A stretch of 37,379 nucleotides of DNA from an uncultured bacterium (GTDB lineage: Bacteria > T1Sed10-126 > CAYPTI01): contig CAYPTI010000004.1 in the NCBI GenBank assembly GCA_964413525.1, positions 1 through 37,379 on the forward strand. Reading direction: 5' to 3'. Position numbers and translations under genes: made by a program. A model generated the notes under the pieces. That model did not search any database and was not told where the DNA came from. It worked only from the letters and a program-made list of their open reading frames with translations. Shown piece by piece: positions 1 through 37,379 of this stretch. Every line of letters starts with the position of its first letter. Position 1 is the first letter of the stretch.

Positions 1-217
1 GATCCACCGCCACCGCGACGTGGCGGTCGTGTACCCGGAGCCCGGCTGCGTCCAGACCCACCCCCGGCGGCACCCGGACGGAGTCGTCCAGCGGCAGATC
101 CGCCAGAAGGTCCTTCATTACCCCGGCATCAAGCTTCCCTTCGGGGAGTGCACCGTTCGACATCCCGATCACCTTCCACGGCGGGAATTCAGTCGTTGTG
201 GATCCCCCACTGATCAT
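1..217 (-). CDS. PurM-like (AIR synthase-related / HypE / ThiL superfamily) protein, N-terminal fragment; the gene runs off the left edge
   Basis: Open minus-strand frame with no stop up to position 1. It reads MISGGSTTTEFPPWKVIGMSNGALPEGKLDAGVMKDLLADLPLDDSVRVPPGVGLDAAGLRVHDRHVAVAVD. The pattern GKL..LL...V.PGVG.DAA...V.V.VD resembles N-termini of PurM-type ATP-binding proteins. Start is the ATG at 217 or the in-frame ATG at 163. Confidence 0.4.
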   Translation of the reverse strand, partial: MISGGSTTTEFPPWKVIGMSNGALPEGKLDAGVMKDLLADLPLDDSVRVPPGVGLDAAGLRVHDRHVAVAVD

Positions 218-296
218 AACGAAAAGCACAGGGTATCATGACGTAGTGTCATTCTTGATATCAACCCCATGAACAAACGGAGAGGAAGCTTCCCGG

Positions 297-1409
297 ATGA
301 ACGTTGACCGACGGGATGGAAACGGAAAAGTTTTTGCCCTGATCCTGGTCCTCCTGATGGCCGGTTTCGGACTGTACGCGGGATACGATGTTTACGATGA
401 ACTTCTGTTCGGGAATTCTCAGGTGCCGGAAGAATTTGCCGCGAGTACCTCCGTACCCTCGGAAAACCGTCCCGAACAGGAACCGGACACCAACCGGGTT
501 TCAATCGAGGAGGTCACTCGGGAGTCCCGGGCCCGGGCCACGGATGCCGGACGGGTCGTCACCCCACTTGAACGGAAGTCGGATGAACTGCTGGTCGCCT
601 TCCTCGACGTGGGACAGGGAGATGCCGTGTTCCTTCAATTTCCGGACGGGACCAACATCCTGCTCGACGTGGGGGAAGGAGATTACGAGCGACATGACGT
701 CCTGGTGAACGCGGCCGACAACATCATCCTCCCCTACCTGGAGGAGAACAACATCACCGAGCTCGATTACTTTGTCTCCAGTCACCCCCACAGCGACCAC
801 ATCGGAGCCGCTCACGACCTGATTCGGGAACTTTCCCCCGACCGCGCGATCCTGTCCGGCCGCAGTCACACGACCACGACCTACGAAATGATGATGGAGG
901 CACTGTTTGAGCAGCAAGTCCCGGTGAATTCACCGGTGGAAGCCGACGGAACCCTGAATACGGGGGACGAGCTATCGATCCCCGAGGTGGAATTCCGACT
1001 GATGCGGGCGGCTCCCGAGCACCGGAATCTTAACGAAGCCAGCCTGACCTTCCGGCTTCAGTACGGGGACGTTAGTTTTCTGTTCACCGGCGACACGGAG
1101 GACGAGGGGGAGGCGGAACTGGTTGAAGAATGGGGTTCCGACCTCGACTCGACCGTCCTGAAGGTCGGCCACCACGGAAGCCGAACGTCCAGCAATCCGG
1201 AATTTCTTCGAACGGTGTCTCCCCGGCAGGCGATTATCATGGTCGGCGGGTACAACACCTACGGCCACCCCCATCCGTCGGTCGTATCACGATTGGAGGA
1301 ACACGGAGCCACCGTTCACCGGACCGACGAACACGGGTCAATCATGATGGCGACCGACGGAGAGACCCTGCGATATTATCGTTCCTCGGAGCTTTCAGCC
1401 GTACGCTGA
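297..1409 (+). CDS. membrane-anchored metallo-beta-lactamase-fold hydrolase of the ComEC C-terminal type (stand-alone, catalytic motifs intact)
   Basis: 370-aa ORF with ATG at 297 behind GGAGAGGAAG. N-terminal hydrophobic helix (FALILVLLMAGFGLYAGY). Motifs present: FLDVGQGDA, SSHPHSDHIGA (HxHxDH), TGDTEDEGE, KVGHHGSRTS, YGHPHP. This is the only plus-strand gene in the window. Confidence 0.85.
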   Translation: MNVDRRDGNGKVFALILVLLMAGFGLYAGYDVYDELLFGNSQVPEEFAASTSVPSENRPEQEPDTNRVSIEEVTRESRARATDAGRVVTPLERKSDELLVAFLDVGQGDAVFLQFPDGTNILLDVGEGDYERHDVLVNAADNIILPYLEENNITELDYFVSSHPHSDHIGAAHDLIRELSPDRAILSGRSHTTTTYEMMMEALFEQQVPVNSPVEADGTLNTGDELSIPEVEFRLMRAAPEHRNLNEASLTFRLQYGDVSFLFTGDTEDEGEAELVEEWGSDLDSTVLKVGHHGSRTSSNPEFLRTVSPRQAIIMVGGYNTYGHPHPSVVSRLEEHGATVHRTDEHGSIMMATDGETLRYYRSSELSAVR

Positions 1410-1413
1410 CGAC

Positions 1414-2190
1414 TCAGATCCGGGTCAGGAAATCTGTGATCAATCCGACCACCCGCTCGCGCTGGTAATCCAGGTGCAGGATGTGTCCGGTGCGGGTCAG
1501 GGTGCGGACTTCATTTACCGGGTTGGGAGCCTTCCGGAGCCTCCGTCGGACAACCGGCGTGTTGACCACCGAATCCTCACGGGCGAGCAGCCCCAGGAGA
1601 GGCATCCTCAGCTGACGGGGATCGACCGATCCGCGGGCATCCCTCATCAGTCGCGTGATTTCCCGAACCGACTCCACGGGTATCCAGTCGTACAGCAACA
1701 ATTCGGCCGCTCTTCGTTCATCCATGAGGGTATTCAGGGACAGTCGGGGCACGTAATCGACCAGCCATCCCACGGTTTTAACCCACCATTCAACGGAAAG
1801 GACGTAATACCAGCGGTAGGCGTACTCCAGGGCCGGCGCGAGAAGGATCAGTCCGTCCAGAGGAGCTTTTTGTGCAAGGCGGTACGCAAGCAACCCGCCG
1901 AGCGAACTTCCCAGAACGGCTAATCGGCCCGAACCCGCGATCCGGTCGATTCGCTCCCGGACGGCCCGAAGCCACTCCCAGCGGCCGGCCTCCCGGAGAT
2001 CGGAGGGCCGGGTTCCGTGACCGGGCAATCGCATGACCTCGACGGTCCAGTTTGTTTTTCGATGAATGTTGTCCGCAAGGTAGCGGTAACTGGACGGGTT
2101 ATCCAGAAACCCGTGGACGACCAGCAGGGTACGGTCCCCGGATCCTTCAAGTCGGAATTCATCCGCCCTCGGATCCATCAACTCGCTCAC
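1414..2190 (-). CDS. alpha/beta-fold hydrolase (carboxylesterase / lysophospholipase-like)
   Basis: 258-aa ORF with a GTG start at 2190, 8 nt after GAGGTG. It has LLVVHGF, a GSSLGG nucleophile elbow (GxSxG) and a C-terminal GHILHLD histidine. Convergent with the MBL gene; the two stops are 4 nt apart. Confidence 0.8.
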   Translation of the reverse strand: MSELMDPRADEFRLEGSGDRTLLVVHGFLDNPSSYRYLADNIHRKTNWTVEVMRLPGHGTRPSDLREAGRWEWLRAVRERIDRIAGSGRLAVLGSSLGGLLAYRLAQKAPLDGLILLAPALEYAYRWYYVLSVEWWVKTVGWLVDYVPRLSLNTLMDERRAAELLLYDWIPVESVREITRLMRDARGSVDPRQLRMPLLGLLAREDSVVNTPVVRRRLRKAPNPVNEVRTLTRTGHILHLDYQRERVVGLITDFLTRI

Positions 2191-2654
2191 AAATTTTCCA
2201 CCTCACGGAAAGTCGGTTTCCATCGACCCGCATCCGCGGTGCAAAGAACCCATCTCATCCGGATCCTCGAATCAACAACCGTTGGTGAGGGTCAACCGCT
2301 CGCTCCCTCAATCAGCGGCCGGATGGTATCGAGACCGTCCCCCAACCCCTGCGGAGGTATGGGGCGTCGATTCCTCCAGCCTGGATGGTTTGCGAACCGT
2401 GGGATGATATGAAAACGGAGCTCATCGGAGTTTCGTCGGTGAACTGGCGGGGGTCGAAGCCAGTCCCGTGGCGGGTGAACGGCTGATCGACCAGGGGAGA
2501 CTGCCCTTACTTAAGTCTGCTCCGGGCCGTCATTATCCGGCTGCTGCACAATGAATCGAACCGGGTGGCCCCGGACCACGAATTCAATCCGGGAAACCTG
2601 ATCGGGAAGGTCCCGGCGGTTCAACCGGCGGACGAAGACGTTTATTTTGAGGAC

Positions 2655-3596
2655 TCAGGTGTCTTCCGGGTCAATGTCCTCGGGATCGATATCCCCCGGG
2701 TCAACGTCCGGATCGTCCTGCGGAAATTCCTCTCCTTCGGCAAATTCTTCTACTTCCTCCTCGGCCTGCTCCAGTTCCTCCTCGAGGTCGATCGAGTCCG
2801 GCATGTCCTCCGGATCCGGAAGATCCTCCGGAGAAAGGTCCTCAAGCTCTTCGGAGTTCACGATGCGGGAAAAGGTGTCGATCGGGATGGGGAAGGCAAT
2901 CGTCGTGGTGTCTTCGCTGGAAATGTCGACCAGGGTCTGAAGGTACCGAAGCTGGATCCCGGTCTCGGTCTGACCGATAACCTTGGCGGCCATGTTGATC
3001 TTTTCCGAGGCCTGGTGCTCCCCTTCGGCGGCGATGATCTTGGCCCGACGTTCCCGCTCGGCCTCGGCCTGACGGGCCATGGCACGCTGCATGGAATGGG
3101 GCAATTCGACGTTCTTGACTTCCACGGCGGTAACCTTCACACCCCAGGGATCGGTGTGGTCGTCGATAACTTCCTGCAGTTGCTGGTTGATCTTGTCCCG
3201 CTCGGCCAGCAGTTCGTCCAGTTCGGCCTGACCGATGATGCTCCGGAGGGTCGTCTGACCGATCTCGCTGGTCGCGAGGTAGTAGTTGTTCACCTGGATC
3301 ACGGAATCCTCGGGGTTGTCGACCCGGAAGTACACGACGGCGCTGACCTCGACCGGTACGTTGTCGATGGTCATGACGTCCTGGGCCGGCACGTCCATGG
3401 TGATAATCCGCATGTTGACCCGTTCCATCTGTTCAATGATGGGAACCACGTAGATAATTCCGGGTCCCCGGGTCCCGACGTATCGACCAAGCCGGAGAAT
3501 AACGGCCCGTTCGTACTCCTTGATGATCTTGATTCCGCTGATGGCAAAAATCACGAAGACCACGGCAACACCGAGAAGTATCTGTGTAACGGTCAT
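2655..3596 (-). CDS. SPFH / band-7 (stomatin-like) membrane protein with a long acidic C-terminal tail
   Basis: N-terminal TM helix (ILLGVAVVFVIFAI). SPFH core reads EYERAVILRLGRY...QTTLRSIIGQAELDELLAERDKINQQL...WGVKVTAVEVKNVELP...AEAERERRAKIIAAEGE. The track start (3602) is TTG. The ATG at 3596 has GAGGAG 8 nt upstream and is preferred. Confidence 0.9.
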   Translation of the reverse strand: MTVTQILLGVAVVFVIFAISGIKIIKEYERAVILRLGRYVGTRGPGIIYVVPIIEQMERVNMRIITMDVPAQDVMTIDNVPVEVSAVVYFRVDNPEDSVIQVNNYYLATSEIGQTTLRSIIGQAELDELLAERDKINQQLQEVIDDHTDPWGVKVTAVEVKNVELPHSMQRAMARQAEAERERRAKIIAAEGEHQASEKINMAAKVIGQTETGIQLRYLQTLVDISSEDTTTIAFPIPIDTFSRIVNSEELEDLSPEDLPDPEDMPDSIDLEEELEQAEEEVEEFAEGEEFPQDDPDVDPGDIDPEDIDPEDT

Positions 3597-3623
3597 GGAC
3601 AAGGCTCCTCAGGTTCAGGTTTG

Positions 3624-3653
3624 ATTTTTAATAATGAATTGAAAGCTTAACAA
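3624..3653 (-). promoter_or_regulatory. candidate internal promoter for the SPFH gene
   Basis: AT-rich 113-nt spacer between nfeD and the SPFH gene. On the minus strand: TTGTTA, then 17-18 nt, then TAAAAAT, about 30 nt before GAGGAG and the ATG. By eye only. Confidence 0.2.
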
Positions 3654-3715
3654 ATCCTGAATCAAACGACCAATTCCGTTCTTTTTTTATCCCCGGAGCG
3701 GTACCCGGGTTCGGT

Positions 3716-5143
3716 TCAAGAATCCTCGGTCGTTTGGTCCGGCTCCGGTTTGTCCTCCTCCACCGTCAGCGAGCGTTCGTGTTTTTCCACCACCCGGATG
3801 GGTGTATCCCGACGCAGTTCCCGACCGTCGGCGCTCTCGGCCTTCCAGTACTCCCCCCAGACGTAAACCATGCCCTCCGGATTCAGATCCTCCTTGACCT
3901 TGCCCGTTCGGCCGACGAGGTAATCGTCCCCGATCCGAACCTCGTCGACGAAGGTGCGTTTCACCAGCCACATCATGATAAAGACGAACGTGACCATCGC
4001 GGCGGTGATCCCGATCATCAGCCCCAGCGGGACGGCAAAGGCCTCGGTCTCGAACAGCATGACGCCCCCGAGCAGAAAGGAGATCGCACCTCCGATCGTG
4101 AGGACCCCGAAGGTCGGTACGAAGATGTCCAGGACCATGAGGATCAGGCCGAGGAAAATCAGGGCCAATCCGGCGTAATTGATCGGCATCATGCCCAGCC
4201 CGAAGAAGCCGAGCAGCAGAAAAATCCCGCCCAGCACCGCACCGATCCCCACGCCGGGGTTGGTAATTTCGTAAATAAGGGCCATAAATCCCAGGGAGAA
4301 CAGAATCATCAGAAGCTGTGGATCGGTCAGGGTCTTTAGAAAGTCTTCCTGCCAGGTCCAGCCCAGGGTCCGAACGTCCGAGGTCTCCACGAACCGGACC
4401 GATTCTCCCGAGGCCAGTTCAACCTCCCGGTCGACGAGCTGCTCGGTGAGGTCGGTTACACTGTCGGCCCGGATCTCGATGATCCCTTCCTCAAGCGCTT
4501 CTTCCTCTCCGACGGAAATCCCCTCCCGGACGAACTGCTCCGCCAGGTCCTGGTTCCGGTCCTGCTGGGCCGCGAGACGGCGAATTTTGGTGGCCGACCA
4601 TTCCATGACCTTCTTCATCCGATCGTCCTGGGACTCCTGTTCAAGCGTTTCCTGTTCTTCTTCGTCCTCCACCTGATCCGGAGTGGGAGGCTGTCCGCCC
4701 ATCTGGACCGGCGTGGCCGAACCGATGGTGCTGGCGGATGCCATGGAGGCAACGTGAGAGGACAGAAGGATGAAGGCGCCGGCCGAGGTGGCGTCCCCTC
4801 CCCGCGGTACCCAGACGATAACCGGTACGTCGGCCCGGAGAATTCGGTTGGTCATTTCGTTCATGGAATCCATCAACCCACCGGGGGTGTCCATCTCAAT
4901 GATGATCCCCTGGGCCCGATCGGTTTCCGCCTGTTCGATGACGCGGTCCAGGTAACCCGCGGTGACGGGATTAATCGGACCTTCGATCACGCCGTGGTAA
5001 TAAAACGGTTCCCGTTCGGCCGTCTCGTGTTCGGACGACATACCCGGGAAGCCGAATACGCCGAGCAACAGCGCCCCGGTCAACAACAGAATCAATCCGG
5101 TGACCCAGGCCGTTCCCAGCCGGTCCGGCAACAAACTATTCAT
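3716..5143 (-). CDS. nfeD: NfeD-family membrane-bound ClpP-class serine protease (long form, with C-terminal OB domain)
   Basis: 475 aa. S49/ClpP-like region: GPINPVTAGYLDRVIEQAE...IIIEMDTPGGLMDSM...SAGAFILLSSHVASMA. A multi-TM block follows. C-terminal NfeD OB segment: GRTGKVKEDLNPEGMVYVWGEYWKAES. It precedes an SPFH gene, the classic nfeD-stomatin pairing. Its ATG overlaps the trpA stop (ATGA). Confidence 0.85.
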   Translation of the reverse strand: MNSLLPDRLGTAWVTGLILLLTGALLLGVFGFPGMSSEHETAEREPFYYHGVIEGPINPVTAGYLDRVIEQAETDRAQGIIIEMDTPGGLMDSMNEMTNRILRADVPVIVWVPRGGDATSAGAFILLSSHVASMASASTIGSATPVQMGGQPPTPDQVEDEEEQETLEQESQDDRMKKVMEWSATKIRRLAAQQDRNQDLAEQFVREGISVGEEEALEEGIIEIRADSVTDLTEQLVDREVELASGESVRFVETSDVRTLGWTWQEDFLKTLTDPQLLMILFSLGFMALIYEITNPGVGIGAVLGGIFLLLGFFGLGMMPINYAGLALIFLGLILMVLDIFVPTFGVLTIGGAISFLLGGVMLFETEAFAVPLGLMIGITAAMVTFVFIMMWLVKRTFVDEVRIGDDYLVGRTGKVKEDLNPEGMVYVWGEYWKAESADGRELRRDTPIRVVEKHERSLTVEEDKPEPDQTTEDS

Positions 5144-5958
5144 GAATGGACACCTTTCCGTCCGTGCAGGGGATCGGCCAGTTCCCGGACCTTTGATTCA
5201 AGTCCGCTGAGAAGTCGGTCCGATGCACCGCCGTGTCGTTCAATAACGTCGGCAAGCGCGCTCCCGACGATGACGCCGTCCACCGGCCCGAGGAGATCAC
5301 CGAGGTCGGACGTATCGGACACCCCGAATCCCATCGCCACCGGGAGGTCACTCGCTCCGGCTACGTCCCTCAGACGCTCCCGCAGGCGGTCGGAAAATCC
5401 TTCTCGGGCTCCGGTCACCCCGGTGACGTTGACGTAGTACAAAAACCCCGTGGCCTTCCGGCTCAGGTCACGAACCCGGTCGAGCGGCGTGGTCGGGGTG
5501 GCCAGCAGCACGGTGGCGAGATCATGGTGCCCGGCCCGATCGAAGAATTCCGGCGATTCCTCCGGCGGAAGGTCCACCGCGAGAATCCCGTCCGCTCCGG
5601 CGTCCCGGGCCCGGGAGAGAAATCGATCGTCCCCCCATCGAAAGACGGGGTTGTAGTACGTCATCACGACGACGGGGATCTCAACGTCCGGACGAACCCG
5701 CTCCAGCATCGAAAAATAGTCCTCAATGGAAAATCCGTTTTCCAGGCTTCGCGTGGACGCCCGTTGCAGGGTTGGACCATCGGCCAGGGGATCGCTGAAG
5801 GGAATGCCCAGTTCAACGGCATCGGCTCCCCAGGACTCCAGGTTCCGGAGGATCCGTTCGGTGGTTTCAAGGTCCGGATCGCCCGCACAGAGATAGGGCA
5901 TGAACAGCCGACCCTCGTCCTGCGTCCTTCGACGAAATTGTCCCCTGACCCGGTTCAC
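5140..5958 (-). CDS. trpA: tryptophan synthase alpha chain
   Basis: 272 aa. Motifs: LFMPYLCAGDPDLETT, ADAVELGIPFSDPLADGPTLQ, GFLYYVNVTGVTGA, PVAMGFGVS. GTG start overlaps the trpB stop (GTGA). Confidence 0.93.
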   Translation of the reverse strand: MNRVRGQFRRRTQDEGRLFMPYLCAGDPDLETTERILRNLESWGADAVELGIPFSDPLADGPTLQRASTRSLENGFSIEDYFSMLERVRPDVEIPVVVMTYYNPVFRWGDDRFLSRARDAGADGILAVDLPPEESPEFFDRAGHHDLATVLLATPTTPLDRVRDLSRKATGFLYYVNVTGVTGAREGFSDRLRERLRDVAGASDLPVAMGFGVSDTSDLGDLLGPVDGVIVGSALADVIERHGGASDRLLSGLESKVRELADPLHGRKGVHS

Positions 5959-7154
5959 AGGGCTGCCTCCGGTTCCCAGTCCTCGTACTCGGCGACGCTT
6001 CGGACATCCTTGTCGCCTCGGCCGCAGAGGTTCAGGATCACGCTGTCTTTGTCCTCGAGAATGTCGGGATGACGGGAAAGGTATCCGATGGCGTGGGACG
6101 GTTCGAGGGCCGGGATGATCCCTTCCAGCTCCGACATCACCTTGAATCCGTGGATTGCTTCGTCGTCGGTGGCCGCCACCACCTGGAGCCTGCCTTCGTC
6201 CTTCAAATGAGCCAGCTGGGGACCCACCCCGGGATAGTCCAACCCTGCCGAGACGCTGTGAGGGATTTGAACCTGACCGTCCTCGTCACTCATCAGGTAG
6301 CTTTTGCTCCCGTGCAGCACTCCCGGGTCCCCCTCCACCAGCGGGGCGGCGTGCTCATCGGTGTCGACTCCCTTCCCGGCCGCTTCCACACCAATCAGGG
6401 GCACGTCCTCATCCAGAAATTCACTGAACAACCCCATCGCGTTGGAGCCTCCTCCGACGCAGGCGATCAGAGCGTCGGGGAGTCCGCCCACCCGGTCGTC
6501 GTACTGCTGCCGGGCTTCCTTGCCGATCACGGACTGGAAGTCTCGAACCATGTCGGGATACGGGGACGGACCGACCACCGATCCGATGATGTAGTGGGTG
6601 TCGTCCACGTTGGTCACCCAGTCACGGATGGCTTCGTTGGTGGCGTCCTTCAGGGTGCCGTTCCCGGAGCTGACCCCGCGAACCTCGGCTCCCAGAAGTT
6701 CCATCCGGTACACGTTCAGGGATTGTCGCTCAAGATCTTCCTCCCCCATGTAGACCACACAGTCCTTGTCGAAGTGAGCGCAGACCGTGGCCGTGGCGAC
6801 CCCGTGCTGGCCGGCCCCGGTCTCGGCAATGATCCGCTGCTTATCCATCCGCTCGGCCAGCAGGATCTGACCGAGTGTGTTGTTGAGCTTGTGAGCCCCC
6901 GTGTGGTTGAGTTCATCCCGTTTCAGGTAGACTTCGGTTCCAACGTGCTCGGAAAACCGGTCCGCCCGGGTCAACGGAGTCGGCCGGCCCCCGAACTCCC
7001 GGTAATACTCGTCCAGCCGATCGCGGAATTCCTCATCCTCCCAGGCGGACTCGTAGGCTTTCGTCAGCTCGTCAAGGGCCCGGATCAGGGTTTCGGGAAC
7101 GTACCGTCCTCCGTAGGGACCAAACCGGCTGCTGTTGACGGTGGATTCGTTCAT
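5955..7154 (-). CDS. trpB: tryptophan synthase beta chain
   Basis: 399 aa. Motifs: FGPYGGRYVPETL, LKRDELNHTGAHKLNN (PLP lysine), ETGAGQHGVATA, GGGSNAMG. ATG overlaps the trpF TAA by 1 nt. Confidence 0.97.
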   Translation of the reverse strand: MNESTVNSSRFGPYGGRYVPETLIRALDELTKAYESAWEDEEFRDRLDEYYREFGGRPTPLTRADRFSEHVGTEVYLKRDELNHTGAHKLNNTLGQILLAERMDKQRIIAETGAGQHGVATATVCAHFDKDCVVYMGEEDLERQSLNVYRMELLGAEVRGVSSGNGTLKDATNEAIRDWVTNVDDTHYIIGSVVGPSPYPDMVRDFQSVIGKEARQQYDDRVGGLPDALIACVGGGSNAMGLFSEFLDEDVPLIGVEAAGKGVDTDEHAAPLVEGDPGVLHGSKSYLMSDEDGQVQIPHSVSAGLDYPGVGPQLAHLKDEGRLQVVAATDDEAIHGFKVMSELEGIIPALEPSHAIGYLSRHPDILEDKDSVILNLCGRGDKDVRSVAEYEDWEPEAAL

Positions 7155-7822
7155 TAGAAGTTCACCCGATTTCCCGTGGAGACCGTGCTCCGGACTTCGT
7201 CAACAAACGATCGTACCCGGACCAGATCCTTGGTCCCGTCCGCGGACTCCACCCCGCTGGCCACGTCCACGCCCCAGGGACGAAGGCTCTCTACGGCCCC
7301 CCGAACGTTGTCGGGGGTTAGCCCTCCGGCCAGGATCCAGCGTTCGGGCAGGGTCATCCGACGAAGCCGCTCCCAGGGGGCCCGTTCCCCGGTGCCGCCC
7401 ACCTTATCGGGATCGTAATGGTCAAACAGATGGGCCCGGCAGGAATACGATTCCCAGTCCGCCTCCCCGGTTTCGGGGAGATGAATCGCCTTGATCACCG
7501 GGCGGAGTTCGGAGGCCTTCTCCACGAACTGAGGAGATTCGTTCCCGTGCAGCTGAAGGAAGTCAAAATCGACCGTTTCCAGCTCGTTCGATATGGTTTC
7601 GAGGGATTCGTCGACGTACAGGCCGACCACGGCCAGGGACGAATTCTCCGCCCGAACCGCCTCGGCCAGCTCCCGGGCCTGTTCAAGGGTCACGTACCGA
7701 TGAGTGTCCGGATACCGGTTAAGCCCGACCGCATTTATGTTCAGGTTCGCGATGGACCGGGCGGTCCCGGGATCCCTCAATCCACAAATTTTAATCCACG
7801 GTTCACCGGCTTGAGGACTCAT
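7154..7822 (-). CDS. trpF: N-(5'-phosphoribosyl)anthranilate isomerase
   Basis: About 222 aa. Motifs: WIKICGL, LQLHGNES, ILAGGLTPDNV, GVDVASGVE. The ATG at 7822 overlaps the trpD TGA (TGATG); the TTG at 7825 is an alternative. Size matches TrpF alone, with no TrpC domain. Confidence 0.9.
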   Translation of the reverse strand: MSPQAGEPWIKICGLRDPGTARSIANLNINAVGLNRYPDTHRYVTLEQARELAEAVRAENSSLAVVGLYVDESLETISNELETVDFDFLQLHGNESPQFVEKASELRPVIKAIHLPETGEADWESYSCRAHLFDHYDPDKVGGTGERAPWERLRRMTLPERWILAGGLTPDNVRGAVESLRPWGVDVASGVESADGTKDLVRVRSFVDEVRSTVSTGNRVNF

Positions 7823-8853
7823 CAACCCAGGGCTCCCGACCGCTCGGCAAGGGTTTCCAGGGTCGTTCGAGCCGCCCCGGAGTGGATGGCCTCCCGGGCC
7901 TGATCGGCTCCTTCTTCCAGGCTGTCAGCTTCCCCGGCAACGTACAGAACCGCGCCGGCGTTGGCCGACACGATGGTCTCCACCGCCGGAGCCGGTTCCC
8001 CGTCCAGGAGCTCCCGGGCGACCGATTCGTTATGTTCCGGATTCCCGCCCCGGATGTCGGCCAGATCGATGGACGAAAGGCCGAAGTCGTCCGGGGTGAG
8101 GGTGCCGGTGGAGAGGGAATCCCCGTCGATTTCGGCGACATGAGTGGGAGCGCTCATGGAGATTTCGTCCATCCCGTCGGTTCCGTGAACCACGAGGGCC
8201 CGTTCCACGTCCAGTTCCCGGAGGGCCGCCGCCAGCGGTTCCACCCATTCTTCCGAAAAGACCCCCAGAACCTGCCGGTCCGCATCCGCCGGGTTGGTCA
8301 ACGGTCCCAGAAGATTAAAGATCGTCCGGACACCGAGGGACTTGCGGGGGCCGATGGCGTGCTTCATGGCCCCGTGATAGGCCGGGGCGAACATGAACCC
8401 CATGCCGGAGGCCCGTATGCAGGCTTCGACGGCATCCGGACCCAGTTCGAGTTTGACCCCGAGAATCTCCAGCAGATCGGCCGAGCCGCAGCGGCTGGAC
8501 ACCGAGCGGTTCCCGTGCTTCGCCACCCGGGCACCGGCCCCGGCGGCCGTGATCGCGGCCAGAGTGGAGACGTTGATGGTTTCCGCTTCGTCCCCGCCGG
8601 TCCCGCAGGTATCCACCAGAGGCCGCAGGGAATCGTCCGGTTTGAGCCGGGTGGCGTGTTTTCGCATGCTGCTGGCGAACCCCGCGATCTCGGTTGACGT
8701 TTCCCGACGGGTCCGCAGGGCAGCCAGAAGCCCCCCGATCTGAGCGGAATCAAGATCTCCGTCCATGATCAGGTCCATCACCGATTGGGACCGCTCAAAG
8801 GAGAGCTTCTCGCCCTCCATGATCGCCTCCAGGACCGTCCGAAAGTTCGTCAT
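7822..8853 (-). CDS. trpD: anthranilate phosphoribosyltransferase
   Basis: Motifs: DTCGTGGD, NVSTLAAITAAGAGARVAKHGNRSVSS, GFMFAPAYHGAMKH, RTIFNLLGPLTNPA. The ATG at 8853 (MTNFRTVLEAI...) forms an ATGA overlap with the trpG stop. The longer track ORF (to 8886) would overlap trpG by 37 nt. Confidence 0.92.
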   Translation of the reverse strand: MTNFRTVLEAIMEGEKLSFERSQSVMDLIMDGDLDSAQIGGLLAALRTRRETSTEIAGFASSMRKHATRLKPDDSLRPLVDTCGTGGDEAETINVSTLAAITAAGAGARVAKHGNRSVSSRCGSADLLEILGVKLELGPDAVEACIRASGMGFMFAPAYHGAMKHAIGPRKSLGVRTIFNLLGPLTNPADADRQVLGVFSEEWVEPLAAALRELDVERALVVHGTDGMDEISMSAPTHVAEIDGDSLSTGTLTPDDFGLSSIDLADIRGGNPEHNESVARELLDGEPAPAVETIVSANAGAVLYVAGEADSLEEGADQAREAIHSGAARTTLETLAERSGALG

Positions 8854-9458
8854 GCGACATCGACCGCCTTGTTTGTTTGATTCCATTGTTCGGCCATGGT
8901 TAAAAAATTGTCCAGCAGCCGGCGTCCGTGTTCAGTCAGGATCGACTCCGGATGAAACTGGACCCCCCACTGGGGCAATTCGCGGTGGCGGAGCCCCATA
9001 ATCTCGTCGTTCTCCGTCCGCGACGTCACGGTCAGAACCTCCGGCAGCGATTCACGTTGTACCACCAGCGAGTGATACCGGGTCGCCACGAACGGATCCG
9101 GCACACCAGCATACAGACCATCGGAACCGTGGTGAACCTCCGAGGTCTTTCCGTGCAGGAGCCGTCTGGCCCCGACGATCGTGCCTCCGTGAACGGACGC
9201 AATGCACTGATGCCCCAGACAAACGCCCAGAGTGGGAAGTCGATGCCCCAGCTCCCGAATGAGGTCGTTGGAAACACCGGCGGTTTCAGGTCGTCCCGGT
9301 CCCGGGCTAATCAGAAGGGCGTCAGGGTCCCGATCGCGGACGTCCCGCACCGCAATTTCGTCGTTCCGGAATACCGCGGGTCGATGAGAAAGTTCCCCGA
9401 GGTACTGCACGAGGTTATAGGTAAAACTATCGTAGTTGTCGATCAACACGACATCCAT
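8850..9458 (-). CDS. trpG: anthranilate synthase component II (class-I glutamine amidotransferase)
   Basis: Motifs: IDNYDSFTYNLVQYL, ISPGPGRP, LGVCLGHQCI (catalytic Cys), GVQFHPES. ATG at 9458 is preferred; the track start at 9461 is TTG. Confidence 0.92.
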   Translation of the reverse strand: MDVVLIDNYDSFTYNLVQYLGELSHRPAVFRNDEIAVRDVRDRDPDALLISPGPGRPETAGVSNDLIRELGHRLPTLGVCLGHQCIASVHGGTIVGARRLLHGKTSEVHHGSDGLYAGVPDPFVATRYHSLVVQRESLPEVLTVTSRTENDEIMGLRHRELPQWGVQFHPESILTEHGRRLLDNFLTMAEQWNQTNKAVDVA

Positions 9459-9530
9459 CAAACCGCCTCACTTCCCTCAAGTCCCCCTCGTTACAGGAGC
9501 CGAACTCCGTCGGGAGAGATGGAACCGTCG

Positions 9531-9557
9531 GGTCGGGGTTTCGGTGAAACCCCGATC
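9531..9557. other. perfect 9-bp stem / 3-nt loop hairpin in the trpE-trpG spacer
   Basis: CGGGGTTTC-GGT-GAAACCCCG lies at 9534-9554 and can be extended by flanking pairs. No U-tract on either strand. Confidence 0.3.
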
Positions 9558-9659
9558 GTGACGAAACTTCTTCCAGGATACGGACAGGCCGATCATGATA
9601 TCAAATCGAGGGAAAAAACGAATTCCCGACAATCCACCAGGAAGAAATTCCGGCCAACG

Positions 9660-11147
9660 TTATTCCAGAAACGGTTCCTCGGCGATGCTGTCCAGGGCCG
9701 TCAACAGGGCCTCGGCCTTGTCGCGGGTTTCGTCATACTCGGAATCCGGATCCGAATCGGACACGATCCCGGCCCCGGCCTGGATGGACACCGTTCCCTC
9801 ATGCGCCACGATGGTGCGCAGCACGATGCAGCTGTCCATGTCGCCCCCGAACCCGATGTAACCGACGGCCCCTCCGTAGGGCCCCCGGCGGTCCGGTTCA
9901 ATCCCCTCGATCAGCTGCATGGCACGGATCTTCGGGGCTCCGGTCACCGTCCCGGCCGGAAAGGTTGCTCGAAAGGCGTCTAAGGCGTTGGTGTCCGAAC
10001 GCAGGGTGCCTTCCACGTTCGAAACCAGGTGCATCACGTGGGAATACCGTTCGATGACGGCCTGCTGGGTAACGGTTACCGTTCCCGCCCGGCAAACCCG
10101 TCCCAGGTCGTTGCGGCCGAGATCCACCAGCATGGTGTGTTCGGCCTGTTCCTTGGCGTCGGAACGAAGTTCATTCGCCAACCGGTTGTCTTCCTCCGGG
10201 GTATCACCCCGTGAACGGGTGCCCGCGATGGGACGCACCCGGACCGTGTCCCCCTGCACCTGAACCATGACTTCCGGCGAGGCTCCCACGAGTTTTAACT
10301 CGTCGAAATCGAGATAAAACATGTACGGGGAGGGATTGATCCCCCGCAACGTCCGGTACATCTGAAACGGATGGTTGGGGTCATTCAGTTCGAATCGCTG
10401 GGACGGAACGGCCTGAAAAATATCCCCCGCCCGAATCCGCTCCTTCAGTCCACAAACGGCCTGCTTGAACGATCCTCGTGAGAAATTGGAGGTGAGTCGA
10501 TCCGAGAGAGGGGTGTCGGGGGATTGAACGGACAGGCGTCGGGGCCGTTCTCGCAGACGAGCCTCCATTCGATCGAACCGCTCCTCCAGTTCATCAACCC
10601 GGTTTGGAAGCGACGTTTCGTCCTCGGAGAACAGATGACCGATCAGGTGGATTTTTCGCCGGAGGTGATCGAACGCGATCAACCGATCGATCAGGTAGAG
10701 CTGAACGTCCGGAAAGGGAGTTCGGCCGTCGGCGGGTTGAACCGGGACGGTGGGTTCGATGAATTGGATGGTTTCGTAACCAAGATACCCCACCAGTCCC
10801 CCGGTGAAGGGAGGCAAATTCGGCGTTCGCGGGTAATTCCAGCCCTCGATGAGGGAGCGGAGGCGATCGATGGGATCGGACCCTTCGGGAACGTGCAGGT
10901 CCCCGGAAACGGTGACCTCCGAACCGGCAACCCTGAGCACGGCCCGGGGGTTGGTTCCGAGGAACGAATACCGTCCGATCCGCCCTCCCTGTTCCACGCT
11001 CTCCAGCAAAAAGCCCGGGTTCTCCCCCTCGGTCAGGTTCAGGTAGCTGGAGACCGGGGTGATGGTGTCGGCCCGGAGAGTCCGGTGGACGGGGACCATG
11101 TCATGGTCCCGTAATTGGTCTTCCAGGTCGTCCAGATCCCGCTGCAC
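9660..11147 (-). CDS. trpE: anthranilate synthase component I
   Basis: 495 aa. Motifs: LLESVEQGGRIGRYSF, IFQAVPSQRF, NPSPYMFYL, GASPEVMV, GTVTGAPKIRAMQLI, RGPYGGAVGY, AGAGIVSDSDP. The GTG start lies 8 nt after the hisIE stop. Confidence 0.93.
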   Translation of the reverse strand: MQRDLDDLEDQLRDHDMVPVHRTLRADTITPVSSYLNLTEGENPGFLLESVEQGGRIGRYSFLGTNPRAVLRVAGSEVTVSGDLHVPEGSDPIDRLRSLIEGWNYPRTPNLPPFTGGLVGYLGYETIQFIEPTVPVQPADGRTPFPDVQLYLIDRLIAFDHLRRKIHLIGHLFSEDETSLPNRVDELEERFDRMEARLRERPRRLSVQSPDTPLSDRLTSNFSRGSFKQAVCGLKERIRAGDIFQAVPSQRFELNDPNHPFQMYRTLRGINPSPYMFYLDFDELKLVGASPEVMVQVQGDTVRVRPIAGTRSRGDTPEEDNRLANELRSDAKEQAEHTMLVDLGRNDLGRVCRAGTVTVTQQAVIERYSHVMHLVSNVEGTLRSDTNALDAFRATFPAGTVTGAPKIRAMQLIEGIEPDRRGPYGGAVGYIGFGGDMDSCIVLRTIVAHEGTVSIQAGAGIVSDSDPDSEYDETRDKAEALLTALDSIAEEPFLE

Positions 11148-11155
11148 CGGAGGAC

Positions 11156-11848
11156 CTACCGTCGTCGCTCCAGAGCACCGGCCAGCTCGTCTATCGTCAC
11201 GCCGACCTTCCGGCAGAGCACCAGGAGATGGTACAGGAGATCGGCCGCCTCCTCGCTGAACGGTCCGGCCTCATCGTTCTTGGCCGCCAGAATGGTTTCC
11301 AGTGCCTCCTCGCCGACCTTCTCCAGGATGCGATCGAGGGACGGTTTGTCGCCGTCTTCCTCCAGCAGGGTGGTTGTGTACGACCCCTCCGGTCGCTCCT
11401 CATCCCGCTGTTCGATGATTTCCTGCAGTTCCCCCAGGATGGAGCCGATGAACGGACTGCGGGGGACGTCCAGCATCTCCCAGGATCGGTCCTCCGGGTT
11501 CCATTCGACGTGGAAGCAGTGGCGCTTCCCGGTATGACAGGTGACTCCTTCCTGCTCGATAAGGTAAAGCAGTGAGTCCTGGTCACAATCCGCCCGGACG
11601 CTGCGTACTCGCTGCAGGTTGCCGCTGGTCTCCCCTTTTTTCCACAGTTCCTGGCGGCTGCGGCTCCAGTAATGGGCGTATCCCGTCCGGAGCGTCTCGG
11701 ACAGGGCCTCCCGGTTGGCGAAGGCCTGCATCCTGACCTCCCCGGTCACCGCGTCCTGAGCGATGGCCGGGATCAATCCGTCCTCCCCGAAATCGATCCT
11801 ATCAAGCACCCCCGTGGGAAGGTCCGGTGTCGTGTCCATGTACTCCAT
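11156..11848 (-). CDS. hisIE: bifunctional phosphoribosyl-AMP cyclohydrolase / phosphoribosyl-ATP pyrophosphatase
   Basis: 230 aa. HisI part: [26 protein letters not shown]...[19 protein letters not shown]...[24 protein letters not shown]. HisE part: [22 protein letters not shown]...[15 protein letters not shown]...[12 protein letters not shown]. Its ATG overlaps the tusA-like stop by 1 nt. Confidence 0.93.
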
Positions 11849-12093
11849 CAGGGATCACTCCTGCGTTTTCGGATGGTGGCTTGAAAGGTTCCTTCCCGCT
11901 CCTCCAGTTCGATTAACTCGTGCGGTTCATTCTCCGACCAGCTGCGAAGGTCGTCGGGAAAGGCCGGATCGTCCGACAGCACGACGAGCCGGTCCCCGAT
12001 CTCCAGCTCCTCCAGCTTTCGTGAGGTCTTCACGATCGGGATCGGGCAGAGCAGTCCGGTTGTGTCGAGGCGACCGGCGGGTTGATCAGCCAA
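11848..12093 (-). CDS. TusA/SirA-family sulfurtransferase
   Basis: 81 aa. It has the signature [35 protein letters not shown] (CP-x-P active-site cysteine). The TTG start overlaps the upstream gene's stop by 8 nt. Confidence 0.8.
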
Positions 12094-12730
12094 GAAGATC
12101 CAGCACGATCTCCGCCGCTTTACGGCCCGACAGGATCAGAGAGGATTCCGACGGACGATCCGACCGACGAAGTCGTTCGGGCAGGGCCTGATCGCCGGCC
12201 TGAACCCATCCGTCCTGGCGGCGTCCGGTTCCCACCACCATATGGTCAGCCTCGGATTCGGGAGTTCGTGTGGGGGAGGCGGGCTGGCTCATCGGCAGGG
12301 TCCCGATCAGATCCTCGAACTCAAGATTGAGGAGCTCCCTGCTCCACTCGCAGGAAAGGTCCACCGTATCCTCCGCCGAAGCCGGCTCGGTGAGTTCGGC
12401 CACGTCGGTGAGAACGAACCCTCCCGCCCGGAGATACCGGACGGCCAGTTCGTGAAGCAATCGATGTCGGTCCATAAACACAGGCGACTCCGAAGCGGAG
12501 TCCAGACCCATATCATCCAGCACCCGATCGGCCGGGGAAGCGATTCCCACCGGTCCGGTTTGCCAGGTTAACCGCCCGCCCAGCTGTTCGGCCGGTACCA
12601 GAATCACCGAATCCATGGATTCGTTCTGGAGAAAATATCCGGCCACCAGAGCGGCGAGGTTACCCCCGGTAACCCCCACGCGGGCCTCATGCAACGGACG
12701 GAGCCACTCCGTTCGACGTTCCTCCTTCAT
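12086..12730 (-). CDS. hypothetical protein, short degenerate Rossmann / amine-oxidase-like fold
   Basis: The ATG at 12730 lies 38 nt after the mnmA stop; a GTG at 12679 behind GAGG is an alternative. RVGVTGGNLAALVAGYFL...VILVPAEQLGGRL resembles the dinucleotide-binding start of FAD amine-oxidase/PPOX-type proteins, but the GxGxxG is imperfect. The protein is only about 214 aa. The 308-aa track ORF extends over mnmA and was trimmed. Confidence 0.5.
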   Translation of the reverse strand: MKEERRTEWLRPLHEARVGVTGGNLAALVAGYFLQNESMDSVILVPAEQLGGRLTWQTGPVGIASPADRVLDDMGLDSASESPVFMDRHRLLHELAVRYLRAGGFVLTDVAELTEPASAEDTVDLSCEWSRELLNLEFEDLIGTLPMSQPASPTRTPESEADHMVVGTGRRQDGWVQAGDQALPERLRRSDRPSESSLILSGRKAAEIVLDLLG

Positions 12731-12768
12731 CCGGGACCATTCGGACGCCGAGGGTGTCGAAACCAGGC

Positions 12769-13896
12769 TCAAGCGAGCACCTTCTCCGGTTGAACCCGGG
12801 CTGAAACCGCGGGATCCCGTTCGTACGGAAGCGGAGCTTCCTGAATCACGGATCCTCCCAGCATCCGACCCCCCCCGGTATAAAACACGGCAATCTGACC
12901 GCTCGATACGCCCTGCTCCGGCTCCCGAAGGACCAGCTCGTTCTGCGTATCCGAACCGGACCGGAGGGTGCAGGCAACCGGAGATCCGTTGTAGCGGATC
13001 TGAACCTGGCATTCCTCCGGGGGATCCTCGGTCAGCCAGTTGATCGGCCCGACCGTGATGTGACGCTGCTCGAGCCGATCCCGCTCGCCCACCACGAGGG
13101 CATTTTCCTCCGGCAGGATCTTCAGAACGAAGAGCGGGTTGTGGTGAGAAATCCCGAGTCCTTTTCGCTGACCGACGGTGTAGTTCATGATCCCGTCGTG
13201 TTCGCCGATAACCTCGCCGTCGATGTTCCGGATTTCGCCGGGCTCGGGCTCAACGTCCGTGTAGTCCCGGATGAACTGCTTGTAGTCCATGTTCGGGACG
13301 AAGCAGATCGACTGACTTTCCTGCTTATCGGCCACCAGAAGATCGTGTTCTCGGGCGTACGCCCGGACGTCGTCCTTCTCGAAATCCCCGATGGGGAACC
13401 ACACGTCATCCAGGTAGTTCCGGTTGACGAAGGCCAGGTAGTAGGATTGATCCTTCCCCTGATCGACTCCCCGGTAGAGGGCCGGTTCGCCGTCCTCGGT
13501 CCAGCGGCGGACGTAGTGTCCCATGGCGACGTAATCCCCACCGAGCTTCCGGATCTTCTCGACCAGGTAACCAATCTTGACGCTCCGGTTGCACCACACA
13601 CACGGGTTCGGTGTATGGCCTTTCATGTACCCCTCGACGAAGGGTTCAACCACCGATTGTTTGAACAGCTGTTCGACGTCCAGGGTGTAGTGCGGGATGC
13701 CGAACCGGTCGCACATTTGTTTGGCATCCATGAGGTCCTCGATGCTGCAGCAGGTCCGATCGTGCTGCGCTTCAAGGTCCCCGATCCGCATGGTGAATCC
13801 AAACAGATCCACGTCGGTTTTCGTCAACAACCGATGGGCCGTGACGGCGGAATCCAGCCCGCCGCTCATGCCCACGCCTACGGTGACCAAAGTCAT
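12769..13896 (-). CDS. mnmA: tRNA-specific 2-thiouridylase (tRNA s2U34 synthase)
   Basis: PP-loop VGVGMSGGLDSAV. Other motifs: CCSIEDL, GHTPNPCVWCN, GHYV, KDQSYYL, SQSICF. ATG at 13896; the track start at 13899 is TTG. Confidence 0.93.
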   Translation of the reverse strand: MTLVTVGVGMSGGLDSAVTAHRLLTKTDVDLFGFTMRIGDLEAQHDRTCCSIEDLMDAKQMCDRFGIPHYTLDVEQLFKQSVVEPFVEGYMKGHTPNPCVWCNRSVKIGYLVEKIRKLGGDYVAMGHYVRRWTEDGEPALYRGVDQGKDQSYYLAFVNRNYLDDVWFPIGDFEKDDVRAYAREHDLLVADKQESQSICFVPNMDYKQFIRDYTDVEPEPGEIRNIDGEVIGEHDGIMNYTVGQRKGLGISHHNPLFVLKILPEENALVVGERDRLEQRHITVGPINWLTEDPPEECQVQIRYNGSPVACTLRSGSDTQNELVLREPEQGVSSGQIAVFYTGGGRMLGGSVIQEAPLPYERDPAVSARVQPEKVLA

Positions 13897-13980
13897 CAAC
13901 CTCCGTTCGCTTCCGTCCGGTGTGTTTGAATCCGGCCCGGCCCGGACCGGACTGGGTCGCTGCAGTCAATACAACGGCGG

Positions 13981-15156
13981 TCAGGAATCCGGAACGGGAG
14001 AAAATTGTTCCTCCGGTTCCGTCGGCCGGGAATCCGCCGAATGCAGCCGTTCACAAACCTCGTCCAGCGTCCCCGTCAGTTTCGCTCGAACGTCATCCGT
14101 CGTTTCCGGGGGGAAGGATACCCTGATAAAGCCCTCCGGCGAAACATGCTCCGGCAAATCAAGCGATTGTACCACGTGGGAGGGTTGGGGCGTTCCGGAC
14201 GTGCAGGCCGAACCGGTGGCAATCCCGATTCCCCGCATGTCGAGCATCCGCACGACGTCTCCTCCGTCGATCCCCGGCAGAACCAGGCCACTGGTGTTCG
14301 CCACCCGATCAATCCCTTCCCCCGTCACCACGGCATTCCACCGCTCCTGCATGTGCCGTTCAAATTGATTCCGAAGAGTCCGGACTCCGGACCAACCATC
14401 CGGATCCAGGCTCCGGACCGCCTCCGCAAAACCCACGATGGCGGGCACGTTCTCGGTCCCTCCGCGCCGTTCCCGCTCCTGATGGCCTCCGAAAATCAGC
14501 GGGTCCAGTTCCCAGTTCCTGGGCGCCAGCAGCGCACCGATCCCCTTGGGGCCACCGATCTTGTGGGCGCTGACCGTCAGCATGTCGACCGGCATATCGT
14601 CAAACGCAAGGGGCTGTTTCCCAAACGCCTGAACGGCGTCGACGTGAAGGGGAACCCCCGCTTCCCGGCAGCGAGTCCCCACGTCCTCAACCGGGTGGAC
14701 GATCCCCGTCTCGTTGTTGACCCACATGGTCGAAACCAGATCGACGTCGGGGTCAAGCATTCGTTCGAAAGCCGCGAGGTCGAGTTGTCCGCCCGAACCG
14801 AGGGGAATATGCTCAACCGTCGCACCGTGATCCCCGTACCAGCGAACCGTATCCCGGACCGAGGAGTGTTCCACCGAGGTTGTCAGGATCCGGTGATCCT
14901 CCTCCGGAGGACCCAGGTATCCCCGGATGGCAAAACTGTTTGCCTCACTGCCGGAGGCGGTTAACACCAGTTCCTCGGTGCCCGTGCCGAGACCCCGGGC
15001 AAGGGACTGACGCGCATCCTCCACGGCGGCCTTGGTCCGCTGACCGATCCGGTGCAGTGAGGAAGGATTCCCGTAGGCGTCCCGCAGAAACGGTTCCATG
15101 GCCTCCGCCACGGCCGGTTTGATCGGGGTCGTGGCGTTGTAATCAAGATCCAGCAT
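13981..15156 (-). CDS. cysteine desulfurase (NifS/IscS class I, PLP-dependent)
   Basis: Motifs: LDLDYNATTP, TASGSEANS, HVDAVQAFG, SAHKIGGPKGIGAL (PLP lysine), ATGSACTSG (catalytic Cys loop). The ATG at 15156 gives the usual N-terminus; the track ORF begins at a GTG at 15192. Confidence 0.9.
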   Translation of the reverse strand: MLDLDYNATTPIKPAVAEAMEPFLRDAYGNPSSLHRIGQRTKAAVEDARQSLARGLGTGTEELVLTASGSEANSFAIRGYLGPPEEDHRILTTSVEHSSVRDTVRWYGDHGATVEHIPLGSGGQLDLAAFERMLDPDVDLVSTMWVNNETGIVHPVEDVGTRCREAGVPLHVDAVQAFGKQPLAFDDMPVDMLTVSAHKIGGPKGIGALLAPRNWELDPLIFGGHQERERRGGTENVPAIVGFAEAVRSLDPDGWSGVRTLRNQFERHMQERWNAVVTGEGIDRVANTSGLVLPGIDGGDVVRMLDMRGIGIATGSACTSGTPQPSHVVQSLDLPEHVSPEGFIRVSFPPETTDDVRAKLTGTLDEVCERLHSADSRPTEPEEQFSPVPDS

Positions 15157-15240
15157 GGTGAGATCAGTCCTCCCAACGTTCAGGACAAGCACATCGTCCG
15201 GCTGGTACCGTCCCCCGACCGGTGGGTCCCTCCAGACAAG

Positions 15241-16029
15241 TCAGGTGGCGTAGGCGGGAAGTCCCTTCCGGTGGACGAGTGCCTGAGCGCGGATGTACCG
15301 ATCCGGTTCCCCCAGATCACATACGGTACTCCTAATACAGCGGGCGTATAATTGATCGGATTGTATCAACTGACGGAACACGGGACCATCATCAAGTTCC
15401 CCGGTGTCCGGATCCGGGTCCATCGCCGCGGCGTGCCGGAAGAACGGTTCGGTCAGGATCCCCCGTCCGACCGTCCGCCGGGCGGGGAAGGAATCGACCG
15501 CACGGTCGAAGGATCCCCCACCCTTCGATTGTCTCCAGACGATCGGTTCAAACGGAGACGTGTCCTCAACCGAGCGGGTCCGGATATGACCGGAATTGCC
15601 CAGGTATTGAGCTTCGTCCGCCTTGACCTCCATCGTCCCCAGTACGGTGCCCGATGGGGAGACATTCCCCTCATCCAGGCGCTGGATTCCGGGTCCCTCC
15701 AGCACAAAATTATCCGGCAGAGCCATGTACACCGGACCGGGTGACTCCAGCCGTCGATACCCGTGAACCAGGGCGTCCGCGAGTCCCCGGGGTTCGGGTT
15801 GGGTGGCCCAGATCACCGGTGCCCGCTCATCCACCCACTGCCGAAGAAGTGTGTCCTCCGGCCGTCCGATCACCACGATCGGTTCCGATCCGGCGACCTG
15901 AAGTTCATCCACGACGTATCCGACAACGGGCCGAGAGCCGATGGGAAAAAGCGGTTTGGGAACGTATCGGCTGAGCGGTCGCATGCGGGTTCCGCGTCCC
16001 GCCGCGGGGATCAGGGAGGGTCGATTCAA
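15241..16029 (-). CDS. sugar-phosphate nucleotidyltransferase family protein
   Basis: 262 aa. N-terminal signature [30 protein letters not shown] (G-x-G-T-R-x-x-P...KP). The TTG start overlaps the cysE stop (TTGA). The C-terminal half has no motif I recognise. Confidence 0.7.
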
Positions 16030-16682
16030 CGCGGTTCGGTCGGTTCGGGTTCCTCATCAAGCCGGCGCTCAAGCTCCTCGATTCGCTGCTGGAGCTTCTG
16101 GACGGATTCCACCACGGGATCCGGAAGGTCCGTATGATCCAGGGAGACGGAGGGAATTTTCTCCCCTTCCCTGCGCACGACCCGGCCGGGGATCCCCACC
16201 ACGGTCGAACTCGGCGGGACGGACTGAACCACGACGGAGCCGGACCCCACGCGGGACCCTTCCCCGATGGTGATGGCGCCGAGAATGATGGCGTTTGCCC
16301 CGACGACCACCTGGTCCTCAAGGGTTGGATGCCGTTTGCCCCGCTCCTTGCCGGTTCCCCCCAGGGTGACACCCTGGAACAGGGTCACGTCTTCCCCGAT
16401 CTCACTGGTTTCTCCGATCACGACCCCCATGCCGTGATCGATAAAGAACCCCGGACCGATGGAGGCGGCCGGATGAATTTCGATCCCGGTAAAAAATCGA
16501 TTGAGGAAGGAAAGGTACCGGGCGAAAAATTTCAACCCCAGGCTCGTGTGCATCCAGTGGGCCAGACGGTGCAGGACGATGGCGTGAAATCCCTGGTAGG
16601 CAAACAGCACCTCCAGGGTTGAGCGAGCGGCGGGGTCCCGTTCAAAACAGGCCTGAAAATCACGTTTCATCGCGTCAAACAT
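16026..16682 (-). CDS. cysE: serine O-acetyltransferase with a C-terminal coiled-coil-like acidic extension
   Basis: 218 aa. Motifs: [60 protein letters not shown], and hexapeptide repeats. Tail: [25 protein letters not shown]. Confidence 0.9.
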
Positions 16683-16795
16683 AACCGGACCATTCCTCGT
16701 TGCGCCGACCGGATGGAATCAAGCAGATGAACAGTATAGGAAATGACAGAAGAATGCGGATGAATTCACGATCGATTTCCGGGGGACCGCGCCGG

Positions 16796-18061
16796 TTACC
16801 CGTTGTCCGCCGACGGACGACGTTCAATTCGAGCCCCGATTCCCCGTAACTTGGACTCCAGATCTTCGTATCCGCGGTCAAGATGATAAACCCGTCGGAC
16901 CTCGGTGTCACCGTCGGCCACCAGACCGGCCACCACCAGGGCGGCCGACGCCCTCAGGTCGCTGGCCATGACCGGCGCCCCGTCCAATCGTTCCGTGCCC
17001 GTAACCGTTACGGTGGTCGAATCAATTTTGATGTCGGCCCCCAGCCGCTCAAGTTCCAGCACGTGGGTAAACCGGTCTTCAAAGATGGTTTCCTTAATCT
17101 GACAGGTCCCGGTCGATATGCACATCAGAGCCAGGAACTGGGCCTGCATGTCGGTCGGAAACCCCGGGAAGGGTCGGGTGACCACGTCGGTTGGCTCGGG
17201 TCTACGATCCATGACCAGTTCGATGGACCGGTCGGTGGTCTCAATCGTACAGCCCGCTTCCCGTAATTTATGCAGGACCGCCCGCAAGAGGTCCGGTCGT
17301 ACGTCCCCCAGGTGAACCCGTCCCCCGGTGATGGCCCCGGCCGTCAGGTAGGTCCCCGCTTCGATCCGGTCCTCCAGGATCGAATGTTCGGCCCCGTTCA
17401 ACTCCTTGACACCCTCGATCCGGATCGAATCCGTCCCGGCCCCTTCGATCCGGGCTCCGGCCCGGTTTAAAAACTCCGCAAGGTTGACGATTTCCGGTTC
17501 TCGGGCGGCGTTCTGGAGAACGGTTTCCCCGTCGGCCAGAACGGCGCTCATCATCAGGTTTTCCGTGGCTCCAACCGACGGGAAATCAAGGTAGATTTCG
17601 CTTCCAGTCAACCGGGACGCCTGCGCGTGAACGTACCCCTGTTTGATTTCGACGGTGGCTCCCAGGGCCTCCAGTCCGTCCAGGTGGATATCGATCGGAC
17701 GAGCCCCAATGGCACACCCTCCCGGCAAGGAAACCCTGGCTTCGCCCCAGCGAGCGAGGAGCGGGCCCAGCACGAGAACCGAGGCACGCATCTTGCGAAC
17801 AAGATCATAGGGCGCCTCCACCCGGTCGATCTCCCCCGCGTCAATCCGTAGTGACCCGTTATCGTGTGAAAGATCGACCCCGAGCGTTCCCAGGATCTCG
17901 GATAGGGTTCGAATGTCCCTGAGGTCGGGCACCCGGTGGAGTCGGACCGGATCGGTGCACAGAAGCGTTCCGGCCATGATCGGCAGAGCCGCGTTTTTCG
18001 CCCCGCTGATCGGGACGGTGCCATCGAGTCGATGGCCGCCCTCGATGATCAATTTCTCCAT
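16796..18061 (-). CDS. murA: UDP-N-acetylglucosamine 1-carboxyvinyltransferase
   Basis: 421 aa. Motifs: KLIIEGGHRLDGTVPISGAKNAALPI, LPGGCAIGARPIDIHL (active-site Cys), FPSVGATENLMM, GFPTDMQAQF, YHLDRGYE. Confidence 0.95.
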   Translation of the reverse strand: MEKLIIEGGHRLDGTVPISGAKNAALPIMAGTLLCTDPVRLHRVPDLRDIRTLSEILGTLGVDLSHDNGSLRIDAGEIDRVEAPYDLVRKMRASVLVLGPLLARWGEARVSLPGGCAIGARPIDIHLDGLEALGATVEIKQGYVHAQASRLTGSEIYLDFPSVGATENLMMSAVLADGETVLQNAAREPEIVNLAEFLNRAGARIEGAGTDSIRIEGVKELNGAEHSILEDRIEAGTYLTAGAITGGRVHLGDVRPDLLRAVLHKLREAGCTIETTDRSIELVMDRRPEPTDVVTRPFPGFPTDMQAQFLALMCISTGTCQIKETIFEDRFTHVLELERLGADIKIDSTTVTVTGTERLDGAPVMASDLRASAALVVAGLVADGDTEVRRVYHLDRGYEDLESKLRGIGARIERRPSADNG

Positions 18062-18190
18062 CCTTCAAACTCCTTTCCGGAAGCCAACCCACCAGGTCCG
18101 AACCGGAGAGGGTTGGACCTCCTACGAACGGACCCGGACCCCCGACAGTATATTCCTTCCCGTCCGCCGTCCGAACCGCCCCCACTCCGA

Positions 18191-18982
18191 TCAACGGACG
18201 AGTCGCAGGAAACGGTCCCTCCCGGCCTCGTCCTTCAGGCCTTCAACCTGCGAAAACTCCCCCCCGCGGAGACGGTCCTCCCAGCGTCTCTGAAGGACCG
18301 GGGACAGTTCAAACCAGGCTTCACCGCCCGGTCGCAGGGCCCGCCGGGTTTGCACAAACACCCGACGGTAAAACCGATCGGGAGGGCCGTCCGGATGCAG
18401 TGCGGACGGAGGCTCGTGGAGTTCAACCGATCGATCCAGCCGCGGATCGCCTTGATTAACATAGGGAAGGTTGGCCAGCACCCCGGCCAGCGACTCCGAC
18501 CGAATCGGCTCCAACCCATCCCCCTGAACCAGCAAATAACGGCAATCGATTTGAGCCTGATTGATGCCGGCCACCGAAAGCGGCTCCGCAAACCGATCCA
18601 GGGCAACCACGGGACGGTCCTGGAACGTGGTGAGCAGGGAGGCGACGAACCCGCTTCCGGTCCCGCAATCCAGCAGGGGCCCATCGGGGAGCCGAGGGAG
18701 GGCCTCCTCGACAAACCGCCGGACGAGGGTTTCGGTCTCCGGACGGGGGATCAGAACCCGTTCATCGACGGTCAGGGTGAGTCCGGCCACGTGAACGTGG
18801 CCAAGGATGTATTCCAGCGGTTTTCCTTCCCGGCGTTGGGCCCGGGCTTCCGCCAGGGGTTTCGGACCGAACTCCGTCTCAAGGAAGGGGGGTTCATTGG
18901 ACCCTCGGACGAGGTGGTTCTGCACTTCTCGCCGTTCCCAGGCGGGAACATCATCCAACCAGTCCGACGATGTCATCCTCAT
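18191..18982 (-). CDS. prmC: peptide chain release factor N5-glutamine methyltransferase (HemK/PrmC)
   Basis: 263 aa. Motifs: [19 protein letters not shown], and the SAM motif [12 protein letters not shown]. The catalytic tetrapeptide reads NLPY rather than NPPY. It overlaps the prfA 3' end by 32 nt and sits in the usual position downstream of prfA. Confidence 0.85.
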
Positions 18983-19991
18983 CTTCGAGCCACTCCAGTT
19001 TTTTCAAGCGCTCGGCTTCGGCGAGATCATCAAGAATTCGGTCGAGATCCCCGTCAAGAACAGACTCCAGATCATGCAGGTCGAGGTTGATCCGATGGTC
19101 GGTAACCCGGTTCTGAGGAAAGTTGTAGGTCCGGATCTTCTCGCTCCGATCCCCGCTTCCAACCTGTTCCCGTCGGGTCTCCCGCCGTTCCCTTTCCTGT
19201 TTCTTTTTCTTTCGATCGTACAACCGGGACCGAAGAACCTTCATGGCCCGGGCCCTGTTTTCGTGCTGGGACCGTTCCTCCTGGCAGGAGACCACCAGCC
19301 CGGTGGGTTCGTGTGTGATCCGAACCGCCGAAGCCGTCCGATTCACGTGCTGGCCGCCGGCTCCGCTGGCCCGGAAGGTATCGATCCGGAGGTCCGATTC
19401 GTTCACCTCGACATCGATATCACGGGCTTCCGGAAGCACGGCCACCGTGGCGGCCGACGTATGAATCCGGCCACCGGACTCGGTTTCCGGGACGCGCTGA
19501 ACCCGATGAGTCCCGCTTTCGAACTGAAGCCTGCCGTAGGCTCCTTTTCCCTCGACCAGAGCGTTGATGCTCTTAAGGCCGCCCTTCGGGGATTCGGAAC
19601 GGTCGAGAGGTTTGACGGTCCAGCTCTGCTGTTCGGCGTACCTCGTGTACATGCGGAAAAGATCGGCGGCAAACAGGGCGGCTTCATCCCCGCCCGTGCC
19701 GGCCCGGATCTCAAGGATCACGTTCCGTTCCCGATCCGGTTCCCGGGGAAGCACTCCCTGTTTGATGGATTCCTTTAACTCCTCAAGGCGGCGGCTCAAC
19801 CGGTCGAGGTCTTCCCGGACCAGTTCCTGCATGGATTCTTCGGCTTCCTCCAGCAGACTGCGGCTGTCCTCCAGTTCCTCGAGGGTTTCCCGATAGCGTC
19901 GATAATCGTCGACAACGGGCTTCAGGCGGGCGTACTCCCGGGAAAGCTCTTCGAAGTCCTCGTCCGGGTCCAGGTCATCCGGCCGCTGCAT
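18951..19991 (-). CDS. prfA: peptide chain release factor 1 (coordinates to the first ATG; the true start is probably the CTG at 20063)
   Basis: Motifs: [61 protein letters not shown] (GGQ), [14 protein letters not shown]. The in-frame sequence upstream of the ATG encodes a further 24 RF1-like residues with no ATG/GTG/TTG (see findings). Confidence 0.95.
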
Positions 19992-20059
19992 GCGGAGTTC
20001 CAGGTGCTCGTACCGTTCCTCAATGTCCCGCAGGGCACCTTCGAAGGAGAGTCGTTCGG

Positions 20060-20341
20060 TCAGCCGGAACCTTCCTCCTCCGAAGACGATTCCTCGTCCT
20101 CGTATCCCCCGTATTTTCGCTGGAACCGCTCAACCCGTCCCTCGGAGTCGAGAAGCTTCTGTTCTCCGGTGTAAAACGGATGACTTCCGGAAGAAACCTC
20201 CAGCTCAACGAGGGGATACTCCTCCCCTTCAATCGAGATCGTTTCGTCCGTCTCGACGCTGGATTCGATCAGGAACTGATCCCCGCTGGACGCGTCGCGA
20301 AACAAAACCGGCCGCTGGTTTGCTGTCTGTTCCTCGCTCAT
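20060..20341 (-). CDS. rpmE: 50S ribosomal protein L31, type B (no zinc CxxC), with an acidic C-terminal extension
   Basis: The ATG at 20341 lies behind [75 protein letters not shown] matches the L31 type B pattern. Tail: [14 protein letters not shown]. The longer track ORF (to 20416) has no support. Confidence 0.85.
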
Positions 20342-20445
20342 GGTGAACCTCCTTGCTGGTTTTACTAAAATGAAAACCTCGTCTACGGAATCGTGTGTAA
20401 CCCGGCCTCCTCCCATCGTTCATGTTCCGGCGGGGGCTGAGGTCC

Positions 20446-20536
20446 GGGGTGATTCCGCTCCCGGATCGGGTCGTTACCCGGCATCTATTCAGGCCGTTCG
20501 TGACTCCTGGTTGGTTCTGAGTCGGTAAAACCAACC
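20446..20536. repeat. intergenic repeat element, copy A (between the helicase stop and the rpmE start)
   Basis: Shares colinear blocks with copy B: GGGGTGATT (20446-20454), the 21-mer TCTATTCAGGCCGTTCGTGAC (20484-20504, 19/21 identical to 26262-26282), and TGGTTGGTTC. The 8-bp stem GGTTGGTT (20509-20516) pairs with AACCAACC (20529-20536). Confidence 0.5.
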
Positions 20537-20586
20537 CCCGGAGGGAGACCGAATGTACACACAATTATGGACGCAACCAAAGCAAG

Positions 20587-20614
20587 AGTATAGCAAGACT
20601 GCGGGATTTTTCAC
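20587..20614 (-). promoter_or_regulatory. candidate sigma-70-type promoter for rpmE-prfA-prmC
   Basis: On the minus strand: GTGAAA, then 16 nt, then TATACT, inside the most AT-rich patch of this spacer. This would give a leader of about 240 nt containing repeat copy A. Weak match by eye only. Confidence 0.25.
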
Positions 20615-20710
20615 CCCGTTCGTCGGGAGCGGGTCCCGGGCGACGGGGACCTGAACCCCTACCGGATACCGGAACGGGAATCCGGAACGAAAAACCCGGC
20701 GGGGAATGAT

Positions 20711-22981
20711 TCAGGAGAAGTAAGCAAGCACTTTTTCGGTAAAGCTTCGGTCCACCGTCCGGCGGTCCACGTAATCGTCGGAAATCAGGTCCAGAAACCG
20801 GCTGGGCTGCTGCCGGGTGATCTCCCTGTCTACGGAACGCTCCCGAGCGCAGGTAAGGTAGAGTTCGTCCATGGCCCGAGTAATTCCCCGGTAGAACAAC
20901 CGGCGTTCCCGCTCCAGCCGATCGTATTCTCCCGATCGGGGTGATCGGCGAGGACAAATTCCCTCCTCCAGGCCGACGAACAATACAACGGGAAATTCCC
21001 GGTCGGACAGGGCAAACAGGCTCAACAGCTGCACCTCATCGTCCGACCGAGCTGAGCCGGACTGAGCTTCCCATTCGCGACGCCGGGCGAGCCGAACCAG
21101 ATCCTCCACCCCCCGGGACCCGTCAAACCGAGCTTCCGTTCGAATCCACGATTGGCAGTTCGAAAAATTGAGTTCACGAACGGACTGACCGGTTTCCTCG
21201 TACATCGAACGGATGGACGGAACCAGCTCCGCGGGGTGAGCCCCCCGCCGGAGGTCCCGATCCATCTCCCGGAGGCGATCGAAACAACGATCCAGTTGTT
21301 GAACGGTTGATGATTGAAATCGTTCCCAGGTCGTCCGTCGGAGTTCCTCTTCCTCAAGCAACCGAACCGGATTATAAACGTGTTCGATAAGGGCCTGCTC
21401 CGTGGCGTCCAGGATGCCCGGCTCGCCCCCCAGCGCCGTCAGGAGGGCCTCGTTCCACTCCGGAAGATTGTTGCGGACCGCCTCAGGGGCGTCGGTCACC
21501 CGGCCCGAGGAATCAAATTGAAGCTCCTCGGACCGAAACCGGGCAAGGGCTACAAGTACCTGAAAGACCGCGAGGACCGCTTCGGTCGAGGGCAGCGAAA
21601 AGAAGTCTCTTCCCATCCCGGCTTCCTGGACGGGGATACCCTGTTCCTTCAGGGTTTCCTCCAGGGGTTCTCGCAGATCACCGGACCGAAACAGCACCGC
21701 GAAGTCCCCGTAGCCATAACCATCCCTGGCGAGGCGCTCGATGGTGTGGCCGATGAATTCCCGTTCCTCCCGCTCGTCCCGGGACTCAAACACGGCAATG
21801 TTGTCCCCGTATTCAACGCCACCGTCTTCGGTCAGCCGACCGGGCTTGAGTTCGTCGACCTCCGAACCGCTCTCCGCCATCACGTCGTTTGCGGCCAGTA
21901 CAATCATCCCCCGGGACCGGTGATTCACGTCGATCGTCATGGTACTGGCCCCGGAAAAAACTTCCTTGAACCCGGACCGGTCCTCATCCGTCGTTCCGGA
22001 GGGTTCAAACTGGTGGTGATCCCCGAAGGCGGTCAGCTGTCCCTTCTCCCCCACGAGGCTCCTGATCAACTGAACCTGGGCGTTGTTCAGGTCGTACCAT
22101 TCATCAACCAGGAGGTGAGAAAAACGGTCGCGGAGATGCCGGCTCACCGGCTCGTCGGAGCGCATTAACTGCACCGTGATTTCGATCAGATCGTCAAAAT
22201 CCTGGACCCGGTTGGCCCGCTTTTCCTCCTGATAGGCTCCGTAGACCCGGGCCGCCTGTTCGTCCAGCTTGTGGTCGACGGTTTCAAGGGCCTTCTCCGG
22301 CGGGATCAGGTCGTGCCTGTACTCATTGATCCGATCCCTAACCTCGTGGCGCTGTGGAATATCGATGTCCAGCCGGTCCATGATCCGGGAAACCATGTCC
22401 CTTCGATCGGAAGGGTTCAGCAGGGAGATCCCTCTGACGTAGGCGTCGTCGAATCGCTCGACGAGGGTTCGGTCCTCCCCCGGAAGGGGTCGTTCCAGCA
22501 GCTGAAGGCAGGCCGAATACACGCTGGTGATCCAGCCCGTCTCGGGAAGCCGATTGACGATTCCCCGGACCACCATACCGGTTTCGGTCGAAAGATTTTC
22601 CGCCCCGGCCAGGAGAAGCTCCTCAACCCGGTTCTGGAGACTCGAAGCAGCCCGGCCGTTTGCGGCCAGCACAAGAATTCGGTCCAGAGGAACCCCGGAG
22701 AGGATCAGAAAAACAATTCGCCGACCGAGCAGAACCGTCTTCCCGGTCCCGGGTCCTCCTCGGACCAGGAACGACTCCTCTCCCGGTTCATGGAGGAGCC
22801 CCCTCAACTGTTCCCCGTCCAGAGGGGGAGGACCGCAAACCTGCCTCACGAGCAGACCCGCCAGGTCCGGATCGTCGAGCCCCTGAAGAAGTTCGGTGAA
22901 TCGATCCCTGAGGTCCCGGTTGTCAAGTTGATCGAGGTAGGTCTCCAACCGATCACGACAGGGGGGAGCGACGTACTTCAC
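20711..22981 (-). CDS. UvrD/PcrA/Rep-like SF1 DNA helicase, divergent motifs
   Basis: 756 aa with a GTG start overlapping the upstream stop (GTGA). Motifs: Q-like LDGEQLRGLL; motif I GGPGTGKT; Ia LAANGRAASSL; II LLVDEWYDLN; III AFGDHHQ; IV VNHRSRG; V SLFALSDREFPVVLFVGLEEGICP; VI RERRLFYRGITRAMDELYL. Confidence 0.85.
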   Translation of the reverse strand: MKYVAPPCRDRLETYLDQLDNRDLRDRFTELLQGLDDPDLAGLLVRQVCGPPPLDGEQLRGLLHEPGEESFLVRGGPGTGKTVLLGRRIVFLILSGVPLDRILVLAANGRAASSLQNRVEELLLAGAENLSTETGMVVRGIVNRLPETGWITSVYSACLQLLERPLPGEDRTLVERFDDAYVRGISLLNPSDRRDMVSRIMDRLDIDIPQRHEVRDRINEYRHDLIPPEKALETVDHKLDEQAARVYGAYQEEKRANRVQDFDDLIEITVQLMRSDEPVSRHLRDRFSHLLVDEWYDLNNAQVQLIRSLVGEKGQLTAFGDHHQFEPSGTTDEDRSGFKEVFSGASTMTIDVNHRSRGMIVLAANDVMAESGSEVDELKPGRLTEDGGVEYGDNIAVFESRDEREEREFIGHTIERLARDGYGYGDFAVLFRSGDLREPLEETLKEQGIPVQEAGMGRDFFSLPSTEAVLAVFQVLVALARFRSEELQFDSSGRVTDAPEAVRNNLPEWNEALLTALGGEPGILDATEQALIEHVYNPVRLLEEEELRRTTWERFQSSTVQQLDRCFDRLREMDRDLRRGAHPAELVPSIRSMYEETGQSVRELNFSNCQSWIRTEARFDGSRGVEDLVRLARRREWEAQSGSARSDDEVQLLSLFALSDREFPVVLFVGLEEGICPRRSPRSGEYDRLERERRLFYRGITRAMDELYLTCARERSVDREITRQQPSRFLDLISDDYVDRRTVDRSFTEKVLAYFS

Positions 22982-23496
22982 GAACTTCCCGGACCCCCGC
23001 CGGTCGCCGGCGTCTGTTCCCGATGTTCGTACCAGAAGTGATAGAATTCCGTCAGTTTCTCCATCAATTCCTGTTCCGCCGCCGGATCCAGCCGGAGGGG
23101 GACGCGGCCCTCGGGTGAATCGTCCTCCAGATAGATGAGTTCGCCCCGTTTGATCGGTTCAGCAAAATCGTGTTTAAGGATCCAGAGATACATCAACAGC
23201 TGCATGCGGTGGCCCTCAAAGGAACGTTCGTTGCGTCGTCCCGACTTCAGTTCGAGGACCACGGGCTCGCTGCTGTCGTCCCGGACGATAAAATCCGGGG
23301 CGCCCGAGGCGACGATCGGGGGATGCTCCAGCCGCCGGGTGAACAACCGGGACCCATCGTCCTGGTATAGTTTTTCGGGATACCCAAACAGGTGCCCGGC
23401 GGGGTCCTCGTCGAGTTCCTCGAGCACGACGTTCTGAACCACCGCGATCAGAACCACAATCAGTAACCCGAACGCGGTCAACAGAACGGGGTTCAC
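22978..23496 (-). CDS. membrane-anchored PD-(D/E)XK nuclease of RecB/Cas4 type (no Fe-S cysteines)
   Basis: 172 aa with a GTG start overlapping the upstream stop (GTGA). N-terminal hydrophobic helix NPVLLTAFGLLIVVLIAVV. Core motifs: APDFIV (D), VVLELKSG (E-x-K), RMQLLMYLWIL (QxxxY). Confidence 0.7.
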   Translation of the reverse strand: MNPVLLTAFGLLIVVLIAVVQNVVLEELDEDPAGHLFGYPEKLYQDDGSRLFTRRLEHPPIVASGAPDFIVRDDSSEPVVLELKSGRRNERSFEGHRMQLLMYLWILKHDFAEPIKRGELIYLEDDSPEGRVPLRLDPAAEQELMEKLTEFYHFWYEHREQTPATGGGPGSS

Positions 23497-23927
23497 GGGG
23501 CCGGTTGTCCGGATTCGGACAACTTGGATTCATGTTCTTCAAGCCATCGATCGGGGAAGTTGACGAACTGTCCGAACTCGTGGGGAGTCACCTTGAGTTC
23601 CGGACCATCCTCCCGGGCTTCAACGGGTATGACGGATCCCTCCTCTTCTCGGGACCCATCGGGAACCCCGGTCTCCTCGGGGGGATGGACTCGACCGCGA
23701 ACCTCCTCCGGGAAGAGGTCCTGCAGTTCTTCACATTCCGACCCGCGGATCCAGTCCTTGAACCCTTCCTTCCAGTAGTGGTGTTCGCCGGTGAACACCC
23801 GGTTTCGGATCGCCACACGGAGCAACGGCAATCGAAAGGGACCCAGTTGCCCGGGATCCGCTTCCGGATCGTCCTCGCCGGGTGGCACGGCGTGTACGTA
23901 CCATTGATCGGGTTGGGACCGGTTCAC
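23493..23927 (-). CDS. GYF_2 (DUF4339)-like domain protein with an acidic C-terminal half
   Basis: 144 aa with a GTG start overlapping the upstream stop (GTGA). QWYVHA...GQLGPFRLPLLRVAIRNRVFTGEHHYWKEGFKDWIRGSECEELQDLF fits the bacterial GYF_2 pattern (WY..G...GPf....l......i.....vW.eGm.dW....e...L). No signal peptide or TM helix. Confidence 0.6.
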   Translation of the reverse strand: MNRSQPDQWYVHAVPPGEDDPEADPGQLGPFRLPLLRVAIRNRVFTGEHHYWKEGFKDWIRGSECEELQDLFPEEVRGRVHPPEETGVPDGSREEEGSVIPVEAREDGPELKVTPHEFGQFVNFPDRWLEEHESKLSESGQPAP

Positions 23928-24178
23928 GAGTCCGTCCCCGTGGTCGGCTCCTGGTCTTCATCCCACGCTTCAAATTCCTCCAGATCATCCTCCGGAGGCT
24001 CCTCAACCTCACCATCCAGGGGATCGTCGACCGGCTCGTCCGGATCAAAATTTTCCTCCGGTACGTCGACCGCGGGGGGATCCTCCTCCGGGACTTCCTG
24101 GATCGGGTCGCCCCCGCAGCCGACCAGCACCAATCCGCCAAGCAGAACCAGACAACCAATCCTGATGAACCGGTTCAA
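23924..24178 (-). CDS. small acidic lipoprotein
   Basis: The TTG at 24178 lies 6 nt after AAAGGGGA. Signal peptide with lipobox (M)NRFIRIGCLVLLGGLVLVGC, then a D/E/P-rich mature part of about 64 aa. The longer track ORF (to 24388) would overlap the upstream gene and has no other start codon in the gap. Confidence 0.5.
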   Translation of the reverse strand: MNRFIRIGCLVLLGGLVLVGCGGDPIQEVPEEDPPAVDVPEENFDPDEPVDDPLDGEVEEPPEDDLEEFEAWDEDQEPTTGTDS

Positions 24179-24263
24179 ACTCGATCCCCTTTCGGACGGT
24201 TCCGACCGACTTGACGGGGGTGGAACCCCCTCCCGGTTGGTCGGTCCGGTGCGTTGAACGATT

Positions 24264-25325
24264 TCACTCCAGAAAATCAAACACTCCGGTCTCGACGCGA
24301 AGTTCGTTTCCGTCGGTGTACATTGCGATGTGACCGGCCTGATCGGTTCGCTGGATCTGAGGCACGTCGGCCGACTCGAGTCGGTCAAGAACGGTCCGGG
24401 ACGGTCCCGGTGGGTTGGAGGTCGAAATTACGGCGTGCTGTGGATCAACCATCCCGAGCAGTTCCTCCGAGGTGGAGGGATGATAGCCGTGCTGACCCAC
24501 CTTCAGCACCTCCGACTCCAGGGTCTCGGCGTAATTCAGGACCAGTTCCCGCTCTCCACCCGGTTCCTCGGCCGGTTCGGTCGGGAGATCGGACATCAGG
24601 AGAAACCGCACGTCTCCATACTGGAGAAACAGAACGTGACTGGCGTCCTCGGGAAGAATGGCCTCGGCATCTCCATGGAGCACCCTGGTTCGAAGCCCGG
24701 CGCCGAGGTCAAGTTCCTGTTGGGGTTCCATAAACTCCTGGGGAACCTCATGTGCCTGAGCCTCCGCCTGGAGTCGGCGGTAGGAAAAGTTTTCAGCCGG
24801 AAACCCGGTCCGGAGGAGCCTTCCGACCTCGACGGCATCGTGGGCAATGAGGTCCGGCTGAGCCCCAACGTGATGGGAAATGGGGACGGTGGTTATCAGC
24901 GTATCAATCCGATCGATGCCGGTCAGCTGGAAGAACGGCAGGTACAGTTCGTAGGCCCAGTCATACGGGGGGACGTCGTCTCCGGAAGGGGTCGAGCCTT
25001 CCCCGCCATCCACCAGCGTGACCCGGTTGTCAGGGGTCTGGATCAATATCCCATCCCCGTACCCGACATCCATGAACACGACGGCCAGTTCCCCCGGCTG
25101 ACGGCCGGGGATCCGTCCATCGGGCTGGACGTTTGCGTCCGTGGGGAGTCCGGAACCGGCTCCCACATACCAGTTTACATAGGTCGGTGCGGCCATGTAC
25201 CAGAGCCACCCGGACAGGGCGAACAGAACCGCTACGAGTATCCAGCCGGTGAGGCTTCCCCCCGCGTCGGACGGGTCCGGATCAGCCGAGGCCGGGGAGT
25301 CAAACTCGTCGAACCGATCACTCAT
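24264..25325 (-). CDS. membrane-anchored ComEC-type MBL-fold protein with degenerate catalytic motifs (probable pseudo-enzyme)
   Basis: 353 aa with a TM helix (WILVAVLFALSGWLWYMAA). Colinear with the 297-1409 protein, but VFMDVGYGDG, TVPISHHVGAQ (replacing HxHxDH), MSDLPTE, KVGQHGYHPSTS and PPGPS replace the metal-binding motifs. Confidence 0.75.
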   Translation of the reverse strand: MSDRFDEFDSPASADPDPSDAGGSLTGWILVAVLFALSGWLWYMAAPTYVNWYVGAGSGLPTDANVQPDGRIPGRQPGELAVVFMDVGYGDGILIQTPDNRVTLVDGGEGSTPSGDDVPPYDWAYELYLPFFQLTGIDRIDTLITTVPISHHVGAQPDLIAHDAVEVGRLLRTGFPAENFSYRRLQAEAQAHEVPQEFMEPQQELDLGAGLRTRVLHGDAEAILPEDASHVLFLQYGDVRFLLMSDLPTEPAEEPGGERELVLNYAETLESEVLKVGQHGYHPSTSEELLGMVDPQHAVISTSNPPGPSRTVLDRLESADVPQIQRTDQAGHIAMYTDGNELRVETGVFDFLE

Positions 25326-25343
25326 CCCCGGTCACAATCTCCA

Positions 25344-26045
25344 TCATTCCACCACGGCCCGACCGCTGATGTCCTCGACGGTGACCGGGCCGATCCCGGA
25401 CACTTCCTGGAGATCGTCGAGATCCTCAAACGGGCCGTTCTCCTCCCGGTACGCAACGATCGCTTCCGCCGTGACGGATCCGATCCCGGTTAACTGGGTC
25501 AGGGTGGACTCGTCGGCGGTGTTTACATTAATTTCTTCCCCGGAGGTGGCCGAATCGCCTTCGGGACACGGTTCGTCCTCGTACTCCTGACCCACCGTAA
25601 AGTGTTCTTGCCAGTCCTCCACGTAGGTTGACCCGATCCCGCTGGCCCCTTCGAGCTGATCGAGACAGACAATCGGGTCGTCCAGCTGATCCCGGAACTC
25701 AATCAGGCTTTCAGCGCGAGATTGCCCGAGGTTTGGAACCCCCGCGTTGGTGAGTTCTTCCAGGGTTACTTCGTTGATGTTTACCTTCCGGGCGTACTCG
25801 ATCTCCGCCCGTCGCCCGGCGTCCACGCGCTCCACGGACAACTCGGTTTCCGGGACAAGGTCCGGGTCGTCCGGCTCCGACCGTTCCGCGGATTCCGCAA
25901 CCCGGTCGGCCGTCCCGGGAGGTCCCTCGCCCTCCATCATAAGCCCCGGGACGGCAAGTACCCCCAGAACGACCGCGATCAGAACCAGCACGTACTGCTG
26001 CGAGTTCACGGTCCAAGCCTCCATTCCGTTCCCGCTGGCCGGCAT
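25344..26045 (-). CDS. comEA: ComEA-type competence protein (TM anchor plus two helix-hairpin-helix DNA-binding modules)
   Basis: 233 aa with a TM helix (YVLVLIAVVLGVLAV). Module 1: KVNINEVTLEELTN...LGQSRAESLIEFR...LDQLEGASGIGSTY. Module 2: INVNTADESTLTQLTGIGSVTAEAIVAYREENGPFEDLDDLQEVSGIGPVTVEDI. Confidence 0.85.
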   Translation of the reverse strand: MPASGNGMEAWTVNSQQYVLVLIAVVLGVLAVPGLMMEGEGPPGTADRVAESAERSEPDDPDLVPETELSVERVDAGRRAEIEYARKVNINEVTLEELTNAGVPNLGQSRAESLIEFRDQLDDPIVCLDQLEGASGIGSTYVEDWQEHFTVGQEYEDEPCPEGDSATSGEEINVNTADESTLTQLTGIGSVTAEAIVAYREENGPFEDLDDLQEVSGIGPVTVEDISGRAVVE

Positions 26046-26046
26046 C

Positions 26047-26079
26047 GTTCTATGTTCGAAACGAACATGTGAACCGAAC
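26047..26079. promoter_or_regulatory. cluster of GTTC/GAAC half-sites including a perfect 7-bp inverted repeat abutting the comEA start codon (candidate operator or RBS-occluding hairpin)
   Basis: ATGTTCG-AAA-CGAACAT lies at 26052-26068. Half-sites are at 26047, 26054, 26063, 26071 and 26076. The comEA ATG is at 26043-26045, and no Shine-Dalgarno sequence is evident. Confidence 0.3.
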
Positions 26080-26244
26080 CAACAAACGCTTCAGATGCCG
26101 ATTGATTATACCAACTACGAAAACAATTCGAGATCCCATAGAAACAGCTAACGATCGGGTACCGAAACGTATGGATACTCGGCCTCCGTCCATTGTTTTC
26201 GTTCAGCCGGAAGCTGACATCCGAGTTGGTTTCGTCTCCCGGTT

Positions 26245-26342
26245 GGGGTGATTGTTCAACGTCTATTCAAGCGGTTCGTGACGATTGGTGTCCCCCGGTT
26301 GGTTCCCGAACGACAAATCAAACTTGACCGGAGCCCAACCGG
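26245..26342. repeat. intergenic repeat element, copy B (between the comEC stop and the comEA start)
   Basis: Blocks: GGGGTGATT (26245-26253), TCTATTCAAGCGGTTCGTGAC (26262-26282), and TGGT plus a 10-nt insertion plus TGGTTC. The 8-bp stem CCGGTTGG (26295-26302) pairs with CCAACCGG (26335-26342). Confidence 0.5.
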
Positions 26343-26370
26343 TCCCATAGCAGTAGACGTGGCCTTCTCC

Positions 26371-26415
26371 TCGACGAGATTCGAAGGTTCCCCGGACGGG
26401 TCGGAACCTCGTCGA
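26371..26415 (-). terminator. long GC-rich hairpin about 45 nt downstream of the comEC stop (possible U-tract-less terminator or RNA-stability element)
   Basis: TCGACGA(G) and GGTTCC on one arm pair with GGAACC and TCGTCGA on the other. That gives 7 + 6 bp with one internal loop and an 11-nt apical loop. No T/U run follows on the minus strand. Confidence 0.3.
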
Positions 26416-26457
26416 CCGGCGGGTCCTCCGTGACAACATCATGGGATGAGAAATCGT

Positions 26458-29400
26458 TTACAACCGAGCGTCGAATGCTTCTCCCTCCTGTTCGGTCACC
26501 ATACCGTTCTCGGTTTCGACAAACGGAGTGATGGACAATTCGTCGCCGTCGGAGCGCACGATTATCGCGTGGTCCCGGTCGGTCCGAAAAAGCTGCCCGT
26601 CATCATACCGTTCTGAAAGAGCCTCCCAGGTCGCGGTGATTTGTTCTTCCATGTCCTCCCCCTGAGGTCCCCGGATGTCGATGCGGTCGGCGGTGGACAG
26701 GACAACGAACTCGGGATCGACGGCGTCGTAAAACGGTTCGTAATAACTTTCCGACGCGGTCCCGTTTGACGGAACGAACAGGACGTCCGCTTCCAGTTGC
26801 CCCGCTCCGTACCGATCAAGCATCCAGTTCTGGGCGTCTTCCCGGATGTCCCCCGGAAGCAGGATCCGGGTCTCCCCGATTTCAACCATCAACACGACGG
26901 ATTCGTTTTCGGCCACCCGGAAGGTGTGCGGGCTTGATTCCGGTGGGTTCAGGGCGGTGATCCGGAAGGGTACCTCCTGCCCGTCAATGGTCAGGGTTTC
27001 GTCCCAGACTACATCTCCCTCCCGAGGACGGTAATACTCCGTTTCCTGTCGCCGGAGGGGTTCCCACATTCGTTTCCAGTTGTGAAAGTAATCGAATCGA
27101 AACCATTGAGCTTCCTGGTTTTCCTCCAGATAGGAATCACCGATGGCCGCCGTAAAATCGTCCAGCGAGGGTGAGGACCCGAGCCGGTCCTCCGGGAGGG
27201 GGCCGATCGCGGCCCGGACCACGAAGTGATTGGCCATGTACCCCATGCCTCCCAGCCGCTGGGGTTCGATCGACTGAAGTCCGAGCAAATCCAGTTCCTT
27301 GATTCCCTGCCTCAGAAAAAAATCCGACACCGCCAGACGGCCCTGATCCCGACGGTCGGGAAGGTTGTCCCGGTGATGCCAGTCCCACTGACGGGCCCCG
27401 GCGTTCAGCAACATGTTGGTTCCCCCGGGGGCCTGGACGGCAACGGCCGATCCGTACCCGACGTTCAGGGCCGTCAGCCGCACTTCCTCCGGCGGTGATT
27501 CGATAAACCAGAAGGAACCGTACAGAATCACTCCCGCCACGGAGAGCACGGCCACGAACGTTTTCGCGGGACTGGTGAGGGGGCGCCCGAGAAATTGACC
27601 CCAGAACCGCTTAAACCCCTCCAGTGAGGGGCGCCAGGCGATGAACAGCCCCAGCGCGCCGTAAAAGACGAGCAAATGCCAGAGGGTAAATTCCCGGACC
27701 GCCGGATAGGGAAACAGTTCAAACGAGAAATGAGACACCCACATGAACAGCCAGACGGCCAGAAAGTTGCCGGCGTTGAGAAGCAGGGCGAGCCAGTGCC
27801 CGACGACCGGAATCAATCCCATCAATCCCGCAAACAACCCGAGGGGAACGACAATCCCCACCAGGGGGATGGCGAGCAAGTTGGCGTAGATCCCCGCAAA
27901 GGGGTACTCGAGGAAGTAATAGGCGCTCAGGGGCCACATCATCCCGAGCTGGACGGCGAACTGGAGTCCGATGAAGTTCCGGAGGCTGGCCGGGATGTCC
28001 AGAAACCCGATTCCCCCCGCGATCCGGTGCCTGCGGTCGACATCAAACGCCCACCAGAACGTAGCCCCCCAGAACCCGAGATAGGGAAGATACACCACCG
28101 GCTGAAGAAACCAGTTCCAGTGGGCCATCAACAGATAAGTGGTGACCGCGGCGACCACCCAGAAAAGGAGGAAACTCAAGCCTCTGAGTTTCTGGAGCAC
28201 CCGGTCCACCGGTCCGCTGAGCAACACGAGGCAGAGCACCGCCGTGAAGGAGAGGGTGAACGACGCTTCGAACACGAGCTGCGGCTGAATCAATAGAATA
28301 ACTAATGCCGCGGCGGACAGTCCGACCATGGCCGAGTTCTTGAGACCCCGTTCGGAGTACGCGAAGACGATCAGAATCAGGGCCGTCATGATAAAGGCTC
28401 GCTGGGTGGAGGGACGGGCCCCCGTGAGGATGGTAAAGATCAGCAGAAGCACGACGATAAGGGGAGCGTAAATTTTTTTCGGCAGCCTGAGCCCGGCAAA
28501 CAGAGCCCAGAACGCTCCCGCCAGCACCCCGACGTGAAGCCCGGAAACCGCAAGCACGTGCATGGTTCCGGCGCCGCGGAACTCCTCGTTTACCAAATTT
28601 TTGAGAAAATTTTCTTCATGGCTCCGTACGTACTCCGGGATCTCCCCGGTTTGAAAGGGACTGAGGGTGAAATCCAGCCCCTCCCTCAATCCGAGCGTGG
28701 CCCCGCCCAGAAAGGCGGAATACGGGTAGGGCATGGTTTGCTTGATGACCTTCAACATCTCCGTTTGAAGCCCGAGGGCCCAGGCCACCATCCGATTGCC
28801 GGTGTTTTCCTCCAATCGCTCTACGTCGGTGGCAAACCACATGGCTCCGTAAATCCCCTGGTTGTGAAGAAACTGCTGGTAATCAAACCCATGCGGGTTG
28901 GTCCGGGGCATCGGTTCACTGATCGGGCCGGTGAACCGAAGCCGATCGGCGTAAATGGAGTTATCGGCGGCCTCGGAAAAGGAAAGATCGTGGTCCTGAT
29001 AGGATTGAATCCGGAGGAGCAACTGGCCCCGGTCGACCGGATGGGGCTCCCCCTCCTCTTCATACCGGATCCGTTCGGGTTCAACGGTCAGCGTCACTTC
29101 TCCGTCCTCGGTGACCTCCGGGGCTTCGACCACGGTCCCCTCGACCGTTCGGGGGTCGTCAAACCCGTCGGACAGATGCTCGTCCAGGCTGTTGGGGTAC
29201 AGGTGATCCAGAGCCATCGAATAGCGCCCCCACCCGACCAGGAAGGCAATGAGACCGATGATGCCGAAGACGAACAGGGTCTTGCGCCAGCCAACGACGT
29301 GGAGGACGTAGGCCCCAACCCCTCCGATCAGAACGGACCCGCCAACCGCCCCCCACAGTCCGCTCATTTCCTCCGGAAACAGGGGGAAAAACACGGCGTA

Positions 29401-29472
29401 CACGATGCCGGCGATGAAAGTATACGTGACGATAAGGAGAAGCTTGATCAGCCGATCCTGATCGGGTTTCAC
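26458..29472 (-). CDS. comEC: ComEC/Rec2 DNA-internalisation channel protein, enlarged, with a degenerate C-terminal MBL domain
   Basis: 1004 aa with a GTG start overlapping the upstream stop (GTGA). N-terminal TM helices are followed by an OB-like segment (VEGTVVEAPEV...LTVEPERI...GQLLLRIQ). The multi-TM competence core carries GTMHVLAVSGLHVGVLAG. The C-terminal ~340 aa are MBL-like but lack the His/Asp ligands. Confidence 0.9.
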   Translation of the reverse strand: MKPDQDRLIKLLLIVTYTFIAGIVYAVFFPLFPEEMSGLWGAVGGSVLIGGVGAYVLHVVGWRKTLFVFGIIGLIAFLVGWGRYSMALDHLYPNSLDEHLSDGFDDPRTVEGTVVEAPEVTEDGEVTLTVEPERIRYEEEGEPHPVDRGQLLLRIQSYQDHDLSFSEAADNSIYADRLRFTGPISEPMPRTNPHGFDYQQFLHNQGIYGAMWFATDVERLEENTGNRMVAWALGLQTEMLKVIKQTMPYPYSAFLGGATLGLREGLDFTLSPFQTGEIPEYVRSHEENFLKNLVNEEFRGAGTMHVLAVSGLHVGVLAGAFWALFAGLRLPKKIYAPLIVVLLLIFTILTGARPSTQRAFIMTALILIVFAYSERGLKNSAMVGLSAAALVILLIQPQLVFEASFTLSFTAVLCLVLLSGPVDRVLQKLRGLSFLLFWVVAAVTTYLLMAHWNWFLQPVVYLPYLGFWGATFWWAFDVDRRHRIAGGIGFLDIPASLRNFIGLQFAVQLGMMWPLSAYYFLEYPFAGIYANLLAIPLVGIVVPLGLFAGLMGLIPVVGHWLALLLNAGNFLAVWLFMWVSHFSFELFPYPAVREFTLWHLLVFYGALGLFIAWRPSLEGFKRFWGQFLGRPLTSPAKTFVAVLSVAGVILYGSFWFIESPPEEVRLTALNVGYGSAVAVQAPGGTNMLLNAGARQWDWHHRDNLPDRRDQGRLAVSDFFLRQGIKELDLLGLQSIEPQRLGGMGYMANHFVVRAAIGPLPEDRLGSSPSLDDFTAAIGDSYLEENQEAQWFRFDYFHNWKRMWEPLRRQETEYYRPREGDVVWDETLTIDGQEVPFRITALNPPESSPHTFRVAENESVVLMVEIGETRILLPGDIREDAQNWMLDRYGAGQLEADVLFVPSNGTASESYYEPFYDAVDPEFVVLSTADRIDIRGPQGEDMEEQITATWEALSERYDDGQLFRTDRDHAIIVRSDGDELSITPFVETENGMVTEQEGEAFDARL

Positions 29473-29663
29473 TGCACCGGATCATCTCGTTCACGCGTGG
29501 GATTCTCTACCGAAACCTCGGAAAAATACCGCTGGTTGGACTCGATGATCTCGGCAAACCGGTAGTCCGGGTTCAGGAGGTATACAATGGCTCCGATCAG
29601 GAAGGCCCCGACCACCATGACGAGCAACCATTTGACGTTGCCTCGCTGTTCATCCTCACCCAT
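29469..29663 (-). CDS. small single-pass membrane protein, unknown function
   Basis: 64 aa with one TM helix (KWLLVMVVGAFLIGAIVYLL). Its ATG overlaps the ndk stop by 8 nt, and its TGA overlaps the comEC GTG. Coding status rests on this coupling and on the absence of alternatives. Confidence 0.5.
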   Translation of the reverse strand: MGEDEQRGNVKWLLVMVVGAFLIGAIVYLLNPDYRFAEIIESNQRYFSEVSVENPTRERDDPVQ

Positions 29664-30075
29664 CGATCAAATCACTCTCGGAGAAGAAAAAGCCGATCTC
29701 ACGCTCGGCGCTTTCCGCCGAGTCGGCTCCGTGAATGGAATTCTCGGTGATGCTGCTGGCAAATTCAGCCCGAATGGTGCCGGGAGCCGCATCCTCGGGA
29801 TCGGTGGCCCCCATAATGGTTCGGAGCCTCCGGACGGCGTCCTCCCCCTCCACGACCCCGAGTACTACGCTTCCGGAGGTAATGTACTCAATCAACTCGT
29901 CAAAAAACGGTTTGGATCGATGTTCCCCGTAAAACCGACGGGCCTGGGCGTCACTGATGCGAGTCTTCTCAAGACAGACGATGGACAGTCCATCGGACTC
30001 GATTCGGCTCAGGATCTCACCAACGAGATCCCGTTCAACCGCGTCGGGTTTGATCATCGTGAACGTTCGTTCCAT
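29656..30075 (-). CDS. ndk: nucleoside diphosphate kinase
   Basis: The ATG at 30075 gives MERTFTMIKPDAVERDLVGEILSRIE...FYGEHRSKPFFDELIEYITSG...GATDP..AAPGTIRAEFA....NSIHGADS (active-site His). 139 aa. The track ORF's 32-aa N-terminal extension was rejected. Confidence 0.95.
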   Translation of the reverse strand: MERTFTMIKPDAVERDLVGEILSRIESDGLSIVCLEKTRISDAQARRFYGEHRSKPFFDELIEYITSGSVVLGVVEGEDAVRRLRTIMGATDPEDAAPGTIRAEFASSITENSIHGADSAESAEREIGFFFSESDLIDG

Positions 30076-30304
30076 GATTCTCGCTCCCTCGAAAAACAAA
30101 GTAATGGGTTCGATTAGCAGCCACTGTTGTCCCCCGACCCGGGATCCCGCCTGACCCGTCCGGCCACCCAACTCAGAAATCGTCGAACAAGGGTAATGGG
30201 CTGTCCGGGGGAGGACAATGTCCCCCCCGAAGAAACGGCACGACTGAGCTGGTTTTCCCGGGATGGGGGCGACCCGTCACCTCAAGGAGGATCCTGCGCC
30301 AACA

Positions 30305-31504
30305 TTACCCGCTCTCGCCCAGTTCCGATTCACCCTGAGCGATCTGAAAAGCATTATAAAGTAAGTCCCCGGTCATCTGAGCAACCAGACGCAGTTTCAG
30401 TTTGTCCGCGTTGCCCAGCTCCTCCCCGGTTTCTTTTTCCGTCGCCCGGATAACCCCGATGGTTTTCCCCCGTGAACGAATGGCCGCCGCCACCCCGGCT
30501 CCCTTCCGGGGACGGTCGATGATGTTCGCCTGGCCCAGTTCAGCAACCGTTCCGACCTCACCCGAACCGATGTCGACCGTGAGGTTCTGAAGCCGGTCGC
30601 GCTCCATCCACTGGTCCTCCTCCAGTCCCATCTGGCCGACAAGCTGATCCGGGTTGTCGGTGGAAACCAGAAACACCATGGTCTGGCGGACCTGAAGCAT
30701 GTTGTAGACCGAATTTACCATGTACTTCAGAAGCGCTTCCGGATCGAGGGTTTCCCCCACCCGCTTGGCGTAATCAATTAATTCAAAGTACTCATCCGGA
30801 GTCAGCGGTCCGGTCGACGTCTCCTCCTTCGCCCGTTCAAGCTTTTCCTCGTATTGGTTCGTGATTTCCGACCGGGCCAGGCTGATCCGGTTCGTGATCA
30901 GATCCTCCCACCGTCGCTGCAGGAACAGGACCACCAGGACGGCGATCACCAGGAGAACGGCGGTACCCAGGGCAAGTTGATTGACGGTGGAATACCAGTG
31001 CCGCCAGAGAAACTCCCGGTCAATCCCGATCATCAAGCCCCCGTAGACGGTACCGTCGGCGGTAACGGGCAGGACGATCTCCCGAACGTCGAGGTCCTCC
31101 CCCTGAACATCCTCACGGGACTCGATCACAAGCCCCTCCGTATCGACAAACCGTTCCTCCTCCAGCATGGACCGATCGCCGGGGGAAACGTCTTCGTGGA
31201 CCGAACTGAGGACGAAGTTCCCCCGATCGTCCAGCACGGCCATGTACGCAATTCCAAAGTCTTCTCGACGGGTGACAAGCTGATCGGTGGCTGTATTTAA
31301 GGTTGTAAAATTGGCCGAAAGGAAGGGTTCAAACAGGGAGTAGGCAATCATCTCACTGACGTCATCTACCGTGTCGGAGGCTCGCTGGCTCGCGGTCTGA
31401 TAGCTGAAGAAATAGGCTGTAAAAGCTAAGAGAAGGATGAGTGCCACAACGAATGCCAGAATGGAATTTCGCACCTGGGAAGCGAGATCCGACCCATCGT
31501 CCAC
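30305..31504 (-). CDS. membrane sensor-like protein: TM, Cache/PDC-like periplasmic domain, TM, coiled linker, GAF domain, no output domain
   Basis: 399 aa with a GTG start 38 nt after the secretin stop. TM1: ILAFVVALILLLAFTAYFF. Extracytoplasmic segment IAYMAVLDDRGNFVLSSV...LPVTADGTVYGGLMIGI is typical of Cache-like sensors. TM2: LALGTAVLLVIAVLVVLFL. The C-terminal GAF-like block is LDPEALLKYMVNSVYNMLQVRQTMVFLV...VAAAIRSRGKTIGVIRA. I saw no HisKA, GGDEF or HTH motifs. Confidence 0.65.
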   Translation of the reverse strand: MDDGSDLASQVRNSILAFVVALILLLAFTAYFFSYQTASQRASDTVDDVSEMIAYSLFEPFLSANFTTLNTATDQLVTRREDFGIAYMAVLDDRGNFVLSSVHEDVSPGDRSMLEEERFVDTEGLVIESREDVQGEDLDVREIVLPVTADGTVYGGLMIGIDREFLWRHWYSTVNQLALGTAVLLVIAVLVVLFLQRRWEDLITNRISLARSEITNQYEEKLERAKEETSTGPLTPDEYFELIDYAKRVGETLDPEALLKYMVNSVYNMLQVRQTMVFLVSTDNPDQLVGQMGLEEDQWMERDRLQNLTVDIGSGEVGTVAELGQANIIDRPRKGAGVAAAIRSRGKTIGVIRATEKETGEELGNADKLKLRLVAQMTGDLLYNAFQIAQGESELGESG

Positions 31505-31542
31505 GTCAGATCACCCGGCGTTCCCGGGACCGAAGATGACGT

Positions 31543-34500
31543 TCAACGATTCGATTCAGTCTGGGTATCCCGTTCCACCGTTACGTTCACGTCCCGTTCA
31601 ATCTCTCCGTTATCGCTTGTATCAGACTCCAGTCCCTCCTCGACGTTGGCGGCCGTCCGGGGAGTAATGTCTTCCCCGTCGTTCGCCGAGGACGCCTCGG
31701 CACGGTCACCGGAGGGATCGTAGTTCTCGCCCGACGGGACGGTTTCGGCCTGCGTTCGCGATTCACCGGAATCCAGAACCATGACTTCCTGCAACACCGA
31801 ATCGATGTAATCGGAATCTACGCCCCGGTCGATCAGAAGGTTCCGGACCACGTCAAAGTCCTCAAACCGAATTCTCAAATCTCGCTCGTGAGAGAGGTCG
31901 GTGGCGATTTGAGCGTCAATGTGACGGACCCGGCTAAGCTGCCGGGGAGTGGCCGAGTTCACGGGGATCGACAGTTCGACCCGATCCATGATCTGCTCCA
32001 AAACGAGCGGGTCCACGCCGGGCAACCTGAGCAGATCGCTGAGGCTCGTGAAGGGTCCGGCGTTTCGTCGGTAATCATCGGCCGCCGCCGCCAGCTGCGC
32101 CGGGTCGGAGGCGTCGCTCAGGCTGAACAGCCGCTCCAGTTGTTGGAAGGAATCGGTGTTCACGTTGACCGACAGTCCGCTGCTGAACTGAGCCTCCTCG
32201 CCGATCCGTTCCTCGGCCAGTCGATCGACTTCCTCCGCCTCCTCCATGACGTGGGGGGTGAGAAAGACGACCAGTTCGTTCTGGACAACATCCTCCGAGT
32301 AGCTGCTGAACGCGTGTCCCAGCACAGGGATGTGACGCAGGAAGGGAACCCCGGTTTCCTGGATCTCGACGTCGTCCTGGATCAACCCGCCGACCACGAT
32401 CGTTTGGCCGTCCTCCACGTACAGTTTGGACTGACTGGAGCGACTTTCGGTGGTGAGGGTTTCCTCCTGGGGACTAACGAATATTTCGTTGATGATGTTC
32501 AGGTTCAGCAACACGTCCCGGCTCTTGGTGATGGTAGGAGAAATTTCCAGCACGGTCTCCGCCACCACCTCGGTCAGCGTGGTGGTCACCACTCCTCCTT
32601 CGGAGACTTCCGTCTCCTCGGCGAACCGGGTCTCCTCCAGCCGAATCACGCCCTGCTCATTGTTCAGGGTGGAGATCTGCGGCCGGGCCACGATTTCGCC
32701 GTCAAGGTCTTCTTCCAGGAAGTCAAGGATGACCTGGAGGTCCTCCTGCTGGAAAAGACCGGTGAAGACTCGATCCGCAAACTGCGGGAGCGCAGGATCC
32801 GCTGATACGTCGGGACCGCCGGGGCTAGGACCGGTGGGGGGATCCGAACCAAACTCAACCCGCAAGTCCTCATTCAGGTAGTTCCAGAAGGGGTTGAACT
32901 CGAATCCCTCCTCCAGGTCATATTCGGCCAGTACCCCTTCGACGTAGACCTGCTTGGCCCGGACGTCAAATTGCTTGATCAGGTCCCTCACCATCGACCG
33001 GTTGTTCCTCGGCGTGGCAAACACCACCCGGTTCAGGTCCGGATCGGCGGTGAGTGAGACGTTAATGTTCAGATCCTCCACCACCTCGGACGTCCGGGTG
33101 ACGAGATCCTCGGGCCCGTCGGTCGGACCTTCCGGCGACGGAAGGGCTCCGCGTTCGGCGTCGTCGTCCAGCAGGCCCGAGATCACGTCAACCACGTCGT
33201 GGGCTCTCCGATAGTTCAACTCCACGTGACCGATCGTGTACCCCGACTTATCAATTTGCTCCAGAAATTGCCGGGTCTCGTCCTGACGGTTTGAAGGCAC
33301 CAGGAGGGAAATCCGGTCGGGGGTGACGTGAAGCAAAGTCGCGTACTGGAGTTCGTCCAGCTGGTCCTCAAGATCCTCGGCGTCCAGGTTGGTCGGAAAA
33401 TACGTGATGACGGAATGATCGAAAAAGGCGTTGCTGTCGAGTTTTTGAATGATCTCGCGCAGCATCGACGCATCGGAGGGCTGCAGGGAAAAGACCGCCC
33501 GCAGTTCGTCCGAGTATACGACACGGGGAAGAGCCCGTTCCCGTTCGAGGGTGTCGTCGATGTTCTGGAAGTACTCCTCCAGTTCGCCGACCAGGGTGGA
33601 CACGTCCACGAACTGGGGGGAGTACACCACGATCTCCCGACCCGACTGATCGATCTCGGTGGAGTCGAGCCGGGACATGATCTCGCGGAACTCGTCGATT
33701 TCCTCTTTCGTCGACGAACGCAGGAGCAGAAGGTTCCGTTCCGGGATCGCCGTCTCCACGTCCACGCCCGGGAACCGTCCGACAAACGAGTTGACCCGTT
33801 CCACGCCGAGAACCTGGGCCGGATACCACTCCCAGTAGTAGTCCTCCAGCTCAACGTAGGAGTCCTCGATCTCCTGGATGATCTCCCGGGCGAAGGAACG
33901 GAAGTTGCTGGGACCGATCAGCATGATCGTGTCGGTTTCTTCAAGGATGATGGCATTCATCTGGGTAACCACTTCTTCGAGGTTGGCGGCATCGGTTCCT
34001 TCGGTCTCTTCCTGGGGAGCAAAGAAGAAGACTTCCTCAGTCTCATCAACGTCCTCCGCCACCCCGATGATCTGGTTGAGCTTCTCCAGCACCACCGACG
34101 GATCGGCTCGTTCGATTTCAATCAGGTCATACGAGAAACTTGAGAGATCGGACGAATCGATCTGGTTCAGCTGGTTGAGGGCCGACTCAAGGGCCTCCTG
34201 TTCCGGGGACGATAGAAGGAAGGCGTCAAGGTATTCAATCGTGCTGAACGTCTGGACGTTGCCCATCCGGTTGATCAGCGATTGGGTTTGTTCAAACGGA
34301 ATGTTTTCCGCCTGATACCACTCAAACTTCTGCCGGTCCATGTAATCGAGGCCCATCTCCTGAATCCGTTCGATCATGGCTTCGGCCGTGTCCAGAAGGT
34401 CGGGAGACCCGAAGATCAGAATTTGCTGCAGTTCGGGGATGGCGATGATCTGCCCTCGTTCAAGGAGCTGTTCAATATTGACCTGCCGTTCCTCCTGGAT

Positions 34501-36840
34501 GATCTGACGGATTTCGTCCGGGTCGGGGTCGGTAAATGTGAGATCCCCGATATTCACGCCGGTGGTAATGTCCATCCCCAGGATTCGGTTCACCTGGGCG
34601 GCGATCTGTTCGGCGTCGAAGCCCTCCATGTCAATAAACCGGAAGTTCTCCTGCAGCCGGCCCGGCTGATCCATGATCTCCACCAGCTCGACCACTCGTT
34701 CGACCATCGCGGTTTCTCCGTACACAACGATCTCATTGGTCCGGGGGTGGCTGATAATTCGTCCTTGTTCCCCGAGGGGAAGATCCGACCGCAGACGGTC
34801 CGCGAGATCGTCGTTGTTGATCGAAAGAGCCTCGTGCTCGAGTTCAATAACCCGGTATTCAAACCCCTCGTACACCCCCCGCTGGATGGCTTCCTCCCGA
34901 GCGACCACCGTAACGACGTCCTCGTCCATGACCCTCGCAAATCCCTGGGTTTCCAGGATGGTGTCCATGGCCCGAAGCGGCGTGACGTCCTCGAGGTGAA
35001 CGGTGACCGAGCGCTGTTCGTCATCGGCCTCCAATTCCTGAAGGACCAGGTTGATGTTGGAAATCTCCGCCAGGGTTCGAAGAACGTCCGAAAGGGGCGC
35101 GTCCTGAAGAGAGACGCTGATGACGTTCGGCCGGCCGAAGATCGTGAAGGTGGTGGAGGGTTCGCCCTCGATTTCCAGCAGGGACGCCCGAACCTCGTTG
35201 ACCTCCCGATCCGGGGCAATTCGGTAGACATCCACTTCCACCCGACCGTCGTCGTTTGTTTCCTGGCGCCGGCTGAGGCCCGGCTGGACCTCGTTTACGT
35301 CCAGAAAAGCGCCCCGGGTCAGAGATTTAAAGGTGACCATGACGTCGGGGACCGGGTTCCCGAACCGGTCCTGAACTTCAACCATCATTGGATTCGGAGG
35401 CCGCTCGCCGAACAGGGTCTCCTGCCGATCTCCGGCGACCGTCTGGATGTCAACCGGTTCGGCCGCCTCTACCTCCAGCCGGTAGTTCACCAGGAGATCG
35501 TATTCTTCCACGGAAGCGACGATTTCAACCGGTCCGGAGGTTTCCTTCGATCGGGCATGGAACCGAACGCGACCGTCTTCATCGGTTCGTAACTCCAGCG
35601 ATTCCCCCTGAAATTCATCCGGCGATTCACCCAGTTCTACGTCTCCATGACGAACGGAAACCTCCACCCGTTCGTCGTCCAGCGGTTCCCCGTCCTCGTC
35701 CACGAATTCGGCGATCATGGGATCGGAGGTCTCCCGGGGGATCCCGAGCGACTGACCATGGCCTTCGACCCGCTGAAGCTGGTAATACAGATCGGGGTGA
35801 ACCTGCCGGAAGATGTCCTCAATCTCCGGATCCTCGTCCGCCCCGGGGAAGATCTCCTCCACGTCGAAGATGTCGATAACGACACGATTACCCGGGGTGT
35901 CACGGTAAATTTGAAAATTGTCATGCCACTGTTCCAGGTCCAGGACCACGCGGGTCGTATTAATGGGATCCACCCGGTACTGACTGTGGCGCACCCGGAT
36001 GACGTCCTTCAGCTCGATGGGAAGGGGGGGGTCGGGAAGAGCATTGAGGGCGTTCGGGATGTCAATTACCAGCATGGCCGGATCAAAAATTTCCGACACC
36101 ACGTAATCAAGGGAGCGCGATCCCCGGATCGAGATCCGGACTCGGTCGGGATACTCCCGGGCTTCCACTCCGTACACGGCTCGGGTCCGACCCTCCGGTT
36201 GATCGTAATCCGTCCGAACATGACGAATTACTTCGGAGGGTTCGGCCTGGATCTCAGGGGGTTCCTTCGGCGCTTCCTGATCGTCCACGGTCGCGAACGG
36301 AGAATCCGGACGAACCTCCGCCGGATTCTGGACGGACCCCAATTGAATGTCGTTGGGATCCTCCCGATCCGCCAGCTCCCCAAGCTCCTCTTCGGCTTCT
36401 TCAGCCGCCTCATCCTCGGGAAGGTCAACCAGCTCCTCAAGGGTCTCACGAAGCTGTTGAGCCTGGGTATGGTCGGGATCCTCATCCAGAGCCCGACGAA
36501 CCCGATCGAGAGCCAGATCGTATTCTTCGTCAATAAAGTGGTTGACTGCCTCGGAGTAAAAAACCTCGGCCGAAGTCCCTTCCTGGGCTTGTTGCGTTTC
36601 CTGCGCCTGAATGGCCGTTGGATGGAAAAAGAACGTTAAACAGAACAAACTCGCGAGTAGCCCCACGAGCAAAAACAGGGACGAATATGAACCCCCGGGC
36701 GTTGTACGGTGGAATAATACCAATCCGATGGCTCCCTTCGGCTTCGTCAATGGTGCCTTCACCGATACGGAATCAGCCCCGGTGGAGGCGTGTTTCCCGG
36801 CCGCTTGTGCGGCTCGTGTGGTCATCACAATTGTCGCCAT
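31543..36840 (-). CDS. pilQ: giant type IV pilus / competence secretin (PilQ-like) with TPR-like, AMIN, Ig-like, STN/N0 and about 8 ring domains, a secretin core and C-terminal ComEA-like HhH modules
   Basis: 1765-aa ORF. Hydrophobic signal-like segment LFLLVGLLASLFCLTFFF..AIQAQ. AMIN-like: RVRISIRGSRSLDYVVSEIFDPAMLVIDIPNA...TRVVLDL. Two Big_1-like beta domains: MMVEVQDRFGNPVPDVMVTFK...DDGRVEVDV. N0/STN: ISVSLQDAPLSDVLRTLAEISNINLVL. Repeated Secretin_N-like units: ...PRTNEIVVYGE...VELVEIMD. Secretin core: IVARPQISTLNNEQGVI...GQTIVVGGLIQDDVEIQETGVPFLRHIPVLGHAF...ELVVFLTPHVM. Start uncertain: a TTG at codon 40 behind AAGGGAG is an alternative. Confidence 0.85.
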   Translation of the reverse strand: MATIVMTTRAAQAAGKHASTGADSVSVKAPLTKPKGAIGLVLFHRTTPGGSYSSLFLLVGLLASLFCLTFFFHPTAIQAQETQQAQEGTSAEVFYSEAVNHFIDEEYDLALDRVRRALDEDPDHTQAQQLRETLEELVDLPEDEAAEEAEEELGELADREDPNDIQLGSVQNPAEVRPDSPFATVDDQEAPKEPPEIQAEPSEVIRHVRTDYDQPEGRTRAVYGVEAREYPDRVRISIRGSRSLDYVVSEIFDPAMLVIDIPNALNALPDPPLPIELKDVIRVRHSQYRVDPINTTRVVLDLEQWHDNFQIYRDTPGNRVVIDIFDVEEIFPGADEDPEIEDIFRQVHPDLYYQLQRVEGHGQSLGIPRETSDPMIAEFVDEDGEPLDDERVEVSVRHGDVELGESPDEFQGESLELRTDEDGRVRFHARSKETSGPVEIVASVEEYDLLVNYRLEVEAAEPVDIQTVAGDRQETLFGERPPNPMMVEVQDRFGNPVPDVMVTFKSLTRGAFLDVNEVQPGLSRRQETNDDGRVEVDVYRIAPDREVNEVRASLLEIEGEPSTTFTIFGRPNVISVSLQDAPLSDVLRTLAEISNINLVLQELEADDEQRSVTVHLEDVTPLRAMDTILETQGFARVMDEDVVTVVAREEAIQRGVYEGFEYRVIELEHEALSINNDDLADRLRSDLPLGEQGRIISHPRTNEIVVYGETAMVERVVELVEIMDQPGRLQENFRFIDMEGFDAEQIAAQVNRILGMDITTGVNIGDLTFTDPDPDEIRQIIQEERQVNIEQLLERGQIIAIPELQQILIFGSPDLLDTAEAMIERIQEMGLDYMDRQKFEWYQAENIPFEQTQSLINRMGNVQTFSTIEYLDAFLLSSPEQEALESALNQLNQIDSSDLSSFSYDLIEIERADPSVVLEKLNQIIGVAEDVDETEEVFFFAPQEETEGTDAANLEEVVTQMNAIILEETDTIMLIGPSNFRSFAREIIQEIEDSYVELEDYYWEWYPAQVLGVERVNSFVGRFPGVDVETAIPERNLLLLRSSTKEEIDEFREIMSRLDSTEIDQSGREIVVYSPQFVDVSTLVGELEEYFQNIDDTLERERALPRVVYSDELRAVFSLQPSDASMLREIIQKLDSNAFFDHSVITYFPTNLDAEDLEDQLDELQYATLLHVTPDRISLLVPSNRQDETRQFLEQIDKSGYTIGHVELNYRRAHDVVDVISGLLDDDAERGALPSPEGPTDGPEDLVTRTSEVVEDLNINVSLTADPDLNRVVFATPRNNRSMVRDLIKQFDVRAKQVYVEGVLAEYDLEEGFEFNPFWNYLNEDLRVEFGSDPPTGPSPGGPDVSADPALPQFADRVFTGLFQQEDLQVILDFLEEDLDGEIVARPQISTLNNEQGVIRLEETRFAEETEVSEGGVVTTTLTEVVAETVLEISPTITKSRDVLLNLNIINEIFVSPQEETLTTESRSSQSKLYVEDGQTIVVGGLIQDDVEIQETGVPFLRHIPVLGHAFSSYSEDVVQNELVVFLTPHVMEEAEEVDRLAEERIGEEAQFSSGLSVNVNTDSFQQLERLFSLSDASDPAQLAAAADDYRRNAGPFTSLSDLLRLPGVDPLVLEQIMDRVELSIPVNSATPRQLSRVRHIDAQIATDLSHERDLRIRFEDFDVVRNLLIDRGVDSDYIDSVLQEVMVLDSGESRTQAETVPSGENYDPSGDRAEASSANDGEDITPRTAANVEEGLESDTSDNGEIERDVNVTVERDTQTESNR

Positions 36841-37155
36841 TCCAGTTGTTTGGCTGGTCCATCATGAATCGGTCTTCAAATTGAAGGGGTTTCATCATAA
36901 TCTCTGCACCTGATTAGATCGAGACCCCTCCGTGGCAATGTCCGTGTGAACATCCTGACTAAAAATAGAGAAGTTTGACAAAAAACACAATACACGCTCC
37001 AAATTCGAGAATCTTTTCAGTTGACCACCCCGCCTCGACCCGTTTCGGTTTCCGAACAGGCAGGGGAGGAAAACGTCCGGAAGAACCGATCACGGGGTTC
37101 CCGTTGCTTGCGGACGGGAGGTGAATGGGGAAGGCTCGGGTTTAAGTCCAATCAA

Positions 37156-37379
37156 CTACTGAAGTCGAATTCCTTCCTCGATCCGTTGCCGAACCCGATC
37201 GGTCTGGAATTGAAACAACGTTGTCTTGTAATCCGGGTGCGACAGCCAGACCCCGGTGTCACTGATGGTTTCGGCCCGGATGTCGGATTCTCCAACGAAT
37301 TCTCCCACCCCGACCCGATAGGTTTCCCCCGAGGATTCTTCCCGGACCAGAGCCTGGCGGACGTCCTCGGCCCCGAAGA
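37156..37379 (-). CDS. PilP-like pilus assembly protein, C-terminal fragment; the gene starts beyond the right edge
   Basis: Open minus-strand frame entering from the right edge, ending at TAG 37156-37158. ...ALVREESSGETYRVGVGEFVGESDIRAETISDTGVWLSHPDYKTTLFQFQ resembles the PilP C-terminal beta-domain pattern (..ALV....G..hRV.vGdylG...g.V..I....i.l). It sits immediately upstream of the secretin, as in pilMNOPQ operons. Confidence 0.5.
   Translation of the reverse strand, partial: FGAEDVRQALVREESSGETYRVGVGEFVGESDIRAETISDTGVWLSHPDYKTTLFQFQTDRVRQRIEEGIRLQ

Follow-up and report, generated by a model that had tools for sequence, protein, structure and literature searches.

A two-piece, membrane-anchored Cas4/RecB-family nuclease is encoded with a divergent UvrD-like helicase beside DNA-uptake genes in an uncultured bacterium

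Fusions of UvrD with Cas4, and unfused uvrD/cas4-like operons found mostly in Clostridiales, have been described previously, and repair roles were proposed for the unfused operons (Hudaiberdiev et al. 2017, PMC5704561). In cyanobacteria the Argonaute-associated Cas4-family enzyme ACE1 limits incoming DNA (PMC12094033; PDB 9iac/9iab), and in S. elongatus transformation increases when a Cas4-like nuclease or UvrD is lost (PMC10653904). Among DNA-uptake systems, the ComFA-ComFC-ComEC set of Firmicutes ties a cytoplasmic, ATP-driven, helicase-family motor genetically to the ComEC channel (PMC12663950). EndA of S. pneumoniae, NucA of B. subtilis and the ComEC MBL nuclease are membrane-associated and act, or are encoded, with the uptake machinery; the ComEC MBL domain is described as extracellular (PMC8579336).

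Here we describe an operon in a 37,379-nucleotide stretch of DNA from an uncultured bacterium (GCA_964413525.1, CAYPTI010000004.1:1-37379), the whole of which was analysed and is referred to as the window. The operon specifies a membrane-anchored Cas4/RecB-family nuclease in two pieces and, as a dedicated motor, a divergent UvrD-family protein. ORF calling identified four minus-strand genes (24178-23924, 23927-23493, 23496-22978 and 22981-20711), with products of 84, 144, 172 and 756 aa and with TTG, GTG, GTG and GTG starts in operon order; 6-7 nt ahead of the TTG is AAAGGGGA. The genes are coupled by three GTGA stop/start overlaps (23924-23927, 23493-23496 and 22978-22981). A sequence-only reading of this DNA had reported the same coordinates, coupling and non-ATG starts, and the domains it named for the four products were found by Pfam profile searches or sequence inspection. 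As genes elsewhere in the window (in the trp operon, comEC and others) also commonly overlap by four bases at a stop and a non-ATG start, the GTGA junctions represent operon-style coupling and not a special signature of the cassette. Its GC and GC3 equal those of the neighbouring genes, and it is set in core chromosome, with the trp operon, hisIE, murA, prfA and rpmE.

The window as a whole is made up of unrelated housekeeping genes in a long co-directional series, and adjacency within it alone therefore means little. In the neighbourhood of the operon, also on the minus strand, are a TM-anchored ComEC-type MBL paralogue of 353 aa (24264..25325, by profile searches and homology), ComEA with its HHH_3 domain (25344..26045, by Pfam and profile searches), ComEC with DUF4131 and Competence domains (26458..29472, by profile searches and motif check) and, from annotation of neighbours, a secretin of 1765 aa whose C-terminal domain is a ComEA-type HHH_3 (31543..36840). 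The C-terminal MBL domain of ComEC had been called dead, and indeed its metal ligands are gone; the metal motifs of the paralogue are likewise degenerate.

The first product, an 84-aa acidic lipoprotein (23924..24178, minus strand), has the signal peptide MNRFIRIGCLVLLGGLVLVGC, the lipobox LVGC and a mature D+E content of 33%, in agreement with the lipobox and D/E-rich composition described earlier. It matched no Pfam or PADLOC family, and appears from its sequence to resemble the lipobox and acidic linker of a ComEA-like lipoprotein at a related locus, L009. It is also called as a gene on Logan contig L003. Both the lipoprotein and the GYF_2 domain of the second product are seen in the window's lineage only and are lineage-specific additions; the quartet suggested by the sequence-only reading is thus not conserved as such across relatives.

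The third product (172 aa; 22978..23496, minus strand) combines an N-terminal TM helix with a Cas4/RecB-type core, as seen by Pfam, alignment, AF2 and Foldseek. It matches PDDEXK_1 (E 2.1e-7) and Cas_Cas4 (E 1.6e-6; 28.7 bits against a cut-off of 22.7), and its catalytic set comprises D68 (motif II), E82-x-K84 (motif III) and Q99-xxx-Y103. Among 32 aligned family sequences there is no variation at D68, K84, Q99 or Y103, and almost none at E82. The AF2 model (pLDDT 91) has ACE1, type I-C Cas4, AdnA, SSO0001 and AddA as its top Foldseek matches. All four cysteines of the 4Fe-4S cluster (one N-terminal, three C-terminal) have been lost: alignment with relatives places a Phe of the upstream 144-aa protein at the first cysteine position, and the C-terminal CxxCx5C cluster that relatives keep is missing, which bears out the reported absence of Cas4 cysteines. 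Some Cas4 proteins are reported to remain active without the Fe-S cluster.

The 172-aa protein had been taken for a complete TM-anchored nuclease, and the GYF_2 protein for an independent component. The TM helix, the core and the GYF_2 domain all stand, but the 172-aa protein represents just the C-terminal portion of a nuclease and the GYF_2 protein ends in another piece of it; judged by their sequences, the two proteins are evidently halves of one Cas4-type enzyme. The C-half lacks the N-terminal helix that normally bears the first Fe-S cysteine; this helix instead forms the C-terminal end of the 144-aa protein encoded just upstream (23493..23927, minus strand). In the 144-aa protein an acidic linker joins a GYF_2 domain (residues 27-68; 23724..23849; Pfam E 2.9e-6, 27.4 bits with a gathering cut-off of 25.8) to the nuclease N-half with the helix motif LKVTPHEFGQFVNFPDRWLEEHE (residues 111-133; 23529..23597), a motif also present in type I-C Cas4 and AdnA. 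This motif aligns with small ORFs at six related loci, where the Cys-helix N-half lies directly upstream of the TM-bearing C-half (L004, L009, L011, L012 and L013) or one gene away from it (L005). With a leave-one-out HMM of the N-half, it was the sole match among the window's 764 six-frame ORFs (E 3.4e-4; next best 1.7). A further independent locus, L016, was left out of the N-half model and repeats the arrangement.

Profile matches point the same way. The N-halves of L004 and L005 alone match Cas_Cas4 and PDDEXK_1 over the first ~45 profile positions, and a TM-less chimera of the two L004 halves gives a continuous match to positions 4-158 of the 160 in Cas_Cas4 (67.7 bits, versus 54.3 for the C-half alone). 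A profile of seven such chimeras aligns full-length with type I-C Cas4 8d3l (E 1.4e-10) and also picks up the AdnA motif TLSPSTLQMLTDCPLRWLLERH. The single-sequence AF2 model of the 144-aa protein was uninformative (pLDDT 34). We define the split TM-anchored Cas4-like family by a C-half with an N-terminal TM helix and a separate N-half ORF close upstream, recognised by the motif [IV]-[TS]-x-[SH]-E-[LF]...C-x-R-x-W. The window and L004, L005, L009, L011, L012, L013 and L016 belong to it; the flanks of L007, L010, L014 and L017 yielded no N-half.

The fourth product is a UvrD/PcrA-like SF1 helicase (756 aa; 20711..22981, minus strand; UvrD-helicase E 7.6e-37, UvrD_C E 1.5e-26) with best database identities of 25-30%. 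Motif alignment confirmed the several non-consensus motifs noted previously. The ATP-site residues are retained (Walker A K, DE, motif III Q, and R of motifs IV and VI, in GTGKT, VDEW, GDHHQ, NHRS and GITRA), and the ssDNA-contact motifs Ia, Ib, III and V are altered (TFTNKAA to AANGRAA, TFHS to SVYS, GDxDQSIYxWRGA to GDHHQFEPSGTT, and HAAKGLEF to FALSDREF), to a degree that makes translocase activity uncertain. The protein has an N-terminal extension of ~42 aa and ends ~21 aa after motif VI, with no PF21196 match and hence no C-terminal Tudor domain. It has the extension and two insertions in common with the L009 helicase; insertions at the same site turn up sporadically in ordinary PcrA homologues. 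A housekeeping identity was rejected on the altered ssDNA motifs, the absent Tudor domain and scores of 242 (PcrA), 194 (UvrD) and 218 bits (Rep), far below the respective equivalog cut-offs of 911, 1144 and 951.

Together, the parts amount to the domain content of an AddA/AdnA-type helicase-nuclease, distributed over three polypeptides and tethered at the cytoplasmic membrane. The content shared with AddA, AdnA and RecB is a UvrD-like SF1A motor domain and a RecB-family nuclease domain with an N-terminal Cys-helix, and the AdnA and AddA nuclease domains are matches both by structure and by profile. Unlike those enzymes, the window system has no fused subunit of at least 1000 aa and no second subunit, and it is membrane-tethered. 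Membership of AddAB, AdnAB or RecBCD was rejected, as the helicase carries no nuclease domain and scores 62.8 and 47 bits against the AddA equivalogs (cut-offs about 707 and 860) and 24.5 against RecB (cut-off 696). Motor and nuclease are both encoded in the operon and translationally coupled, and the earlier proposal of a membrane-tethered PD-(D/E)XK nuclease coupled with a divergent UvrD-like helicase is supported on both domains and coupling.

The uvrD/cas4-like operons likewise pair a Cas4/PDDEXK_1 nuclease with an SF1 UvrD-family helicase outside CRISPR and in a non-defence context; the window nuclease differs in being split, TM-anchored, devoid of Fe-S cysteines and tied to DNA-uptake genes, and the word 'transmembrane' occurs 0 times in PMC5704561. 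It is not a canonical Cas4, given its 43.8 bits against TIGR00372 (cut-off 65), its missing cysteines and its two polypeptides in place of a single soluble one. ACE1 is the best structural match to the C-half, but is soluble and consists of one chain (about 266-269 residues in the solved PDB chains), co-encoded and acting with a long-A pAgo; there is no Argonaute at the window locus. ComFA offers a proposed analogy for how ssDNA may be pulled in, but it belongs to the SF2 DEAD-box proteins and its ComFC-ComEC set lacks a nuclease partner; the SF1 window helicase is not a ComFA-type motor by family.

An exhaustive search of 1.84 billion representatives returned only about 10 relatives of the window nuclease. 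The five closest were drawn by sequence, not by gene context, and in all four with readable flanks an uptake or type IV filament gene (ComEA, ComEC-type MBL paralogue, prepilin peptidase, Flp pilin or pseudopilin) lies at most two genes away. The gene orders are 3xHHH_3 protein, MBL, ComEA lipoprotein, N-half, C-half and UvrD helicase in L009; pseudopilin, C-half and MBL in L014; prepilin peptidase, N-half, C-half and TPR protein in L011; and Flp pilin, prepilin peptidase, N-half and C-half in L013. The window, L009 and L014 MBLs are mutually homologous (E ~1e-39), and those of L009 and L014 retain intact metal motifs, so the association does not track MBL loss. GC contents from 30% to 65% indicate that these loci come from unrelated organisms; the linkage to competence genes advanced in the sequence-only reading thus recurs. 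On this gene context, we estimate a probability of about one half that the operon encodes a membrane-tethered, AddA-like helicase-nuclease that acts on incoming DNA from inside. The functional evidence consists of gene neighbourhoods at five loci, of which four are short metagenomic contigs, and the helicase adjoins the nuclease in only two of the five.

The alternative that survives best is a general repair or recombination enzyme, a miniature membrane-associated AddA-like end-processor whose proximity to comEA and comEC reflects chromosomal packing or loose co-regulation. This would fit the Chloroflexi-type clade, a far larger branch of the nuclease family, whose neighbours are neither uptake or pilus genes nor helicases but SSB, a translin-like gene, nadK, recN or unrelated genes. 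It would also fit the AdnA and AddA structural matches, the core-chromosome setting among many unrelated co-directional genes and the repair roles proposed for the unfused operons. We nevertheless consider it unlikely, because uptake or pilus genes recur beside all four readable, sequence-drawn relatives, because L009 reproduces the MBL-ComEA-nuclease-helicase order, and because it leaves the membrane anchor unexplained.

That the operon is a stand-alone anti-phage or anti-plasmid system, unrelated to the uptake machinery, seems distinctly improbable. PADLOC models match its parts (Cas4 E 6e-13; GajB E 7e-40; DruK weakly), UvrD-Cas4 fusions are found in defence contexts (PMC5704561) and ACE1 works with Argonaute, but the GajB match is generic to UvrD helicases, and GajA, reverse transcriptase, Argonaute, cas1/cas2 and a CRISPR array are all absent from the window. 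Gabija was rejected on the same grounds, and with no cas genes among the annotated neighbours and no repeat array in the window there is no CAS-Cas4 association. PADLOC and equivalog profile searches yielded no complete known defence system or AddAB, in keeping with the sequence-only reading, which knew of no described system of this four-part composition. The composition is native, the context is core genome and not a defence island, and relatives were absent from viral contigs and represented by one distant match in the plasmid search.

The TM anchor of the C-half spans about residues 2-24 (23425..23493, minus strand), with a mean Kyte-Doolittle hydropathy of 2.59 over 19 residues and a helix at residues 3-29 in the AF2 model. 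In all 31 aligned relatives the 15 residues after the TM helix contain 2-7 K/R, compared with 0-2 before it, and this basic patch predicts an N-out/C-in topology; Chloroflexi-type N-halves end in a TM helix that completes a hairpin. In the window C-half the residues after the TM helix include five D/E but no K/R, and these acidic flanks leave its orientation ambiguous. No signal peptide was found in either the GYF_2 protein or the helicase. The catalytic domain most likely faces the cytoplasm, given the family topology (the basic patch and cytoplasmic partners), and such a placement argues against the nuclease replacing the external ComEC nuclease. EndA, NucA and the ComEC MBL act outside the cytoplasmic membrane with ββα-Me or MBL folds, and an entry nuclease of the EndA/NucA type was rejected on the PD-(D/E)XK fold and the family topology (the window's own flanks being ambiguous). 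The replacement or EndA-like role once suggested, in which a periplasm-facing nuclease degrades the non-imported strand in place of the dead ComEC MBL, is very improbable: metal ligands are lost from both MBL domains in this organism, and the acidic post-TM flank and lost Fe-S cysteines would ease export, but the required N-half sits on a protein without an export signal, as does the coupled helicase, which needs cytoplasmic ATP, all 31 relatives are predicted N-out/C-in and most carry an Fe-S cluster, and the L009 and L014 nucleases adjoin intact MBLs.

Under the preferred reading, that of a tethered helicase-nuclease acting on incoming DNA from inside, repeated gene neighbourhood suggests that the enzyme would work with the type IV filament/ComEA/ComEC uptake apparatus on linear DNA emerging at the inner membrane face. 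The 3'->5' SF1 motor, kept near the channel via the nuclease, could reel in ssDNA entering 3' end first, and the Cas4-type nuclease would trim or degrade the imported DNA. What follows may be recombination-directed processing, salvage of nucleotides, or gatekeeping over which DNA is retained; the ComFA-like and barrier roles raised in the sequence-only reading are both plausible. We lean towards degradation or gatekeeping rather than simple pulling, because uptake genes are constantly accompanied by the nuclease but not by the helicase. The split nuclease-helicase may thus be an unrecognised part of bacterial handling of imported DNA.

The four coupled open reading frames on the minus strand of the window, which encode an 84-aa acidic lipoprotein (24178-23924), a 144-aa GYF_2 protein (23927-23493), a 172-aa nuclease with a TM helix (23496-22978) and a 756-aa UvrD-like helicase (22981-20711), are joined by three GTGA stop/start overlaps, as described in the sequence-only reading; AAAGGGGA lies upstream of the TTG start of the first gene. 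As 4-base overlaps with GTG or TTG starts are common elsewhere in the window, these junctions are a sign of an operon and nothing peculiar to the cassette. The domain assignments of the same reading agree with profile matches: GYF_2 (E = 2.9e-6, barely over the Pfam threshold), PDDEXK_1 (E = 2.1e-7) and Cas_Cas4 (E = 1.6e-6) for the nuclease, and UvrD-helicase (E = 7.6e-37) and UvrD_C (E = 1.5e-26) for the helicase. The base composition of the cassette is that of its neighbours. The cassette sits in the core chromosome, flanked by rpmE-prfA-murA and trp/his genes and, at the opposite end, by comEA-comEC-ndk and the gene for a giant secretin. The window contains no CRISPR array, an Rfam search gave no match, and promoter and terminator scans returned background level only. 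A mobile element or defence island as explanation of the cassette, and AddAB/AdnAB membership, Gabija, DRT, a CRISPR adaptation module or housekeeping PcrA as its identity, were each rejected.

The secretin (31543-36840, minus strand; 1765 aa) has AMIN, Big_1, STN, Secretin_N and Secretin domains, followed at residues 1557-1621 by a ComEA-type HHH_3 domain; to our knowledge, a DNA-binding module fused to an outer-membrane channel is unusual. Two other minus-strand ORFs, one of 399 aa between ndk and the secretin gene (30305-31504) and one of 308 aa (12086-13012), had no Pfam match above the applied thresholds.

A word-index search with the window nuclease alone returned only the query itself. 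About ten relatives were recovered by an exhaustive HMMER search of 1.84 billion representatives; they are 170-196 aa long and share a plan of N-terminal TM helix, G-PD, E/D-x-K and Q-xxx-Y motifs and a C-terminal CxxCx5C, the last being kept in the relatives and absent from the window protein. A profile search added 249 proteins, mostly from Chloroflexi and mostly labelled 'Dna2/Cas4 domain-containing' or 'Cas4'. An AF2 model of the window protein, made with a 32-sequence alignment, shows a core of the Cas4/RecB type besides a long N-terminal helix (pLDDT 91); the top Foldseek matches in the PDB are ACE1, type I-C Cas4, AdnA, SSO0001 and AddA. Two scans of metagenome contigs (A2, A4) and one of viral contigs (A4) yielded nothing confirmed, and tblastn of P0127 against plasmids turned up a single distant PD-(D/E)XK gene, whose context on a Pseudomonas megaplasmid is uninformative.

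We found that this protein is only the C-terminal half of a nuclease (hereafter the C-half), and that its N-terminal helix is encoded separately (the N-half); this structural finding, a nuclease both split and membrane-anchored, is well supported. At L004, a locus of a C-half relative on another contig, a small ORF directly upstream of the C-half reads INASELGTFLYCRRAWWYQ..., recognisable as the canonical Cas4/AddB/AdnA N-terminal helix that bears the first cluster cysteine, and continues into a TM helix. In L011, L012, L013 and L009 the same motif closely precedes the C-half, in a small ORF or an unannotated frame, and in L005 it is one gene away; the flanks of L007, L010, L014 and L017 yielded no N-half. 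In the window, the motif (LKVTPHEFGQFVNFPDRWLEEHE, against KVTPHELWKFGNCPLFWWEER in L011) occupies residues 111-133 of the GYF_2 protein, at its C-terminus. Here Phe stands at the position of the Cys of other N-halves, which agrees with the loss of the three C-terminal cysteines from the window C-half; the Fe-S cluster of Cas4 enzymes can be dispensable.

In a leave-one-out HMM analysis based on six relatives, the window segment was the sole significant match among 764 six-frame ORFs (E = 3.4e-4; runner-up 1.7), and at L016, which was fetched later and lies outside the model, the HMM places an N-half directly in front of the C-half (E = 1.1e-5). On their own, the N-halves of L004 and L005 match Cas_Cas4 and PDDEXK_1 over the initial ~45 positions. 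When the two L004 halves are joined without their TM segments, the chimera covers Cas_Cas4 positions 4-158 of 160 in one stretch and outscores the C-half alone. A profile built from seven chimeras gives a full-length alignment with type I-C Cas4 (E = 1.4e-10) and also recognises AdnA TLSPSTLQMLTDCPLRWLLERH; in a phmmer search of the PDB with the window chimera, the alignment did not reach into the N-half. On this sequence and profile evidence, the two halves would assemble into one nuclease; an AF2 model of the GYF_2 protein alone was uninformative (pLDDT 34).

In L016 the gene caller overlooked the N-half ORF (7678-7995, plus strand) in favour of a 79-aa ORF on the other strand (7744-7983); N-halves are probably under-annotated in general. 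The N-half of L013 (about 2140-2310, plus strand) has a proline-rich tail (RRPPRPPVPPPPVRG), and that of the window is fused to a GYF_2 domain (23724-23849, minus strand). Eukaryotic GYF domains bind proline-rich peptides, and by analogy the two may reflect a shared adaptor interaction.

In each of the 31 aligned relatives, the 15 residues that follow the TM helix include 2-7 K/R, compared with 0-2 ahead of the helix. By the positive-inside rule, under which the side of the basic flank is the cytoplasm, the soluble parts of the relatives' split nuclease are predicted to face the cytoplasm, and the Fe-S cluster of the relatives points the same way. As the Chloroflexi-type N-half ends in a TM helix, the two helices form a hairpin that places both soluble parts on one side. 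The window C-half is the exception: it has no K/R and five D/E after the TM helix, so that its orientation is ambiguous from its own sequence. Its nuclease domain is nevertheless likely to be cytoplasmic, since both its N-half partner and the coupled helicase lack an export signal.

To sample gene neighbourhoods we took the five closest relatives of the window protein, picked by sequence alone; flanks were readable in four, L012 being too short. All four adjoin genes of DNA uptake or type IV filaments. L009 encodes, in order, a protein with three HHH_3 domains, a 344-aa ComEC-type metallo-beta-lactamase-like (MBL) protein, a ComEA-like lipoprotein, the N-half, the C-half and a UvrD helicase that is partial at the contig end; L014 a pseudopilin (4-nt overlap), the C-half and a 354-aa MBL protein; L011 a prepilin peptidase, the N-half, the C-half and a TPR protein; and L013 a Flp pilin, a prepilin peptidase, the N-half and the C-half. 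The MBL proteins of the window, L009 and L014 are full-length mutual homologues (E ~1e-39) and match the ComEC C-terminal domain. The GC content of the loci ranges from 30% to 65%, and they therefore belong to different organisms. If uptake genes make up less than 1% of a genome, a rough estimate rather than a computed statistic, such neighbours at five of five loci (the window and these four) would be very unlikely by chance. A functional link of the split nuclease to DNA uptake is moderately supported.

No such link is seen in the Chloroflexi-type clade. There the pair lies either behind SSB, DUF3467 and a translin-like gene, with nadK-recN in the vicinity, or among unrelated genes. A conserved string of SSB, DUF3467, translin-like protein and split TM-Cas4 occurs at L004 (4223-6534), L016 (6374-8516) and L005 (4422-6519), which suggests a role in DNA metabolism for this clade; nadK and recN lie just downstream of the split nuclease in L004 and L005.

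The first protein of L009 (1-960, plus strand), encoded upstream of the MBL gene, is membrane-anchored, carries its three ComEA-type HHH_3 domains in tandem and is additional to the single-domain ComEA lipoprotein. The 84-aa acidic lipoprotein of the window (23924-24178, minus strand) resembles the lipobox and acidic linker of that L009 ComEA-like lipoprotein (2095-2628, plus strand) without its HHH domain, and could be a remnant or a periplasmic polyanion.

Active MBL enzymes carry [ST]HxDxDHxGG and VGHHGS. The C-terminal MBL domain of the window ComEC (26458-27495, minus strand) reads QSIEPQRLGG and VPSNGT at these motifs, and the stand-alone 353-aa MBL paralogue beside comEA (24264-25325, minus strand) reads TVPISHHVGA and VGQHGY; metal-binding motifs are lost in both, so the earlier view of a dead ComEC nuclease domain and a dead paralogue stands. 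It had been proposed further that the cassette replaces the lost ComEC nuclease. This is not the best reading, because the split nuclease accompanies orthologues with intact motifs in L009 and L014 and because the ComEC nuclease domain is extracellular (PMC8579336).

The helicase is far from any equivalog (PcrA score 242 bits against a cut-off of 911), and its best identity in a collection of 5.8 billion proteins is 25-30%. It retains the ATP-site residues. The motifs that contact ssDNA (Ia, Ib, III and V) have diverged heavily; no 2B region can be recognised, and the protein has no C-terminal Tudor domain. The window helicase has in common with its far more canonical counterpart in L009 an N-terminal extension and, between motifs Ia and Ib, two insertions, which hints at a dedicated subfamily; similar insertions, sought as a marker of further helicases of this type, occur sporadically in some ordinary PcrA homologues. 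A genome-contig scan with the helicase brought up no more than two loci, both of distant housekeeping PcrA/UvrD genes that have no nuclease in the vicinity.

Judged from its protein sequences, the cassette encodes the equivalent of an AddA/AdnA-type helicase-nuclease in three polypeptides, anchored to the membrane and encoded together with uptake genes. In classical systems the transforming strand enters 3' end first. With UvrD-family motors moving 3'->5' (PMC5704561), a tethered motor at the cytoplasmic face would reel in DNA delivered by ComEC, pulling the incoming strand inward, and the split nuclease would act on it there; Cas4 enzymes are described as 5'->3' ssDNA exonucleases or endonucleases (Zhang et al. 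2012, cited in PMC5704561). The outcome could be trimming for recombination, nucleotide salvage or gatekeeping. A limiting role is favoured by S. elongatus, in which transformation rises on loss of a Cas4-like nuclease or UvrD (PMC10653904), although the Cas4-like protein of that species is probably a soluble one of the ACE1 type. The boldest reading, to which we give a probability of roughly 0.3, is that the split anchored Cas4-family nuclease, with a UvrD-like motor where present, is a hitherto unrecognised cytoplasmic-face part of the machine that takes up DNA through type IV filaments and ComEC in several lineages of uncultured bacteria. It would be a functional counterpart of ComFA/ComFC, pulling in the incoming strand as well as cutting it, and would thereby choose between recombination and consumption of imported DNA.

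Pairings of UvrD and Cas4-like proteins are already known (PMC5704561). A literature search found no paper on a split or membrane-anchored Cas4, or on Cas4 linked to pilus or competence genes. The architecture is unusual for the Cas4/RecB family, in that one nuclease fold comes from two gene products with a TM helix or two-helix hairpin inserted at the split point. Automated annotation overlooks the split, the N-half being unannotated, miscalled on the wrong strand (L016) or masked by a GYF_2 label, and the split offers a structural explanation for the widespread Chloroflexi 'Dna2/Cas4 domain-containing' proteins of ~170-180 aa. In the window organism, the death of both MBL domains leaves room for another degrader of the non-imported strand. 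As far as we know, the fate of transforming DNA on the cytoplasmic side of the membrane is poorly understood except in Firmicutes, which use ComFA and ComFC; a tethered nuclease co-encoded with ComEA, ComEC-type MBL proteins and pilins would be a concrete candidate for this step, whether in import, trimming, nucleotide salvage or gatekeeping.

Follow-up and report, generated by a model that had tools for sequence, protein, structure and literature searches.

In known DNA uptake systems, PilQ is the DNA entry port (PMC7545093, PMC3879209), and ComEA is believed to act as a ratchet that draws DNA into the periplasm (PMC3879209). Loss of the Lactamase_B domain is frequent in ComEC (PMC6299819); for S. 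pneumoniae, where the membrane nuclease EndA cuts, the C-terminal domain of ComEC was proposed to be inactive and retained as a guide (PMC8579336, PMC12455585). In the uncultured salt-adapted bacterium considered here, the genes for a pilus secretin, a DNA receptor, and an inner-membrane DNA channel adjoin one another. The window, that is, the whole analyzed stretch of DNA, is a single contig of 37,379 nucleotides, and in a preliminary description its positions 20711 to 37379 were taken for one co-evolving machine, with all genes on one strand, separated by only short gaps, and ordered along the DNA path. Judging from sequence comparison, the region is rather likely to be a lineage-specific array of competence genes coupled to an outer-membrane module that resembles those of type IV pili, and not one 16.7-kb machine.

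All genes listed in the preliminary description were found, and all of them, like every feature discussed below, are on the minus strand. The same strand is common to at least 27 consecutive genes (3716 to 37379), and the housekeeping genes, trpEGDFBA, hisIE, mnmA, murA, prmC, prfA, and rpmE, extend for another 17 kb in the same direction as the array; the GC skew is negative over the whole window. Since the whole contig shares the strand, the co-orientation is no evidence for one unit. The gaps proved to be longer than claimed: 315-432 nt between the pilP-like gene and the secretin gene, 229 nt between the GAF gene and ndk when the conserved Met is taken as the ndk start (133 nt with the first in-frame start instead), 412 nt between comEC and comEA, and 294 nt between the UvrD-like gene and rpmE. 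Spacers of this size (229-432 nt) point to several transcription units across the array. The comEC/comEA intergenic region (26046..26457), in which no Rfam family or tRNA was found, has an extended -10-like site, TGgTATAAT, near 26110, upstream of comEA; this site and the gaps suggest separate transcription here, whereas in the relatives the gene coordinates leave at most 37 nt between the two genes. The order itself, secretin, then ComEC, then ComEA, corresponds to the DNA path only loosely, as the comEA gene comes after comEC.

The giant secretin (31543..36840; 1765 aa from the first ATG, 1726 aa according to the gene caller) was identified by Pfam and NCBIfam matches. It contains the AMIN, Big_1, STN, Secretin_N, and Secretin (aa 1375-1532) domains, arranged as an N-terminal TPR-like stretch, AMIN, Ig-like, N0/STN, Secretin_N repeats, the barrel, an HhH tail, and an acidic end. 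The ComEA-like HhH modules reported earlier for the C-terminus are present in tandem (31771..32172, approximately aa 1557-1690): HHH_3 matches aa 1557-1621 with an E-value of 2.3e-9 and 37.7 bits against a cutoff of 27, and lipoprotein ComEA homologues match both modules in a single alignment (E 1e-16). Binding of DNA by the tail is not assured, because its HhH hairpins are degenerate in this clade, with other residues in place of GIG (LFSLS, PGVD, HID, and RGVD in the window), just one of the modules passes Pfam, and the sequence is very acidic. The tail is kept in the orthologues, which are 1612-1727 aa long and occupy the same position in loci L001, L003, L004, and L006. Searching exhaustively with phmmer yielded 24,920 matches to secretins, and among the best 150 of these a C-terminal HhH region of one to four modules was found in 20. 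Secretin::HhH fusions are thus a rare family and constitute a new feature.

The pilM/(N)/O/P-like genes upstream of the secretin are cut by the contig end, the window retaining the C-terminal 73 codons of a PilP-like gene (37159..37379). This fragment matches Pfam PilP with E 0.11 only; its earlier assignment is backed instead by tblastn, in which 65 aa align at 31% identity (E 9e-10) with the C-terminal end encoded by a 214-aa gene, the one next after pilO in L165. In L165, where the contig reaches far enough upstream, pilM, pilO, and the PilP-like gene lie 5' of the secretin and are preceded by genes for a histidine kinase and a sigma-54-type response regulator. The same pilM/pilO/pilP-like module is found upstream of the distant secretin::HhH genes in L166, L167, and L171, the context of such loci being PilM, PilO, an approximately 200-aa gene, an approximately 1000-aa Ig-like gene, and then the secretin.

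The ComEC/Rec2 protein (26458..29472) consists of an OB fold (DUF4131) and a Competence channel, both recognized by Pfam, followed by an MBL-like pseudo-nuclease domain (approximately 26461-27525). The Pfam search yielded no Lactamase_B match in this protein, and the C-terminal domain still matches a solved ComEC MBL domain (E 1.9e-10). Its metal motifs are degenerate, reading NVGYGS, LQSIEPQRLGG, and SNGT; every His ligand is lost, in agreement with the preliminary description of the domain as dead. The motifs H-x-[HDE]-x-D-H and HH are missing in 28 of 28 aligned members of this ComEC subfamily, which spans Verrucomicrobiota, Kiritimatiellia, Hydrogenedentota, Elusimicrobiota, and Riflebacteria. 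The nuclease domain is therefore predicted to be dead across a multi-phylum subfamily, which is a new feature.

The next gene encodes ComEA (25344..26045), in which a TM anchor at the N-terminus is followed by an acidic linker and a pair of HHH_3 modules, as compared with three modules in the relatives. Its identity is confirmed by Pfam HHH_3 (E 2e-30, two stretches) and by TIGR00426 (95 bits against a cutoff of 53). It is followed by a membrane-anchored MBL paralogue of 353 aa (24264..25325), corresponding to positions 442-663 of TIGR00361, that is, to the C-terminal MBL domain of ComEC (E 2e-15). The paralogue still has DVG.GD, the Asp of motif 4, and one of the two His residues in HH; its motif 2 reads V-P-I-S-H-H in place of H-x-[HDE]-x-D-H, so that the first His is lost together with the second ligand (an acidic residue or His), and the Asp proposed as the general base (D602 in PMC12455585) is His. 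In the distant loci L016, L029, and L030 the stand-alone paralogue is fully canonical (THPDSDHGG or THWHNDHLG, and HHGS). The window's copy had been called a dead MBL paralogue; the family assignment stands, while "dead" overstates the case, since the site is partly kept and appears remodelled rather than plainly inactivated. Further downstream, a lipobox ORF (23924..24388; LVLVGC, likely start near 24178) has an acidic Pro-rich linker only, and the search for HhH in it gave no match. At this position the relatives encode a lipoprotein-ComEA of 216-263 aa with two HHH_3 modules, a member of their conserved unit, and the window's ORF looks like its truncated, apparently decayed, remnant.

Comparison with approximately six related uncultured genomes supports a conserved core formed by the pilM/O/P-like genes, secretin::HhH, a variable slot, ndk, the small TM ORF, comEC, comEA, and the MBL paralogue. 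Identity to the window is 45-53% for ComEC, 26-30% for the secretin, 41-48% for the MBL paralogue at the same position, and 50-56% for ndk. The order from secretin::HhH through the slot, ndk, the small ORF, ComEC, and ComEA to the MBL paralogue was found in L001/L002 (GCA_003554945.1 and a JGI soda-lake contig), L003=L165 (GCA_964631325.1), L004, L006, and L169; L005 and L007 are truncated by the ends of their contigs, and the core is intact wherever the contig is long enough. In the window, the slot that separates the secretin from ndk is filled by a two-TM protein of 399 aa (30305..31504) with, by its predicted topology, a cytoplasmic GAF domain and a periplasmic domain. It was described earlier as a Cache/GAF sensor with no output domain. 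The GAF domain (E 2e-7 for the family profile against PDE5 GAF domains) and the missing output domain are upheld; the periplasmic domain is possibly Cache-like, as sCache_3_2 matches three of the seven family members, with a best E-value of 0.0016. Homologues of this protein adjoin secretin::HhH genes on the 3' side in L001, L165, L006, L007, and the distant L168. In L004 and L169 the GAF gene is replaced in the slot by genes for a large protein (1294-1448 aa) and a beta-barrel-like one of 313 aa.

Shared descent within one clade can in part account for the conserved synteny, and one could suppose that two independent systems, a pilus-like apparatus serving adhesion, motility, or extracellular DNA binding in biofilms and an ordinary comEC/comEA system, merely stand side by side by descent and do not cooperate, their linkage being inherited rather than selected. 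The sizeable intergenic gaps and the variable slot are in line with this explanation, and so is the adjacency of comEA and comEC, which is common by itself, for instance, in the comE operon of B. subtilis and in Thermus. Moreover, ComEC was not seen in the available sequence of the secretin::HhH loci L166, L168, and L170, and therefore elsewhere the pilus module functions with no comEC physically linked to it. We nevertheless find this explanation improbable. The pil-com junction has outlasted the divergence of the secretins to 26-30% identity while both outer flanks were rearranged; downstream, L001, L003, and L006 have PEMT, LigT, purH, and purB, whereas L004 and the window have rpmE, prfA, prmC, and murA. 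None of the other approximately 74 ComEC loci, from many phyla, has a secretin within 10 kb, so that the adjacency, seen in no other sampled phylum, is not a frequent neutral arrangement. The presence in a single array of ComEC, a secretin with a module of DNA-binding type, and another two or three HhH proteins fits a shared substrate.

The core also includes ndk (29656..30171, likely start 30075; Pfam NDK E 8.5e-54, as originally annotated), which has kept its place in all relatives and also stands before ComEC in the distant L016. Between ndk and comEC lies an ORF for a 64-aa single-pass TM protein (29469..29663), which shares 8 nt with the end of ndk, stop codon included, and 4 nt (GTGA) with the beginning of comEC; the latter junction bears out its proposed translational coupling to comEC. 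The 8-nt overlap is conserved, and the small protein, 52-64 aa across the clade, has the motif W..G..GAF...YRF...ESN..Y and tblastn identity of 42-54% in L001-L007. This coupling raises the possibility that DNA is taken up mainly as a source of food or nucleotides rather than for genetic transformation, Ndk, co-transcribed with ComEC, rephosphorylating the imported nucleotides. In E. coli, com homologues have been associated with the use of DNA as a nutrient. The genomes of the relatives are small, about 2.2 Mb (PMC6146748, supplement file 4), which would also agree with a nutritional role. Ndk, however, is a housekeeping enzyme whose position may be incidental, and the sequence cannot separate nutrition from transformation; we regard a mainly nutritional role as unlikely.

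The lipobox ORF is linked by three GTGA overlaps to genes for a GYF_2-domain protein (23493..23927; Pfam GYF_2 E 2.9e-6), a TM-anchored RecB/Cas4-like PD-(D/E)XK nuclease (22978..23496; Pfam, PADLOC, and NCBIfam) with D..ELK and QLLMY motifs and zero cysteines, and a UvrD/PcrA-like SF1 helicase (20711..22981; Pfam UvrD-helicase and UvrD_C) scoring below the cutoffs of all named NCBIfam equivalogs. All four genes are as the preliminary description listed them, but their membership in the unit is not upheld. GYF_2 and the nuclease have no homologue by tblastn in any of the 171 loci compared, nor did the nuclease have a match among plasmids. The UvrD-like gene is missing from L003/L165 and L004; L001, L005, and L006 do have a UvrD-like gene at this place, where orthology is unproven because these helicases score 149-226 bits with that of the window, no closer than Geobacillus PcrA (173 bits). 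Hence, although the overlaps couple the cassette translationally, it begins 85 nt past the MBL paralogue with no GC or GC3 anomaly, and its anchored nuclease would supply a locus that otherwise has no obviously active one, a single machine in which the cassette processes the strand in the cytoplasm is very unlikely, given these absences, the truncated ComEA-type lipoprotein that is no cassette component, and the run of same-strand housekeeping genes. Situated between the array and rpmE-prfA, the GYF/PD-(D/E)XK/UvrD-like cassette is a tightly coupled, window-specific neighbor, with the UvrD-like gene as a variable neighbor of the array.

For the competence array joined to a pilus-like module, we propose the following path. 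A retracting pilus would draw double-stranded DNA through the secretin, and the HhH tails, one per subunit, would capture it on the periplasmic side, presuming the usual location of the secretin C-terminus. The DNA could then be handed over to the membrane-anchored ComEA and further to the OB fold of ComEC. Since the MBL-like domain of ComEC lacks the metal ligands, it could only guide DNA; degradation of a strand, if any, might be performed by the stand-alone paralogue or another nuclease, and one strand would enter via the Competence channel.

Compared with PilMNOPQ of Vibrio cholerae, Thermus thermophilus, and Neisseria, the window secretin likewise has AMIN, N0/STN, Secretin_N, and Secretin domains and a PilP-like gene upstream, with PilM_2 and PilO genes upstream in the relatives. 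It is two to three times longer, has Ig-like inserts and two ComEA-type HhH modules after the barrel, and reaches the NCBIfam cutoff neither for PilQ (149 against 284) nor for GspD (220 against 351); the extra Ig-like gene of about 1000 aa that separates the secretin from the pilP-like gene in the relatives is missing from the window. Like ComEA of B. subtilis and V. cholerae, the window's ComEA combines HHH_3 modules with a membrane anchor at the N-terminus, and its gene adjoins comEC, but the HhH modules of the clade are distributed over three proteins, the secretin tail, the TM ComEA, and the lipoprotein ComEA, the window's lipoprotein copy being devoid of them. With ComEC/Rec2 proteins of the "DC" profile the window's protein shares DUF4131 and Competence and the missing Lactamase_B match; it differs in keeping a full-size MBL-like domain with every His ligand replaced and in having a separate paralogue of this domain encoded two genes downstream of comEC. 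Finally, this paralogue aligns with the solved C-terminal nuclease domain of ComEC (9ic4, 30bt, 9vc6) over the whole domain (E 2e-19), but it stands alone as a separate protein, anchored by a TM segment of its own, and has a remodelled motif 2, whereas its distant counterparts in L016, L029, and L030 retain the canonical motif.

The gene content given in the preliminary description for positions 20711-37379 was confirmed by ORF listing and domain searches, with all genes on the minus strand. These are a PilP-like C-terminal fragment (37159-37379), a 1765-aa secretin (31543-36840), a 399-aa protein with two TM helices (30305-31504), ndk (29656-30171), a 64-aa TM ORF (29469-29663), comEC (26458-29472), comEA (25344-26045), a 353-aa stand-alone paralog of the ComEC nuclease (MBL) domain, denoted MBLp (24264-25325), and a cassette that includes a lipobox ORF (23924-24388), a GYF_2 protein (23493-23927), a TM-anchored PD-(D/E)XK/Cas4-like nuclease (22978-23496), and a UvrD-like helicase (20711-22981).

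Gene neighborhoods were taken from contigs with ComEC homologs and by scanning the genomes of 185,579 species. ComEC homologs at 42-53% identity were found in uncultured genomes only. The proposed comparison with related genomes supported the core of the array: a secretin with C-terminal ComEA-type HhH modules (secretin::HhH), a variable gene X, ndk, a ~55-aa ORF, comEC, comEA, and a ~345-aa MBL paralog form an intact block in the relatives L001/L002 (GCA_003554945.1 and a JGI soda-lake contig), L003 (identical to L165, GCA_964631325.1), L004, L006, and L169. The gene content of L005 and L007, limited by contig ends, agrees with the same block. The remaining ~74 ComEC loci, which come from many phyla, all lack a secretin within 10 kb of ComEC. 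Between the window and the relatives, the secretins are 26-30% identical and PrfA 61%. Therefore, the core linkage is unusual and has been kept across deep divergence. Downstream, the block is flanked by PEMT, LigT, purH, and purB genes in L001, L003, and L006, and by rpmE, prfA, prmC, and murA in L004 and the window.

The pil operon context of the window is limited to the PilP-like fragment, which matches Pfam PilP at E 0.11 only and, at 31% identity (E 9e-10), resembles the product of the gene following pilO in L165. In the latter locus, the secretin is preceded by genes for a histidine kinase, a sigma-54-type response regulator, PilM_2, PilO, a PilP-like protein, and a 1009-aa Ig-like protein, in this order. 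PilM_2, PilO, and PilP-like genes are also found upstream of the secretin in the more distant secretin::HhH loci L166 and L171, and PilO and PilP-like genes in L167. The gene for the Ig-like protein (1009-1152 aa, faint Big_1/Ig_GEX2_N matches, C-terminal TPR) separates the PilP-like gene from the secretin gene in each related locus, namely L165 (6955-9984), L166 (6837-10004), L167 (2913-5987), and L171 (2622-6080); at this place the window has a gap of 315-432 nt (36841-37155). A 37-aa match had raised the idea that the window secretin took up the TPR from the C-terminus of the missing Ig-like gene; this was rejected because the relatives' own secretins begin with a similar TPR-like stretch.

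The window secretin belongs to the secretin superfamily (PF00263, E 1.2e-32, aa 1375-1532; Secretin_N, E 1.5e-20; weak STN) and also contains AMIN (E 4.5e-7) and Big_1 domains. Its tail carries two ComEA-like modules, which are conserved in orthologs; HHH_3 matches at aa 1557-1621. An exhaustive HMMER search over 1.84 billion representatives revealed a family of such fusions: one to four C-terminal HhH modules were present in 20 of the best 150 of 24,920 secretin matches. Some members are giant proteins of 1519-3242 aa with four HhH modules (P0178, P0184, P0194, P0198, P0200, and P0249; loci L170 and L171). In the genomic contexts of the family, the secretin again follows PilM, PilO, a gene of ~200 aa, and an Ig-like gene of ~1000 aa, in this order, and ComEC adjoins the fusion only in the clade of the window. 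Since the GIG hairpins of the tail are degenerate in this clade, DNA binding by the tail is something that we infer. Other searches were less productive. The full-length secretin retrieved six homologs only, as its acidic low-complexity sequence probably swamped the word filter; the C-terminal 361 aa yielded only generic secretins, none with HhH; and a metagenome scan with the secretin alignment gave ordinary barrel-matching secretins with no orthologs among the matches listed, adding nothing on upstream context. A limited literature search turned up neither a fusion of a secretin with ComEA nor a clustering of pilQ with comEC, which is not proof of absence. Among additional observations, the C-terminal secretin query of the HMMER search retrieved a 793-aa protein of six tandem ComEA-type HhH modules (P0236), and in L170 (GCA_002780065.1) toxin-antitoxin and pseudopilin (N_methyl, T2SSJ) genes come after the secretin.

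The window ComEC has the N-terminal OB fold DUF4131 (E 1.1e-22, aa 39-212) and the channel domain Competence (PF03772, E 1.2e-43, aa 289-614), and it scores 141 bits against TIGR00361, below the cutoff of 190. As suggested previously, its MBL domain appears to be dead: PF00753 (Lactamase_B) gives no match, and the metal ligands are absent, with NVGYGS, LQSIEPQRLGG, and SNGT replacing the canonical motifs 1, 2, and 5 (DVGQGD, TH-x-[HDE]-x-DH-xGG, and HHGS, respectively). An MBL-like fold signal persists despite this loss. The ligands are missing in all 28 members of the ComEC subfamily to which the window belongs, which spans Verrucomicrobiota, Kiritimatiellia, Hydrogenedentota, Elusimicrobiota, and Riflebacteria. 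In L169 (GCA_042219765.1, 8512-11434), ComEC was called as three successive ORFs of 415, 221, and 305 aa, reflecting frameshifts, assembly errors, or a pseudogene.

MBLp carries a TM anchor of its own, and its similarity to ComEC is confined to the MBL domain (E 2e-19 to solved ComEC C-terminal domains). It lacks a complete binuclear metal site: motif 1 is DVGYGD, motif 2 is TVPISHHVG, with the first His and the second ligand gone and the Asp replaced by His, and motif 5 is QHG. The replaced Asp is equivalent to D602, proposed as the general base in the ComEC nuclease (PMC12455585), and is His in the paralog of the window's clade. MBLp retains the Asp of motif 4 and, in the HH pair, the second His; the motif pattern is kept in five orthologs, with variation in L005. 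Thus the term "dead" used earlier for this paralog overstates the case, as part of the metal site is kept; from its motifs, a putative remodeled metal site is a defensible description. The order ComEC, ComEA, paralog recurs in L016, a distant locus, and in L029 and L030 from Riflebacteria, and there the paralog motifs are fully canonical ((D/N)VGQGD, THPDSDHGG or THWHNDHLG, and HHG(S/A)). The locus family therefore gives a series from a fused and active domain, through a dead domain with an intact stand-alone copy, to a dead domain with a remodeled copy, each step being biochemically testable. A canonical Lactamase_B-family hydrolase encoded at 297-1409 on the plus strand is unrelated to the ComEC-type paralog and should not be mistaken for MBLp.

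Between the secretin and ndk, position X is occupied by the 399-aa protein in the window, L001, L003, L006, and L007, and by a 1294-1448 aa protein with a 313-aa beta-barrel-like protein in L004 and L169. The 399-aa protein alone misses the cutoff for GAF (E 0.0012); a profile of seven homologs matches the PDE5 GAF domain at E 2.3e-7, and the member from L168, where it also follows the secretin, matches GAF_3 at E 2.8e-7, so that the GAF fold is recognizable at the family level. Matches to a periplasmic Cache-like domain between the two TM helices are weak (sCache_3_2 in three of seven members, best E 0.0016; TlpB, E 0.51). The following gene, ndk (Pfam NDK, E 8.5e-54), overlaps the start of the 64-aa ORF by 8 nt, and the stop of this ORF shares 4 nt with the start of comEC. 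The 8-nt overlap is conserved across relatives (29656-29663 in the window, 9784-9791 in L001, 16866-16873 in L165), as is the small TM protein, with the motif W..G..GAF...YRF...ESN..Y. In L016 ndk directly precedes comEC. A nucleotide-salvage link as the reason for a housekeeping-type Ndk in a comEC operon would be speculation.

ComEA has two HHH_3 stretches (E 2e-30) behind the N-terminal hydrophobic segment YVLVLIAVVLGVLAVPGLMM, compared with three modules in relatives. It scores 95.4 against TIGR00426, above the cutoff of 53.1, and 96.8 against the full-length model TIGR01259, below the cutoff of 152. In the relatives, the gene after the MBL paralog encodes a lipoprotein in which an acidic linker is combined with two canonical HHH_3 modules. 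In the window, the ORF found there has a lipobox and an acidic linker and nothing more, with no HhH module, and looks like a truncated remnant of this lipoprotein, judging by its sequence.

The last four genes, from the lipobox ORF to the helicase, are chained via three GTGA overlaps, and the cassette had been counted as part of the machine. This did not hold in the relatives. The GYF_2 protein (Pfam E 2.9e-6) and the nuclease have no homologs in any fetched locus, and a UvrD-like helicase (UvrD-helicase and UvrD_C domains in the window) is encoded after the array in L001, L005, and L006 and is absent in L003 and L004. Against the helicase of the window, those of the relatives score 149-226 bits and Geobacillus PcrA 173 bits. 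We therefore treat the cassette as a variable neighbor of the array. It has no GC or GC3 anomaly, and tblastn of the nuclease against plasmids gave no match. PADLOC recognized no defense system in the window, with generic UvrD and Cas4-like matches only. Assignment to Cas4 was rejected: the TIGR00372 score of 43.8 is below the cutoff of 65, the nuclease contains no cysteine, while Cas4 has a four-Cys Fe-S cluster, and no Cas family was found among neighboring genes beyond its own Cas4-like match. Gabija was dismissed as well, as the GajB models give generic UvrD matches (E 7e-40) and no neighboring protein matches GajA.

Shared orientation was another argument for a single machine, and it loses its force here: at least 27 consecutive minus-strand genes (3716-37379) extend far beyond the array and include NfeD, trpA/B/F/D/G/E, hisIE, mnmA, cysteine desulfurase, murA, prmC, prfA, and rpmE. 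The GC skew is negative across the entire window, consistent with a leading-strand gene bias. Nor are all gaps short, as four junctions show: between the PilP-like fragment and the secretin (315-432 nt), between the GAF gene and ndk (229 nt, or 133 from the first in-frame ndk start), between comEC and comEA (412 nt), and between the UvrD-like gene and rpmE (294 nt). The comEC-comEA interval does not exceed 37 nt in the relatives, and in the window it contains an extended -10-like site, TGgTATAAT. A consensus promoter and terminator scan of the window gave no excess over the shuffled expectation; the sigma-54 pattern had seven matches against 4.4 expected, none within a relevant gap. Scanning the window for Rfam families and tRNAs yielded nothing, and none of its frames showed a prepilin motif. 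Finally, the genes do not strictly follow the path of incoming DNA, because ComEA is encoded after ComEC. Elsewhere in the window, a full trpE-G-D-F-B-A run with overlapping frames (3716-11848), with hisIE before it and an NfeD-family gene after it, shares its strand with the competence array. The 920-nt hisIE-mnmA gap (11849-12768) contains no recognizable gene, only a 308-aa ORF with a chance-level pilin match (E 0.18), and a region of ~1.5 kb (2191-3715) has ORFs on both strands, no Pfam matches, and no recognizable gene.

The window proteins are strongly acidic (Asp and Glu 12-22% of residues, Lys and Arg 5-17%), a composition that suggests a salt-in halophile. Two relatives are MAGs from soda-lake sediments, assigned on binning to unclassified Bacteria, with "(Candidatus Acetothermia)" as a tentative label and Candidatus Lindowbacteria as the closest reference (PMC6146748, supplement file 4). 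GCA_003554945.1 (T1Sed10_126) has a value of ~96.5% there, taken to be its completeness, and 121 contigs. The GC content of the soda-lake relatives is 46-48%, versus ~0.60 in the window.

Thus the original observation was largely right. Its interpretation stands for the conserved core, but not for the helicase cassette, the strand orientation, or the strict path order. It is possible, if rather doubtful, that secretin::HhH marks an undescribed, competence-dedicated T4P-like system in several uncultured phyla, in which the channel would carry the first receptor of a relay (secretin tail, lipoprotein ComEA, TM ComEA, and the OB fold of ComEC) and the ComEC nuclease would have moved to a separate membrane-anchored paralog. 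About half of all ComEC proteins have no active nuclease domain, and the handling of the second strand is stated to be an open question (PMC8579336); such a system, if real, would give one concrete answer to how these ComECs treat the non-transported strand. The fusion implies that DNA capture can start at the outer-membrane channel itself, which is testable on a small soluble tail. The array also provides a compact parts list pointing to DNA uptake in lineages known from metagenomes only.

Among known systems, the window secretin resembles PilQ in its AMIN domain and, via relatives, in the pilM/O/P-like operon context, but its score of 148.9 bits against TIGR02515 is below the cutoff of 284.35. 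The score against GspD (TIGR02517) is higher, 219.7, yet also below the cutoff of 351.35. It is common for ComEC proteins to have lost Lactamase_B (PMC6299819), and an inactive ComEC domain combined with a separate membrane nuclease has a precedent in S. pneumoniae (PMC8579336, PMC12455585). The array is a variant of the known T4P/ComEA/ComEC uptake route, noteworthy for the secretin::HhH fusion and for the split, decaying ComEC nuclease.

Follow-up and report, generated by a model that had tools for sequence, protein, structure and literature searches.

We propose that the contig examined here likely encodes a PilQ-type outer-membrane secretin of a type IV pilus/competence DNA-uptake machine, a secretin whose periplasmic conduit is extended and to which a DNA receptor is tethered. 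The gene lies in a 37,379-nucleotide window that represents the whole contig. We found no paper describing the combination of approximately nine tunnel-building domains, probably stacked, and a ComEA-type module on one secretin. The most informative feature of the locus is the linkage of the secretin gene to comEC and comEA just downstream, which the first-pass annotation did not remark on. The host is an uncultured halophilic bacterium, probably of the salt-in type.

The single 1765-aa secretin ORF at 31543..36840 (minus strand), reported in the first-pass annotation, was confirmed as uninterrupted, with zero internal stop codons. Based on sequence features, the true start is probably the TTG codon at 36723, giving a 1726-aa product; this start is preferred because an AAGGGAG Shine-Dalgarno motif is located 8 nt upstream, the gene-caller product has 1726 aa, and the N-termini of relatives are short. 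The signal peptide has a cleavage-like site between AIQA and QE (judged by eye rather than with a prediction tool). Given that repeat-rich metagenomic genes are error-prone, we considered that the giant ORF could be an artefact, either of separate genes joined by a frameshift or of a misassembled repeat region, and found no support for this explanation, which we regard as extremely improbable. The secretin is collinear from end to end with six relatives of 1612–2126 aa that were independently assembled from different samples. No long direct or tandem DNA repeats were found inside the gene, its N-domain repeats share ~15–30% identity at the protein level, and GC content is even along the gene. 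Frameshift fusion and misassembly, for which the first-pass annotation had asked for a check, were therefore rejected on the grounds of the collinear relatives and the lack of long DNA repeats.

Table 1. Features of the secretin gene and its neighborhood (residue numbers refer to the 1765-aa ORF).
Feature	Position	Strand	Residues	Evidence or remarks
PilP-like gene, 3' end, upstream of secretin	37180..37374	(-)		tblastn 31% identity, E 4e-8
Signal peptide and probable start	36604..36723	(-)	40-79	hydrophobic core SLFLLVGLLASLFCLTFFF
Single TPR-like helical hairpin	36466..36567	(-)	92-125	Pfam Fis1_TPR_C, weak, E 0.0015
Acidic low-complexity linker	36181..36465	(-)	126-220	composition by blocks
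AMIN domain	35866..36180	(-)	~221-325	Pfam AMIN
Ig-like domain 1	35470..35778	(-)	~355-457	weak MG4 match
Ig-like domain 2, Big_1 type	35137..35469	(-)	~458-568	Pfam Big_1
N0/STN domain	34876..35127	(-)	572-655	STN, AF2 and Foldseek
N-domain repeat R1	34654..34869	(-)	658-729	Pfam Secretin_N 39.3 bits
N-domain repeat R2	34333..34653	(-)	730-836	~40-aa helical insertion
N-domain repeat R3, divergent subtype	34141..34332	(-)	837-900	AF2 and Foldseek
N-domain repeat R4	33844..34140	(-)	901-999	acidic insertion
N-domain repeat R5	33643..33843	(-)	1000-1066	hhalign to R3
N-domain repeat R6	33421..33642	(-)	1067-1140	AF2 and hhalign
N-domain repeat R7	33244..33420	(-)	1141-1199	AF2 and hhalign
N-domain repeat R8, N3-like, adjoins core	32956..33243	(-)	1200-1295	30-aa insertion
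Secretin beta-barrel core	32236..32955	(-)	1296-1535	Pfam Secretin
ComEA-type HhH unit 1	31975..32172	(-)	1557-1622	Pfam HHH_3, BLASTP to ComEA
ComEA-type HhH unit 2	31765..31968	(-)	1625-1692	second HHH_3 stretch, second BLASTP segment against ComEA
Acidic low-complexity C-terminal tail	31546..31764	(-)	1693-1765	residue composition
Conserved 399-aa membrane protein	30305..31504	(-)		directly downstream of secretin, 38-bp gap
Nucleoside diphosphate kinase (ndk)	29656..30171	(-)		Pfam NDK 181 bits; synteny, conserved operon member
ComEC/Rec2 inner-membrane DNA channel, 1004 aa	26458..29472	(-)		Pfam Competence 150 bits and DUF4131
Separate ComEA, 233 aa	25344..26045	(-)		HHH_3 105 bits; TIGR00426 95 bits (cutoff 53)
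Stand-alone MBL protein, 353 aa	24264..25325	(-)		like ComEC C-terminal metallo-beta-lactamase domain

Pfam searches, family profiles, and structure prediction upheld nearly every item of the domain order that had been read from the translation, and the earlier coordinates of the AMIN, Ig, STN, repeat, and core regions agree with ours within a few codons (Table 1). The TPR-like hairpin, which also gave a weak TPR match at residues 98–136 in the whole-protein Pfam scan, retains the motif A..Y..G....A...L..vL...PD...A..L in all seven family members, and the acidic linker that follows differs among them in length and sequence. The AMIN domain (residues 225–312, 30.3 bits; GA 20.5) is also present in seven of seven members, with the invariant RHSQYR.DP motif within its region. 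The two Ig-like domains are mutually homologous (hhalign 98.5%, E 1.8e-15, 100 columns) and Big_1 was matched at residues 483–542 with 32.7 bits, slightly below the GA of 34.9, which bears out the earlier reading of two Big_1-type domains; Big_1 was detected in every family member (best E 8e-11). The STN match at residues 609–647 scored 22 bits in the whole-protein scan and 32.1 bits, above the GA of 28.4, when the domain was scanned alone. The AF2 model of this N0/STN domain has a beta-alpha-beta-beta-alpha-beta-beta fold, and the best Foldseek matches for the N0 region were N0-N1-N2 of XcpQ and GspD (E 4e-10).

After N0, eight N-type beta-alpha-beta-beta-alpha domains (R1–R8) precede the barrel according to Pfam, family profiles, hhalign, and AF2, in line with the approximately eight ring-building repeats previously placed at these positions, which we recovered with profiles, AF2, and Foldseek. 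Pfam Secretin_N matched the whole protein with 73.6 bits in three stretches, corresponding to R1, R2, and R8 only, and the other five repeats were detected via family profiles and structure prediction. Self-BLASTP of the secretin protein did not find the internal repeats because they are too divergent, and profile methods were therefore needed. The AF2 model, spanning residues 566–1300, was confident for N0, R1, R2, R6, R7, and R8 and had low confidence for R3–R5; its top 47 Foldseek matches were all secretin periplasmic domains.

Among the individual repeats, R1 (family N-domain HMM E 2e-16), R6 (pLDDT 72–83), and R7 (confident) were modeled by AF2 as beta-alpha-beta-beta-alpha, while R2 and R8 had the form beta-alpha-(insert)-beta-beta-alpha. 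R2 matched Pfam Secretin_N at E 4e-4 and the family HMM at E 7e-12 although it was absent from the seed, R8 scored 39.4 bits against Pfam Secretin_N, and hhalign linked R6 to R7 (98%) and R1 to R7 (80%). R3 had no Pfam match; folded alone with a subtype-specific family alignment, it reached a pLDDT of 92.3 and was predicted as beta-alpha-beta-beta-alpha, and its best Foldseek matches were secretin N domains (XcpQ, InvG, PilQ, HofQ), with XcpQ at TMq 0.70 and rmsd 2.1 Å. R5 aligned with R3 (hhalign 97%, E 3e-11, 61 columns), as expected of an old duplicate; AF2 was confident for its second half (beta-beta-alpha), and the generic N-domain HMM matched it weakly. Likewise, R4 appears to be an old duplicate of R2 (hhalign 71%, 91 columns), and it matched the family HMM at E 2e-7 while being absent from the seed. 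With low AF2 confidence and profile similarity as its sole support, R4 is the least certain repeat. AF2 and Foldseek bear out the expected N-domain fold for N0, R1, R2, R3, R6, R7, and R8.

Superfamily membership is clear from the match to Secretin PF00263 (residues 1375–1532, 113.3 bits; GA 27.5) and from the N0 and N-type domains. The subfamily is less straightforward. The core sequence does not favor the earlier PilQ-type label: the NCBIfam GspD model TIGR02517 (219.7 bits, cutoff 351.35) outscored the PilQ model TIGR02515 (148.9 bits, cutoff 284.35), both below their cutoffs, and phmmer against PDB ranked GspD first (5wq7, 6e-24) and PilQ lower (3jc8, 6e-18). These GspD matches, together with XcpQ and GspD N0-N2 as best Foldseek matches for the N region, would fit a type II secretion (GspD-like) secretin exporting folded proteins. 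However, every kind of secretin has N-domain folds of this type, which means that type II and pilus secretins cannot be told apart by the Foldseek ranking, and the GspD score falls short of its cutoff. Additionally, the protein has an AMIN domain, the orthologues are preceded by PilM_2/PilO rather than GspC/L/M genes, and neither the window nor the eight related loci had linked gspC/L/M, pseudopilin, or other T2SS genes nearby. We therefore consider a type II role very unlikely, and retain the PilQ-type label because of the AMIN domain, the upstream PilP-like gene fragment, and the pilM-pilO-pilP-like genes upstream of orthologues.

Eight related loci have the gene order pilM(N)-pilO-pilP-like-(Ig protein)-secretin-400-aa membrane protein-ndk-comEC-comEA-MBL protein, and in the window the genes downstream of the secretin follow the same succession (secretin, 399-aa protein, ndk, small ORF, comEC, comEA, MBL). 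The Ig-like protein of relatives, ~1010 aa long and encoded ahead of their secretin, has no counterpart at that position in the window, and relatives have a sigma-54 regulator upstream. Upstream, the contig ends within a gene fragment matching the C-terminus of the 214-aa PilP-like protein of orthologous operons; thus the secretin gene has the position downstream of pilMNOP expected of pilQ, with the PilP-like 3' end being the only part visible in the window itself. Among the relatives, all loci with contig sequence upstream of the secretin had such genes: PilM_2, PilO, and PilP-like genes in L001, L003/L082, L004, and L083, and PilM and PilO only in L007, L008, and L084. The PilM of L001 passed TIGR01175 (134.2 bits, cutoff 133), and L084 had a T2SSE-family ATPase nearby. 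No pilin, PilB, PilC, PilT, or prepilin peptidase genes were found in the 37-kb window.

The 399-aa protein combines two TM segments with one domain in the periplasm and a GAF-like one in the cytoplasm, the latter with a weak GAF match to PDE5 (E 0.0035). It matched no Pfam or NCBIfam family, and orthologues with ~40% identity occupy the same position in four related loci (L001, L003, L005, and L006). ComEC scored 70 bits against TIGR00360, above the cutoff, and the MBL protein, whose position is conserved in relatives, matched positions 442–663 of TIGR00361 (E 2e-15).

The C-terminal HhH region and acidic tail noted in the first-pass annotation were both present, and the former could be refined to two tandem ComEA-type units. 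HHH_3 (PF12836) matched residues 1557–1621 of the whole protein with 37.7 bits (GA 27), and 46.9 bits in two stretches when the region was scanned alone. Unit 1 shares 34% identity with the window's own ComEA (BLASTP, E 4e-9), and unit 2 is conserved across the family. Scores against TIGR00426 (15.9 bits, cutoff 53.1) and TIGR01259 (24 bits, cutoff 152) were below cutoffs, indicating a ComEA-type domain rather than a ComEA orthologue. The acidic tail is variable in the family, and in P0017 its place is taken by a Pro/Ala linker of ~300 aa, after which comes another HhH module.

These modules could also be explained without DNA uptake: the secretin could belong to a type IV pilus that chiefly serves motility or adhesion, with a structural or other non-uptake role for the HhH region and with the comEC/comEA linkage reflecting shared regulation only. 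We consider this unlikely. Roles one might then envision for the module are replacing the S-domain/pilotin contact, binding of a pilus-tip protein as in GspK-like domains, or binding of another ligand. HhH-like domains are also found in the pseudopilin GspK, which does not bind DNA, and weak T2SSK (GspK) matches were obtained in four of the seven family members. In the window's copy, the hairpin residues are partly substituted (LFSLSD, PGVD, and HID compared to GLS, GI, and NIG in relatives), including some hairpin glycines, and a separate ComEA is already encoded. The HhH motifs of Pasteurella ComE1 are reported to bind fibronectin as well (PMC2601033). On the other hand, the best matches of the module are of the HHH_3/ComEA type, including the organism's own ComEA, and the tight, conserved comEC-comEA-MBL operon in eight loci argues for a common function.

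Under the preferred reading as a DNA-uptake secretin, 12–15 copies would form the outer-membrane pore, and N0 and R1–R8 would stack as approximately nine periplasmic rings, about half as many again as in Thermus PilQ, which has six. Through this conduit, incoming dsDNA and a pilus or pseudopilus could be guided across an envelope that is wide or unusual, with AMIN anchoring the complex to peptidoglycan and the Ig domains serving as spacers. The HhH modules would hang on flexible acidic linkers just below the outer membrane, where they may bind incoming dsDNA regardless of sequence, and the extra HhH module on the ~300-aa tether in P0017 fits such a "fishing line" capture role. ComEA-type HhH domains reportedly still bind DNA at high salt (PMC4777378). 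The modules could serve as a ratchet or receptor that works locally and tolerates salt, passing DNA first to free ComEA and from there to ComEC. Further points count against this role. By analogy with GspD S-domains, the secretin C-terminus lies on the periplasmic side, beyond the barrel wall, so that DNA travelling within nine closed rings has no obvious way to reach the HhH modules. Moreover, given the separate ComEA in the same operon, a fused module is not obviously needed.

A bolder version, which we put forward tentatively and rate as possible but doubtful, is that the family represents a DNA-import tunnel dedicated to this task and complete in itself. It would have a closed conduit of approximately nine rings spanning an unusually wide envelope from the outer membrane towards ComEC, 24–30 tethered ComEA modules (two per subunit) arranged as a crown that serves as a salt-proof ratchet, and the GAF-like 400-aa and MBL proteins as new machine parts. 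If true, the gene would be a natural "Rosetta-stone" fusion, with secretin and ComEA ratchet as one physical unit in transformation.

The passage of DNA through the outer membrane and periplasm in natural transformation is still debated, with regard to how much pilus retraction and the ComEA ratchet each contribute and to the site of hand-over. A PilQ-ComEA-type fusion, with pilMNOP-pilQ, comEC, and comEA in one operon, provides genetic evidence for the secretin and the periplasmic DNA receptor acting side by side, and structural studies of the hand-over step could use the fusion as a naturally occurring construct. If the rings stack, the eight-plus-one architecture would extend the range of characterized conduits beyond the six rings of Thermus, and it hints at an unusual envelope in this uncultured, probably salt-in halophilic lineage. 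Given that repeat number ranges from 7 to 12 within the family (7, 8, 9, or 12 depending on the member), it could be a natural ruler of periplasm width.

An exhaustive HMMER search among 1.84 billion representatives retrieved the family as ~20 clusters, all from MAG lineages, and all seven members analyzed carry Secretin, Secretin_N, HHH_3, Big_1, and AMIN domains. One relative, P0008, is non-halophilic. A PrfA search to place the host gave close relatives from bacterial MAGs only. A word-indexed homologue search returned almost nothing with the single protein and still missed the family when given its alignment; similarly, a scan of genome contigs with the single secretin protein had no matches, while an alignment-based scan succeeded. 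The first-pass annotation would have been undermined by common, already described orthologues of similar length. Such orthologues do exist, but they are rare, and literature searches found no published description of this secretin family or of a PilQ-ComEA fusion, which does not prove absence. No HhH fusion was seen among the matches outside the family that were scanned. In a Kiritimatiellae locus (L068), the match seemed at first to extend into the HhH region, but the C-terminal tail does not look like HhH when read by eye.

Several known systems share parts of this architecture. Giant secretins of Planctomycetota and other MAGs (P0002 Phycisphaerae, >2866 aa; P0156, 3095 aa; P0147, 4404 aa), all uncharacterized, similarly have a long Secretin_N-like run before one core, with 19–37 HMM matches to such repeats, so size alone is not the novelty here. 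In contrast to the window secretin, their repeats are canonical Secretin_N, their source annotation, where given, is type II secretion protein D, and P0002 and P0156 lack AMIN and HHH_3 in precomputed Pfam lists. Proteobacterial T4aP PilQ proteins (Pseudomonas 6ve2, Vibrio cholerae 6w6m, Neisseria 4av2) share the AMIN-N0-N domain-secretin order and the location downstream of pilMNOP, and serve competence pili in Vibrio and Neisseria; however, they have one or two N domains after N0 in 570–760 residues total, and neither Ig domains nor a C-terminal DNA-binding domain. The window core is ~25–30% identical to theirs and scores below the TIGR02515 cutoff. ComEA of Vibrio cholerae, Thermus, and Bacillus (PDB 2duy, 8dss) has a DNA-binding domain to which the two HHH_3-type units in the C-terminal 140 residues of the window secretin are homologous. 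ComEA itself is found in the periplasm, either free or anchored in the inner membrane, whereas the module here forms one chain with an outer-membrane secretin, and a normal ComEA is encoded nearby.

A further parallel is Thermus thermophilus PilQ (757 aa, cryo-EM), which forms six stacked rings (N0–N5), is 350 Å long, and functions for pili as well as for DNA uptake (PMC5745081). The analogy drawn in the first-pass annotation holds up on domain content, with eight N domains after N0 where five or more were taken as the mark of a Thermus-like secretin. Like Thermus PilQ, the window protein is probably a bifunctional pilus/DNA-uptake secretin in which N0 and several beta-alpha-beta-beta-alpha N domains would stack into a long periplasmic conduit, and both are encoded after pilMNO-type genes. 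Unlike Thermus PilQ, which has N0–N5 without AMIN, Ig, or HhH domains, the window secretin is 2.3 times longer and combines N0 and eight N domains with one AMIN domain, two Ig domains, and a ComEA-type module. Finally, the comEA/comEC operon is located elsewhere in Thermus, whereas here comEC and comEA are part of the secretin gene cluster.

The giant secretin gene forms a single uninterrupted open reading frame, as the first-pass annotation had it, with uniform GC content along its length. Translation likely starts at the TTG codon that yields the gene-caller product, given that this codon follows a Shine-Dalgarno sequence and leaves a short basic N-terminus ahead of the hydrophobic segment, as in all aligned relatives. 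That a reading frame of this size is an artefact is extremely improbable: six relatives are collinear with the protein from signal peptide through helix-hairpin-helix (HhH) region (22–34% identity), and no long direct or tandem DNA repeats were found within the gene, making assembly collapse or expansion unlikely.

The window protein is beyond doubt a secretin, and the domains read from its translation (AMIN, STN/N0, secretin core and C-terminal HhH region) were all recovered by Pfam, the STN domain when its segment was searched alone. Two Big_1-type Ig domains had also been proposed, correctly, since hhalign finds the two Ig-like segments homologous (98.5%, E 1.8e-15, 100 columns). Secretin, Secretin_N, HHH_3, Big_1, and AMIN occur in all seven full-length family members.

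Positions of features of the secretin, its gene and the genes around it (Pfam bit scores, gathering score in parentheses)
Feature	Position	Details
Secretin open reading frame	31543..36840 (-)	1765 codons, 0 internal stops
Likely TTG start	36723	AAGGGAG 8 nt 5'; 1726-aa product
Spacer, PilP-like gene to secretin	36841..37170	330 bp
TGGAGCGTGTATTGT	36987..37001 (-)	in spacer
TPR-type	residues 98-136	Pfam, weak
AMIN	residues 225-312	30.3 (20.5)
MG4	residues 378-449	Pfam, weak
Big_1	residues 483-542	32.7, just below (34.9)
N0-type fold	residues 576-647	AlphaFold2
STN	residues 609-647	whole protein 22.1, below (28.4); segment alone 32.1, above
Repeats R1-R8	residues 658-1295	eight units
Stretch containing R4-R5	33643..34653 (-), residues 730-1066	
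Secretin_N	three stretches	73.6 (28.2)
Secretin	residues 1375-1532	113 (27.5)
HHH_3	residues 1557-1621	37.7 (27); C-terminal segment alone 46.9, two stretches
399-aa membrane protein	30305..31504 (-)	38 bp 3' of secretin
Small ORF	29493..29630 (-)	about 46-53 aa
Stand-alone MBL protein	24264..25325 (-)	353 aa; TIGR00361 positions 442-663, E 2e-15
Further MBL protein	297..1409	
UvrD-type helicase and Cas4-like nuclease	20711..23496 (-)	756 and 172 aa; 4-bp overlap
prfA	18951..19991	acidic housekeeping example
trp genes	5140..11147	acidic housekeeping examples
PilM fusion genes	L001 2981-5623; L082 2865-5462; L083 2563-5580	
Ig-like protein gene	L001 6955-9984	

Between the N0 domain and the core, about eight ring-building repeats had been proposed. 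Self-BLAST of the secretin showed no internal repeats, and Pfam recognizes only R1, R2, and R8 as Secretin_N. A family-specific N-domain HMM, seeded without R2 and R4, matched R1, R2, R3, R4, R6, R7, and R8, and R5 weakly. Profile-profile comparison joined R1, R2, R6, R7, and R8 to each other, R3 to R5 (97%, E 3e-11, full length), and R2 to R4 (71% over 91 columns). An AlphaFold2 model of residues 566–1300 (14-sequence alignment, mean pLDDT 63) contained the N0-type fold, confident beta-alpha-beta-beta-alpha units in R1, R2, R6, R7, and R8, and a confident beta-beta-alpha in the second half of R5, with low confidence for R3, R4, and the first half of R5; all 47 Foldseek matches at E <1e-3 were secretin periplasmic domains (XcpQ N0–N2, GspD, InvG, PilQ). 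Modeled alone from a 12-sequence subtype alignment, R3 gave a clean beta-alpha-beta-beta-alpha (pLDDT 92.3), with XcpQ (TMq 0.70, rmsd 2.1 A), followed by InvG, PilQ, and HofQ N domains, as best PDB matches, at weak E-values as expected for 65 residues. Given this agreement of HMM, profiles, and models, eight N-type repeats is a fair count, R4 being the least certain. The R4-R5 pair, absent from the relatives P0007, P0008, and P0010 in the alignment, most plausibly arose long ago by tandem duplication of R2-R3. From this and the further repeats gained in relatives (12 matches in P0009), it follows that N-domain number in the family evolves through duplication of units.

An exhaustive HMMER search with residues 566–1765 retrieved 24,661 secretins at E ≤1e-3, just 21 of them at E ≤1e-30. 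The family is present in seven GTDB species representatives, and its top members, besides fragments, are P0007 (1612 aa; 7 N-domain HMM matches), P0008 (1651 aa; 7), P0010 (1613 aa; 7, an eighth being spurious), P0009 (1925 aa), P0011 (1727 aa; 9), and P0017 (2126 aa; 8), the last carrying an extra HhH module on a ~300-residue Pro/Ala tether. Neither such length nor a high N-domain count sets this family apart, given the far longer secretins in the same catalogue, P0147 (4404 aa; 37 matches), P0156 (3095 aa; 21), and P0002 from Phycisphaerae (>2866 aa; 19).

The secretin is extremely acidic (D+E 20.8%, K 1.0%, pI 4.2), which is no peculiarity of its gene, since cytoplasmic enzymes in the window (TrpA-E, AroA, PrfA, UvrD) are also strongly acidic and very lysine-poor (pI 4.6–5.7, lysine 1–4%). 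From these compositions, the source organism looks like a salt-in halophile. P0007 and P0008 are lysine-rich and non-acidic, and the family therefore covers halophiles and non-halophiles.

The label "PilQ-type" could not be read from the core, on which GspD models outscored PilQ models, both below cutoff, and GspD ranked first among PDB sequence matches. These scores would suit a type II secretion secretin, but the gene context contradicts that assignment, which we consider very unlikely. What settles the matter in favor of a type IV pilus/competence secretin is the AMIN domain, together with the pilM, pilO, and pilP-like genes and the competence genes. Upstream of the secretin, the contig's final 65 codons match the C-terminus of the relatives' PilP-like protein. 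Eight related loci share the order (histidine kinase, sigma-54-dependent response regulator)-pilM(N)-pilO-pilP-like-1010-aa Ig-like protein-secretin-400-aa protein-ndk-small ORF-comEC-comEA-MBL protein, and PilM of locus L001 scores above the cutoff of a curated PilM model. The gene for the Ig-like protein (~1010–1055 aa) was present in seven of the eight loci, the contig of the eighth (L005/L006 type) ending short of its position; in the window, a spacer takes its place, and no homologue was found within the 37 kb. The spacer contains TGGAGCGTGTATTGT, which matches the sigma-54 -24/-12 consensus (TGGCAC-N5-TTGC) weakly and in part, with GT for GC at -12. In L001, L082, and L083, PilM is an 865–1005-aa fusion of PilM_2 with a long C-terminal part that weakly resembles T2SSL. 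Among NCBIfam models, this PilM best matches the Akkermansia Amuc_1101 PilM-like family, and the secretin weakly matches the Amuc_1098 family, a hint of relatedness to that pilus-like complex, itself poorly understood.

Downstream on the same strand follow the 399-aa membrane protein, ndk, a small ORF, comEC (1004 aa), comEA (233 aa), and the stand-alone metallo-beta-lactamase (MBL) protein. The 399-aa protein has two transmembrane segments, a domain in the periplasm, and one in the cytoplasm that weakly resembles GAF (PDE5 GAF, E 0.0035). It matched neither a Pfam nor an NCBIfam family, is kept in place in at least L001, L003, L005, and L006, and may belong to the machine as a component or regulator not described before. 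The small ORF, between ndk and comEC, shares 50% identity with the 53-aa ORF that occupies this place in L001; it was also called in L082 and L083. The MBL protein, directly after comEA in relatives too, is homologous to the C-terminal MBL domain of ComEC and to a further MBL protein in the window, and is a candidate additional nuclease acting on the DNA strand that is not transported. Immediately past the competence genes, a UvrD-type helicase, also found downstream in L003/L082, and a Cas4-like PD-(D/E)XK nuclease may form an uptake-linked DNA-processing pair.

Secretins assemble as 12–15-mer pores, with their N domains stacked in rings. N0 and R1-R8 would form about nine stacked rings, with AMIN anchoring the complex to peptidoglycan, the Ig domains acting as spacers, and each subunit's two HhH modules, on acidic linkers, positioned beneath the outer membrane. 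The C-terminal module is homologous to the ComEA DNA-binding domain, including that of the window's own ComEA (34% identity, E 4e-9); in the PDB, it matched EEPD1 HhH repeats (1e-6) and, less strongly, ComEA. ComEA binds incoming periplasmic dsDNA and helps pull it inward (PMC3879209, PMC8578077). The fused modules could capture DNA and hand it over to free ComEA and ComEC. Judging from GspD S-domains, the C-terminus of a secretin should lie outside the barrel wall, and how DNA in the lumen would contact the modules is therefore a weak point of this mechanism. Further weak points are a free ComEA encoded in the same operon, substitution of some hairpin residues in the window's copy, and HhH-like folds in GspK, all of which would accord with a pilus secretin in which the HhH module plays a structural part. 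Weighed against the ComEA homology, we regard a structural role as unlikely and favor a PilQ-type secretin whose fused ComEA-type module would capture DNA.

Each part of this secretin is already known, no new principle is involved, and the key functional claims are those we infer. What the analysis establishes is the domain make-up, how most of the N domains fold, and the conservation of the operon. The combination of AMIN, two Ig domains, N0, 7–12 N domains, secretin core, and ComEA module in a pilMNOP-pilQ-comEC-comEA operon was not found described in our literature searches; one family fragment carries the automatic JGI annotation "secretin / DNA uptake protein ComE-like". For the natural transformation field, secretin-ComEA is a useful natural fusion. 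In Thermus, PilQ with N0–N5 forms a 350-A complex serving both pili and DNA uptake (PMC5745081); the conduit proposed here would be perhaps a third to a half longer, and likely of record length for PilQ.

Follow-up and report, generated by a model that had tools for sequence, protein, structure and literature searches.

Giant PilQ-like secretins ending in two ComEA-type helix-hairpin-helix modules, encoded in a conserved cluster with comEC and comEA

The giant secretin encoded in the window, i.e. the whole stretch of 37,379 nucleotides analyzed here, essentially certainly carries two tandem ComEA-type (HhH)2 modules appended to its C-terminus, as judged from its sequence. Sequence comparison with relatives indicates that this fusion is not unique to the window: giant PilQ-like secretins that have it make up a small family, across which it is conserved. 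The family is unannotated, one NCBI member being labelled 'hypothetical protein'. An earlier note on this DNA had proposed that the modules place a DNA receptor or ratchet at the pore, and knew of no described secretin of this kind; our literature search agrees with the latter point, as it returned no published description of a secretin with a ComEA-like HhH tail.

The secretin gene lies on the minus strand at 31543..36840 and encodes 1765 residues when counted from the first ATG in the ORF list. The public gene call (P0042), which is 100% identical to the window secretin across the tail query, starts at a TTG at 36723 and gives 1726 residues; this start, which fits the N-termini of the orthologues better, is probably the correct one. 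The protein comprises, in order, an AMIN domain, Ig-like domains, N0/STN, Secretin_N and Secretin domains, a 23-residue linker, the two ComEA-type (HhH)2 modules, and an acidic tail, with Pfam matches to AMIN, Big_1/MG4, STN, Secretin_N (three), Secretin, and HHH_3. The AMIN domain (35905..36168, minus strand, residues 225-312; PF11741, 30.3 bits against a cut-off of 20.5), which is typical of the PilQ secretins of type IVa pili, is the best-conserved region of the protein, with 47-50% identity to the orthologues, and is also found in the orthologues P0047, P0058, P0079, and P0088. The Secretin_N ring domains (PF03958, 73.6 bits, three stretches) lie upstream of the outer-membrane barrel, which corresponds to the Secretin domain at 32245..32718 (minus strand, residues 1375-1532; PF00263, 113.3 bits against a cut-off of 27.5, E 1.2e-32), at whose end we find ELVVFLTPHVMEE (residues 1522-1534; 32277..32239, minus strand). 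Between the barrel and the tail, in the S-domain position, is an acidic linker (32170..32238, minus strand, residues 1535-1557), which is poorly conserved (13-18% identity to the orthologues) and contains a helix at positions 14-28 of the tail alignment A1 in the AF2 model, predicted with low confidence (pLDDT <50). Beyond the modules, the C-terminal extension (31546..31770, minus strand, residues 1691-1765) is acidic and of low complexity according to its composition, is not conserved (12-22% identity to the orthologues), and is probably disordered.

The range singled out by the earlier note, 31789..32169, corresponds to residues 1558-1684, and the peptides quoted there lie where it placed them on the minus-strand ORF 31543..36840. 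Its claim that ComEA-like HhH modules end this secretin is borne out by scoring the C-terminal region with HHH_3/ComEA profiles, which gives a significant match. Unit 1 (31978..32169, minus strand, residues 1558-1621, VNVNTDSF...EQIMDRV) is recognized by Pfam HHH_3 (PF12836) at residues 1557-1621, with 37.7 bits against a gathering cut-off of 27 and an E-value of 2.3e-9 in the context of the whole protein, and it remains above this cut-off when scanned as an isolated segment (34.8 bits). Its family profile matches the ComEA profile in hhalign (98.8%, E 4e-17), it shares 32-37% identity with its orthologues, and in BLASTP the tail aligns with the window's own ComEA over 68 residues (34% identity, E 6e-9). 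Unit 2 (31771..31968, minus strand, residues 1625-1690) is a more diverged module of the same type, assigned from hhalign and the AF2 model; it begins with IPVNSATP...VVRNLL (residues 1625-1669, 31968..31834) and has a three-residue insertion ahead of the second hairpin. Scanned alone, it scores 13.5 bits with HHH_3 (E 0.08), which is below the gathering cut-off, and the profile of this unit built from eight family members matches the ComEA HhH profile with 98.2% in hhalign (E 5.6e-14). In the orthologues P0047, P0079, and P0088, Pfam finds two HHH_3 stretches per protein.

The modules are conserved as folded domains. The HhH units are 25-37% identical to those of the orthologues, like the bulk of the protein (29-35%), and the linker and C-terminal extension together fall to 12-22%. 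Against the PDB, the family tail profile finds the HhH domain of EEPD1 (3.8e-14) and ComEA from G. stearothermophilus (1.5e-8) and B. subtilis (5.4e-6). The AF2 model of the tail is all-helical, with a pLDDT of 68 from a seven-sequence alignment and 47 from the single sequence; unit 2 is all-helical in this model, with a pLDDT of 74-92. A Foldseek search of the model against the PDB gave no significant match (best E 0.32); its top neighbours are HhH domains, e.g. ComEA 8dss with an rmsd of 2.6 Å over 60 columns, none of them significant. The whole giant secretin does not reach the cut-off of the ComEA protein family TIGR01259 (24.1 bits against 152.35).

Since the window is a metagenome-style contig and a homologue search with the tail alone gave no match, we considered whether the fusion could be an artefact, either the product of a frameshift or misassembly that fused the secretin gene to an independent ComEA-like one, or a likeness due to chance. 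This is already refuted by the existence of independent orthologues and has practically no probability left: the secretin and its two-unit tail share one ORF in no fewer than four independent MAG contigs (L001, L002, L007, and L011), the identical architecture thus recurring in independent assemblies from different samples. The same arrangement is present in proteins P0047, P0079, P0088, and P0058 and in fragments P0052 and P0061. The coding signature is continuous, the GC content at codon positions 1/2/3 being 0.68/0.42/0.72 in the tail and 0.68/0.36/0.72 in the whole gene, and the other two frames of the tail region are full of stops. Profile E-values of 2e-9 to 4e-17 speak against chance similarity. 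The tail is therefore neither a separate gene in the relatives nor, by any sign, the product of a sequencing error that merged two ORFs, two outcomes that the earlier note had named as fatal to its claim, and the database search for secretin plus HhH architectures that it had suggested did find other such proteins. Both the merged-ORF and the chance-similarity ideas were rejected on the independent orthologues, the coding signature, and the profile match of unit 2.

The orthologous giant secretins with a two-unit tail share 28-33% identity with the window protein, and their MAGs include isolate T1Sed10_126, the namesake of phylum T1Sed10-126 (Ca. Salsurabacteriota). One of these proteins, P0058, has a third, canonical HhH module beyond a long Pro/Ala-rich linker. 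The family was recovered through an exhaustive search of representative proteins. A homologue search with the last 665 residues returned only distant GspD-like secretins (about 27% identical), all lacking a Pfam HhH domain, and one with the family tail alignment A1 returned only free ComEA proteins. Genome and metagenome scans seeded with a single giant secretin gave no matches; the tail-only alignment A2 was too variable as a seed, and the full-length alignment A3 recovered the relatives.

A second group of giant secretins, of 2500-3200 residues when complete (up to 3242) and in this unlike the window secretin, carries four HHH_3 repeats separated by proline-rich linkers (P0072, P0078, P0082, P0087, P0100, and P0115; three repeats were found in the N-terminally cut P0111). 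One of these secretins, from a Candidatus Hydrogenedentota MAG, is annotated 'hypothetical protein' (RMH57684.1). The repeats are related to unit 1 (hhalign 99.3%), are closer in sequence to ComEA than the window tail is, and are joined to the barrel by a conserved segment of about 60 residues. Most of them are mildly acidic, with a pI of 4.1-6.8 in 24 of the 26 and 8.4 in the other two, and they pass T2SSK cut-offs. Like the window family, the second group has PilM, PilO, a 214-aa gene, a large Ig protein, the giant HhH-tailed secretin, and a homologue of the 399-aa gene described below. It is not next to comEC or comEA, an observation which goes against a role in DNA uptake.

The gene order from pilM/pilO through the secretin to comEC-comEA is conserved. 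In three relatives this order is pilM, pilO, a gene in the pilP position, an Ig protein, the secretin, a 399-aa protein, ndk, a small ORF, comEC, and comEA; up to the end of its contig, the window shows this order too, with only the Ig gene missing. From the secretin to comEA, the window shares the order and orientation of all six genes with L001, L002, and L007, the proteins being 30-52% identical. In the window, the 399-aa gene (30305..31504, minus strand) starts 38 bp past the secretin stop; its product has hydrophobic N-terminal segments, gave no Pfam or NCBIfam match, and is 40-41% identical to the syntenic products in L001, L002, and L007 and 29% identical (E 1e-28) to that in L010. After the secretin, this gene recurs in the three relative contigs; the Hydrogenedentota contig has it there too, with a weak GAF_3 match. 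The ndk gene (nucleoside diphosphate kinase; 29656..30075, minus strand), identified from its translation and keeping its position in the cluster, is 52% identical to its syntenic counterparts, those of L001 and L002 being matched by PF00334. A small ORF of 64 residues (29469..29663, minus strand; 53-56 residues in relatives) overlaps both the ndk stop and the start of comEC, the inner-membrane DNA channel of 1004 residues (26458..29472, minus strand; TIGR00361 141 bits; TIGR00360 70.3 bits against a cut-off of 36.5), which is 48% identical to the syntenic genes of the relatives. The free-standing comEA (25344..26045, minus strand, 233 residues) encodes an N-terminal hydrophobic anchor and two HHH_3 domains (105 bits over two stretches; TIGR00426 95.4 bits against a cut-off of 53.1), the second with canonical GIG hairpins. 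At the other end, the 3' part of a gene in the pilP position (37152..37379, minus strand) is cut by the contig end; in relatives, its homologue is the 214-233-aa gene located after pilM and pilO (tblastn E 2e-10 to 6e-7 in L001, L002, L005, L007, and L008). Because the contig ends inside this gene, pilM and pilO are not visible in the window; in relatives, PilM_2, PilO, and the 214-233-aa gene are encoded upstream of the secretin. We found no convincing ORF in the 412-bp gap between comEC and comEA (26046..26457), no terminator between the secretin and the 399-aa gene, no promoter or terminator signal above the shuffled background in 25000..37379, and no Rfam family within the window. The sigma-54 promoter pattern, looked for because relatives have a sigma-54 activator upstream, occurs at chance level only.

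The best reading of the giant secretin is that of a PilQ-type outer-membrane secretin of a type IV pilus, because of its AMIN domain, the PilM_2 and PilO genes that precede it in relatives, and the pilP-position homologue upstream. PilQ of Vibrio cholerae, Thermus thermophilus, and Neisseria likewise has a C-terminal barrel, Secretin_N ring domains, and an N-terminal AMIN, and is part of the route of transforming DNA across the outer membrane; the window-type secretin is likewise encoded after pilM and pilO in relatives. It differs from PilQ in its added Ig-like domains and many extra N-domains, which come with a size (~1700 residues) roughly two to three times that of the model PilQs, and in its end: the described PilQs that we know of stop soon after the barrel, whereas in the giant secretin two HhH modules and an acidic tail come after it. 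We also considered that it could be the GspD of a type II secretion system, with a tail serving protein secretion or extracellular DNA or biofilm, and with the closeness of comEC and comEA being coincidental. The NCBIfam scores do lean that way, GspD (TIGR02517) being a better match than PilQ (TIGR02515), with 219.7 and 148.9 bits respectively, but neither reaches its cut-off (351.35 and 284.35). The distant homologues are annotated GspD, and the second group of secretins is without comEC or comEA linkage; against this, the comEC-comEA linkage persists even between genomes with secretins of only about 30% identity, the AMIN domain and the placement after PilM_2 and PilO argue for PilQ, and the C-terminus is expected to be periplasmic, not on the surface. 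Moreover, no gsp genes (C, E, F, G...) were found in the window or in the flanks of L001, L002, L010, and L011 (6.9-10 kb upstream, 2.7-10 kb downstream). We regard the GspD reading as very improbable.

Secretins can carry other C-terminal extensions. S-domains, which bind a lipoprotein pilotin or adjacent subunits, are short helical peptides; the window tail is far longer, with about 130 residues in two HhH modules and about 75 that are probably disordered. The S-domains or pilotin-binding peptides of GspD, OutD, and InvG also extend beyond the barrel and are expected at its periplasmic outer rim (PMC3276575). In secretins, the chain ends on the periplasmic side, at the barrel's outer rim; it is to this C-terminal region that outer-membrane pilotins attach, either in the periplasm or at the inner leaflet (PMC3276575). 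By analogy, the modules most likely surround the periplasmic face of the channel, rather than lying in the pore or on the cell surface. Of the earlier note's proposal of a module at the pore, the part that most likely stands is a position at the channel's periplasmic face; a position inside the pore is improbable. A C-terminus outside the barrel wall, and not in the lumen where DNA passes, is a further observation against a role in DNA uptake.

The tail units are homologous to the (HhH)2 domain of ComEA, with which they share an N-x-N cap, a YR..GPF connector loop, a two-hairpin layout without connector helix, and the expected periplasmic compartment. ComEA, however, is free or anchored in the inner membrane, whereas the tail modules are covalently tethered to the outer-membrane channel, and the cluster also retains a bona fide comEA as a gene of its own. 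The hairpins also differ. G-h-G hairpins define DNA-contacting HhH motifs, and ComEA contacts the DNA backbone via its GIG hairpins. This signature is absent from all four hairpins of the window tail: the first hairpin of unit 1 has no glycine, reading SLSDASDPAQ in place of the GIGSVTA of ComEA, the second hairpin of this unit is PGVDP, and those of unit 2 are RHIDAQ and RGVDSD, while the window's own ComEA retains GIG twice (GIGSVTA and GIGPVTV). The orthologue tails mostly keep the first glycine only (GLSP plus an insertion, PG[IV]T, G[VIM][SD]), the GIG hairpins being degenerate in every tail, and throughout the family unit 1 has extra residues in its first hairpin compared with ComEA (8-10 in the orthologues, 8 in the family profile, fewer in the window). 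The best-conserved DNA-contact residue of ComEA is a lysine after hairpin 1, K164 in B. subtilis and K63 in V. cholerae (PMC9747964). The tails have L, I, or R at this position in unit 1 and I, A, M, or T in unit 2, but this test is weak because the clade's own ComEAs also have T there. In the second group, the mostly acidic repeats count, together with these hairpins and the missing lysine, among the observations against DNA uptake. As for charge, the window units have a net charge of -5 each, compared to -12 for the HhH domain of the window's own ComEA, and units of non-halophilic orthologues are basic, with a pI of 10.7/10.8 in P0088, 9.8 for unit 1 of P0079, and 9.4/8.4 in P0052. The chances that the tail binds DNA and has a role in DNA uptake appear about even.

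The degenerate hairpins and the absent lysine are what one would expect if the tail had kept the HhH fold but lost DNA binding, to become a protein-binding or structural module. Such a tail could staple neighbouring subunits, bind a pilotin-like partner as the S-domain does, serve as a docking site for the conserved 399-aa partner or for ComEA's HhH domains, or be a plain structural domain as in GspK and PsbU. (HhH)2 domains do pair in ERCC1-XPF, and GspK/XcpX and PsbU have extracytoplasmic HhH-like domains that bind protein rather than DNA. To GspK/T2SSK, XcpX, and PsbU there are weak matches in Pfam, the PDB, and Foldseek, and the second-group repeats pass T2SSK cut-offs and are mostly mildly acidic; the tail occupies the place of S-domains and pilotin-binding peptides, and a conserved gene with no assigned function always follows the secretin. 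Nevertheless, in profile comparisons the tail scores best with HhH domains that bind DNA (ComEA, EEPD1, Tex), far better than with GspK or PsbU, the units are strongly basic in non-halophilic orthologues, the linkage to comEC and comEA is conserved, and the repeats of the second group, on their long proline-rich linkers, resemble a capture device more than a staple. A loss of DNA binding seems rather unlikely to us, though well worth keeping in mind; in that case the tail would illustrate neatly how a secretin can co-opt a ComEA domain as a structural appendage.

We lean slightly towards a PilQ-type secretin whose periplasmic ring of tethered ComEA-like modules would serve DNA uptake; the periplasmic location, the copy number of the modules, their DNA binding, and the hand-over are what we infer. 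Since secretins assemble as 12-15-mers with periplasmic C-termini, roughly 24-30 tethered HhH modules would form a ring just beneath the outer membrane. These could bind dsDNA without sequence preference while a retracting pilus pulls it through the channel, keep the incoming DNA from diffusing back, and deliver it to ComEC and the membrane-anchored ComEA, whose genes lie a little further downstream in this conserved cluster. The holding and passing on of transforming DNA after the outer membrane is only partly understood, and to our knowledge the physical connection of ComEA to the PilQ channel is not settled. In model species, ComEA is the periplasmic DNA-binding ratchet (PMC3879209, PMC9747964). 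A more tentative idea, which we consider possible but on balance doubtful, is a self-contained two-station periplasmic DNA relay within one supercluster, in which the PilQ-tethered ring would capture DNA at the outer membrane and hand it to ComEC and an inner-membrane-anchored ComEA. If true, the outer-membrane step of DNA uptake would for the first time be seen to have its own dedicated, built-in DNA receptor, and this would give a direct handle on the passage of DNA from secretin to ComEA.

The HhH-tailed secretin can be regarded as a natural experiment, suggesting that having DNA-binding sites next to the channel brings enough advantage for the arrangement to have become fixed in two or more deep lineages, and its tail offers a simple construct for testing DNA binding and for grafting onto a model PilQ. 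A further outcome of this work is the conserved pilM/O-secretin-ndk-comEC-comEA cluster, present in a set of MAGs with T1Sed10_126 among them. With regard to a relay, the number of modules differs between the groups, with two per subunit in the window and four, on long proline-rich tethers, in the second group.

The HhH tail is encoded at the 3' end of a giant secretin ORF (31543..36840, minus strand), which comprises 1765 aa counted from the first ATG. The start is ambiguous (36723..36840): the ATG at 36840 puts 39 residues before the signal-peptide-like segment, and the public gene call of the identical protein (P0042, 1726 aa) uses a TTG at 36723 that gives an orthologue-like N-terminus and a plausible signal peptide; the orthologues fit this shorter form. 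In Pfam, the protein shows a weak TPR-like N-terminal stretch (Fis1_TPR_C, residues 98-136, 19.1 bits, below cut-off), an AMIN domain (residues 225-312, 30.3 bits, above cut-off), Ig-like (Big_1/MG4, residues 378-542) and STN (residues 609-647) regions, both below cut-off, three Secretin_N stretches (73.6 bits), a Secretin domain (residues 1375-1532, 113 bits), and HHH_3 at residues 1557-1621 (E 2.3e-9). The nearest NCBIfam models for the barrel are GspD (219.7 bits) and then PilQ (148.9 bits), neither of which reaches its equivalog cut-off, and as a whole protein the secretin does not qualify as a ComEA (24 bits, cut-off 152). By its gene context (PilM and PilO genes upstream in relatives) and its AMIN domain, it is a PilQ.

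The peptides quoted in the earlier note, which proposed ComEA-like modules behind the secretin core, were found in place, at residues 1522-1534 (core end), 1558-1621 (unit 1, 32169..31978, minus strand), and from 1625 (unit 2, from 31968, minus strand), and unit 1 is significant by the HHH_3 profile, with 37.7 bits for a cut-off of 27. The codon-position signature continues into the tail (GC3 0.72 overall, 0.83 in unit 1), across which the other two frames are closed. Decisive was an exhaustive search of representative proteins with the tail (161 residues) as query, which returned several further very long proteins with two units near the C-terminus, one aligned stretch spanning both units in P0047 (1613 aa), P0079 (1612 aa), P0088 (1651 aa), and P0058 (2126 aa); the fragments P0052 and P0061 also match. 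The orthologues read ...ELV[IV]FLTP[HR]V..., a linker, QQITPxP[IV]NLN..., and then the two units, and show AMIN, Big_1, N0/STN, Secretin_N, Secretin, and two HHH_3 stretches in Pfam (three in P0058). The coding signature, the closed frames, and the orthologues of identical architecture exclude a merged ORF, while the profile matches and the conservation in orthologues exclude a chance resemblance; the fusion itself is confirmed, and the structural interpretation in the earlier note is supported. Compared with its orthologues, the window protein is about as well conserved in the HhH units (25-37% identity) as in its bulk (29-35%), and less so in the linker (13-18%) and the C-terminal acidic extension (12-22%), which shows that both units are maintained as folded domains. 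The ComEA-tailed secretin is not unique to the window; a rare family conserves it.

Scanned alone against HHH_3, unit 1 scores 34.8 bits and unit 2 only 13.5 bits. Unit 1 shares 34% identity over 68 residues with the ComEA of the window (25344..26045, minus strand; E 6e-9), and unit 2 shares 31% over 39 residues (E 0.019). At the profile level, unit 2 (eight members) matches the HhH domains of bona fide ComEA proteins with 98.2% probability (E 5.6e-14), and unit 1 with 98.8%. An alignment of seven tails has 22 invariant columns; among them are the N-x-N cap in each unit, the unit 1 connector (Y)R..GP, and the glycine in the last hairpin. Searched against PDB sequences, the tail-family profile finds the HhH domains of EEPD1 (3.8e-14), two ComEA proteins, from G. 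stearothermophilus (1.5e-8) and from B. subtilis (5.4e-6), and Tex (1.6e-4); compared to ComEA, this profile has 8 additional residues inserted in the first hairpin of unit 1. AF2 was uninformative on the single sequence (pLDDT 47), and with the seven-sequence alignment it predicts an all-helical tail (mean pLDDT 68, unit 2 at 74-92). Foldseek found no significant match for this model in the PDB, its top neighbours being HhH domains (TEFM, Tex, ComEA 8dss, XcpX, KIF22), with an rmsd of 2.6 A across 60 columns for ComEA 8dss.

When genomes were scanned with an alignment of the full-length family, the secretin was located in six MAG contigs, one of which is 'bacterium isolate T1Sed10_126'; the scan also returned an unrelated secretin from Phycisphaerales. 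A further copy lies on one JGI metagenome contig. The candidate phylum T1Sed10-126, for which the name Ca. Salsurabacteriota has been proposed, comprises extreme halophiles whose proteomes are acidic (bioRxiv 10.1101/2024.03.10.584303), and the composition of the window agrees with this. The window, whose closest relatives include T1Sed10_126, is placed in this phylum by its similarity to that single MAG rather than by marker-gene phylogeny. The secretin is extremely acidic (E 11.8%, D 9.0%, K 1.0%), and the window ComEA equally so; both are lysine-poor, at about 60% GC, like 'salt-in' halophiles. The orthologues P0079 and P0088 are not acidic, and the family therefore reaches non-halophilic relatives. 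In a second group of giant secretins, which reach 3242 aa (P0072, P0078, P0082, P0087, P0100, and P0115), the barrel is followed by four HHH_3 repeats with proline-rich linkers between them; three were found in the N-terminally cut P0111. P0082 (RMH57684.1) is labelled 'hypothetical protein' in a Candidatus Hydrogenedentota MAG. In P0058 (L011 10001..16381), two diverged units are followed by a Pro/Ala-rich linker of ~200 residues and a third, canonical ComEA-like module at the extreme C-terminus (VDINTASTEDLMKLPGIDEYRAKMI...). This extra module past the linker suggests that HhH modules joined these secretins more than once.

The secretin of the window's group sits inside a DNA-uptake cluster. 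Gene tables of the relative contigs L001 (P0088) and L002 (P0047), and tblastn of window proteins against L007, give the order, all on one strand, as histidine kinase, sigma-54 response regulator, PilM (long form), PilO, a 214-233-aa gene in the pilP position, an Ig-like protein of about 1000 aa, secretin, a 397-399-aa gene, ndk, a 53-64-aa ORF, comEC, comEA, and a 341-353-aa gene. From the secretin onward, the window has the same order, with protein identities to the relatives of 40% (399-aa gene), 52% (ndk), 48% (comEC), 30-34% (comEA), and 44-46% (353-aa gene), and the ORF cut by the contig edge (37152..37379) is a homologue of the pilP-position gene. On L010, the Hydrogenedentota contig, the genes run PilM, PilO, one of 214 aa, one for an Ig protein of 1204 aa, the secretin, and a 399-aa-gene homologue, with no comEC or comEA nearby.

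We slightly favour the reading, predicted from sequence, that the tail modules bind DNA with a role in uptake. The units are basic in non-halophilic orthologues (pI up to 10.8), which, together with the comEC/comEA linkage, supports DNA binding and argues against the alternative that the tail is a protein-binding or structural module, a possible but less likely role. DNA binding is also supported by relatives in which modules of this kind were added repeatedly, on flexible linkers. Nevertheless, the G-h-G signature is gone from all four tail hairpins, whereas the ComEA of the same genome retains it; the second-group repeats are mostly mildly acidic; and GspK and PsbU, periplasmic or lumenal HhH-like domains without DNA binding, are among the weak matches. 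These three observations weaken DNA binding and speak for a protein-binding or structural role. ComEA HhH motifs touch DNA via backbone amides and a conserved lysine (PMC9747964); this lysine is not conserved in the tail units, which also weakens DNA binding, although the clade's own ComEAs lack it too. A DNA-uptake role is plausible, tempered by the degenerate hairpins.

In secretins, the polypeptide exits the barrel on the periplasmic side, and a channel has 12-15 subunits; a pair of modules on every subunit would thus place about 24-30 of them in a ring beneath the outer membrane. Known C-terminal extensions of secretins (S-domains, pilotin-binding peptides) are radial arms in the periplasm or at the inner leaflet (PMC3276575). 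The free ComEA of the window's group has an N-terminal hydrophobic anchor, and a plausible model is a relay from outer-membrane-tethered modules to inner-membrane-anchored ComEA and on to ComEC.

Both components, the PilQ-type secretin and the ComEA-type (HhH)2 domain, are known. The earlier note knew of no secretin with an HhH fusion, and a full-text literature search found no description of this combination; a survey of type IV filament systems stated that diderm Firmicutes secretins 'lacked distinctive domain architecture' (PMC6668835). For specialists in natural transformation or secretins, a ComEA-tailed secretin would be surprising and directly testable, its significance limited by the uncultured state of the organisms and by DNA binding being a predicted activity of the tail.

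Several features of the neighbouring genes were also observed. The gene 3' of the HhH-tailed secretin, in the window's group and the Hydrogenedentota contig, is always one of 397-446 aa whose product has hydrophobic N-terminal segments (window 30305..31504, minus strand; L001 15223..16416; L002 14879..16075; L010 15244..16584). Pfam gave no match for the window copy and a weak GAF_3 match for that of L010; the product may serve the giant secretins specifically, as a partner or regulator. The Ig-like gene (Big_1, faint; 1000-1200 aa) lies between the pilP-position gene and the secretin in all four relatives with a gene table (L001 6955..9984; L002 6951..9977; L010 2656..6270; L011 6837..10004), and in L005 and L008 the interval at this place matches it in size. 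It is absent from the window, where its place is taken by ~310 bp (36841..37151) that are non-coding and include an AT-rich stretch. The regulators upstream of pilM-pilO-secretin in relatives are a histidine kinase and a sigma-54-dependent response regulator (L001 1233..2582; L002 1307..2665); searching the window for a sigma-54 promoter pattern gave hits at chance level. The two genes that separate the secretin cluster from comEC, ndk and an ORF of 64 aa (29469..30075, minus strand), have overlapping stop/start codons at ndk/ORF64 and ORF64/comEC, as in L001, L002, and L007. The window ComEA (in 25344..26457, minus strand; 233 aa) has two HHH_3 domains, whereas that of L001, L002, and L007 has three (292-293 aa in L001/L002); the first hairpin of its domain 1 is degenerate (NAGVPNLGQS). 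The comEC-comEA spacer is 412 bp in the window, with no convincing ORF, and ~35 bp in L001 and L002. The remainder of the window is ordinary chromosome, with a trp operon, hisIE, murA, prfB, and a UvrD-like helicase.
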